Assembly: GCA_040289515.1 (NCBI GenBank)
Contig: PSLI01000015.1
Coordinates: 1 to 43,959 of the forward strand
Reading direction: 5' to 3'
Length of the DNA: 43,959 nt
Source of the DNA: Candidatus Sysuimicrobiota bacterium
GTDB taxonomy: Bacteria; Sysuimicrobiota; Sysuimicrobiia; Sysuimicrobiales; Sysuimicrobiaceae
Shown here: positions 1 to 43,959 of the stretch, piece after piece
Layout of the letters: each line of letters begins with the position of its first letter
Numbering within the stretch: the stretch's first letter is position 1
Notes under the pieces: model-generated
Seen by the model: the letters and a program-made list of their open reading frames with translations, nothing else
Database searches by the model: none
What the model was told of the DNA's origin: nothing
Position numbers and translations under genes: made by a program

Positions 1-94
1 GGCTCGGTCTTTCTGGCCAGGAAGGCTGGTTAAGAGCCCATGAGGACGACGGTTGGAGGACACCAGTGTCAACACCTCGTCCACACTGGACACC

Positions 95-892
95 TTAGAC
101 GAGTTCTTCCACGTGAGAAGGCGGTTTCCATCTCAGCAGCCGCCGCTCCACGAAGGTCACCACCAAGTCCACCGCCAGCACGAAGGCCGCCAGCACCACC
201 AGCCCCGCGAAAACGCCCGTGGTGTCGAACAGGGCCTCCGCCTGCTGGATCAGGTAGCCCAGGCCGCGGGCGGAACCCAGGTATTCTCCCACCACCGCCC
301 CCACCAGGGCCAGCCCCACGCTGGTGTGCAGGCTGCTGAGGATCCACACCAGGGCCGAGGGCAGTAGCACGTGCCGCACCAGATCGCCCTCCGTAGCCCC
401 CAGCATGCGGGCGTTGTTCAACACGTGCCGGTCGACCTCCTGCACTCCCTGGTACGTGTTGAAGAACACCACGAAGAACACCAGGGTCACACCGAAGGCC
501 ACCTTGGATAGGATCCCGAGCCCGAACCACAGGGTGAAGATGGGCGCCAGGACGATGCGCGGCATGGCGTTGGCCACCTTCACGTACGGGTCGAACACCC
601 GCGACAGGGCCGGCGACAGGGCGAAGGCGAAGCCCACGGCCACCCCCAGGAGGGACCCCGCCAGAAAGGCCAGCAGGGTCTCCAGGAAGGTCACGGAGAT
701 GTGCCCGTACACGTCCCCGGTGGCAAACCACCGGCCGATCCGCTCCGCCACGGCGGAAGGGCGGCTGAAAAAGAAGGGATCCAGCCACCGCAGCCGGCTG
801 GCCACCTCCCACCCGGCCACGAGAAGCGCGAACACCGCCGCCTGCACAGCCCGCAGAGCCCACCGCCCGTCAAGGGGCGAGGCCGAACGCAC
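95..892 (-). CDS. NitT/TauT (SsuC-like) ABC transporter permease
   Basis: Hydrophobic 265 aa ORF with EAA-like loop 'NNARMLGAT' and 'LVGAVVGEYLGSARGLG'; overlaps the upstream ATPase gene. Confidence 0.9.
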   Translation of the reverse strand: MRSASPLDGRWALRAVQAAVFALLVAGWEVASRLRWLDPFFFSRPSAVAERIGRWFATGDVYGHISVTFLETLLAFLAGSLLGVAVGFAFALSPALSRVFDPYVKVANAMPRIVLAPIFTLWFGLGILSKVAFGVTLVFFVVFFNTYQGVQEVDRHVLNNARMLGATEGDLVRHVLLPSALVWILSSLHTSVGLALVGAVVGEYLGSARGLGYLIQQAEALFDTTGVFAGLVVLAAFVLAVDLVVTFVERRLLRWKPPSHVEELV

Positions 893-1685
893 GCAGCACC
901 TCCCCCCGCAACAGCTCCCAGACGCGGCGGAACAGTTCCCCGAAGGCGGGATGCAGCCGGATCTCCGTCACGTCCCGGGGCCTCGGCAGCTCCACCGGGA
1001 ACTCCCCCACCGGACGGGCCGCCGGACCCGCGGACAGCACCACTACCCGGTCGCTGAGGGCGATGGCCTCCTCCAGGTCGTGGGTGACAAACAGAACTGT
1101 CTTGCGCTCCTCCTGCCAGATGCGGAGCAGGTCGTTCTCCATCAACTGCCGGGTCTGCACGTCCAGGGCGGCAAACGGCTCGTCCATGAGGAGGATCTCG
1201 GGGTTCACGATTAGGTTCTGAGCCAGGGCCACGCGCTTTCGCATGCCCCCTGAGAGCTGGTGGGGGTAACGGTTCTCGAAGCCCCGCAAGCCCACCCGCT
1301 CCAGCCACTCCCGGGCGCGGTGCCGCGCCTCCTCCCGGGGCACCCGCCGAAACACCAGGCCCAGCATCACGTTCTCCTCCGCGGTTTTCCAGGGCAGCAG
1401 CACGTCCTGCTGGAACAGGTAGCAGGCGCGCCGGTTAATGCCCTCCAGGGGTGCCCCGAACACCTCTACCTGGCCCTGATCGGGCTGCAGAAGACCCGCC
1501 ACGAGGTTCAGCAGGGTGGACTTCCCGCACCCCGTGGGACCCACGAGGGCCACGAACTCCCCTGCGCGCACCTTCAGGTCCACGCCTTCCAGGGCCACGT
1601 ACATGCCTCCATCCGGGGTGCGGAAGGACCGCCGGCATCCGCGCAGGCGCACCGCGCATGTCCCAGGAGGCGAGGCCAGCTTCAC
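870..1685 (-). CDS. NitT/TauT (SsuB/TauB-like) ABC transporter ATP-binding protein
   Basis: Walker A GPTGCGKS, signature LSGGM, Walker B LLMDEP, VTHD; GTG start at 1685 overlaps the CoA-transferase stop (GTGA). Confidence 0.9.
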   Translation of the reverse strand: MKLASPPGTCAVRLRGCRRSFRTPDGGMYVALEGVDLKVRAGEFVALVGPTGCGKSTLLNLVAGLLQPDQGQVEVFGAPLEGINRRACYLFQQDVLLPWKTAEENVMLGLVFRRVPREEARHRAREWLERVGLRGFENRYPHQLSGGMRKRVALAQNLIVNPEILLMDEPFAALDVQTRQLMENDLLRIWQEERKTVLFVTHDLEEAIALSDRVVVLSAGPAARPVGEFPVELPRPRDVTEIRLHPAFGELFRRVWELLRGEVLRAFGLAP

Positions 1686-2884
1686 ACAACTCCCCCCCTC
1701 CGCAGGGCAGCCACCTCCTGCGCGCTGAGGCCTGCGAGCTCCTGCAGCACCTCCTCGGTGTGCTGTCCGAGCTCCGGCGCCGGCCCGGGCGAGGGCAAGG
1801 GCGTGGCCTCTAGCCGCGGGGTGGGCGCCTGCATGGTGACCGGACCCAGCGCGGGGTCCTCCACGGCCACCAGCGATCCGCGTGCGCGGAAGTGCGGGTC
1901 CTGGAGGACGTCCGCGGCGTGGTAGACGGGCCCGCAGGGTACCTCGTACCGGTCCAGCAGCTGCAAAAGCTCCACGGCGGGCAGGGACCGCACCCACGCC
2001 GCGATAGCCCGATCCAGCTCCTCCTGGTGCGCCCCGCGGGCCTCGTGGGTGGCATAACGCGGGTCCTCCTTCCACTCCGGCCTGCCCATGGCGTCGCACA
2101 GCCTGCGGAAAACCCCGTCCGCGTTGGCTGCCACCACCACCCACCGGCCGTCCGCGGTCTGGTACAGGTTGCTGGGTGCCACCCCGGGCAAGAGGGAGCC
2201 GCTTCGCTGCCGCACCGCGCCGGTGACGCTGCACTCCGCGATCACGCTCTCCAGCACCGCCAGCACGGCATCCGTGATGGCCACGTCCACCACCTGGCCC
2301 CTGCCACCCCGCACCTCCCGCTCCCGCAGGGCCAGCAGCGCTCCCACGGCGCCGAACAGGCCTGCCAGGGTGTCACCGATGCTCACACCGAAGCGCGGGG
2401 GCGGTCGGTCCGGGAACCCCACCAGGTAGCGCAGGCCTCCCATGGCCTCCGCCACCGACCCGAAGCCCGCGCGATCCCTGTAGGGCCCGGTCTGGCCGAA
2501 GGCGGAGATGCGCACCATCACCAGCTTCGGGTTGCGCTCCAAGAGGACCTCCGGACCCAGGCCCCAGGCCTCCAGGGTGCCGGGCCGGAAGTTCTCCACC
2601 AGGATGTCGCAGCGCTGCACCAGCCGCCGCACCACCTCCTGACCCTCTGGGTGCCGCAGGTCTACCGTCACGCTTTTCTTCCCGCGGGCGATGACGGTCC
2701 ACCACAGGGAGCGTCCCTGGTGCAGCACCACGCCCCACCGCCGCATGGGATCCCCGGTGCCCGGCGGCTCCACCTTGATGACTTCCGCACCGTAGTCCGC
2801 GAGCAGCTGCCCACAGTACGGCCCCGCGATGAAGCTGCCCAGCTCCAGGACCCGGATCCCTTGTAGGGGTGCGCGGGATGCCAT
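1682..2884 (-). CDS. CaiB/BaiF family (class III) CoA-transferase
   Basis: 'PLQGIRVLELGSFIAGPYCGQLLADYGAEVIKVEPP', 'DILVENFRPG', C-terminal 'PELGQHT'. Confidence 0.92.
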   Translation of the reverse strand: MASRAPLQGIRVLELGSFIAGPYCGQLLADYGAEVIKVEPPGTGDPMRRWGVVLHQGRSLWWTVIARGKKSVTVDLRHPEGQEVVRRLVQRCDILVENFRPGTLEAWGLGPEVLLERNPKLVMVRISAFGQTGPYRDRAGFGSVAEAMGGLRYLVGFPDRPPPRFGVSIGDTLAGLFGAVGALLALREREVRGGRGQVVDVAITDAVLAVLESVIAECSVTGAVRQRSGSLLPGVAPSNLYQTADGRWVVVAANADGVFRRLCDAMGRPEWKEDPRYATHEARGAHQEELDRAIAAWVRSLPAVELLQLLDRYEVPCGPVYHAADVLQDPHFRARGSLVAVEDPALGPVTMQAPTPRLEATPLPSPGPAPELGQHTEEVLQELAGLSAQEVAALRRGGVV

Positions 2885-2912
2885 GGTACGTCCGACCGGA
2901 TGGATTCGCAGC

Positions 2913-3716
2913 CTACGGGGCGGATCCTGCAACGCTCGGTCGGGCCGCGGTGGAGCCCCCGTCTACCGCCCGCACCTGTCCGGTGATGTAGCGGGAAGCT
3001 TCTGAGGCCAAGAACACCACCACACCCTTCAGGTCCCCCTCCTGGCCCGGGCGGCCCATGGGTACCCGCGCCACCACCCGGTCCTGCACCCGCTGCAGCA
3101 GCTTCTCGCTCATGCGGGTGGGGAAGAAGCCTGGCGCCACTGCGTTCACCGTGATGCCGAAGGGTGCCAGCTTCACCGCCAGGTCCCGGGTCAAGGCCAC
3201 CACCCCTCCCTTGCTGGCCGCGTAGCCCACCGCGTCCAGGATCTCCGCGGGCAAGCTCACCAGCCCCGCCACGGAGGCCACGTTGACGATGCGCCCCCAG
3301 CCCGCGGCCCTCATCACGGGGATGGCGGCTTGCGTTACCAAGAACGTCCCCGTGAGGTTCACCTGCAGCACCTGGTGCCACCGCTGCAGGGGCATCTCTT
3401 CCAACGCGGCGCCCCAGCTCACCCCGGCGTTGTTCACGAGCACGTCCAGACGGCCGAAGCGGTTCACCGTAAAGGCCCCCAGGCTGCGTGCCTGCTCCGG
3501 CTTGGAGACGTCGCACACCTGCGCGGCCACCTCGATGCCGCGGCCCCGCAGATACTCCTGGGCAGGCTCCAACCACTCCGCCCTCCGCGCCGCCACCACC
3601 ACCTTTGCGCCCGCCTCCCCCAGCCCCTCCGCCATCTCCCGGCCGAGGCCCCGGGAGCCACCTGTGATCACCGCCACCCGGCCCGACAGGTCAAACAGCT
3701 CCCGCACGTGGGGCAT
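2913..3716 (-). CDS. Classical SDR oxidoreductase (gluconate 5-dehydrogenase-like)
   Basis: Starts 'MPHVRELFDLSGRVAVITGGSRGLG'; NNAG; catalytic YAASK; ATG at 3716 inside the long track ORF. Confidence 0.88.
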   Translation of the reverse strand: MPHVRELFDLSGRVAVITGGSRGLGREMAEGLGEAGAKVVVAARRAEWLEPAQEYLRGRGIEVAAQVCDVSKPEQARSLGAFTVNRFGRLDVLVNNAGVSWGAALEEMPLQRWHQVLQVNLTGTFLVTQAAIPVMRAAGWGRIVNVASVAGLVSLPAEILDAVGYAASKGGVVALTRDLAVKLAPFGITVNAVAPGFFPTRMSEKLLQRVQDRVVARVPMGRPGQEGDLKGVVVFLASEASRYITGQVRAVDGGSTAARPSVAGSAP

Positions 3717-3719
3717 CCC

Positions 3720-4570
3720 GCACCTCCAGGCCTGCGGCGCGCGGCCAAACCCTTCACCCGCTCCAGGTCGTAGTCCATGAGCACGGTGAGCTTCTGGGCT
3801 TCCCAGGGAGCCTTCCGCGTGGATGGCCAGCACCTCCAGGTACCCGCCCAGGTCGGAGGCCGCCAGGTCCCGAATGAGGTTCATCATTTGCAGCCGGGCT
3901 TCCCCCGACACCCCCGCCCGCCCCTGCAGATACGGCTCCACCAGCCGCCACAGCTCCGGGTTGCTACGGTCCTCTTCCGACGGCCCGGTAACCACCAGCC
4001 CTCCAGCGATGTCCTGCAGGTCCCGCACCACGTCGTGGTACCCGCGGGCGAAGTAGTACTTCGCCGCGTTGGTGAGCACCACGTGGGGCACGAAGATCTC
4101 CTCCTTCCAGTGGCCTTCCACCGCCGCAGCGGTGGTGAGGCCGCGCACCGTCTCCGCGTACATCACCATGCGGGCCAGCTTGTCCCCCACGTGTCCGGCA
4201 CCCGCGAGCCCCTGCGCCTCCGCCATCCACGCAGCCGCCCCCACCAGCAGCTCCAGCAGGGGCGTCTTGTACGACATGGCCGTGTACCGGTCGAACTCCA
4301 CGAAGGTCTCGACCAGCGGCCCGGCGTACGCCCACTGCCCGCACAGGAACACGCGCTCCCAACGGCACGAACACGTCGTCGAAGACCGTGAGGGACTCCG
4401 TGATGGCGTACCGGCTACTGAGGGGGTTGTCGAAGGCGCTGGTGGCGCTGAACCCCCGCGGGCTCGGCACGAGGGTCAGCCCCGGGGTGTCCGCGGGCAC
4501 CGCGAAGGCTACCGCCTACGCCGCGTCCGCCTGCGTCATGGCCCGGGTGGGCAGCACCAGGATCTCGTTG
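3720..4570 (-). pseudogene. HpaB / 4-hydroxybutyryl-CoA dehydratase family, 3' half only, disrupted
   Basis: Reconstructed 'NEILVLPTRAM...A*AVAFAVPADTPGL...FDDVFVP/WERVFLCG...LQDIAGGLVVTGPS...HAEGSL/EAQK'; TAG at 4516-4518, single-base insertions near 4362 and 3805; 5' half missing. Confidence 0.8.
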
Positions 4571-4692
4571 TATGGAGCAGCCTCCCTTCGTGTGGTGTAG
4601 CTTTCTCGCTTGCTACCATTCACCGCACCCGCCCCGGCCGCCTCTAGGGGGGTGAACTATTTCAAAGACCTGCTTACAGGAAAAGAGGATCA

Positions 4693-5578
4693 TACGACGT
4701 ATCCTACCCTTCAAAACAAGAAACCAACCCCGGTAGGGGAGACGGGGAGCACCGGCTATGACCCTCGAGTCCAGTGCACACGCATCCCGCCTGCGGGTGA
4801 TCGCCCGGGCACAGGCCTTGCGCAACGCGAGCCAGGCCTGCGGGGAGTTCGGGATCTCCCGCACCCTGTTCTACCGATGGCCGCGCCGCGGACGGCCTCC
4901 CACCCTGAGCGTGGAGGCCGAGCGGGCCATCTTGAGCTTGGCCTACCCGGGGGCCAGCCCGCTTGAGCATGCAGCTGGCCCGGCCCGAGTACGGGGGCTG
5001 GTAGGTGAGCCCCAGCACGGTGTACCGCGCGTTGCGCCGGGCCGGGCTGGCCACCCGCCGGGGACGCCTCGGTGTCCTGGAGCTCCACAGCGCCGGTCGG
5101 CCCGCCTGCTGACCGAGCGGACGCGTCGAGCCCTGGGCAAGCTCAAGGGGGTCGGCAAGGGGTACCAGTACACCGCCTGTGACGTGGCCAGCGCGTATGC
5201 CATCGCCCAGGTCAGCACCGAGTTCTCGGCGGCTGCCGCGCGCTTCCTGACCACCCGGGTGCTCCCCGCCTACCAGGCCGCCGGCTGGCCTGTGCACCAC
5301 GTGCGCACCGACTGGGGCAGCGAGTACCGCCGGCCCTGCAGGGCACCATCCTGCACGAGCTGTGGCGCGTGGAGTTCCACCGGCGCTTCTTCACCCCGCT
5401 GCTCCGGCTGCAGGCAGCCCTGCATCGCTCCCTGGAGTTTTACAACACCGCCGGCCGCACCTCGGCTACCGCACCCGCGGCCGAACACCCGCCGATCTGT
5501 TCTGGGAAGCTGTAGGGAGGCGTTACGATGACCCGGCTAATCATGCTACAGGTGTATACACCCTTACGATACAGGAGA
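4693..5578 (+). mobile_element. Degenerate IS481-family insertion sequence (frameshifted transposase from ATG 4758)
   Basis: HTH 'QACGEFGISRTLFYRW', rve-like 'YQYTACDVAS...VRTDWGSEY', C-terminal 'RRPHLGYRTRGRTPA' in shifted frames; right end defined by the second copy at 11130; left end only approximate. Confidence 0.75.
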
Positions 5579-5599
5579 ACCTAGCTTTCGCATTTCGCA

Positions 5600-5887
5600 C
5601 CCTGGGTACCGGGGGTAGAGGGTCAGATCCGCCCCTTGAGGCGGTTTGGCCCGGTACCACGGGTAGACGGTGTAGGTGCCGGTGAGCACCGTGAGCCAGG
5701 CGACCACGGTCATAATCCAGGTGCCGGCCATGAGCCGGCGAAGGCGCTCCCGGATCCCCTCACTGGTCACCAGCTCGGCCCGGAAACTCCACAGGCCGGC
5801 GAGCCCTCCAACGAAAGCCAGGAGGAACACAGCACCCAGCCCCATCCCATGGATGAGGCCCCACCACTCCCGAGGGGTCAGCGACAG
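5600..5887 (-). pseudogene. Truncated membrane protein of unknown function
   Basis: GGAGG RBS followed by a CTG codon; two TM helices, then 'VYPWYRAKPP...YPRY'; frame runs into the IS481 right end. Confidence 0.5.
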
Positions 5888-6366
5888 GGGTCTTGCCTCC
5901 TCCCGAAGCTCCGCGTTCCTCCGGAGACGGCGTCGCAAGCCCGCTCCGGCGGGTCGCGGGTCTGCCACGCGGCCCCCACGTTCTCCAGAGTGAGCCGTTC
6001 CAGCTGAGCAACCAGCGCACCGCGCACCTGCGCCCAAGCCCCGTGCAGCAAGCACGGCCGTTCGTCCGAGCAGCGGGTGTCCCAGAACACGCAACGGCGG
6101 AAGGCGTCTGTACCCTCCGCCGCCTCCAGGATCTCCCGCGCCGGGCTCGGTCGGCCCGGCCGCGCCAGCCCGTAGCCTCGGTGCCTGCCCCGGCACGAAG
6201 GCAGCAGCCCGCTGCGGGCCAGTTTGCGCAGGGTCGTGCTCAAAAACGGCGCCGGGAGCCCGCAAGCCTCCGCCACCTGGCCGGCGGATCGGACCTCCCC
6301 CAGGGGAACCGAGGCCAGATAGCTAAGCGCCCGCAGGGCGTATTCCGCGTCCCGGGTGAGCCGCAT
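5878..6366 (-). CDS. Rrf2 family transcriptional regulator, probably Fe-S binding
   Basis: 'MRLTRDAEYALRAL', wHTH 'RGRHRGYGLAR', C-x6-C-x5-C-x2-H (CVFWDTRCSDERPCLLH). Confidence 0.88.
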   Translation of the reverse strand: MRLTRDAEYALRALSYLASVPLGEVRSAGQVAEACGLPAPFLSTTLRKLARSGLLPSCRGRHRGYGLARPGRPSPAREILEAAEGTDAFRRCVFWDTRCSDERPCLLHGAWAQVRGALVAQLERLTLENVGAAWQTRDPPERACDAVSGGTRSFGRRQDPCR

Positions 6367-6562
6367 ATCCCCTCCCGGATCCGTTGAATCCGCCAATACC
6401 CTAAATTACCCCTCTTGGGCGGCCCATCGGGCGCGCACCGGATTTTCTACGGGTACGCCTCCGGTCCGGAATGGATGCGTCCCTGGGGGCGGATCGAACT
6501 CTCCCCCGATGGCCTGCGAACGGAACCCTCCCTACCCTGGAGCTGAAAGGGGGTCGGTGACC

Positions 6563-7033
6563 GTGGGAGCCATCGAACGGATCCTGGCGCCCGTGGACTT
6601 GGGCGAGACCACGGAGCCCACCGTGGCCATCGCCGCGGAGGTGGCGCGGGCGCATGGGGCGGAACTCATCTTCCTCCACGTGTACGACGTGGCGGGGTTC
6701 GAGGAGCTGCAGCGGGAGGCCCCCAGCCTGTTCCTGGACCAGGTGCTGGAGAACCTGCGGATGCAGATCCGCAGCCGCCTGGCCGACCTGGAGCTCCCCT
6801 CCCGCTTCCGGGTCGAGGTGGTCCCGGACGGTTTTGTGGCACACGCCATCCTGGACGCCGCGGAGCGGTTCGGCGCGGATCTCATCGTGATGGGCACGCA
6901 CGGCCGCACGGGCCTGCAGCGGGTGTTGCTGGGGAGCGTGGCGGAGGCGGTGCTGCGGCGGTCAAGGGTCCCCGTCATGGTGGTCCCTGCCCGGGCCACA
7001 GAGCGTGCGCGACCGGAGACGAAGGTCGGCTAG
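6563..7033 (+). CDS. Universal stress protein (UspA family)
   Basis: 'RILAPVD', 'DLIVMGTHGRTGLQRVLLGSVAEAVLR'; purine-rich RBS at about 6546-6553. Confidence 0.92.
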   Translation: MGAIERILAPVDLGETTEPTVAIAAEVARAHGAELIFLHVYDVAGFEELQREAPSLFLDQVLENLRMQIRSRLADLELPSRFRVEVVPDGFVAHAILDAAERFGADLIVMGTHGRTGLQRVLLGSVAEAVLRRSRVPVMVVPARATERARPETKVG

Positions 7034-7103
7034 CGCCGCAACCACTTTCGAGGGAATGCCATGGAGCGGCGGCCGGAAGGCCGACGCGTCAGGAGGTGGG
7101 ACG

Positions 7104-7823
7104 ATGGCTAGTGCGGTGCGGATCCGCCTGACGGCCAGGGACGTGATGAGCTCGCCCGCGGTGACGGTGAGCCCGGACACACCGGTGAAGGAGATCGCGC
7201 GGCTCTTCCTGCAGCGTCGCATCAGCGGGGTGCCCGTGGTCTCCCTGGACGGTGAGCTGGTGGGGATCGTGACGGAGGCGGACCTCCTTTACAAGGAACG
7301 CCCCCCACTGGAGAAAGGAGGGCTGCTGGCCCTCTTTCGCCGCGGCCAGGTGGCCGAGGTGGAGCGCAAGGCGGAGGGCCTGGTGGCACGGGACGTGATG
7401 AGCTTCCCCGTGGTTACAGTACAGGAGGCCACCCCCCTCCGGGAGGTGGCGGCGCTCATGGCCCGGCGCCAGATCAACCGGGTGCCGGTGGTGCGGGAGG
7501 GTCGGGTGGTGGGCATCGTGAGCCGGGCGGACGTGCTGCGGGCCCTGGTGCGCCCGGACGAGGAGCTAAGGGAGGCGGTCCGACGCGCCCTGCTGGAGGA
7601 GCTGTGGGTTGACCCTTCGGGGCTACGCATCGACGTGAGGGAGGGCGTGGTGTACCTGGAGGGCGAGGTGGACCGACGCTCGGACAAGGCGTTGGCCGAG
7701 CGGTGGGTCGGCACTGTGGACGGGGTGGTGAGGGTGGAAAGCCACCTCACGTACCGGTTCGACGACCCCCAGGCACGCATGAATACCTGGCCGGGAGATC
7801 CCTGGCGCAACGTCCCGCGGTAG
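7104..7823 (+). CDS. CBS-pair plus BON domain protein
   Basis: Two CBS motifs ('ISGVPVV...VGIVTEADLL', 'VPVV...VGIVSRADVL'), then BON-like 'IDVREGVVYLEGEV'; AGGAGG RBS. Confidence 0.88.
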   Translation: MASAVRIRLTARDVMSSPAVTVSPDTPVKEIARLFLQRRISGVPVVSLDGELVGIVTEADLLYKERPPLEKGGLLALFRRGQVAEVERKAEGLVARDVMSFPVVTVQEATPLREVAALMARRQINRVPVVREGRVVGIVSRADVLRALVRPDEELREAVRRALLEELWVDPSGLRIDVREGVVYLEGEVDRRSDKALAERWVGTVDGVVRVESHLTYRFDDPQARMNTWPGDPWRNVPR

Positions 7824-7908
7824 ACCTGCGGGCAGCTCGGAGTCCTTGGCTCCTTCCGCTACGATAGAAGGGGTTTGGTGGCCCAGACCGGCGAGGAGGC
7901 GGACCCCG

Positions 7909-9075
7909 GTGCAGCTGGCCCGGCAGGCGGCCATCTTCCGCAGCATCTCGGAGGTCCTGAACCGTTCGTACACCCTCCGGGAGGCTCTGGATGGGGCTTT
8001 GCGCCGCATCTGCGAGCTTCTGGAGGTGGAGGCGGGGTGGATCTTCCTCCACGGTCCCAACCCAGGCGAGTTCCACCTGGCCGCGGACGTTAACCTTCCT
8101 ACACCCCTGGCGGCCGCTGGCAAGCGCCGGATGGCGGGGGACTGCCGCTGCATCACCATGCTCCGGGAGGGAACCCTCCGGGAGCCCGTGAACGTAATCC
8201 AGTGCCTGCGCCTGGAGCAGGCCCTCCCGCAGCTGGCCGAGCGGCACCGCCACGCTGCGGTCCCCCTGGTGGCCCAGGACGAAACCGTGGGGATCCTCAA
8301 CCTCATGCTTCCCCCGGGCCGCACCTTCAGCAACGAGGAGCTCGACATGCTGGAGGCGGTGGGCCACGAGCTGGCGGTCACCATCCAGCGGGCGCGGCTG
8401 TTCGAGCGGGTCCGGGAGCAGGAGCACGTGCGGGGCCAGCTCCTGCAGCGCCTCCTGGTGGCGCAGGAGGAGGAACGGCGCCGCATCGCACGGGACCTGC
8501 ACGACCACGCGGGGCAGATGATGACCGCCCTCATCATCCAGCTGGCGCAAGTGGCGGCCCAGGCGGAATCACACGCCAACCCCCTGGCACCGCAGCTGCG
8601 CCGCCTGCACGACCTCGCCCAGCAGGGCCTGGACGAGCTGCGCAAGCTGGTGCACGAGCTGCGGCCCTCCATCCTGGACGACCTCGGGCTGGCGCCCGCG
8701 GTGCGGTGGTACGCGGAGGCCTACCTGCGGCCTGCGGGGGTGGAGGTGCACGTGGACATGGATCGGTTGGAGGGGCGCCTGCCCACCGACGTGGAGACCG
8801 TGGCCTTCCGCATCGTCCAGGAAGCCCTCACCAACGTGCTCCGCCACGCCCACGCCAAGCGGGTGGACGTGCGGCTGGCCCGGCGGGGCGACACCCTGCT
8901 GGTCATGGTGCGGGACGACGGGGTAGGGTTCGACCCGCAGGAGGCGGACCGCAGGACGCTGGGGCTGGCGGGTATGCGAGAGCGGGCGGAGCTGGTGGGC
9001 GGGACAGTGCAGGTGCTTTCGGTGCCCGGAGTGGGGACCACGGTCCTCGCCCGGCTCCCGGTGGACGCCTTCTAG
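7909..9075 (+). CDS. GAF-domain sensor histidine kinase (HisKA_3, NarX/UhpB-type transmitter)
   Basis: 'EERRRIARDLHDHAGQ', 'FRIVQEALTNVLRHA', 'DDGVGF', 'LGLAGMRERAE'; GAF carries CRC and NVIQCLRL; start uncertain (7846-7909). Confidence 0.9.
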   Translation: MQLARQAAIFRSISEVLNRSYTLREALDGALRRICELLEVEAGWIFLHGPNPGEFHLAADVNLPTPLAAAGKRRMAGDCRCITMLREGTLREPVNVIQCLRLEQALPQLAERHRHAAVPLVAQDETVGILNLMLPPGRTFSNEELDMLEAVGHELAVTIQRARLFERVREQEHVRGQLLQRLLVAQEEERRRIARDLHDHAGQMMTALIIQLAQVAAQAESHANPLAPQLRRLHDLAQQGLDELRKLVHELRPSILDDLGLAPAVRWYAEAYLRPAGVEVHVDMDRLEGRLPTDVETVAFRIVQEALTNVLRHAHAKRVDVRLARRGDTLLVMVRDDGVGFDPQEADRRTLGLAGMRERAELVGGTVQVLSVPGVGTTVLARLPVDAF

Positions 9076-9220
9076 GACCACCCAAGCGGTCTCGGATGCA
9101 GGCCCGATGTCGAAAATCGGTGGACCGCCCGATGCCCGGCACAACCCCAGTTCCCATACCATGTTCGTACGGGGTGCGCGGCCAGGGGAACCGGAACTCC
9201 GCGCTCATCCCTACCTGACC

Positions 9221-9883
9221 ATGCTCGTGCGCGACGCGATGACCGCCAACCCGACCACCATCGCGCCCACCGCGTCGTTGGGGGAGGCGCTGGAGCAGAT
9301 GCAGGCCCTGCGGATCCGGCACCTTCCCGTCCTCCGGGGCAACCGGCTGGTGGGGCTGGTGACGTGGACCGACCTCATGCGGGCTTCCCTTTCCCCCGCG
9401 GCGAAGGACGGGGCCCCCCGGCGCGTGGAGCTCCCCGAGCAGCTGAGGGTCTCCGACATCATGATCCGGGACCTCCACACCACCACCCCTGAGGCTCGTG
9501 TGGAGGAAGCCGCCGCCCTGCTCCGCAAGCACAAGATCGGCTGCCTGCTGGTGGTGGAGCGCGACCAGTTGGTGGGCATCGTCACCGAGAGCGACCTGTT
9601 CGACGCCCTGGTGTACCTGCGGGGCGGGGACCTGGAGGGGGTGCGGCTGTCGTTGGTCCTGCCGGGCGGCCTGCAGGATCTCGGCCGCCTGGTCCAGGCC
9701 CTGCAGGCCCTCCAACCCGAGCGGTGGGGGCTTGCGCTGTCGGTACGGCTAGATGGGGTGGTGAAGCGGGCAGACCTGTGCGTCACGGACGTGCCACCTT
9801 TGGTGTTGGCGGAGTACTTGGGGGCCGCGGGCCTACAGCCCTTCCACCTACGGTTCCCCACGCCCGCGGAGCGCCGGCCGTAG
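9221..9883 (+). CDS. CBS-domain protein (AcuB-like, with C-terminal ACT-like region)
   Basis: 'MLVRDAMTANP', 'IRHLPV', 'KIGCLLVV...VGIVTESDLF'. Confidence 0.82.
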   Translation: MLVRDAMTANPTTIAPTASLGEALEQMQALRIRHLPVLRGNRLVGLVTWTDLMRASLSPAAKDGAPRRVELPEQLRVSDIMIRDLHTTTPEARVEEAAALLRKHKIGCLLVVERDQLVGIVTESDLFDALVYLRGGDLEGVRLSLVLPGGLQDLGRLVQALQALQPERWGLALSVRLDGVVKRADLCVTDVPPLVLAEYLGAAGLQPFHLRFPTPAERRP

Positions 9884-9893
9884 CTTCAGCCGC

Positions 9894-10407
9894 TCAGAAG
9901 GCTCCGAACTCCGTCCACCGACCGTGGGGGGTCACCGCGTACACCACAAGCGGCCCTTGCGGCCCAGACATCCCCGGCGAGCCGGAAGGCATCCCCGGAA
10001 GCGCGATGCAAAGCCAACCGGGCGACTGCCGGAGGAGTTTTGCGATGGACTCCGCGGGCACGTGCCCCTCCACGAAGTACCGCCCCACCACCGCGGTGTG
10101 GCAGCTGCGCAGGAACGGTGGAACCCCCAGGCGGTCCTTGAGGGAAACAAGTTCCCGCGTGGCTTGCGCCCGCACGTTGTACCCCGCCCGCCGAAGGCAG
10201 GCGGCGTACTCCCCGCAGCCCCCACGCTCGGTGCCTGGTACACTACCACCTCCGCTGCCGCAAGCCGCTGCACGCCCGCAGGTCGGCTTCCCACCACACC
10301 CCCAGGGCCACGGCCATCGCTGCTGCCGCACCCCACACCGCCCAGCCCCAGCGCTTCCCGCGTGCGCCCAGATGCGCACGCTTCACCCGTGTTCGCCGCG
10401 AGCTCAC
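9894..10407 (-). pseudogene. DUF411 (CopG-like) metal-binding protein, frameshifted
   Basis: C-terminal 'SCHTAVVGRYFVEGHVP...ALPGMPSGSPGM' intact; signal peptide and 'VVVYQAPS' lie in other frames, so the CGCC motif is broken near 10220-10280. Confidence 0.75.
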
Positions 10408-11119
10408 GTCCCTCTCTCCCCTCCGGCTCCGTCCTGTCGCCCCACCAGGGCCCTGCACGGGGCGCAGTACCGGGTGAGCACCCGTCGGTACGCGTCTGCT
10501 TCCGAACCCAGGAGGGCCATCACCCGCTCCAGCATGCGGCTGGGAGCGATGACCTCCCCGCAGCTGCGGCAGCGGGCCAGGGGCTCTTGGTACACTACGG
10601 GTCGGCCCTTCCGCATCTCGCCCACGATGAGCGCCCTGCGCACCCGGATGGCGCCCCGGTCCTGCTCCGGGCACACCGGGATTCACGCCCGGCAGCCCAC
10701 GCACCGGGTCGGCTCCCACCACAGCACCGCTTCGGTGTCCTGCTGGAACGCCAGGGCGGAGGTGGGGTACGCCGCCGCGCACATCCCGCAGCGGTGCCCA
10801 CATCGGGCTGGATTTCCACCACCCCCACGGGTGAGCCGGGGTGTTCGACTTCATCCAGCGCCCCCTCACCCGCCAAGCGCCCCACGAGCGCCCACAGGGC
10901 CTGCGGGGAGGTTCCGAACAGCCCCTCCGCGTCGCGGCCCGGCGGAGATGGACCCGCACCCTCCGGGGTGGCAGGAGCAGGCCTGCGGTGTGCGCCCGCT
11001 CCTCTGCCAGGCCAAACGCCCCCAGAAGCCGACGGCACAAATCCACCCGGTCGGCTGCGGCGTGATCCGGGGATCCGAACGCCGCACGCACACGGGGCCA
11101 CCCGCACCTCGCCATTCAT
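10404..11119 (-). pseudogene. 4Fe-4S dicluster (polyferredoxin-like) protein remnant
   Basis: 'CGMCAAAYP...RCVGCRA*IPVCPE...CRSCG...YCAPC'; TGA at 10683-10685 where a Cys is expected; 5' end cut at the IS481 end (11130). Confidence 0.7.
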
Positions 11120-11129
11120 CTCCCTAAAC

Positions 11130-11288
11130 TGTCCCGTATCGTAAGGGTGTATACACCTGTAGCATGATTAGCCGGGTCATCGTAACGCCTCCCTGCAGCT
11201 CCCCAGAACAGATCGGCGGGTGTTCGGCCGCGGGTGCGGTAGCCGAGGTGCGGCCGGCGGTGGTTGAAAACTCCAGGGAGCGATCCAG
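11130..11288 (-). mobile_element. IS481-family right-end fragment (second copy, inverted)
   Basis: Near-identical reverse complement of 5420-5578; begins TGTCCCGTATCGTAAGGGTGTATACACC; homology stops exactly at the IS21 terminus. Confidence 0.85.
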
Positions 11289-11393
11289 TGTCAAGGCCGG
11301 TCTAGATCTGATCCATGGGGCCAGTTGGAAATTGACCCACCCGGATCGCGATAGGGACCCAGGCCCCTTGGTGCGTAGCACCAAGGGGCGCCG

Positions 11394-13377
<1,984 letters not shown>

Positions 13378-13483
13378 CTCCCTGCACCTCCGAACCCGTT
13401 GGCGTCGAGTTCGGAGCAGAGGGTTCGTTGGGGGTGGGTCCTTTCCAGCCGGCTCCAGGGTCAATTGTCCGCCGGCCGCAACA

Positions 13484-13772
13484 CAACACCAGGCTAACTC
13501 CCGCCGCGGCGGTGAAGACCGGGGCCAGGAAGGCCCAGGGCCACGGCCCGCTCAAGGCTGATGAGGGTGCCGAAAAAACCCGTCACCAGAAGGGGAGCGT
13601 GATCATAAGGCCGCGGGGTGCCGGGCACGCTCCGGCCTGCACGTTGCCACCCCACCGCTATTCCCCCGACCAGGCAGACGGCCGCAGCTACCGAGGGGGG
13701 AGCGCACCTCCGGTGGCGGGCACGGCTGGGACCGGGCGAGCGCACCCCCGCCCCTTCGGGGGTGCCCTTCAT
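13484..13772 (-). pseudogene. Truncated membrane protein (NnrS-like neighbourhood family)
   Basis: 'HAPLLVTGFFGTLISLERAVALG', then shifted 'PWAFLAPVFTAAAGVSLVL'; cut at the IS21 left end. Confidence 0.5.
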
Positions 13773-13834
13773 GCTGGGCCTACCACCGTGTGCACCTCCG
13801 GCCGGTACAGCAGCGCGGCCATCTCCTCCCGGGA

Positions 13835-14445
13835 TCAACCTGCGGCGGCCACGTGGGACGAAGGCGGCGGAGAGCCGTCGGGGCTGTGGCGGATCACCGC
13901 CACCTTCTCCGCGGCGTCCTGGAAGAAGTAACCGGACCCGCGCTCGCCCACGATCCGTACCAGCCTCGGGCCGTCCAGCACCCGAATCCCCGCCAGCACG
14001 TGCATCGCGCGCCCCTTCAGCACCCGCACGAAGGGCGCAAACGCCCCCACGAGGGCCACGCGATCTCCGGGCTGTATGTCCGCGGCCTCCAGGGCGTCCA
14101 GCCCGCTCAGGAGTGTGCCTCCCGGCGTGCCCCAACGGTCCACCGCCAGGCAGGAGAGGGAATTGAGAGCCGCTGCGCCCACCGCTCGGCGCAGGGGCAC
14201 AGGGGAGGTGGCGTCGTTCGCCAGCTCCCAGGCGTCGCGGCCCGAAAACCTCCCCGCGGGCGGCGCAGACGCCGCGGAGCGGGGACAGCACACCGCGTCC
14301 ACCAGGCCTCTCGGGGTGAAGGCTACCCCACGCGTCCCGTGACCAGCGGGACGGGAGTGTAGAACACGCCGACCCGTACGTCTGCCACCGTGAGGTCCGA
14401 GTCCGGGATGCGGGCGCGGAGATCTTCCTCCACCCGGGTCTTCAC
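13835..14445 (-). pseudogene. DUF364 / Rossmann-like putative metal-chelation protein, frameshifted and internally deleted
   Basis: 'VADVRVGVFYT...GRVG' / 'VAFTPR...CCP...LRRAVGAAALNSLS...DRVALVGAFAP', jumping to 'VLAGIRVLD...VGERGSGYFF'; GAGGAGG RBS. Confidence 0.6.
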
Positions 14446-14595
14446 GGTCGTTCCCTCCTCTGCCCCCAGTGTGCGACACGCGGGCCACCGTCCCAAGGGG
14501 CCTGTGCGGGGTGCAGGCTCAAGTTGTCGGCTGCGGGTGTGCCTCCGATAACTAGGGAGGCACGGGGGGCTGGCTGTCGGCCTGGCGACGGTGCT

Positions 14596-15096
14596 GTGTA
14601 CCACCTGAACGTCTTCCTGCACGTGCTGAGCGCGGTGGTGTGGATCGGCGGGGTGCTGTTTCTCGCCCTGGTGGCCGTGCCGGTGGCCCGCAGCCTGCCG
14701 GACCCCCTGCGCGCGGATCTGATGGAGGCCCTGGGGCGGCGTTTCCGGCCCGTGGCATGGGTGTGCATTGCGGTCCTGGTGGTGACGGGCGTCGCCAGCC
14801 TGGCCTACCGGGGGGTCGGCTGGGAGCGCGTGGTCACCGGACGCCTGTGGCAGAGCGGCTTCGGCCAGGTCCTGGCGTGGAAGCTGGTGCTGGTGGCGTT
14901 CCTGGTTGCCCTCAGCGCGTGGCACGACTTCGTTCTAGGGCCGATCGGTACTCAGCTGGCTCGCGGCGCGGACCCCGACGGGGGTCGCCGACAGGCCCTC
15001 CGGCGCCGGGCGGCGTGGGTGGGACGGGCCAACGCCCTCCTTGCCCTGGGAGTCGTGGCTGCAGCGGTGATGCTGGTGCGGGGCGTGCCCCGCTGA
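14596..15096 (+). CDS. CopD/DUF4149-family membrane protein
   Basis: 'FLHVLSAVVWIGG', 'VLVVTG', 'LAWKLVLV...SAWHDF'; four TM helices. Confidence 0.75.
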   Translation: MYHLNVFLHVLSAVVWIGGVLFLALVAVPVARSLPDPLRADLMEALGRRFRPVAWVCIAVLVVTGVASLAYRGVGWERVVTGRLWQSGFGQVLAWKLVLVAFLVALSAWHDFVLGPIGTQLARGADPDGGRRQALRRRAAWVGRANALLALGVVAAAVMLVRGVPR

Positions 15097-15166
15097 CCGA
15101 TCCTCACCGGACAGCGTGCTCCCGAACAGCACGTCCATGCGGTGGCCGTCGGCCATGTAGCCGGGG

Positions 15167-16489
15167 TCACCCGGGTTGCCGGGCGGCACCGGTCTGGGGC
15201 TTTTCGGGCCGCACCAGGACCGCCGCCACCCACGACACCCCCATCCCAAGGGCGTACACGGCGCAGCCCGCAGCGAACAGGGAGCCCGCGGCTTGCGCGA
15301 GCCGCACCTGCGCCAGCAGCACCGCAGCGGGCAGCAGGGTGGACGCAGGCGCGGCCAGGGCAAAGGCTACCAGGCCCCAGCGAGGGAAGTACGGGGCCGG
15401 CAGGCGTGGCACCTCGTAAGCGGACAGCCCGTGCGCGTACCGGTAACCCCACATAAGGAATGGCGTTACCTTGTACATCTGGCCCATGATGGCCAGCGTC
15501 ACCCACCCGCACAGCAGCCAGGTGGCCGCGGCAGCTGCCAGCCGCCGGCCCTCCAGGGGAAGCACACCCACCGCCCACAAGGAGGCGGTGGCAACCGCGA
15601 GGAGCGTCTGCACCGCCATCGCCCACCAGTGCCAGTTGGTGAGGTCGGGGGCCTGCTGGCGGGCACCCCGCAGGAAGCGGAGGACGTCGAGAGCGTACGC
15701 CAAACTGGCGGTGCACAAGACCAGAGTGGCCGCGCGGGCCACGGAGGGTGCGCGGAGGGCCGCGGCCGCTACGAACAGGCCTACGGACAGGTTCAAAAGG
15801 CCCACCAGGGGCAGCACGCGGCCTTCGGACACGGTGCGGACGCCGGTGAAGCGAGGCAAAAGGTAGTAAGACACCGACACCACCAGCTGGACGAACCACC
15901 CCAGCAGGCCCAGCGTGGCGTGCACGCCGACTCCCGCGTATGTGTACAGGGCGGGCCAGAACCGGAAGTTCCAGTTGAGGGCCATCAGGGTACCCCACAG
16001 CACCGTGACCAGCAGGTACCCCACGCTGAGGACGATGCCCGTGGCGGAGGGAGGCCAGCGCCGGCGGCGGGGCGCCAAGCGCGCCAGGAACGCGCAGAAC
16101 GCCACCACCGAACTTACTAGCCACATGCCCCCGAGGGCCACCCACGGTGGGGCAGCGGCTAGAAGCCCCGCCAGCAGCACCAGCACGCCCGCCACGGTGA
16201 AGGCGAAGTGCGCCGCCGCGGCGCATCCGGGCTTGCTGGATATGCCCAGCACCGCGGGGAACATCTGGTGCAGGGCACCCAGGGCCCCCAGGGTGCCCCA
16301 GCCGAGGGTGAGCAGGTGGTTGGCGGCCAGCACCGGGTAGCTCCGCCACTGCCCTGCCGCGAGGGATCCCGACACCACCGCCACCGCCGCGCCCACGGCG
16401 AACAGCAGCCAGGTGGCAGCGGCGAAAAAGAGCACCGCCGCCGTCATCCCCGGAAGGCTCGAAAGGGCCCGTACGCGCTCTACACCCAT
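15167..16489 (-). CDS. Multi-pass His-rich membrane protein (NnrS / heme-copper subunit-I-like conserved family)
   Basis: About 12 TM segments with repeated 'HLLTLGW' and 'HATLGLLGW' and terminal 'GQMYKVTPFLMW'; divergent from the oxidase operon. Confidence 0.65.
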   Translation of the reverse strand: MGVERVRALSSLPGMTAAVLFFAAATWLLFAVGAAVAVVSGSLAAGQWRSYPVLAANHLLTLGWGTLGALGALHQMFPAVLGISSKPGCAAAAHFAFTVAGVLVLLAGLLAAAPPWVALGGMWLVSSVVAFCAFLARLAPRRRRWPPSATGIVLSVGYLLVTVLWGTLMALNWNFRFWPALYTYAGVGVHATLGLLGWFVQLVVSVSYYLLPRFTGVRTVSEGRVLPLVGLLNLSVGLFVAAAALRAPSVARAATLVLCTASLAYALDVLRFLRGARQQAPDLTNWHWWAMAVQTLLAVATASLWAVGVLPLEGRRLAAAAATWLLCGWVTLAIMGQMYKVTPFLMWGYRYAHGLSAYEVPRLPAPYFPRWGLVAFALAAPASTLLPAAVLLAQVRLAQAAGSLFAAGCAVYALGMGVSWVAAVLVRPEKPQTGAARQPG

Positions 16490-16618
16490 CCTCCGGACGC
16501 CCGACCCAGGATACACCACCCGGGTCCCGGCTGCCCGGGGCAGGGCATCGGGTCCACACCCGATCCCCGAGAGGCGCAGAATCAGGCGCGCACCCGATGT
16601 TCGAGCTGCTCGGGGCAT

Positions 16619-16635
16619 GTTGACCTGAGGTCAAC
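16619..16635. promoter_or_regulatory. Perfect 8-1-8 inverted repeat, putative operator
   Basis: GTTGACCT-G-AGGTCAAC in the divergent intergenic region, immediately before subunit II. Confidence 0.6.
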
Positions 16636-16641
16636 CAGAGG

Positions 16642-17442
16642 ATGCACGCGGCGGCGATGCGGGGGGGCGTCCTGGCACTGTGGTGGGCTGTCCTGACAGC
16701 CGTGCTGCTTGCGCTGGTCTTGCGGTTTGAGGGGTTCCCCCCGGCCGCGGCGCGAGAGGCCGGCGTAGCCGACCACGCCTTCCGACTCCTCATGCTCATG
16801 GCCAGTCCGGTGTTCGCGCTGGTGGTGGCGGTGCTGGTGTACAGCGTGGTGAGCTGCCGGAGCCAGGGGGACCCGCCGGAACCGCCGCCCTACCTCCCCG
16901 AACACCCTGCAGTCCCGCGGGTGTGGTTTGCGGCCACCGCGGCCCTGGCGGCCTACGTGATTTACAACCCGGGGCTCGTGGGGCTTGCGGAGATGCGGGA
17001 GGTTCCGCTGAGGGCGCTGCTCGCGAGCAGCCCCGCGAGTCGCGTCCGGCTTGCGAGCCTCGCGGATCCGGACGCGGACCTGGTGGTGCGGGTGCGGGCG
17101 AGCCGCTGGCTTTGGCAGTTTGACTACCCGCAGCAAGGCCTGACGACCCGGGAGCTGGTGCTGCCCGTGGGGCGGCGGGTACGGTTTGAGGTCACCTCCG
17201 TGGACATCGTGCACAGCTTCTGGGTGCCCGCCTTCCGGACCAAGATCGACGCGGTGCCGAACCTGACCACGGTCCTGCACGTAACACCCACCCGTACGGG
17301 CTCCTTCCAGGACACCGTGGCCCTGCGGGTCCAGTGCGCGGAGCTGTGCGGAGTGGGACACGGCATCATGGCGGCCCCCGGTCGGGTGCTGGACCCGGAA
17401 GGTTTCGAGGCGTGGGTCGCTGCTGAGCAGGCGCGGAGGTGA
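16642..17442 (+). CDS. coxB: Cytochrome c oxidase subunit II (CuA)
   Basis: 'DIVHSFWVP' and CuA motif 'QCAELCGVGHGIM'. Confidence 0.93.
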   Translation: MHAAAMRGGVLALWWAVLTAVLLALVLRFEGFPPAAAREAGVADHAFRLLMLMASPVFALVVAVLVYSVVSCRSQGDPPEPPPYLPEHPAVPRVWFAATAALAAYVIYNPGLVGLAEMREVPLRALLASSPASRVRLASLADPDADLVVRVRASRWLWQFDYPQQGLTTRELVLPVGRRVRFEVTSVDIVHSFWVPAFRTKIDAVPNLTTVLHVTPTRTGSFQDTVALRVQCAELCGVGHGIMAAPGRVLDPEGFEAWVAAEQARR

Positions 17443-17445
17443 CCG

Positions 17446-19275
17446 ATGCGGGCGCTTGTCCCCATGGCGAAGGGACTCGTATACGGGCTGGTGGGCTACG
17501 TGCTCGGGGGGCCGCTGCTGGCCGCCGTGGTGCGGGCGGCGGGGGGCGGGTTCCCCTTTGACCTGGAGCTGGCCACGGGGTCCTTCGCGGGCACGGTGGG
17601 CTGGCTGGCCGGCGTGGGCGTGTGGGAGGCGTGGGCAAGGGGCTGGTTCGGACTTCCCGTGCGGCCGTGGCCCCACGACGACGGGGTTGCCCGCTACTTC
17701 CGGTTCACCACGGACCACAAGGTCATCGGCATGCAGTACCTGGTGACGTTCCTGGGGCTGTTCTTCCTGGGCGGTGCCCTGGCCCTGCTCATGCGGTGGG
17801 AGCTGATGCATCCCGGCATGCAGCTGCTCACCCTCAACGGCTACAACCAGGTGATGAGCCTGCACGGCATCATCATGATCGCCGTAGCCGTGGCCATCTT
17901 CCTGGGTGGGCTTGGCAACTACTGCGTCCCCCTGATGATCGGCGCCCCGGACATGGCCTTCCCCCGGGTGAACGCCCTCAGCTACTGGCTCACCCCGCCG
18001 GTGGCCGTGATGCTGCTGGCAAGCCTCCTGGTAGGCGGCTGGGACTCCGGGTGGACCGTCTACCCGCCCCTGAGCGCGGTGAACCCCCCGGGGCAGGTGC
18101 TCATGATCGTGGCGGTGGTCATCTTCGGCCTGTCCAGCATCCTGGGCGGAATCAACTTCCTGGTCACCATCGCCCGCCTGCGGGCTCCCGGGATGACCTG
18201 GGGCAGGCTGCCCGTGTTCGTGTGGTCGGTGTTCGCGGCCTCGCTGCTAAGCTTCGTGTTCACCCAGTACCTGGCCGCGAGCCTCCTCATGGTCCTCCTG
18301 GACCGGGTGGCGGGCATGAGCTACTTCCACTTCGCCCGGGGTGGTACCCCCGTGGTGTACCAGCAGCTGTTCTGGTTCTACTCCCACCCCGCCGTGTACA
18401 TCATGATCCTGCCCGCCTTCGGTGCCGCCCTGGAAGTCCTCACCCACTTCGCCCGCACGCCCCTGTACGCCTATCGCTGGGTGGTGGGCGGGTTTTTCGG
18501 CATCGTGGGCCTCAGCGGGATCGTGTGGGCGCACCACAACTTCACCAGCGGCATGCCGGGCTGGATGCACGCCCCCATGTTGGTTACCACGGAGGCCATC
18601 TCCGTGCCCACAGGCCTGGTGTTCCTGTCGGCCCTGGGGACCCTGGTCCGGGGGCGGCTGTGGCTGCGGACGCCCATGCTGTTCGCCCTGGGGTGGGTGT
18701 GGAATTTCCTCGGGGGCGGCGTGACGGGGATCTTCAACGCGGACGTGGCTACGGACCTGCACCTGCACGACACGTACTTCGTGGTCGGGCACTTCCACTA
18801 CACCATCATGGGCGGAGAGATCTTCGCCCTGTTCGCGGCCCTGTACTACTGGTACCCGAAGATCACCGGGCGCCTGTACGACGAGCGTCTGGGGCGGGTG
18901 CACTTCTGGTGGACATTCCTGGCCTTCAACGCCACCTTCTTCCCCATGTTCTGGGCCGGGCTGCACGGAATGAACCGGCGCATCGCAGACTACCCGGCGG
19001 CGCTCGGTGGCGTGAACCTGTGGACCAGCGTGGCGGCCTTCGTTTTGGCAGCGGGGTTCCTGGTGTTCCTGTACAACTTTGTGGCCAGCTGGGTCCGGGG
19101 TCCACGGGCGGAGGCCAACCCCTGGCAGGCCTCCACCCTGGAGTGGCAGACGTCGAGCCCGCCTCCCGTAGAGAACTTCCCGGCCCTGCCGGTGGTGGTG
19201 GGAGCACCCTACGTATACGGGATGCCAGCAGCCCGGCACGCGGTGGTAGCCGCAGCAGGGGGGAGCGAGGGATGA
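17446..19275 (+). CDS. coxA: Heme-copper oxidase subunit I, A2-type
   Basis: 'TDHKVIG', 'SLHG', 'DMAFPRVN', 'FWFYSHPAVY', 'WAHH', 'HFHY', 'NRRIADY'. Confidence 0.95.
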   Translation: MRALVPMAKGLVYGLVGYVLGGPLLAAVVRAAGGGFPFDLELATGSFAGTVGWLAGVGVWEAWARGWFGLPVRPWPHDDGVARYFRFTTDHKVIGMQYLVTFLGLFFLGGALALLMRWELMHPGMQLLTLNGYNQVMSLHGIIMIAVAVAIFLGGLGNYCVPLMIGAPDMAFPRVNALSYWLTPPVAVMLLASLLVGGWDSGWTVYPPLSAVNPPGQVLMIVAVVIFGLSSILGGINFLVTIARLRAPGMTWGRLPVFVWSVFAASLLSFVFTQYLAASLLMVLLDRVAGMSYFHFARGGTPVVYQQLFWFYSHPAVYIMILPAFGAALEVLTHFARTPLYAYRWVVGGFFGIVGLSGIVWAHHNFTSGMPGWMHAPMLVTTEAISVPTGLVFLSALGTLVRGRLWLRTPMLFALGWVWNFLGGGVTGIFNADVATDLHLHDTYFVVGHFHYTIMGGEIFALFAALYYWYPKITGRLYDERLGRVHFWWTFLAFNATFFPMFWAGLHGMNRRIADYPAALGGVNLWTSVAAFVLAAGFLVFLYNFVASWVRGPRAEANPWQASTLEWQTSSPPPVENFPALPVVVGAPYVYGMPAARHAVVAAAGGSEG

Positions 19276-19472
19276 GGCGCCAGGGCTTGCCGGACAAGCT
19301 GGCCCTGGGCGCTCGGGTGTTCGGTGCGCTGGCGGTGCTCACCGCGGTTGAGTGGTTCGCCGCAGGGTGGCCGGGCGCCCTCCTGTGGCTGACCCTCGTG
19401 GCCGTTGGGAAGGTGGCGCTCATTGCGGAGTACTTCATGCACTACTCTCAGCTGACCCGACAGGAGGACTGA
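19272..19472 (+). CDS. Cytochrome c oxidase subunit IV
   Basis: 66 aa; 'LAVLTAVE...KVALIAEYFMH'; ATGA overlap with subunit I. Confidence 0.82.
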   Translation: MRRQGLPDKLALGARVFGALAVLTAVEWFAAGWPGALLWLTLVAVGKVALIAEYFMHYSQLTRQED

Positions 19473-19473
19473 C

Positions 19474-20040
19474 GTGCGCCACGCGGAGGGTGCGGCCCGC
19501 CTGAGCGCAGCGGAGCTATATAACGCCCGGTTGGGCCTGTGGCTGTTGATCGTGTCCGAGGCGGCGCTGTTCAGCGCCTTCGTAGCGGCCCGCTACCTGA
19601 TTGTTGGGACCGCGCGCCCCCCGGAGCTGAACCAGGCCCTGGGATGGACCATCACCGTGGTGCTGCTGCTCGGCAGCCTGACCGCCTACCGGGCGGAAGC
19701 GTGCATCGCCCACGGGGGCCGCGCGGGGTTTTTGCGCAACACCCTGTGGACGCTGCTTTTGGCTACCGTCTTCCTGGTCGGCGTGGTGGTGGAATGGGTG
19801 GAGGCGTTCCACTTCTTCCCGCCCTCCACCCGCTACGGCACCATCTTCTTCTCCCTCACGGGCCTGCACGGGCTGCACGTACTGAGCGGGGCGGTGCTGC
19901 TGCTGGGGGTGTACTTGCACGGCCGGCGCGGTCGGTACGGGCCCGAAGACTACTGGCCCGTAGAGGGTGTGGTGAAGTACTGGCACTTCGTGGACGTGGC
20001 GTGGGTGTTCATCTACCCGACCCTGTACCTGGTCGGGTGA
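19474..20040 (+). CDS. coxC: Cytochrome c oxidase subunit III
   Basis: 'GLWLLIVSEAALF', 'FFSLTGLHGLHV', 'YWHFVDVAWVFIYP'. Confidence 0.92.
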   Translation: MRHAEGAARLSAAELYNARLGLWLLIVSEAALFSAFVAARYLIVGTARPPELNQALGWTITVVLLLGSLTAYRAEACIAHGGRAGFLRNTLWTLLLATVFLVGVVVEWVEAFHFFPPSTRYGTIFFSLTGLHGLHVLSGAVLLLGVYLHGRRGRYGPEDYWPVEGVVKYWHFVDVAWVFIYPTLYLVG

Positions 20041-20087
20041 GGCCGTGGACCCACTACCGGCTGTCGTGGCGCGCACTGGAGGTGCAA

Positions 20088-21272
20088 GTGCTGTACGACG
20101 TCCCACGCACGCCCCACAAGCCGGCGTGGGGCGCGTGGGGGGGAAGGCGCTGGGCCTTACGGAAGGGACGGTGCGGGCATAGCGTACCCGCGACGGCTCC
20201 TGGCCTGGCCGCGGGCCGGCGCTACGTGTTTAACCGGGCGCCCCTGCTGGTGTACTGGGAGGTGACCCGTGCCTGCGACCTCGCCTGCCAGCACTGCCGC
20301 GCGGAGGCCACGCCGGACCGCCACCCCCTGGAGCTGTCCAGCGAAGAAGGGTTCCGCATGCTGCGTGACGCGACCCGGTTCGGTCCTCCCTTGCCCCACT
20401 GGGTACTCACGGGCGGAGACCCGTTCAAGCGGTCGGACCTACCGGCTCTGGTACAGGAGGCCCGGGCCCTGGGCTTCGGCGTGTCCCTGGCGCCCAGCGC
20501 CACACCCCTTGTCACCACGGCGGCCCTGCGGGACGTGGCACGTGCGGGTGTGCAGGCGGTGTCCTTGAGCCTGGATGGTGCCACCGCGGATCTCCACGAT
20601 GCCGTGCGAGGGATCCCGGGTTGCTTCCAGCTGACCCTTCAGCTGGCGCGGCGCGTCCGGGAGGAGGGGATCGCGCTGCAGATCAACACCCTGGTCACCG
20701 CCCGCACGGCGGAGGACCTGCCGGCCCTGTACGAGCTGGTGCGGAAACTGGACGTGGTGCGGTGGAGTCTGTTCTTCCTCATCCGCGTGGGCCGGGGCCG
20801 GCTGCTGGAGGAGGTGAGTCCGCAGGCCGCGGAGCGGCTGTGTCACTGGCTGTTCGACTTGAGCCAGCAGTCTCCCTTCGCCATCAAGACCACGGAGGCA
20901 CCCCACTTCCGCCGGGTGGCCCTCCTGCGGATGCTGCGGGAGGGCATGAGCTTGCCGGAGGTGGCGCGCACCTCGGTGGGACGTGGGTTCGGGGTACGGG
21001 ACGGAAACGGCATCGTGTTCGTGTCCCACGTGGGGGAGGTGTACCCCTCCGGGTTTCTGCCCCTGCCGGTGGGCAGCGTCCGCGAGCGCAGCCTGGTGGA
21101 CCTGTACCAGTCGAGCGAGCTGCTGGTGCAGCTGCGGGACACTAGCCAGCTGCGGGAAAAGTGCGGCCGCTGTCCGTTCCGGGAGGTGTGCGGGGGCTCC
21201 CGGGCCCGCGCTTACGCCCACACGGGCTCCCCCCTGGCCAGCGACCCCCTCTGCCCGTACGAACCGGCCTGA
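20088..21272 (+). CDS. Radical SAM/SPASM protein (TIGR04053-like, NirJ/AhbD-related)
   Basis: 'VYWEVTRACDLACQHCRA', 'LTGGDP', 'GEVYPSGFLP', 'CGRCPFREVCGGSRARAYA...DPLC'; start uncertain. Confidence 0.85.
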   Translation: MLYDVPRTPHKPAWGAWGGRRWALRKGRCGHSVPATAPGLAAGRRYVFNRAPLLVYWEVTRACDLACQHCRAEATPDRHPLELSSEEGFRMLRDATRFGPPLPHWVLTGGDPFKRSDLPALVQEARALGFGVSLAPSATPLVTTAALRDVARAGVQAVSLSLDGATADLHDAVRGIPGCFQLTLQLARRVREEGIALQINTLVTARTAEDLPALYELVRKLDVVRWSLFFLIRVGRGRLLEEVSPQAAERLCHWLFDLSQQSPFAIKTTEAPHFRRVALLRMLREGMSLPEVARTSVGRGFGVRDGNGIVFVSHVGEVYPSGFLPLPVGSVRERSLVDLYQSSELLVQLRDTSQLREKCGRCPFREVCGGSRARAYAHTGSPLASDPLCPYEPA

Positions 21273-21296
21273 GGTCAGCTCCGCAGCCGGTGGAGC

Positions 21297-21346
21297 TTGA
21301 CAGCCGGGCCGGCAGGCGCTACGTATTTGGTATACATGTATTCCAA
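21297..21346 (+). promoter_or_regulatory. Putative sigma70 promoter with GntR/FadR-type operator
   Basis: TTGACA (21297-21302), 17 bp spacer, weak -10 TACGTA; palindrome TTGGTATACA/TGTATTCCAA (21327-21346, one mismatch) spans the ATG. Confidence 0.65.
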
Positions 21347-22031
21347 CATCGCGATCGACTTCGGGCGTGCGGCCACTATCGCGGACGCCGCGTACGTGGC
21401 GCTTCGAAATGCCATCGTCTTCGGCGAGCTGCCTGCGGGGCACCGGCTCCTCGAGCGGGAGCTCGCCCTGCGGCTCGCGGTGAGTCGAACCCCGATCCGG
21501 GAGGCGCTGCGGAGGCTTTCCGAGGAGGGCCTCGTGTCAGGCGTGCCCAACCGCGGCTTCGTGGTTCGGACGGTGGGGCTTCAGGAGGCCGAGCACGTCT
21601 ATACTGTGCGTCAACCGCTGGAAGTTCTGGCGGCGCAGCTGGCAGCCGGCCGGTGTACGCCCCGAGATCTGGCCGAGCTGGAGGGATGCTTGGTGCGTGC
21701 AGAGCGCGCGGCCGCCGCGGGCGACTGGCGCACGGTGATCCAGGAGAACAACGCCTTCCACGACCTGATCGCACGCGCCTCCGGCAACCCCGTACTCACA
21801 CGGATGCTGGACCTTTTGCGCAACCAGGTGAACCTGGTACGGATGGCCCTGTGGGCCCGCATGCCGAGCCGGCCCACGGAGACCTTGCGCCAGCACCGGG
21901 AGATTCTCGAGGCCCTGCGGCGACGGGATCCGCAGGCTGCAGGGGCTGCTGCCCAGGCACACCTTCGGAGCTCTTGGCGCAGTCTCTGGCAGGCCCTCCA
22001 GAAGGAAGGCAGCGGGAGGGAGCCTGCGTGA
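21336..22031 (+). CDS. GntR family (FCD) transcriptional regulator
   Basis: 'LRNAIVFGELPAGHRLLERELALRLAVSRTPIREAL', FCD 'NNAFHDLIARASGNPVL...QHREILEAL'. Confidence 0.92.
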   Translation: MYSNIAIDFGRAATIADAAYVALRNAIVFGELPAGHRLLERELALRLAVSRTPIREALRRLSEEGLVSGVPNRGFVVRTVGLQEAEHVYTVRQPLEVLAAQLAAGRCTPRDLAELEGCLVRAERAAAAGDWRTVIQENNAFHDLIARASGNPVLTRMLDLLRNQVNLVRMALWARMPSRPTETLRQHREILEALRRRDPQAAGAAAQAHLRSSWRSLWQALQKEGSGREPA

Positions 22032-22092
22032 GGCCTGGCGGCAGCCGGTGGTGGGGGACGCTGTCGGGGACAGTTTGCTAGGGAGGTAGAGG

Positions 22093-23064
22093 ATGGCGGA
22101 TCCGGCCGTGCTGCGACGGAGCGCGCACAACCTCCTCTTGAATGCCGCAGGAGTGCGGCCGGGGGAGGGGCTCTGCGTCGTGGCAGACACCCAGACGCGT
22201 CCCATCGCCGACGTCCTGTTCGAGGTTGCGCGGGAGGTGGGAGCGGAGCCTGTATTGGTGTGCATGGTCCCGCGCCGTACCCACGGCAACGAGCCGCCGC
22301 CAGTGGTCGCCGGGGCCATGCGGGGGGCGGACGTGGTGATCCAGGCGGTTACATACGCCATCACCCACACCGACGCCACTCAGGAAGCCCTCCGGGCCGG
22401 TGCCCGGGTGCTGGTCCTGCGGGGGGTTACGGAGGACGTGCTCACCGGAGGTGCGGCGCTGGCAGATTACGGGGAGGTGGCCCGGATTACGAAGGCGGTG
22501 GCGGAACGTCTGACGCAGGCGTGCACCGCCCACGTGCGGACCCCGGCGGGGACGGACCTCGTGATGAGCCTGGAAGGCCGTACGGCGATTGCCCTGACCG
22601 GCCGGGTGGAGGGCCCCGGGACGTTCGCCGCAATGCCGGACGGGGAGGCTGCCATTGCGCCGGTGGAGGGAACCGCGGAGGGGATTCTGGTGGTGGAGCA
22701 CACCATGGACGGGATCGGCCCGCTGGAGGAACCGATCCGGTTGGTGGTCCGTCAGGGGCGGGTGGTGGAGGTGACGGGCGGGGAAGCGGCCACCCGTCTG
22801 CGGGCCCTGCTGCATGGGGCAGACAAAGACGCGGTCAACCTCGCGGAGTTCGCCATCGGCACGAACCGCTGGGCGCGCCTGATCGGCTCCATGACGGAAG
22901 ACAAGAAGCGGTGGGGGACCGTCCATGTAGCGGTGGGCGACAACCACGTGATCGGCGGCCACGTGACGAGCGAGCTGCACCTCGACGGCCTTCTGCTCCG
23001 GCCTACGGTGACCCTCGACGGCCAGGTGGTGGTTGAGGACGGTCGGCTTCTCATCGGAGGGTAG
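22093..23064 (+). CDS. Peptidase M29 / aminopeptidase T-fold protein (possibly NicX-like, non-peptidase)
   Basis: 'HGNEPP', 'PDGEA', 'LAEFAIGTN', 'GTVHVAVGDN', 'HLDG'. Confidence 0.8.
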   Translation: MADPAVLRRSAHNLLLNAAGVRPGEGLCVVADTQTRPIADVLFEVAREVGAEPVLVCMVPRRTHGNEPPPVVAGAMRGADVVIQAVTYAITHTDATQEALRAGARVLVLRGVTEDVLTGGAALADYGEVARITKAVAERLTQACTAHVRTPAGTDLVMSLEGRTAIALTGRVEGPGTFAAMPDGEAAIAPVEGTAEGILVVEHTMDGIGPLEEPIRLVVRQGRVVEVTGGEAATRLRALLHGADKDAVNLAEFAIGTNRWARLIGSMTEDKKRWGTVHVAVGDNHVIGGHVTSELHLDGLLLRPTVTLDGQVVVEDGRLLIGG

Positions 23065-23067
23065 CGG

Positions 23068-23733
23068 ATGCGGTGGGTGGACCTCACGATCCCCTGGGGG
23101 CCCGACGTGCAGCCCGTGCCGGGCCACCCCCACATCTTCTACGTGCCGATCCACCACCACGAGCTGCACGGCCTCTCCACCGGATTCGCCACCTTCAGCC
23201 TCCACACCGGCACCCACGTGGATGCGCCCTACCACTTCGTTGCGGACGGTCTCACCATGGACCAGGTGCCGCTGGAATGGCTGTGCGGGCCCGCGGTTCT
23301 CGTTGACCTCCGGCCCTACGCGGAACCGCGGCGCCCCTTCACCCTCCAGCAGCTGCAGGCGGCCGTGGGGGATCCCAAGGAGCTACAAGACCGGCGCGCG
23401 GTTCTGTGGAGCGGGTGGGCCCAGGACCACTGGAGCGACGCGTCCTTCTACCGGGATCACCCGTACCTGTCTGTGGAGGCGGCGCGGTGGCTGGTGGAGG
23501 TCGGGGTGCGGGCGGTGGCGGTGGACTTCGCGGTGGACGGGGGATTGCCGGAGCCCGGAGAGCCGCGCTACCCGGTCCATCGCATCCTCCTCGGGGCCAA
23601 CGTGTGCTTGATCGAGAACCTCATCAACCTGGACCGGATTGGGCGGCGCGTGTTCAACCTCTTGGCCATGCCGGTCCCCGTGAAGGGCGGAAACGGGGGC
23701 CCCGCGCGGGTGGCGGCGCTGGTGGAACCATGA
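23068..23733 (+). CDS. Cyclase / kynurenine-formamidase (KynB)-family metal hydrolase
   Basis: HxGTHxDxPxH motif 'HTGTHVDAPYH', 'VHRILLG...LIENL', 'GGPARVAA'. Confidence 0.9.
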   Translation: MRWVDLTIPWGPDVQPVPGHPHIFYVPIHHHELHGLSTGFATFSLHTGTHVDAPYHFVADGLTMDQVPLEWLCGPAVLVDLRPYAEPRRPFTLQQLQAAVGDPKELQDRRAVLWSGWAQDHWSDASFYRDHPYLSVEAARWLVEVGVRAVAVDFAVDGGLPEPGEPRYPVHRILLGANVCLIENLINLDRIGRRVFNLLAMPVPVKGGNGGPARVAALVEP

Positions 23734-24155
23734 CCGTTCGCGGGATCCACCACATCGGGGTCGTGGTGAAGGATGCCGAGGCTGCCGCGCGGCGCCTGGA
23801 GGAAGCGCTGGGCGTGCGGGTGGTTCACTGGGAGGACTACGGGCCCGGCCTCCTTCGCATCGGGTTTGTCCCGGTGGGCGGGACCCTCATCGAGCTGATC
23901 GAACCGCTCGGGGACGAGACAAACGCCCGCTGGCTGGAGGAGCACGGGGAGGGTGTACAGCACATCGCGCTGGAAGTGGAGGACGTAGGGGCCGCCATCG
24001 AGGAGCTCACCAGGCGCGGCGTGGCCATGCGGGATGCGGTTCCTCGGGCAGGAGCCGGGAACACCCTCATCGCTTTCCTTCAGGGAACGATGGCAGGCAT
24101 GTGGCTGGAGCTGACCCAGCCGTTGGGGGAGGCACCGTGGCGCGGGTTGCGGTGA
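23730..24155 (+). CDS. VOC family protein (methylmalonyl-CoA epimerase-like)
   Basis: 'IHHIGVVV', 'IELIEP', 'GEGVQHIALEV', 'LELTQ'; ATGA overlap. Confidence 0.85.
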   Translation: MTVRGIHHIGVVVKDAEAAARRLEEALGVRVVHWEDYGPGLLRIGFVPVGGTLIELIEPLGDETNARWLEEHGEGVQHIALEVEDVGAAIEELTRRGVAMRDAVPRAGAGNTLIAFLQGTMAGMWLELTQPLGEAPWRGLR

Positions 24156-24979
24156 TTCAATTGGTGGGTCCGTGGTCCGATCCGGACGCGGTGCGCGCCC
24201 GCACGGTTGCGTTGTTGGAGGAGGCTGCTCGAAGGGGTGCGGAGCTGGCCGTGCTGCCCGAGCTGTGCACCGTCTCCTACGACCTGGGGGGGCGACAGGA
24301 GGTTTGGGCTGTCGCGGAGTCCCTGGAGGGTCCCAGCGTGGTCGCGTGGGTCGCTGTCGCACGTCGATGGGGGCTCTTCGTGGTGGCTGGCCTGCCCGAG
24401 CGCGCAGGGGATCGGCTGTACAACACCGCGGTCCTGGTGGGCCCGGAGGGGGTGAGGGGGGTTTACCGCAAGGCCCACCTGTATGGGCAGGAGCGGGAGG
24501 TGTTCGACCGCGGGGACGAGGGGTTCGGTGTCTGGGACCTGCCCGTGGGGCGGGTGGCAGCCCTGCTGTGTTACGATTTGCGGTTCGCGGAGGCGGTGCG
24601 GATCCTGCTCCTGCGCGGCGTGCACCTGCTGTGTGTGCCCACCACGTGGACGGACCAGGGAAAGCCACAACCCTGGGACGACCGGGGCTGGTGCGGGGCC
24701 AACTACCTCGCGGCCGGCCACGCCTACGGGAACCGGATGTGGGTGGCATGCGCGGATCGGGCAGGGCAGGACGGGAGGGTGCGGACCCTGGGGTGCAGCG
24801 CAGTCTTTGCGCCCACCGGGTACGCGGCCGTGGGGCCCGCTCCCCCGGATGCGGAGGCGATTCTGGTGGCCGACTGCGATCTTCGGGCGGTGGAGGAGAT
24901 GCGCCAGGCCGCAGGAGCGGACCTCGTGGCCGACCGGCGGCCCGAGCTGTATGGTGAGCTGGTGGGCCAACGGAGGTGA
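24137..24979 (+). CDS. Carbon-nitrogen hydrolase (nitrilase superfamily amidase)
   Basis: E-K-C triad in 'VLPEL', 'YRKAHL', 'LLCYDLRF'; C-terminal 'DRRPELY'. Confidence 0.92.
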   Translation: MARVAVIQLVGPWSDPDAVRARTVALLEEAARRGAELAVLPELCTVSYDLGGRQEVWAVAESLEGPSVVAWVAVARRWGLFVVAGLPERAGDRLYNTAVLVGPEGVRGVYRKAHLYGQEREVFDRGDEGFGVWDLPVGRVAALLCYDLRFAEAVRILLLRGVHLLCVPTTWTDQGKPQPWDDRGWCGANYLAAGHAYGNRMWVACADRAGQDGRVRTLGCSAVFAPTGYAAVGPAPPDAEAILVADCDLRAVEEMRQAAGADLVADRRPELYGELVGQRR

Positions 24980-24983
24980 GGGG

Positions 24984-25781
24984 ATGGAGCTGGGACTGCA
25001 GGACAAAGTGGTGTTCATCACGGGTGGATCAAAGGGGATCGGCCGGGCCTGTGCGATGGAGTTCGCCCGGGAGGGAGCACGGGTGGCCATCTGTGCCCGC
25101 ACGGAGGCCGCGCTGCAGGAGGCAGCCCGGGCTATCCAGCAGGCCACCGGGCGGCCGGTCTTCTGGATCGCGGGGGATATGATGAAGCCCGAGGACCCAC
25201 CCCGGTGCATCGACGCCACCGTGGCCCACTACGGGAGGCTCGACATCCTTGTGAACTGTGCGGGAGCCTCCCCCGGTGGGGTGCTGCTGAACCTGACGGA
25301 GGAAGACTGGGCCCTCAGCTTGCAGCTGAAGTTCATGGGCTACGTACGGTGCTGCAAGGCGGCCATCCCATACATGCTGCGGCAGGGTGGCGGATGCATC
25401 GTGAACGTGGTGGGGAACGACGGGATCAAACCCGCGTACTGGGAGCTGACGGCAAGCGCAGCCAACGCCGCAGATCTCGCGGTCACCTCGGCTCTGGCGG
25501 AACAGTACGGCCGGCTGGGGATCCGGGTCAACGCCGTCAACCCCGGGCCGGTGGCCACGGAGCGGTGGGATGGGTTGGTGGCCGCGTACGCGCGGGACAA
25601 GAACCTGTCGCTGGACGAGGCGCACCGGCGCGCGGTGCGCAGTATTCCCCTCGGGCGGATCTGCACGCCGGAGGAGGTGGCATCTGTGGTGGCCTTCGTG
25701 GCGAGCGAGCGGGCCAGCTTTATGAACGGTGCCTGGATCACCCTCGACGGAGGGCAGCGGAAGGCTCTGATGGATCTTTGA
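24984..25781 (+). CDS. SDR family oxidoreductase (atypical active site)
   Basis: 'ITGGSKGIG', 'NCAG', 'VNAVNPGPV'; no YxxxK ('ASAANAA' instead). Confidence 0.88.
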   Translation: MELGLQDKVVFITGGSKGIGRACAMEFAREGARVAICARTEAALQEAARAIQQATGRPVFWIAGDMMKPEDPPRCIDATVAHYGRLDILVNCAGASPGGVLLNLTEEDWALSLQLKFMGYVRCCKAAIPYMLRQGGGCIVNVVGNDGIKPAYWELTASAANAADLAVTSALAEQYGRLGIRVNAVNPGPVATERWDGLVAAYARDKNLSLDEAHRRAVRSIPLGRICTPEEVASVVAFVASERASFMNGAWITLDGGQRKALMDL

Positions 25782-25799
25782 GGCCAAGGGAGGGGGAAC

Positions 25800-27005
25800 A
25801 TGCGGATTGCAGCGATCGTGACGAGCGTGGTGCTCTTGGGCGCAGCCGCGATGGCTGCGCCCGGCCCTTCGGTCATCAAGATCGGGGGGACGCTGGCGGT
25901 GACGGGCCCCTTCGCAGCGGAGTGGGGGCCGGTGTATCAGGAGTTCATGCGCGAGTGGGCCCGGGTGACGAACGAGGAAGGGGGATGGCTGGTCCGGGAG
26001 CTGGGGCGGAGGCTGCCGGTGGAGATGGTGCTGTACGACGACGAGAGTTCGCCCGACAAGGCTGTGGAGCTTTATGAGCGGCTTGCGGCGGTGGACAACG
26101 TGCTCCTTTTCTTCGGTCCGGCGACGAGTCCGATCACCCTGCGGGCCTCCACGGTGGCGGAGCGCCTGCGAATCCCCATGGTGACCATGGAGGCGAACGA
26201 CCGGGCGATCTTCGCCCGGGGATTCCGGTACCTCTTTGGCACCCTAGCGCCCGGGTTGTGGTGGACGCGCAGCTACTTCGAGCTGGTTCGGCAGAGCGTG
26301 GAGGCGGGAGCGCCGCTGCGTAGCATCGCCTTCGTGTACGAGGACTCGGCACACACGCGGGACGTGGCTGCGGGCGCGATTGCGTACGCGCGGGAGACGG
26401 GGCTTCGGGTGGTGGACGACCAGCTGGTTCCGTTTGGCCACTTGGACTTTTCGGCCATCCTGGCCCGCTGGCGTTCCCTGAATCCGGATATCGCCTTCGT
26501 GGGACTGTGGACGGGACCAGCCATCGCCTTCGTGAGGCAGGCGCGGGAGCTCGGGCTGCGGCCGAGGGAGATGTACGTGCGGGCCTTGGCGTACCCCTTC
26601 GTTCAGGCGGTGGGCGGCGCCGCGGAGGGTGTGGTGGGTGCCACCTACACGGCGCGGCGGGCGCTGGATGAGCGGGCCCACAAAATTTTCCACCGCATGG
26701 GTCGGGACTCCTACGATCTTCCGTGGGTGGCAAACCGCTTGGTGGCGCTGGACGTCCTGCGGGCAGCGGTCGAGCGGGCGGGTCGGTTGGACCGGGAGAC
26801 CATCGCGGAGGTCATGCGGGATCCGAAATTTGAAGTGAAGACGGTGATCGGGACCTTCCGGTTCAGCTGGAACCTTCGGATCGCGGGTCAGGTGCTGAAC
26901 GGCCACGGTAACCAGACGGCCTACGTGGCCCAGATCCAGGGCGGAAAAGTGCAGGTGGTGTGGCCGCGGGCAGTGGCGGACGCGGCTTACCGGCGCCCGC
27001 GGTAG
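25800..27005 (+). CDS. Branched-chain amino acid-type (LivK-like) ABC substrate-binding protein
   Basis: Signal peptide, 'IKIGGTLAVTG', 'YDDESSP', 'QIQGGKVQVVWP'. Confidence 0.88.
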   Translation: MRIAAIVTSVVLLGAAAMAAPGPSVIKIGGTLAVTGPFAAEWGPVYQEFMREWARVTNEEGGWLVRELGRRLPVEMVLYDDESSPDKAVELYERLAAVDNVLLFFGPATSPITLRASTVAERLRIPMVTMEANDRAIFARGFRYLFGTLAPGLWWTRSYFELVRQSVEAGAPLRSIAFVYEDSAHTRDVAAGAIAYARETGLRVVDDQLVPFGHLDFSAILARWRSLNPDIAFVGLWTGPAIAFVRQARELGLRPREMYVRALAYPFVQAVGGAAEGVVGATYTARRALDERAHKIFHRMGRDSYDLPWVANRLVALDVLRAAVERAGRLDRETIAEVMRDPKFEVKTVIGTFRFSWNLRIAGQVLNGHGNQTAYVAQIQGGKVQVVWPRAVADAAYRRPR

Positions 27006-27009
27006 GGCC

Positions 27010-27741
27010 GTGCTGCTGGAGGTGCGCGGCGTCTCCAAAAGGTTCGGCGGGGTGATGGCCCTGAACGGGGTCAGCATGGCCGTGGCGGAGGGTGAGCTGG
27101 TGGGCCTCATCGGCCCGAACGGGGCCGGCAAGACGACGCTGTTCCACGTGATTGCGGGTTTTCTAAAACCGGACGCGGGCAGCATCCGGTTTGCGGGGCG
27201 CGAGATCGGCGGGCTGCCGCCGCACCGGATCTGTCAGCTAGGGATTGCCCGGACGTTTCAGATCGTCCAGCCCTTCGAGGCCCTGAGCGTGCTGGACAAT
27301 GTGGCGGTGGCGTACCTGTACGGGCGGTGGGGTCGCGGCGCGTCGGTTCGGAAAGCCCGGGAGGCTGCGCAGCGGTTTTTGGAACGGGTGGGGCTGCTGG
27401 ATCGGGCCGGTGACGCCGCGGGTACGCTGAACCTTTCCGAGCGGAGGCGGGTGGAGCTGGCGCGGGCTGTGGCCACCGGCCCGCGATTGCTTTGCTTGGA
27501 CGAGGTGATGTCGGGGTTAACGCACGGCGAGCTTGGACCCATGAGCGAGACGGTGCGACGGCTTGGGGAGGAGCTGGGGCTGACGGTGCTCATGGTGGAA
27601 CACAACGTGCGGCTGGTACGGGAGCTGTGCCCGCGGGTGGTCGTGCTTCATTACGGGCAGGTGATCGCGGACGGTCCCCCTGAGGCGGTGATGAGAGAGC
27701 CGAGTGTGGTGAGCGCTTATCTTGGGGAGCGGGATGCTTGA
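27010..27741 (+). CDS. ABC ATP-binding protein (LivG-like)
   Basis: 'GLIGPNGAGKTT', 'IARTFQ', 'LDEVMSGL', 'VEH'. Confidence 0.9.
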   Translation: MLLEVRGVSKRFGGVMALNGVSMAVAEGELVGLIGPNGAGKTTLFHVIAGFLKPDAGSIRFAGREIGGLPPHRICQLGIARTFQIVQPFEALSVLDNVAVAYLYGRWGRGASVRKAREAAQRFLERVGLLDRAGDAAGTLNLSERRRVELARAVATGPRLLCLDEVMSGLTHGELGPMSETVRRLGEELGLTVLMVEHNVRLVRELCPRVVVLHYGQVIADGPPEAVMREPSVVSAYLGERDA

Positions 27742-28438
27742 GGTACGGTCCCTGGAGGTGCGGTACGGAGACTTCGTGGCCGTTCACGGGATCTCCTTGG
27801 CGGTCCGCCAGGGGGAAGCGGTGGCCCTGCTGGGGCCCAACGGTGCGGGGAAGACGACGGTTCTGCGGGCAATTCACGGGCTTGTGCCGATGTACTCCGG
27901 CACCCTGTCCTACAAGGACCGCTCGCTGGTGGGGCTTCCGACGTGGGAACGGGTCCGGCTGGGAATCGCGCTGGTCCCCGAAGGCAGGGAGCTGTTCGGC
28001 GGGATGCGGGTGGAGGAGCACCTGGAGCTGGGGTTCGTTCCCGGACGCGGGCGGTCGTATGACTCCCTCCGCGCGGAGGTGTACGAACTCTTCCCGGTCC
28101 TCGCGGAGCGGCGCCGGCAGGTGGCCGGGACGCTGTCGGGCGGGGAGCAGCAGATGCTGGCCATCGCCCGGGCCCTCATGTCCGCGCCGGAACTGTTGAT
28201 GTTGGACGAGCCGTCCCTGGGGCTGGCGCCTCGTGTGGTGCGAGCGCTGTACGAGAAGCTGGCGGTGCTGCGCCGGCGGGGTCTTACCCTGATCGTGGTG
28301 GAGCAGTACGTGCACGAGGTTCTGCGCCTGGCGGATCGTGCGTACGTCCTGGAGGGAGGTCGGATCGTGCTGGAGGGGGGAGCGGAGGGGCTTTTGCGGG
28401 ATCCACGGCTGCAGCGCACGTACCTGGCGGTGTCGTGA
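27734..28438 (+). CDS. ABC ATP-binding protein (LivF-like)
   Basis: 'GPNGAGKTT', 'LSGGEQQMLAIARALM', 'LDEPSLGLAP'. Confidence 0.9.
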   Translation: MLEVRSLEVRYGDFVAVHGISLAVRQGEAVALLGPNGAGKTTVLRAIHGLVPMYSGTLSYKDRSLVGLPTWERVRLGIALVPEGRELFGGMRVEEHLELGFVPGRGRSYDSLRAEVYELFPVLAERRRQVAGTLSGGEQQMLAIARALMSAPELLMLDEPSLGLAPRVVRALYEKLAVLRRRGLTLIVVEQYVHEVLRLADRAYVLEGGRIVLEGGAEGLLRDPRLQRTYLAVS

Positions 28439-28439
28439 G

Positions 28440-29333
28440 ATGACGCTTCAGCTCATGACGGAACTGCTGGCGGGTGGAGCTGTCCTGGGAGGCCTGTACG
28501 CCCTCATGGCCTTCGCGTTTTCCTTGGTGCTGGCGACCACGCACGTACTGAACGTGGCCCACGGGACGTTTATGGTGCTGGGTGCCGCCCTGAGCACGCT
28601 GCTGGTGAGGGAAGCGCACCTGCCGTTCGTGGTGAGTGTTGCCTTGGTGTTTGGGACGTTCCTGTTGGCGGGGTGGGCTTTTGAGGAAGGATTGATCCGG
28701 CCGTTGCAGGGGCGGCCGCCGGTGCAGGTGCTGGTGGGGTCGATTCTGGTGACGTTCGGGGTGGCCATCACGGCAGAGGCGTTGCTGGGATATTACTGGG
28801 CGCGGGCAGTCGAGCCGCAGCCGATCTTTGCGGTGGAGCTGGGCCTGCCCTCGCTGCGGGTCGGGGGTGTGGCGATTTCGGGCCCGCGGGCGTTGGCCCT
28901 GGTGTTCTCCGTTGTGGCGGTGGCTGTCCTTCACGTGCTTCTAACCCGCACCCGTCTGGGCCAGCAGGCAAGGGCAGTGGCGCAGAACCGGGTGGGTGCC
29001 CTGGTGATCGGGATCCAGCCGTCGCGGGTCGCGCGCACGGTGCTGACGGTGAGCGTGGCTGCGGCGGGGCTGGCAGGGACGTTTTATGCCGTGGCGGTGC
29101 CGCTGAACCCGTATGAAGGGCTCCGGCTCACCATGGTGGCGTTCACGGTGGCCGCGGCGGGAGGAATCGGGAACCTTCCGGGTGCCCTGTGGGCGGGGGT
29201 GGGACTGGGGATCGCGGAAGTGCTGACCGGCTACTGGGCCGGGGCGGTCTGGTCGCCGGTGACGTACCTGCTGGTGCTGTTCGGTGCGTTGCTGGCGCGA
29301 CGCGGGGAGGCGGTGCGGGGGCTGGTTCGATGA
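28440..29333 (+). CDS. ABC permease (LivH-like)
   Basis: 'GGLYALMA', 'NVAHG', 'RTRLG...RAVAQN', 'GGIGNLPGA'. Confidence 0.9.
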   Translation: MTLQLMTELLAGGAVLGGLYALMAFAFSLVLATTHVLNVAHGTFMVLGAALSTLLVREAHLPFVVSVALVFGTFLLAGWAFEEGLIRPLQGRPPVQVLVGSILVTFGVAITAEALLGYYWARAVEPQPIFAVELGLPSLRVGGVAISGPRALALVFSVVAVAVLHVLLTRTRLGQQARAVAQNRVGALVIGIQPSRVARTVLTVSVAAAGLAGTFYAVAVPLNPYEGLRLTMVAFTVAAAGGIGNLPGALWAGVGLGIAEVLTGYWAGAVWSPVTYLLVLFGALLARRGEAVRGLVR

Positions 29334-30310
29334 GGTGGGCGGGGCTGGCTGTTCTGTTGGTGGTGCTGGTGCTGGCGCCGCGGTGGCTCGGCCGGGACCT
29401 CACCACGGCACTTCTGTTCACCTTCCTGCTGGTGGTGCTGGCCTGCAACTATGACCTTGTTGGTGGGTACCTGGGGCTGTACAACCTGGGCCAAGCCAGC
29501 TTTTTCGGGCTCGGCGCGTACACCACGTTCCTGCTGCTGCGGGTGCCGGGGCTGAGCTCCCTGGGCAGCGGCGGAGCAGCGCTGGCGGTCCTGGCAGGAG
29601 GGCTGGTGGCGGCAGGGTCGGCGGCGTTGGTGGCGTACCCGCTGCTGCGCCTGCGGGAGGCGTCCTTCGCGGTGGGCAGCTTCGGACTGCTGTTGTTCCT
29701 GCGGGTCCTCGTGGACAACCTCCCCGGCGTCACCGGGGGGTCCCATGGGCTCTACGTGGCTGCCGGGCATTACCTGTCCCTGGGAACGGCGTACGGGTTG
29801 TTGCTGGCCTTGGCGGCAGGTTCCGTGGCGCTGAACTGGTTGGTCGAGCGGAGTCGGATGGGGCTGGCGATGCTCGCGATCCGGGAAAGTGAGGCGGCGG
29901 CCGCCGCGGTGGGGATCAACCGCTTTCGGGTTCAGCAGATGGCGTTCGTGCTGGGAGCACTCCCCACCGGGCTGGCCGGGGGGGTGTTCGGACTCCATAC
30001 GGGCTACATCGATGTTTCGGTGGTGTTGGGGATCGAGCGCAGCTTGCTGCCGGTGATCGCTGCGATGCTGGGGGGAACTGGTTCCTTGTGGGGTCCGGTG
30101 GTAGGCTCGGTGATGCTGCGGGCCATCGACGTGGGTCTGAAGAACTACCTACAGTTGCCCGTGCCTTCCCCTGCGGTGTACGGCCTCGTGCTGACGCTGA
30201 TCGCGTTGCGGATGCCCCGGGGCATCGTAGCGCACCTGGGGCGTGGGCGCGTGCAGGGAAGGGAAGCCGCGCGGGCAGCCCCGGTGGTTCAGGCGGAGGA
30301 GGTTTCATGA
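29330..30310 (+). CDS. ABC permease (LivM-like)
   Basis: 'GGYLGLYNLGQASFFGLGAY', 'AIRESEAAA', 'GGTGSLWGPVVG'. Confidence 0.9.
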   Translation: MRWAGLAVLLVVLVLAPRWLGRDLTTALLFTFLLVVLACNYDLVGGYLGLYNLGQASFFGLGAYTTFLLLRVPGLSSLGSGGAALAVLAGGLVAAGSAALVAYPLLRLREASFAVGSFGLLLFLRVLVDNLPGVTGGSHGLYVAAGHYLSLGTAYGLLLALAAGSVALNWLVERSRMGLAMLAIRESEAAAAAVGINRFRVQQMAFVLGALPTGLAGGVFGLHTGYIDVSVVLGIERSLLPVIAAMLGGTGSLWGPVVGSVMLRAIDVGLKNYLQLPVPSPAVYGLVLTLIALRMPRGIVAHLGRGRVQGREAARAAPVVQAEEVS

Positions 30311-31188
30311 AGCCGCCGACCTTTGACTACTACGACCCGGCGACCCTGGAAGAGGCGCTGGAGCTGATGGAACGGTACGGGTCGGAGGCGAAGGTGCTGG
30401 CCGGCGGACAGAGTCTGATGCCCCTCCTGAACCTGCGCTTAGCGCGGCCTTCGGTTCTCGTGGATCTGAACCGGATCCCGGGGATGGACGGCGTGGGGCG
30501 GGAGGACGGCTGGCTCCGGGTGGGAGCCCTGGCGCGACAGTGGGACGTGGAGCACGCACCGGAGGTGGTTCGGCATCTGCCGGTCCTGCGGGAGACGCTT
30601 CGGTTCGTGGCACATCCCCAGATCCGGATGCGCGGAACGGTGGGGGGGTCCATCGCCCACGCGGATCCCGCGGCGGAGTTGCCGGCGGTCCTGGTGTGTT
30701 TGGACGGCGAGGTTGTGGCTTACCGCCGGGGCGGGATGCGCATCATCGCCGCCCGGGAGCTATTCGTGACGTACCTCACCACCAGCCTGGAACCCACTGA
30801 GATCCTCACGGAGGTACGGTGGCCCATCCCGCCGGCCGGCACCGGCTGTGCGTTTGTGGAGCTGGCACGCCGCCACGGAGACTACGCGCTGGTGGGGGTG
30901 GCGGCCCTGCTGCGTTTGGCGCCGGACGGATCGGTGGTGGAGGGGCGGATCGCCCTCGCCGGTTGCGGTCCGGTGCCGGTGCGGGCCCGGGAGGCGGAGA
31001 AGACCCTGCTCGGGGCGAGGCCTTCCGAGGAGTTGTGGGAGGAGGTAGGGCGACAGGCGGCCTCCGCGGTGGACCCGCCCTCGGACCTGCACGCCTCCAG
31101 CGCGTACCGCAGGCACGTGGCCGCCGTCCTGGTAGCCCGGGCGCTGCAGCTAGCTTGCGACCGCGCCCGTGGGGAGGAAGAAGGATGA
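30307..31188 (+). CDS. Molybdenum hydroxylase FAD-binding (medium, CoxM/XdhB-like) subunit
   Basis: 'KVLAGGQSLMP', 'AHPQIRMRGTVGGSIAHADPAAE', 'RRHGDYA'. Confidence 0.92.
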   Translation: MKPPTFDYYDPATLEEALELMERYGSEAKVLAGGQSLMPLLNLRLARPSVLVDLNRIPGMDGVGREDGWLRVGALARQWDVEHAPEVVRHLPVLRETLRFVAHPQIRMRGTVGGSIAHADPAAELPAVLVCLDGEVVAYRRGGMRIIAARELFVTYLTTSLEPTEILTEVRWPIPPAGTGCAFVELARRHGDYALVGVAALLRLAPDGSVVEGRIALAGCGPVPVRAREAEKTLLGARPSEELWEEVGRQAASAVDPPSDLHASSAYRRHVAAVLVARALQLACDRARGEEEG

Positions 31189-31673
31189 GGGAGCGCGTCC
31201 GAACCGTCCGCTTGAGCGTCAACGGCAAAGTTTACGAGGTCACGGTGGAGACCCGCAAGACCCTCGCAGATGCCATCCGGGAGGACGTGGGACTCACCGG
31301 CACGCATCTTGGCTGCGAGCACGGAGTCTGCGGGGCGTGCACGGTGCTGTTGGACGGACGCCCCGTACGGAGCTGTCTTCTCCTTGCTGTCCAGGCGGAG
31401 GGCCACGAGGTCACCACGGTGGAGGCGCTGGGAACTCCGGAGCAGCTGCACCCGATCCAGCGCGCCTTCTGGGAGCACCACGGGCTTCAGTGTGGGTTCT
31501 GCACACCGGGAATCCTCATGAGTACGGTCTGGTTCCTCCAGCAGAACCCGCGTCCGAGCCGTGAGGAGATTCGGGAGATGCTGGCCGGGCACCTGTGCCG
31601 CTGCACCGGCTACCTTCAGATCGTGGAGTCCATCGAGGCGGCCGCGCGCGCTTTTGGTGAGGGCACTCCGTGA
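31185..31673 (+). CDS. Molybdenum hydroxylase [2Fe-2S] (small, CoxS-like) subunit
   Basis: 'GCEHGVCGACTV...SC', 'QCGFCTPG', 'CRCTGY'. Confidence 0.93.
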   Translation: MRERVRTVRLSVNGKVYEVTVETRKTLADAIREDVGLTGTHLGCEHGVCGACTVLLDGRPVRSCLLLAVQAEGHEVTTVEALGTPEQLHPIQRAFWEHHGLQCGFCTPGILMSTVWFLQQNPRPSREEIREMLAGHLCRCTGYLQIVESIEAAARAFGEGTP

Positions 31674-33994
31674 AGCGGGCGGTCGGCCGGTCGATGGCTC
31701 GGCGGGAGGACCTCCGACTGCTCACGGGGCGGGGCCGGTACGTGGCTGACCTGCGGTTGAGTGGGATGCACCAGGTGGCCTTCGTCCGGAGCCCGTATCC
31801 GCACGCCCGGATCCGCTCGGCTCGGGTACCCAACGGGATGGTGTGTCGCGCAGGTGACTTGGAGGGGGTCCGCCCCATCGCACCGCGGTGGGACGGGGAG
31901 GGGTTCCTGCGGACAGAACAGCCCCCCCTGGCCCGGGACGTGGTGCGGTACGTGGGCGAACCGGTGGCGGTGGCCGTCGCGCCGACCCGGTACGAGGCGG
32001 AGGATCTGGCGGAGCAGGTTCAGGTGGAGTACGAGCCGCTTGTCCCCATCCATGACGTGGACGTCGCCCTCTCGCCGGGGGCCCCGAAGCTCCACGCGGA
32101 CAACGTGCTGTACCGGCGCAGCCACCTCCACGGAGATCCGGAGGAGGTGTTCCGGCGAGCTGAGGTGGTCGTGCAAACAGCGATCCGCTCGGCACGGTGT
32201 ACCGCGGCGCCCCTGGAGGGCCGGGGGGTCACCGCCTGGTACGATGGCAACACGTTGTGGGTTTGGACGAACACGCAAACGCCCTCCTTGATCCGGTCCG
32301 CCCTCGCGCAGTGCCTGGACCTTCCGGAGACGGCCGTGCGGGTCCTCGTGCCGGACACGGGCGGAGCGTTTGGCCAGAAGATGCACCTTTATCCGGAAGA
32401 GATCGTGGTGAGTTGGCTGGCGCTCCGCCTGGGTGTGCCGGTCCAGTGGGTGGAAGATCGATGGGAAAACCTGCTGGCGTCAACGCAAGCGAGGGAGGAG
32501 CGGATGGAGGTGGAACTGGCGGCGCGTTCCGACGGTCGGATCCTGGCCCTGCGGGTGCGGATCGTGGGGGACGTGGGAGCCTACCACGTGTTTCCCACAA
32601 CTGCAGCGCTGGAGCCGTTGGGGGCGGCTCAGATCCTGCCGGGGCCGTACGACGTGCCGCACTACGCGTACGAGGTGTTGGCCGTGGCCACCAACAAGCC
32701 GCCCACCGGTGCCTACCGCGGGGTGGGGATGACGGTGGGCGTGCTGGCCATGGAGCGGGCGGTGGATCTGCTGGCAGCCCGGGTGGGGCTGGATCCCGTG
32801 GAAGTGCGGCGCCGCAACCTGATCCGGGAGGGCCGGTTCCCGTACACAAGCGCCAGCGGGTTGGTGTACGACGGGGGCTCCTTCGCAGAGGCGCTGGAAC
32901 GCGCCTGTGCGCTGGCGGACTACAGGCGGCTTCGAAGGGAACAGGAGGAGGCCAAGCGGCAAGGGAAATGGATGGGGATTGGGATTGCGTGCTACGTGGA
33001 ATACACGGGGCTTGGCTCCGCCACCTTCCGGCGGCGCGGCATGGTGGAGGTTCCTGGCCACGAGGGCGCAGCGATTCGAGTGGAACCGGACGGAACGATT
33101 CAGGTAAGGGTCAGCTTTCCCCATCAGGGGCAGGGGCACGAGACCACGCTGGCGCAGCTCGTGGCGGACGCTGTCGGCTGCCCCGTGGAACGTGTGCGGG
33201 TTGAGCGGGTGGACACGGGAGCCTCGCCGCACGGCTCCGGTACCTTCGCGAGCCGCAGTTCCGTGGCGGGCGCAGGCGCGGTGCTGGCAGCCGTGGAACA
33301 GGTGCAGCAGCGGGCCCGGGCCGTGGCGGCGGCTCTGCTCGAGGCGTCTTTGGAGGACGTGGTGTGGGAAGGGGAGCGATTTTTCGTTCGGGGCGCGCCG
33401 GGCCGGGCCGTGACCTTCGCGGAGGTGGCTGAGGCGGCGTATCGGGTGCCAGGAGTGCGCTCCGTCTCGCCCGGCTTGGAGGCGGTGGCCTACTTCGATC
33501 CTCCCCCGGCCACGTTTTCGAACGGGGTCCACGTGGCGGTCGTCGAGGTGGACCCGGAAACGGGTCTGGTGCGGATTCTGGGCTACTTCGTGGCAGAGGA
33601 TTGCGGGCGGATCATCAACCCCCTCGTGGTGCGGGGACAGCTGTGCGGGGCAGTGGCACAGGGTATCGGGGAAGCCCTGCTGGAACACGCGGCGTACGAC
33701 GACCAGGGGCAACCCCTGGCCACAACCTTTATGGATTATCTCATCCCCACGGTTTGGGAGGTGCCGGACAGCCTTGAGGTCGTTCACCTGGAGCGACCGT
33801 CGGAGCGACCGGGGGGCTTCAAGGGCATGGGGGAGGGAGGTGCCATCGGGGCACCGGCCGCGTTGGCGAACGCAGTTGCGGATGCCGTGGGCGCGCCGGT
33901 GACGTGCCTTCCGCTTACGCCTGAGCTGGTTCTCGAGCTGGTGAAGCAGGGGAGGGCGGCCGGTGACGTGGATCGGGCAAGCCGTCCCGCGTAA
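31670..33994 (+). CDS. Xanthine-dehydrogenase-family molybdopterin-binding large subunit 1
   Basis: 'GGAFGQK', 'AYRGVG', 'QGQGHET', 'GTFASRS', 'KGMGEGG'. Confidence 0.92.
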   Translation: MKRAVGRSMARREDLRLLTGRGRYVADLRLSGMHQVAFVRSPYPHARIRSARVPNGMVCRAGDLEGVRPIAPRWDGEGFLRTEQPPLARDVVRYVGEPVAVAVAPTRYEAEDLAEQVQVEYEPLVPIHDVDVALSPGAPKLHADNVLYRRSHLHGDPEEVFRRAEVVVQTAIRSARCTAAPLEGRGVTAWYDGNTLWVWTNTQTPSLIRSALAQCLDLPETAVRVLVPDTGGAFGQKMHLYPEEIVVSWLALRLGVPVQWVEDRWENLLASTQAREERMEVELAARSDGRILALRVRIVGDVGAYHVFPTTAALEPLGAAQILPGPYDVPHYAYEVLAVATNKPPTGAYRGVGMTVGVLAMERAVDLLAARVGLDPVEVRRRNLIREGRFPYTSASGLVYDGGSFAEALERACALADYRRLRREQEEAKRQGKWMGIGIACYVEYTGLGSATFRRRGMVEVPGHEGAAIRVEPDGTIQVRVSFPHQGQGHETTLAQLVADAVGCPVERVRVERVDTGASPHGSGTFASRSSVAGAGAVLAAVEQVQQRARAVAAALLEASLEDVVWEGERFFVRGAPGRAVTFAEVAEAAYRVPGVRSVSPGLEAVAYFDPPPATFSNGVHVAVVEVDPETGLVRILGYFVAEDCGRIINPLVVRGQLCGAVAQGIGEALLEHAAYDDQGQPLATTFMDYLIPTVWEVPDSLEVVHLERPSERPGGFKGMGEGGAIGAPAALANAVADAVGAPVTCLPLTPELVLELVKQGRAAGDVDRASRPA

Positions 33995-36323
33995 GGAGGA
34001 TCCCCGGCTCCTCACGGGCCGGGGCCGGTTCGTGGCGGACATCCAGCCGCCCGGCGTGGCCCACATGGTCGTGGTGCGGAGCACGCATGCGCACGCGCGG
34101 ATCCTTGGGGTGAACCTGTCGGAGGCCCGGGCGCAGCCGGGGGTTTTCCTGGCGAAGGCGGCGCGGGACTTCGATCCTCCGTTCCCGAGGCTTCCCCCCA
34201 TCGTGAGCCATCCGGCGATGCGCCACGCCATGCCGTACGTGTTGGCCGAGCAGGTGGTGCGGTACGTGGGGGAGCCCGTGGCCGTGGTGGTGGCGCGGAA
34301 CCGGTACGAGGCGGAGGACGCAGCAGAGCGCGTGGAGGTGTCTTACGAGGAGTTGCCGGCCGTGGTGGATCCGGAGGCGGCCCAGCGGGCGGACTCACCG
34401 CAGCTCCATCCGGAGGCGCCGGGGAACGTGATGGCGTATGTACCGATCCGCGTCGGGGATCCGGGAACTGCCTTCGGGCGGGCGGATCACGTAATTCGGG
34501 CGCGACTGCGGATCCGGCGGTGTAGTCCTCAACCCATGGAAACGCGGGCGGTGGTGGTGGAGCCGGATCTTCGGGGTGGGCGACCTGAATTGCGGGTGTG
34601 GCTCACCACGCAGTCGCCCCACACCGCGCGGCGGATCCTGGCGTATGTCCTGGGGATGGAGGAAGAGCGGATCCGGGTGATCGCGCCAGACGTAGGGGGT
34701 GGCTTTGGAGCGAAGAACCGCTTCTACCCCGAGTACGCTCTGGCCGCGCGCCTCGCGCTGGAGCTGGGCCGGCCGGTGAAATGGGTGGAGGACCGGGTGG
34801 AGGATTTCCTGTCCACCTATCAGGAGCGGGACCAGATTCAGGAACTGGAGTTGGCGTTGGATGCGGAGGGACGGGTGTTGGGCCTGCGGGGCCGCGTGGT
34901 GAGCGACAACGGGGCCTACGACTCCAGCTTTGGCATTGTCCCGCCCCTGACGACGGCCATGACGTTGGTGGGGCCGTACCGGATCCCGAACATCGCGGTG
35001 GACGTGGTCTGCGTCTACACCCATAAGACCCCGTTGGCTCCCTACCGGGGAGCGGGACGGCCCCAGGGAGTTTTCGGGATCGAGCGGCTGATGGACTTGG
35101 CAGCGGATGCCCTCGGTCTGGACCCGGCGGAGCTGCGCCGGCGGAACCTGCTGTCCCCGGAGGATCTGCCGTACGACACGGGCGTGCCACGCCGGGATGG
35201 GCTGGGCACCATGGTGTACGACTCCGGGGACTACCCCGCGCTGTTTCAGCGGGCGCTGGGGCTGCTGGACTACGAGGGCTGGCGGGCGCGGCAGCGGGAG
35301 GCGTGGCGGGCCGGTCGGTACATCGGGATCGGGGTGGTGCCGTACGTGGAGATGTCAGGGCTTGGCCTCTACGAGACCGCCACCGTGCGGGTGGGCTCCT
35401 CGGGCAGGATCCACGTGTACGCGGGGTGCGCCTCGCAGGGGCAAGGGCACGAGACGGTGCTGGCCCAGATCGTGGCGGAGCGGCTGGGCGTGCGGTTCGA
35501 GGACGTGGAGGTGGTGGTGGGAGACACTGGGCTGGTCCCAACCGGCATCGGTACGTTTGCAAGCCGATCCGCGGTGGCTGCCGGCAATGCGGTGCGGGAG
35601 GCCGCGCTTCTTGTGCGGAGCAAAGCGTTGCGGGTCGCCGCACACTTGCTGGAGGCATCCCCGGACGATCTGGAGCTGACGGACGGGGTGGTGCGGGTGC
35701 GGGGAGCCCCCGACCGGGCGGTCGCCCTGCGGACCCTGGCCCAGCTGGCGTCGGGGCCGAACCTGGATGCTACGCGGGTCCCGCGGGGTCTTCGGTTTTC
35801 TGCCGACCTGCAGCCGGGGCTGGAGGCCACCTACTCCTTTGACGCCGGCGCCTTGAACTACGCCTACGGCACGCACGCGGCGGTGGTGGAGGTGGATCCC
35901 AGGACGGGGTTCGTACGCATCCTGCGATACGTCATTGCCCACGACTGCGGGGTCGAGCTGAACCCGGCCTTGGTGGAAGGGCAGGTGCTTGGGGGATTCG
36001 CGCAGGGGATTGGGAACGCGCTGTACGAGGAGCTGGTCTGGGACGGGGCGGGGCAACCCCTGGTGCGGACCTACGCGGACTACCTGATTCCGACAGTAGG
36101 GGAGGTTCCGGAGGTGGTGGTGGTCCACACGGAGACGCCGTCGCCGAGCAACCCGGAAGGGGTCAAGGGGGTGGGAGAAGGGGGGACGATGCCGGTCCCG
36201 GCTGTGTTGAATGCGGCCGCGGAGGACGCCCTGCGGCCGTTCCGCGTACGGCTCCTAGAAAGTCCGCTTCGGCCGGAGCACGTGCTGGAGGCGCTGGGAG
36301 AGCTGAGCCCAGAGGGCCGGTAG
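33963..36323 (+). CDS. Xanthine-dehydrogenase-family molybdopterin-binding large subunit 2
   Basis: 'GGGFGAK', 'PYRGAGRP', 'QGQGHET', 'GTFASRS', 'KGVGEGG'. Confidence 0.92.
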   Translation: MTWIGQAVPRKEDPRLLTGRGRFVADIQPPGVAHMVVVRSTHAHARILGVNLSEARAQPGVFLAKAARDFDPPFPRLPPIVSHPAMRHAMPYVLAEQVVRYVGEPVAVVVARNRYEAEDAAERVEVSYEELPAVVDPEAAQRADSPQLHPEAPGNVMAYVPIRVGDPGTAFGRADHVIRARLRIRRCSPQPMETRAVVVEPDLRGGRPELRVWLTTQSPHTARRILAYVLGMEEERIRVIAPDVGGGFGAKNRFYPEYALAARLALELGRPVKWVEDRVEDFLSTYQERDQIQELELALDAEGRVLGLRGRVVSDNGAYDSSFGIVPPLTTAMTLVGPYRIPNIAVDVVCVYTHKTPLAPYRGAGRPQGVFGIERLMDLAADALGLDPAELRRRNLLSPEDLPYDTGVPRRDGLGTMVYDSGDYPALFQRALGLLDYEGWRARQREAWRAGRYIGIGVVPYVEMSGLGLYETATVRVGSSGRIHVYAGCASQGQGHETVLAQIVAERLGVRFEDVEVVVGDTGLVPTGIGTFASRSAVAAGNAVREAALLVRSKALRVAAHLLEASPDDLELTDGVVRVRGAPDRAVALRTLAQLASGPNLDATRVPRGLRFSADLQPGLEATYSFDAGALNYAYGTHAAVVEVDPRTGFVRILRYVIAHDCGVELNPALVEGQVLGGFAQGIGNALYEELVWDGAGQPLVRTYADYLIPTVGEVPEVVVVHTETPSPSNPEGVKGVGEGGTMPVPAVLNAAAEDALRPFRVRLLESPLRPEHVLEALGELSPEGR

Positions 36324-36424
36324 GCCTGCGATCCGGCGGACAGGCTCCGAGGCAGTGCTCTCCAGGGGGGATCGACCCTCACGGGATCTTCACAGGTAAG
36401 CGAAAGCCAGGGGAGGTGCGGATC

Positions 36425-37118
36425 ATGGGCCGCGGAGGTGTTCGCTGGGTTGTGCTCAGTGCAGGCGTGCTCGCCGTGCTGACCGCGGGTGGCGTCTCGG
36501 TGGCAGCGCAGCCAGGCGTGATGTGGAGCATGCACGGGTGGTGGGCTGCCAGCACAGTCGGAACGCCGGTCAGGACCATCGACGCGGCGGCCGAACGGGT
36601 GCGTCAGGTGCTAGCCGCGTGGGGCGACCCGGACCTGGCGCTGGAGGAGATCATGAAGTTCTCCAATCACTTCTATGCGGTGGTGATCGGGAAGAACACC
36701 GGCATCGGGGCCTTCGAGCTCCTGGTCGCGCCCAGCGGCGCGGTGTACCCGGAGCCCGGCCCGAACATGATGTGGAACACCAAGTACGGGCACCTGGCAG
36801 GAGTCCTGTCTACCTGTCCGGGGATGTCCGGGGCTCAAGGCTCGGGCATGATGAAGATGATGGGCGGTCCGGGTGTGGGCTCCGCCCCCTCGGGGGCCGC
36901 GCTGACCAAGGACCGGGCCCGCCCACTGGCGGCGCAGTACCTGGCTCGCGTGCTGCCCGGGACCGTGCCCGATGAGGGCACTGCCTTCTACGGCTACTTC
37001 ACCTTCGACGTGGAGCGTGCCGGCAGGCCCATCGGCATGCTGAGCGTTGAACGCGTACACGGGACAGGTGTGGTACCACACCTGGCACGGCACCTTCGTG
37101 GCGGAGAAGCACTTCTGA
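36425..37118 (+). pseudogene. Secreted Met/His-rich PepSY-like conserved protein with one frameshift (or a sequencing error)
   Basis: Signal peptide, 'PEPGPNMMWNTKYG', 'FYGYFTFD'; removing one base near 37047 restores 'SVNAYTGQVWYHTWHGTFVAEKHF*' with stop at 37116-37118, clear of the tRNA. Confidence 0.65.
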
Positions 37119-37160
37119 GACGAAAGCCGGGCGTCCGCGCCGGGAAGCCAGGTGCTACCG

Positions 37161-37236
37161 TGGTGGGCCGTGAGGGACTCGAACCCCCGACGCCCGGGTT
37201 AAAAGCCCGGCGCTCTACCCGCTGAGCTAACGGCCC
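37161..37236 (-). tRNA. tRNA-Lys (anticodon TTT), CCA encoded
   Basis: GGGCCGTTAGCTCAGCGGGTAGAGCGCCGGGCTTTTAACCCGGGCGTCGGGGGTTCGAGTCCCTCACGGCCCACCA: 76 nt cloverleaf with TTCGA T-loop. Confidence 0.97.
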
Positions 37237-37245
37237 CCGGGAGGG

Positions 37246-37254
37246 ATTGTAGCA
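37246..37254 (-). promoter_or_regulatory. Extended -10 (TGcTACAAT) promoter of tRNA-Lys
   Basis: TGCTACAAT about 10 nt upstream of the mature tRNA 5' end. Confidence 0.6.
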
Positions 37255-37560
37255 CCGCCGTTCGGTCCTTCCGCACACCGTACAACAGGCACAGCCCACG
37301 GCGCGCAAGGGGCCTTGAGCGAGAAGGGTACGCGCTTCTCGCGGCGGTCGCGTTCGCGCTCAGCACGGTGTTCACGCGGCGCTTGGCGGTCGGGTTCGGG
37401 CGGCGGTCTGCGGTGGGACCGGAGAGGGGCGTGCGGGTCAGCCTCCGCACGGACCTCCTGCTGTTCGGTGCACTGGCGGCGGGGGAGCTGGTCCGGGCGA
37501 GTCTTGTGCTGTGGAGGTAGTATCCTGGGGGAGAATACCCTGTGCAGGAGGTGAAGCGCC

Positions 37561-37770
37561 GTGGCAGAGGTGACCATCACTCCGCGGGACAACGGGCCGT
37601 ACCTGGTCCGGGGGCCTGTGCGCCTGGTGGACGCGGAGGGGCGCGAGTGGTCCGTGGATCGGGACGTGGTAGCCCTGTGCCGGTGTGGCGGCAGTGCCAA
37701 CAAGCCCTTCTGTGACGGAACGCATGCGCGCGTGGGGTTCCAGTCGCAGTGTCGCGCGCCCTCGCCCTGA
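37561..37770 (+). CDS. CDGSH iron-sulfur domain protein
   Basis: 'NGPYLVRG', 'LCRCGGSANKPFCDGTH'; AGGAGG RBS. Confidence 0.92.
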   Translation: MAEVTITPRDNGPYLVRGPVRLVDAEGREWSVDRDVVALCRCGGSANKPFCDGTHARVGFQSQCRAPSP

Positions 37771-37800
37771 GCTGTCTTGCAGGGCCGCGGGAGGTTTGTG

Positions 37801-38598
37801 TTGCCGGAGGTCCGCATCCGGGGTGTGAAGCTGTCGTATCGGGAGTGGGGGAAGGGGCGGCCGGTGGTCCTGCTGCACGGGTTTCCCCTTTCCTCAGAGA
37901 TCTGGGCGGAGGTGGCCTCGAAGCTGCAGGACTCTTTCCGGGTGATCGCGCCCGACCTGCGGGGCCACGGCCTCTCCGAGGCTCCGCAGGGGCCCTACAG
38001 CATGGATGACCTGGCGGAGGACGTACAGGCCTTCGCGGAGGCGTCGGGGCTGGAGCGCTTCGTCCTGGGAGGACACTCGATGGGAGGCTACGTGACCTTC
38101 CGGGTAGCCGCGCGCTGGTCCGAGCGCCTGGCGGGGCTGATCCTGGTGGCCACGCGGGCGGAGCCGGACACCGAGGAGGGCAGGGCGGGAAGGTTTCGCG
38201 CCATTGAGCGGATCCAGGGCGAGGGCAAAGAGGCTTTCCTGAGGGAGTTCCTGCGGAACCTGGTGAGCGACCACACCCGGAGGACGCGGCCGGAGGTGTT
38301 GGCGCAGCTGGTGGAGCTGGCGCGCCGGACCCCCGACCATGTCCTGGTGGGGTGTTTAAGGGGGATGGCGGACCGCCCGGACAGCCGCCCGCTCCTGCAG
38401 CGCCTGGGGCTGCCGGCGCTGGTGCTGGCGGGGGAGCAAGACGCCGTGATCTCCGTGGAGTCGGCGAAGGCCATGGCGGAGGCGATCCCAGGGGCGCAGC
38501 TCGTGGTGGTGCCGGGAGCAGGCCATGTGCCCAGCCTGGAGGCACCCGAGGCCACCGCGGCTGCGTTGCGACGTTTCCTGGAATCTCTACAAGGCTAG
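37801..38598 (+). CDS. Alpha/beta hydrolase (PcaD-like)
   Basis: 'VLLHGFP', 'PDLRGHG', nucleophile GHSMG, 'GEQD', 'AGH'. Confidence 0.9.
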   Translation: MPEVRIRGVKLSYREWGKGRPVVLLHGFPLSSEIWAEVASKLQDSFRVIAPDLRGHGLSEAPQGPYSMDDLAEDVQAFAEASGLERFVLGGHSMGGYVTFRVAARWSERLAGLILVATRAEPDTEEGRAGRFRAIERIQGEGKEAFLREFLRNLVSDHTRRTRPEVLAQLVELARRTPDHVLVGCLRGMADRPDSRPLLQRLGLPALVLAGEQDAVISVESAKAMAEAIPGAQLVVVPGAGHVPSLEAPEATAAALRRFLESLQG

Positions 38599-39479
38599 AA
38601 CAGAGCCAGCTGGTGCGGGGGCGGCGGGGGCTGGAGGGCGGAGACCAGGCGGAACCGCACCTTTCTGGTGCACTCCGCAACGCGTAGGGCTACCCGCCGC
38701 CGGTAGCTGGACGGAGCATAGCGGCCGGCGTAAAGCTTCTGGTACATGGGCAGCAGATGGGGGTGGCAACGGGCCAGGAACGCCCAGAAGGCGTCCCGGG
38801 TTACCTCGCCCAGGTGCAGAACGTTGTGCGCCAGGAACTGCGCCCCCGCCTGCACGGCAGCGCGCACCACCGCCTCGAGATTTTCCGGCTGGTCCGTGAG
38901 GCCCGGCAGCACGGGGGCCAGCATTACGCCGGTGCGAATCCCCGCCCGCGACAGCTGCTCGATGGCCCTCAGGCGCTGGTGGGGCAGGGCCACCGTGGGC
39001 TCCAGCTGCCGCGCCAGCTGCGGGTCCAGGGTCACCAGGCTCACGCAGACCGTCACGCCGGCCTTGCGGGCGAGGTCCTGCAGCACGTCCACGTCCCGCA
39101 GCACGAGAGGGGAGCGGGTCACCAGGCTCGCGGGCGTGCGGCACTCCACCAGAGCCTCCAGGATGCGGCGGGTAATGCGGTAGCGGGCCTCCGCGGGCTG
39201 GTAGGGGTCCGTAGCGGTCCCCACCGCCACCAGCTCTCGCTTCCACGAGGGGCGGGCCAGCTCCGCACGAAGGACCTGCGGAGCGTTCACCTTCACGAAG
39301 ATCTTGCGGGACCACTGGCCCACCCCGTCCTCGTCCAGGTACCAGTGCGTGCGGCGGGCGTAGCAGAAGGGGCACCCGTGGGCGCAGCCCCGGTAAGGGT
39401 TGATGGACCAGGAGAAGCCCATCCCGCACACGCGGTTGAGAACGGTTTTAACCTGAATCTCCACCAGCTGCGGTCCCAC
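38595..39479 (-). CDS. SplB-like (Rv2578c-family) radical SAM DNA-repair protein
   Basis: 'SINPYRGCAHGCPFCYAR', 'GTATDPYQPAE', 'APVLPGLTD'. Confidence 0.88.
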   Translation of the reverse strand: MGPQLVEIQVKTVLNRVCGMGFSWSINPYRGCAHGCPFCYARRTHWYLDEDGVGQWSRKIFVKVNAPQVLRAELARPSWKRELVAVGTATDPYQPAEARYRITRRILEALVECRTPASLVTRSPLVLRDVDVLQDLARKAGVTVCVSLVTLDPQLARQLEPTVALPHQRLRAIEQLSRAGIRTGVMLAPVLPGLTDQPENLEAVVRAAVQAGAQFLAHNVLHLGEVTRDAFWAFLARCHPHLLPMYQKLYAGRYAPSSYRRRVALRVAECTRKVRFRLVSALQPPPPPHQLALF

Positions 39480-39493
39480 GGCTCTCGCCTGCC

Positions 39494-39522
39494 AAAGTAG
39501 CGTACGTAGGTTCGCCTGTCAA
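39494..39522 (-). promoter_or_regulatory. Sigma70 promoter with a Gram-positive-type SOS (LexA) box in the spacer
   Basis: TTGACA-17 bp-TACTTT; spacer holds cGAAC-ctac-GTACg (one mismatch to GAAC-N4-GTTC). Confidence 0.75.
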
Positions 39523-39526
39523 CGCC

Positions 39527-39850
39527 TCAGACCGCGGACTCCACCGTCCCTACCAGCAACGTGAGCGTCGCGCCGAACCGGCGCACCATCTCCGCGGCGT
39601 CCCTGCCCGCGTCTGCCATGGCGGGGCTGCGCAAGGCCTGCCGGAGGTCCTCCTCGGTGGCGAAGGTAGCCTCGAACACCTGGTGGTACGGTGCCTCCCC
39701 GCCGGAGGGGGTGCCGGTTATGCGCACCACGTAGTAGGACTGCAGCCCGGGCCAGCGCTTCACCAGCTCCAGGTGGACCTGCCGGTAGTGACGGTCAAAC
39801 TCTTCCGCGTCTTTGGGCCTGCCCCACAGGGCCAGCAACTTGGCGCTCAT
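39527..39850 (-). CDS. EthD family protein
   Basis: 'KLLALWGRPKDAEEFDRHYRQVH...PGL...ALRSP'; GGAGG RBS. Confidence 0.85.
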   Translation of the reverse strand: MSAKLLALWGRPKDAEEFDRHYRQVHLELVKRWPGLQSYYVVRITGTPSGGEAPYHQVFEATFATEEDLRQALRSPAMADAGRDAAEMVRRFGATLTLLVGTVESAV

Positions 39851-39906
39851 ATCCTCCCCCGTTTTTTGCCAACATCCTGGCGCGTGCGGGGCCGAGGGGT
39901 CAACCG

Positions 39907-39940
39907 CGCTGGTCTACAATGGACGCTGGTCTACAATGGA
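39907..39940 (+). repeat. Exact 17 bp tandem duplication
   Basis: CGCTGGTCTACAATGGA x2 in the divergent intergenic region. Confidence 0.9.
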
Positions 39941-39963
39941 CAGGGAAAGAGGGGTAGGGCTTC

Positions 39964-40311
39964 ATGGCGCTGGTGCTGAGCTTCCGGTGTGGCCGCTGCG
40001 GCCAGGAGTACGCGGTCTACTACCCTAAAGCCCTCGTCTACCCCCTGTACGGCCAGGGGACTCGGGAGCAGGGGGCTCAGGAGGACGAGCGGGAGGCCCG
40101 CAGCGGCGCGCTGCGGGCCCTGCAGGAGCGCGCGCAGCAGCAGGGGAAGATCTGGGTTGACGCCGGCGAGCGGCAGCAGGTGGTGTGCGCGTGCGGCAAG
40201 ACCCTGACCCTGGACCTCGCCCAGCACCCCAGGGTTCCCCAGAGCCGACCGGGTGCGGCCCGCCAGGTGGGGTTGATCCCCTTCGGGCCGGCACCCATGA
40301 AGTCTTCGTGA
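39964..40311 (+). CDS. Small hypothetical protein, putative zinc ribbon
   Basis: CGRC near the N-terminus and CACG near the C-terminus; purine-rich RBS. Confidence 0.6.
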   Translation: MALVLSFRCGRCGQEYAVYYPKALVYPLYGQGTREQGAQEDEREARSGALRALQERAQQQGKIWVDAGERQQVVCACGKTLTLDLAQHPRVPQSRPGAARQVGLIPFGPAPMKSS

Positions 40312-40381
40312 TGGCTGCTGCGGCGCGCCCGCAGGCGGCGGACTCGCGTCGCAGCACGACTCACGGGAGAGGAGAAATGTC

Positions 40382-42841
40382 ATGGCGGTGAACCGCGAAG
40401 AGCTGCAGGTGGCACCCGAGCGCTTGCGCTGGGTCTGCGACCCCTCCCAGCTGGAGTTTGACACGGTGGCGGAGCTGGCCCCCGAGCGCTCCCTGGTGGG
40501 GCAGGAGCGGGCGGTGCGGGCGCTGGACCTGGGCCTGTCGGTGCAGCAGCCCATGTTCCACGTGTTCGTGGTGGGGCCGGTGGGCACAGGCCGGACCACA
40601 TACACTCAGGCCAAGGTCCGCGAGGCGGCCCGCACCATGCCCACGCCCCCGGACTGGTGCTACGTGTACAACTTCAAGGACCCCAGCCAGCCCCTGGCCC
40701 TGAGTTTTCCCCCAGGGGAAGGACGCCGGTTCGTGACGGCCATGCAGTCCCTGGTAGAGGAGCTGCGCAACGCCATCCGCCAGGTGCTGGCCAGCGAACA
40801 CTTCGAGGTCATGAAGCGGCAAACCCTGGAGCGGCTGGAATCGGAGGCCAACCGGGTGTGGCAGGAGCTGGAGGCCGTGGCGCGGCAGAAGGGGTTTTTG
40901 GTACAGCGGACCCCTTTGGGCATCACCACGGTACCCGTAAGCCCGTCCGGCCAGCCCATGGCGCAGGAGGAGTTCGACCGGCTGCCGGGCATCCTCAAGG
41001 ACCGGCTCACGCAGGCCAACCGGGAGCTGCAGGAGGAAGTGGCGGAGGCATTGCGCAAGGTGCGCGGCATCGAGCGGCAGGCCCGGGAGGCGGTGGCCCA
41101 GCTGGAACGGGAAGCGGTGCTGGCGGCCATCCGGGACCCCATCCAGCGCCTGCGGGATCGCTACCGGGAGCGGCCCGAGGTGGTAGCGTACCTGGACGCG
41201 CTGCAGGAGGACGTGCTGGAGCACAAGGACGCCTTCCGGGAGGAGGAGGGCCAGCCACAGCTACCGCCTCCCCTGGCGGCTTTGCGCCGCAGCGTGTTGG
41301 ACCGCTACGAGGTGAACCTCCTGGTGGACAACGGAGACGTGCAGGGCGCGCCCGTGGTGTTCGAGACGAACCCCTCCTACTACAACCTGTTCGGCAAGGT
41401 GGAGTACCGGGGCGAACTGGGCACCATGGTGACGGACTTCCGCATGATTCGGCCGGGCGCGGTGCACCGGGCCAACGGGGGCTTCTTGCTCCTCAACGCG
41501 CGGGACGTGCTGCTGCAGCTGGCCTCCTACGACGCCCTCAAGCGGGCCCTGCGCAGCGGGGAGGTGCGGGTGGAGAACCTCTCCGAGCAGTACGGGCTGA
41601 TCCCCACCGCTACCCTGCGGCCGCAGCCCATCCCCTTGCGGCTCAAGGTGGTGCTCATTGGCCCTCCCGACCTGTACTACCTGCTCTACCGGTACGATGA
41701 GGACTTCCGGAAGATGTTCCGGGTCAAGGCGGACTTCGACTCCGTGATGCCCCGCACGGAGGAGAACATGCGCCGCGTGGCCGCGGCTCTGGCCGCCATG
41801 TGCCGGGACGACGGGGTCTGCCCGTGCGACCGGGGCGCGGTGGCCAAGATCCTGGAGTACAGCGCGCGCCTGGCAGAATCGCAGGACAAGCTGTCCACGC
41901 GGTTCGGGGAGATCAAGCAGGTGCTGGTGGAGGCCTCCGCCTGGGCGGAACGGGAGGGGCAGCGGGTGGTAGCGGCCCGGCACGTGCAGAAGGCCCTGGA
42001 GGAACGCATCTACCGCAGCAACCTGATCGAGGAGAAGATCCACGAGCTCATCCAAAAAAGGCAGCTGTACGTGGACGTGGATGGCGCGGTGATCGGGCAG
42101 ATCAACGGGTTGTCCGTGTGGCACCTGGGGGACTACGCCTTCGCCCGGCCCACGCGCATTACCGCCCGCGCCTTCGTGGGGACCCGGGGTGTGGTGAACA
42201 TCGAGCGGGAGATCAACCTCTCGGGGCCCATCCACAGCAAGGGGGTCCTGATCCTGAGCGGCTACCTGGGGGGCCAGTACGCGGCCCAGCGGCCCCTGAG
42301 CCTTTCCGCCAGCCTCACCTTTGAGCAGACCTACGAGGAGGTGGAGGGCGACTCCGCCTCCGCGGCGGAGCTGTACGCCCTGCTAAGCGTCCTGGCGGAC
42401 GTGCCCCTGCAGCAGGGCATCGCGGTCACCGGCTCGGTGAACCAGCGGGGTGAGATCCAGCCCATCGGCGGCGTGAACGAGAAGATCGAGGGGTTCTACG
42501 CGGTGTGCAACGCCAAGGGGCTCACGGGGCGGCAGGGGGTCATCATCCCGTACAGCAACCTCTCCAACCTCATGCTGCGGGAGGAAGTGGTGGAGGCGGT
42601 GCGGGCAGGGCGGTTCCACGTGTGGGCGGTGCGGCACCTGGACGAGGGGCTGGAGATCCTCACGGGCATGCCCGCGGGGCAGGTCCGGCCGGACGGGAGC
42701 TTCCCCGAAGGCACCTTCCACGCCCGGGTGGCCGCACGGCTGGAGGAGTTCGCGGAGCGTCTGCGCCGGATGCGCGGCCAACGGCCCGAGGCGGAGCGGG
42801 AGCCGGAGGAGGACCGCAACCGCGAAGCAAGCGCCGGCTAG
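40382..42841 (+). CDS. Lon-family protease, LonC/LonB-like (AAA-like, coiled coil, S16 protease domain)
   Basis: 'GQERA', 'GPVGTGRT', 'HRANGGFL', catalytic Ser in 'EGDSAS' and Lys in 'GGVNEKIEGF'; no TM segment evident. Confidence 0.9.
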   Translation: MAVNREELQVAPERLRWVCDPSQLEFDTVAELAPERSLVGQERAVRALDLGLSVQQPMFHVFVVGPVGTGRTTYTQAKVREAARTMPTPPDWCYVYNFKDPSQPLALSFPPGEGRRFVTAMQSLVEELRNAIRQVLASEHFEVMKRQTLERLESEANRVWQELEAVARQKGFLVQRTPLGITTVPVSPSGQPMAQEEFDRLPGILKDRLTQANRELQEEVAEALRKVRGIERQAREAVAQLEREAVLAAIRDPIQRLRDRYRERPEVVAYLDALQEDVLEHKDAFREEEGQPQLPPPLAALRRSVLDRYEVNLLVDNGDVQGAPVVFETNPSYYNLFGKVEYRGELGTMVTDFRMIRPGAVHRANGGFLLLNARDVLLQLASYDALKRALRSGEVRVENLSEQYGLIPTATLRPQPIPLRLKVVLIGPPDLYYLLYRYDEDFRKMFRVKADFDSVMPRTEENMRRVAAALAAMCRDDGVCPCDRGAVAKILEYSARLAESQDKLSTRFGEIKQVLVEASAWAEREGQRVVAARHVQKALEERIYRSNLIEEKIHELIQKRQLYVDVDGAVIGQINGLSVWHLGDYAFARPTRITARAFVGTRGVVNIEREINLSGPIHSKGVLILSGYLGGQYAAQRPLSLSASLTFEQTYEEVEGDSASAAELYALLSVLADVPLQQGIAVTGSVNQRGEIQPIGGVNEKIEGFYAVCNAKGLTGRQGVIIPYSNLSNLMLREEVVEAVRAGRFHVWAVRHLDEGLEILTGMPAGQVRPDGSFPEGTFHARVAARLEEFAERLRRMRGQRPEAEREPEEDRNREASAG

Positions 42842-42908
42842 GTTCAGCACTTCTTCTACAACACACCCGCATGCTTCCAGCCGGAAAACCCCGGGGCGGG
42901 AGGTGCCG

Positions 42909-43345
42909 ATGAGCCTCCTTCGGCCTGTGGGCCGCCGCGGCAGCGTCCGAGCAGGGCCTGGAGCGCTACCGGGTGGTACCCGAGGAGTCGAAGGCGCGCT
43001 ACCGGGTGCCGGAAACGTTCCTGAGGGACATGCAGTACAACGTGGCCGTGGGCAGGACCCGCCGGGTGGACGGGGAGGTGCCGGTAAACCGGCGGAACCC
43101 CGCCGCCAGCCGAGTGGGCCCCATCGTGGTGGACTTCAGCACCTTGGAGTCCGACAGCCCGCGGCGGGGCAACGCCATCCGGGAGCGGTGGCTGGAGTCC
43201 GCGCGCTTTCCCACCGCGCCGTTCGTTTCCACCGCCATCCGGGACGCGCCCCCCGCCTACCGGAAGGGGGAGCCCGTGGAGCTGGTGGGTAACCTGACGG
43301 TCCGCGAGGTGACCCGCCCGGTGACGTGCAGGACCACCGTGCGGT
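42909..43345 (+). pseudogene. YceI-family protein, frameshifted and truncated
   Basis: 'EESKARYRV', 'STLESDSPRRGNAIRERWLESARFP', 'GNLTVREVTRPVT'; the RBS-linked ATG is out of frame with the domain. Confidence 0.65.
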
Positions 43346-43520
43346 CATGGCGGAACTCGCGCAGCTCCTGGGGGGCAGCGCAGGTCCCGGCGATCTTCAC
43401 CACCCATTCTATAGCGGCTTCGCGGGAAGGAAGTTCCAGGATGCAGAAACCGCCGTCTGAGCCCCTGGTCTCGGGGTAGGTCTCGTTCGCGACGGTACCG
43501 TCGGCGGCGACGATCTGGCC
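43345..43520 (-). pseudogene. YciI (DGPF-type) protein C-terminal fragment
   Basis: Unlisted frame reads 'VAADGTVANETYPETRGSDGGFCILELPSREAAIEWVVKIAGTCAAPQELREF'; N-terminal half not evident. Confidence 0.6.
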
Positions 43521-43546
43521 CCCACGAAACCGGCCGGGCGCGCCAC

Positions 43547-43807
43547 TCAGCCTCGGTTGCGGACCACCAGCCCGTACAGGAACAGCACGAGCAAGGCACC
43601 GCCGACCGCAATCGCCATGCTCCGCAGGTCGAAGCCGCTAATGCCCCCGAAGCCGAGCACGTAGGTGCCGATGAAGCCACCGACGACGGCACCCACGATG
43701 CCGAGAACGATGGTGAGGATGATTCCTCCACCCTGTTGGCCCGGCATGATGAACTTCGCTAAGGCGCCGGCAATTAGGCCGAAGACGATCCACGCTAAGA
43801 TGCCCAT
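43547..43807 (-). CDS. GlsB/YeaQ/YmgE (transglycosylase-associated) membrane protein
   Basis: 'MGILAWIVFGLIAGALAKFIMPG...TIVLGIVGAVVGGFIG'. Confidence 0.92.
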   Translation of the reverse strand: MGILAWIVFGLIAGALAKFIMPGQQGGGIILTIVLGIVGAVVGGFIGTYVLGFGGISGFDLRSMAIAVGGALLVLFLYGLVVRNRG

Positions 43808-43959
43808 AACGACACACCTCTACAGTACTGAGTTTTCATAAAGCTAACCTCCTGGTCACGTCCCGTCAAGTGGTGGAAAATCGGCTCCCCTTCGGTTTTG
43901 CGCCTTACATCGCCGGCGTCGCCAAAGAGGTCATCCGTTCATCGCCGGTCAACGCCCCG

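Follow-up and report, generated by a model that had tools for sequence, protein, structure and literature searches.

Here, we report that 15 genes in the window (the whole 43,959-bp stretch of DNA that was analyzed) likely form a conserved operon, apparently not described before, for the catabolism of an N-heteroaromatic compound. We uphold the general reading of a preliminary description, in which an N-heterocycle is taken up and broken down. We found no characterized cluster of high identity and, in the open-access literature, no published account matching the operon or its pathway, so the gene combination indeed appears to be undescribed. We give roughly an even chance to a broader proposal: an undescribed route without oxygenases by which bacteria of several phyla would degrade nicotinate or a base derived from nucleosides, with a core of a Mo hydroxylase and a new tyrosine-less SDR subfamily that would dearomatize a dihydroxy-N-heterocycle with NADPH alone, the hydrolase sets being interchangeable. 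Tentatively, we favor a specific form of it, in which the operon imports and degrades a pyridine-3-carboxylate-type compound without an oxygenase, most likely nicotinate to glutarate.

Gene order, borders and regulator

All 15 ORFs lie on the plus strand without interruption at 21336–36323, with GC3 values of 0.81–0.90. With the starts chosen in our analysis, 8 of the 14 junctions overlap (by 4 bp five times, and by 8, 19 and 32 bp), five are gaps of 1–18 bp and one, from GntR to M29, is a gap of 61 bp, in agreement with the earlier picture of intact, co-directional genes that mostly overlap or nearly abut. Pfam likewise agrees with the gene families named there and with the lack of a flavin monooxygenase and of an Asp/Glu-racemase-type maleate isomerase among the 15 operon genes. 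Sigma-70 promoter and terminator scans gave no result. Genome G009 carries all 15 genes in identical order (64–84% identity for the 14 genes after GntR, 47% for GntR), so the order is not a matter of chance.

The operon was also described as self-contained, and direct evidence comes from the genus mates G004 and G007, in which the site is empty: there, the end of the radical-SAM gene lies 21 and 136 bp, respectively, from the 3' end of tRNA-Lys, whereas in the window the two are separated by a 15.9-kb indel module (21266–37160) with tRNA-Lys(ttt) (37161–37236, minus strand) as its right border. No att duplication was seen, because the longest direct repeat between the module ends is only 10 bp; inspection of the ends showed no obvious integrase either.

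The first gene encodes a GntR/FCD regulator (21336–22031; 231 aa; PF00392 and PF07729). Its start is overlain by a near-perfect 20-bp palindrome, TTGGTATACATGTATTCCAA (21327–21346), which is a predicted operator. Of the genome's 6223 AT-rich 20-mers, only this one and one other reach a self-complementarity of 18/20 or more. Similar palindromes are present at the GntR start in loci L059 and L086. There is no convincing second operator site in the genome (the next best has four mismatches), and hence no clue to a regulon.

Enzymes and transporter of the operon

The last four genes encode a Mo hydroxylase with an FAD subunit (M, 30307–31188), a 2Fe-2S subunit (S, 31185–31673) and two large subunits, L1 (31670–33994; 774 aa, AYRGVG motif) and L2 (33963–36323; 786 aa, PYRGAGR motif), which are 44% identical. 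Among solved structures, L1 is closest to quinoline 2-oxidoreductase and L2 to 6-hydroxypseudooxynicotine dehydrogenase (KdhL), a resemblance in sequence that supports the suggestion of two Mo hydroxylations of an N-heteroaromatic. In our large-subunit trees (quick IQ-TREE and FastTree, with five distant rows left out of the second tree), where the branches of NdhL and KdhL are long, the nicotine dehydrogenase NdhL groups with the L1 clade (support 98) and the second large subunit of most other loci falls into one clade with KdhL (support 100 and 99); in both trees the window L2 is sister to the KdhL clade, though KdhL is its best PDB match. We take NdhL and KdhL to hydroxylate the pyridine ring of nicotine at C2 and C6. 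Large-subunit pairings vary across loci (A+C, A+B, B+C' or a single one), and the large subunits are less than 47% identical to the plasmid matches listed.

Form I aerobic CO dehydrogenase, which has the active-site loop AYxCSFR, is rejected on the loops of L1 and L2 and on TIGR02416 scores of 534 and 535 versus 991 bits. Canonical xanthine dehydrogenase, which has a substrate-binding Glu after GGGFGGK, is rejected too: the XdhA model gives 357 and 372 bits against a cut-off of 780, and Met/Asn replace the Glu. We regard as highly improbable a reading of the Mo enzymes as aldehyde or form-II CO oxidoreductases in a block that would act on an amide or acid without a heterocycle. The top NCBIfam scores of L1 and L2 do come from glyceraldehyde dehydrogenase and CODH group 5 models, and the host genome has six large subunits of the aldehyde/CO-dehydrogenase type; however, every score is below cut-off, ring hydroxylases are the solved relatives and tree neighbors, and the linkage to three C-N hydrolases is conserved. 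We also consider unlikely a bicyclic substrate (of the purine, pteridine, quinoline or quinoxaline type) that would be opened hydrolytically after two hydroxylations. The relative of L1 would suit it, as would the purine-nucleoside-deaminase-like and M20 genes ahead of the core in L078 and its kin, but the xanthine dehydrogenase scores and the missing Glu speak against it, as does the operon's lack of a dioxygenase for the benzene ring.

The best-conserved enzyme is an atypical SDR (24984–25781; 265 aa) with conserved R39, K116, Y120, N161 and GNDGxK. The residues do not fit a classical SDR ketoreductase, since G144 and TASAANAA stand at the places of the catalytic Ser and of YxxxK. AerF, an NADPH alkenal double-bond reductase, is the best solved relative (168 bits; next 144); K116, Y120 and N161 align with it and are kept in 95% or more of the 33 sequences in the alignment. 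A KxxxY plus a downstream Asn presumably also characterizes the AerF/BacG-type ene-reductases. The SDR is thus a predicted NADPH C=C reductase, a likeness that leads us to expect a reductive step in the pathway. AerF, BacG and YwfH also lack YxxxK, and the KxxGY and NAA motifs align; these enzymes are biosynthetic, however, and the GNDGxKxxYWE motif is specific to the SDR subfamily of the window. The ESM Atlas gave generic SDR names only.

The short M29-fold protein (22093–23064; 323 aa; PF02073, 53 bits, cut-off 27) is a predicted di-metal amide hydrolase with a ring-opened carboxylate as its substrate. Invariant in 23 sequences are E185, E252, H278, H296 and D298, the five-ligand E,E,H,H,D site that we take to be typical of M29 aminopeptidases (AmpT/AmpS/PepS). 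The latter are about 410 aa long and have a catalytic Tyr seven residues past the first His ligand, where the window protein has H285; a separate full-length M29 is also encoded in the host genome. NicX (7cn3) is the top Foldseek match of the model (pLDDT 91.9; TM 0.81, identity 22%). The analogy with NicX that had been drawn did not survive the comparison of residues. The fold is kept, but the NicX iron ligands H265/S302/H318/D320 align to E252/A280/H296/D298 (two of four not kept) and E177/H189 to L168/A180, with H105 alone retained, as H92; given this and the five-ligand hydrolase site, a NicX dioxygenase identity is rejected. The Pseudomonas NicX/maleamate pathway accordingly shares the M29-like fold and differs in metal site and catalytic residues, and its NicC-, NicD- and NicE-type genes are absent from the operon.

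The cyclase (23068–23733; 221 aa; KynB/isatin-hydrolase fold) is a predicted cyclic-imide hydrolase. It has PF04199 with the HxG(T/A)HxDxPxH motif (HTGTHVDAPYH), as in HpoH and PKC, and LIE at 181–183, an (I/L)IE motif that HpoH lacks. The nitrilase-family amidase (C-N hydrolase, 24137–24979; 280 aa) has the triad E42/K112/C145. The cyclase is 28% identical to the 310-aa cyclase of the Arthrobacter kdhL (nic-cluster) operon and the amidase 28% identical to the amidase of that cluster; PKC and HpoH are 77% similar to each other, and the HpoI/NIT omega-amidase pair is 47% identical. On the identities to the Arthrobacter pair and the LIE motif, HpoH/HpoI orthology is rejected, and the proposed HpoH/HpoI analogy falls with it. 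A route along the lines of the preliminary description, in which hydroxylation to 2,5-dihydroxy- or 2,3,6-trihydroxypyridine would be followed by ring opening by a NicX-like dioxygenase or an HpoH-like cyclase, deformylation and an omega-amidase, with the SDR perhaps replacing maleate isomerase, is unlikely in our view. NicX is the closest fold and H92 is in place, and the cyclase has a KynB-like formamidase motif; against these stand the lost iron ligands and E177/H189, the two extra invariant metal ligands, the low identities to the PKC/omega-amidase pair and the finding that five proteobacterial genomes with an SDR ortholog (four with an adjoining KdhL-clade large subunit) have no M29/NicX match at E 1e-6.

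A methylmalonyl-CoA-epimerase-like VOC protein (23730–24155; 141 aa) with conserved H8, E55 and H78 scores 82 bits with TIGR03081, below the cut-off of 115, and is predicted to be an epimerase, tautomerase or decarboxylase. The transporter comprises a Liv-type solute-binding protein (SBP, 25800–27005; 401 aa), LivG-like (27010–27741) and LivF-like (27734–28438) ATPases, and LivH-like (28440–29333) and LivM-like (29330–30310) permeases. The best solved relative of the SBP binds L-pyroglutamate, a lactam carboxylate, the match being weak (E 2e-21). For comparison with LivJ/LivK we used S79, T102, Y202 and E226, which we take to be their ligand-site residues: the Ser is kept and the others are N133, W237 and R261, with Arg where the leucine-binding protein has E226. 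Together with a score of 65 bits versus the cut-off of 477 for the LivJ/LivK model PRK15404, this rules out a canonical branched-chain amino-acid binder, so that the SBP does not appear, from its sequence, to be the amino-acid binder whose possibility had been raised.

Conservation and gene neighborhoods

The core (M29-fold protein, cyclase, VOC protein and SDR) is found together in 16 of 22 informative metagenome loci, which answers the question of co-occurrence raised earlier; 14 of the 16 also have a Mo-hydroxylase large subunit. None of 21 loci around M29 homologs that are further removed has the core. Eleven of the 16 have the C-N hydrolase, which is thus dispensable. The SDR is accompanied by a large subunit in 15 of the 19 host-phylum loci retrieved; outside the phylum, with 6–8 candidates scored per genome, an ortholog was found in one of 401 genomes of a Dehalococcoidia-centered class and in none of 351 of an Anaerolineae-centered class, so orthologs may have been missed. 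A GTDB pattern scan with L1 gave 13 loci, none with the core, and is uninformative on range because the peptides are too specific to the window's L1. Plasmid searches found no plasmid with the cluster, and the regions inspected hold no syntenic cluster, though L037 and L040 are informative all the same.

Four of ten proteobacterial SDR loci have an adjoining KdhL-clade large subunit, and next to it an amidohydrolase-2 whose nearest relatives are ACMSD and aryl-carboxylate decarboxylases. Such a decarboxylase-like partner fits an ortho-hydroxy carboxylate, e.g., 2,6-dihydroxynicotinate. One of the four, L145, has succinate:glutarate CoA-transferase-like and GcdH-like genes, with 50%-identical relatives in the host genome. 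L078, L083 and L087 are flanked by a convergent gene, limited to related genomes, which by its motif we take to be nicotinamidase-like.

Other neighbors point to nucleosides. Uridine-type nucleoside hydrolases, ribokinases and a deaminase adjoin L078 and its kin; a nucleoside hydrolase is found at L059, a CodB-like permease at L086 and a sugar/nucleoside-type ABC transporter at L160. In Paraburkholderia (L037), the SDR has as neighbors a BMP transporter, a malonyl-CoA-synthase-like gene (533 bits, below the cut-off of 558) and a member of the crotonase family. By the same oxygen-independent logic, a pyrimidine or modified nucleobase from nucleosides could yield a barbiturate-type ring and then (methyl)malonate, with the VOC protein acting on the methylmalonyl center, a reading that we regard as the strongest rival to nicotinate, rather unlikely yet worth serious consideration. 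Besides these neighbors, the closeness of the VOC protein to methylmalonyl-CoA epimerases, two methylmalonyl-CoA mutase homologs in the host and the fit of a ring with two nitrogens to three C-N hydrolases would agree with it. However, the L037 ligase has no close host relative (best 31%), no Mo enzyme is encoded within 12 kb in L037, and nicotinamide riboside could explain the nucleoside neighbors too. Uracil needs one hydroxylation to give barbiturate, which has no C=C for the SDR to reduce.

The M29 protein has paralogs in tricarboxylate-transporter/PrpD clusters, and a 45%-identical homolog in Haladaptatus adjoins tcuA and prpF. This would suit isonicotinate, for which a Mycobacterium INA1 route is reportedly known, or a similar 4-substituted pyridine degraded via citrazinate and 2,6-dioxopiperidine-4-carboxylate to tricarballylate or aconitate. 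We think this improbable: at E 1e-8, neither TcuA nor PrpF has a match in the host genome (96.7% complete), and a 4-carboxylate would be ill-suited to the decarboxylase-like partner of the proteobacterial loci. Lumichrome catabolism was also considered and rejected, as its gene set differs in the part of the account available.

A possible nicotinate route and its relation to known pathways

With gene content, gene order, conservation and active-site residues as observed, we infer the substrate, all reactions and their order as follows. Nicotinate from NAD or nicotinamide turnover would be imported by the operon's transporter. L1 and L2, with common M and S subunits, would place water-derived oxygen at both carbons next to N, giving 6-hydroxy- and then 2,6-dihydroxynicotinate, which is tautomeric with an unsaturated cyclic imide. 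Reduction of the ring C=C by the AerF-like SDR, at the expense of NADPH, would give a glutarimide-type ring; the VOC protein may epimerize, tautomerize or decarboxylate the malonyl-like C3 center, the cyclase would hydrolyze the imide, and the M29 di-metal hydrolase would release ammonia to leave glutarate, which would pass to a glutarate CoA-transferase and a glutaryl-CoA dehydrogenase predicted for the host. The nitrilase-family amidase may be a back-up for the M29 hydrolase or an entry enzyme for an amide substrate.

We favor nicotinate because the best solved relatives of both large subunits are N-heterocycle hydroxylases, the SBP is closest to a lactam-carboxylate binder, nicotinamidase-like genes flank three loci, L145 has glutarate genes with host relatives, and a fungal pathway offers a precedent for a reduction with subsequent hydrolysis of imide and amide. 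Against it, all named relatives are distant and the window L2 appears outside the KdhL clade; five separate locus sets have nucleoside/nucleobase neighbors that fit a pyrimidine equally well; the glutarate genes are common housekeeping genes and occur in only 1 of 10 proteobacterial loci; and no known decarboxylase family is represented in the window's operon.

To our knowledge, the aerobic pyridine routes described in bacteria depend on a flavin monooxygenase or a dioxygenase, and the anaerobic one uses a special reductase and an enamidase. The Arthrobacter nicotine pyridine pathway (NdhL, KdhL, DHPH, PKC, omega-amidase) and Rhodococcus HpoH/HpoI share with the window operon the two Mo hydroxylations next to N that we predict for it and a downstream PF04199 cyclase and nitrilase-family amidase; the window operon lacks the flavin hydroxylase and has the SDR, VOC and M29 proteins in addition. 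Bacillus niacini, with nicotinate and 6-hydroxynicotinate dehydrogenases, also reaches 2,6-dihydroxynicotinate (predicted for the window) by two successive Mo hydroxylations, but continues to 2,3,6-trihydroxypyridine. It is said to have the M-S-L-L layout and, for the latter step, a flavin monooxygenase, a gene that the window operon lacks. In the hxn nicotinate pathway of Aspergillus nidulans, ring saturation by an alkene reductase and cyclic-imide then amide hydrolysis resemble our predicted steps, but there are two oxygen-dependent hydroxylations, an OYE-type reductase, a PgdA-like imidase and a canonical Tyr/Lys SDR. The THON nicotinate route of Eubacterium barkeri and Azorhizobium likewise combines oxygenase-free hydroxylation, reduction and hydrolytic opening, as predicted here; it uses one hydroxylation, a bifunctional enamidase and a reductase that is reportedly ferredoxin-linked, and the window operon has none of these families.

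Cultured Bacillota carry M29 or cyclase homologs 52–57% identical to those of the window, so the question can be taken to the bench. If the proposal is true, a hydroxylate-reduce-hydrolyze route of SDR, cyclase, VOC protein and M29-fold hydrolase could operate with little or no oxygen and with any electron acceptor, two uncharacterized subfamilies would gain functions, and the large uncharacterized short-M29 family (1011 proteins at E 1e-40) its first. Thermostable-looking ring hydroxylases and an imide ene-reductase would become available for biocatalysis, and the route could explain the recycling of vitamin B3 or nucleobases in uncultured lineages.

The operon, its borders and its regulation

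The operon is real and conserved. In agreement with the preliminary description, 15 intact genes lie on the same strand (+) at 21336-36323 of the window, and domain and family searches of all 15 confirmed the gene families it had named. Adjacent genes overlap at eight of the 14 junctions; they are separated by 1-18 bp at five and by 61 bp at one. The host genome (1.99 Mb, 70% GC, 96.7% complete), in which the window is contig C39, has no close paralogs of the five non-redox or reductase operon enzymes; it contains six Mo large subunits, and its XdhC- and MocA-like maturation genes are located on a different contig. Close homologs are labeled Armatimonadota MAGs at NCBI; among cultured bacteria, homologs were hit in Aneurinibacillus, Brevibacillus, Alicyclobacillus and Scopulibacillus.

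The 15-gene block is a module: the end of the radical-SAM gene on its upstream side is 15.9 kb away from tRNA-Lys in the window and only 21 bp and 136 bp away in two genomes of the same genus, G004 and G007, respectively. The SDR ortholog is found in 0/7 other genomes of the genus (four of them at least 94% complete), and no att duplication was seen at the module ends. The left neighbor, window 16642-21272, encodes cytochrome oxidase-type subunits followed by the radical-SAM gene and is kept in genus mates with ~80% nucleotide identity. Within the indel module, an ORF at 36416-37160 has a signal-peptide-like start, a Met/Gly-rich stretch and no Pfam match; it extends into tRNA-Lys antisense, and its 3' end may therefore be damaged.

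A 20-bp palindrome at 21327-21346 spans the GntR start and is one of just two such among 6223 AT-rich 20-mers in the host genome. Similar palindromes are located at the GntR start of two homologous loci (L059 and L086), and we infer a putative autoregulatory operator. Upstream of the cluster's first gene in 13 loci without an adjacent GntR (L014, L042, L044, L045, L046, L050, L061, L065, L066, L067, L069, L070, and L071), there is a motif AGGA(G/A)TC-N13-CAGAA, which has only four looser matches in the entire G000 genome and which we take to resemble a sigma-H-type promoter. Since these GntR-less loci carry such a motif, regulation of the operon may differ from lineage to lineage.

Co-occurrence of the operon enzymes

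Genome G009 carries all 15 genes in unchanged order, spread over two contigs, with identities of 64-84% (GntR, 47%). The SDR ortholog is present in 21 of the 94 genomes of the phylum, a count that takes in the window's own genome and the unpublished G076. At the 19 other phylum SDR loci, which include several short contigs, a Mo large subunit was found in 15, cyclase and VOC in 11, and the M29 gene as well in seven. Eighty loci were recovered from metagenomes with an alignment of M29 proteins; after removal of a single locus identical to the window, 43 with M29 at ≥50% identity and 36 below 50% were left. Among informative loci, i.e., those with at least 3 kb of downstream sequence, cyclase, VOC, and SDR accompany the more similar M29 proteins in 16/22, with a large subunit in addition in 14/22 and C-N hydrolase in 11/22, whereas none of these five was found at the 21 informative loci below 50%; these counts include near duplicates and kin and hence are not independent. 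The core (M29-fold protein, cyclase, VOC, and SDR) is still present at 36-61% identity, with its order shuffled in L073 and L086, and the transporter genes next to it are swapped freely among metagenome loci.

The SDR ortholog also occurs in Burkholderiales (7/301 genomes) and Alphaproteobacteria (3/301), and M29, cyclase, and VOC were not found with it in these 10. Because these loci carry other hydrolases, i.e., amidohydrolase-2 following a Mo large subunit (4/10), an amidase-signature enzyme (5/10) and a shared alpha/beta hydrolase (3/10), SDR and Mo enzyme look like the constant part, with interchangeable hydrolases.

Several gene neighborhoods deserve separate mention. On a plasmid of Paraburkholderia sp. 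22B1P (L037, 4192-14027), the SDR ortholog sits in a run of BMP-type ABC transporter, alpha/beta hydrolase, crotonase-family, malonyl-CoA-synthase-like and amidase genes; no Mo enzyme is encoded less than 12 kb away. Directly 5' of the core in L078 (298-9927) and its kin L079, L083, L087, and L088 are two divergent PRAI-like/PfkB kinase/nucleoside hydrolase sets. Genes for an M20 deacylase, an MTA/SAH-type deaminase, and BtpA lie with them, and we read this block as a putative nucleoside catabolism module that has yet to be described. The operon has further genes 5' of it in two close relatives, L059 (980-9100) and L160 (1118-7943): both carry cupins, one more ABC transporter and a second cyclase, and L059 has a nucleoside hydrolase and an aldehyde dehydrogenase as well. 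These genes may form an upstream pathway linked to the operon. Short M29-fold paralogs are present in 55/94 phylum genomes, up to seven a genome; in L153, L155, L157, and L158 they lie within GntR, tricarboxylate-transporter, PrpD, and SDR clusters, a putative uncharacterised organic-acid pathway.

Features of the individual proteins

The nearest solved relative of large subunit L1 is quinoline 2-oxidoreductase (E 3e-180) and that of L2 is KdhL (E 1e-164), a large subunit of the Arthrobacter nicotine pathway, as is NdhL. Both retain the catalytic Glu motif, and both fell below the cut-off of the CODH, XDH, and aldehyde dehydrogenase models; CODH and XDH membership of the operon was rejected on the features tested. 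The trees gave three types, i.e., an L1 type beside NdhL, a type in the KdhL clade, to which the proteobacterial loci and the majority of the others belong, and a sister group with the window's L2, a grouping that is suggestive only since NdhL and KdhL are on long branches and the trees are from quick runs.

The M29-fold protein had been likened to NicX, the 2,5-dihydroxypyridine dioxygenase. NicX is indeed the nearest fold of the predicted structure (TM 0.81), but the residues differ: the NicX ligands H265/S302/H318/D320, as given in the accessible text of PMC7910607, align with E252/A280/H296/D298, and NicX E177/H189 with L168/A180. NicX membership was rejected on the features tested. Two further residues, E185 and H278, are invariant, and we take the ligand set to be an aminopeptidase-type di-metal site. 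Paralogs of 47-50% identity are located beside tricarboxylate transporters and PrpD, in Haladaptatus beside TcuA and PrpF, and R110, R262, K271, and K272 are invariant, which together suggests a predicted hydrolase acting on a di- or tricarboxylate derivative.

The proposed analogy with the cyclase HpoH and the omega-amidase HpoI did not hold. Cyclase and amidase are each just 28% identical to their counterparts in the Arthrobacter kdhL operon cluster, and the cyclase has both the isatin-hydrolase/KynB metal motif and an I(L/I)E motif, the latter missing from HpoH (PMC6117287, in part); the cyclases PKC and HpoH share 77% similarity and their two amidases 47% (PMC6214936, in part). HpoH/HpoI membership was rejected on the features tested. 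The VOC protein is nearest to methylmalonyl-CoA epimerases.

The SDR has no YxxxK; its conserved K116, Y120, N161, and R39 presumably match the BacG catalytic set. Its nearest relative is AerF, described in the available portions of PMC13256417 and PMC10143770 as an NADPH alkenal double-bond reductase. The best solved relative of the SBP binds L-pyroglutamate (PMC11485210, partial text), and SBP N133, W237, and R261 stand at T102, Y202, and E226 of leucine-binding protein.

Proposed route and candidate substrates

In our scheme, the operon's transporter would take up an N-heterocycle, two hydroxylations would occur at the carbons adjoining N, the unsaturated imide so formed would be reduced with NADPH, and imide hydrolysis would be followed by amide hydrolysis, with no oxygenase anywhere. 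We consider it fairly probable that such oxygenase-free chemistry acts on a six-membered N-ring. Nicotinate or a close 3-substituted pyridine, with glutarate as end product, is our tentative choice of substrate; nicotinate is favored because NdhL and KdhL neighbor the large subunits in trees, because the amidohydrolase-2 partner in proteobacterial loci is decarboxylase-like (nearest to ACMSD and aryl-carboxylate decarboxylases), because glutarate CoA-transferase- and GcdH-like genes are present in L145 and in the host, and because a nicotinamidase-like gene adjoins L078, L083, and L087. Nucleoside hydrolases, ribokinases, and a deaminase repeatedly adjoin homologous loci, as do a CodB-like permease, BMP-type transporters and, at one locus, a malonyl-CoA-synthase-like gene, all of which would speak for a nucleobase instead of nicotinate; we consider a nucleobase the main rival substrate, though less probable than nicotinate. 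Isonicotinate is a weaker candidate, since the host genome lacks TcuA and PrpF.

The route would work like a hybrid, i.e., the double hydroxylation of B. niacini/Arthrobacter at the start and the reduce-then-hydrolyse ending of the fungal nicotinate route (PMC9304392, as far as accessible). There may be partial overlap with the B. niacini cluster, which was compared with the operon by its described reactions. No published description of the gene set was found in the accessible, mainly open-access literature on isonicotinate and citrazinate, trihydroxypyridine and cyclases, B. niacini, clusters of Mo hydroxylase and cyclase genes, barbiturase, and glutarimide and glutaramate. The operon probably encodes a variant of N-heterocycle catabolism that starts with a Mo hydroxylase and has yet to be described; the substrates we propose for it are candidates.
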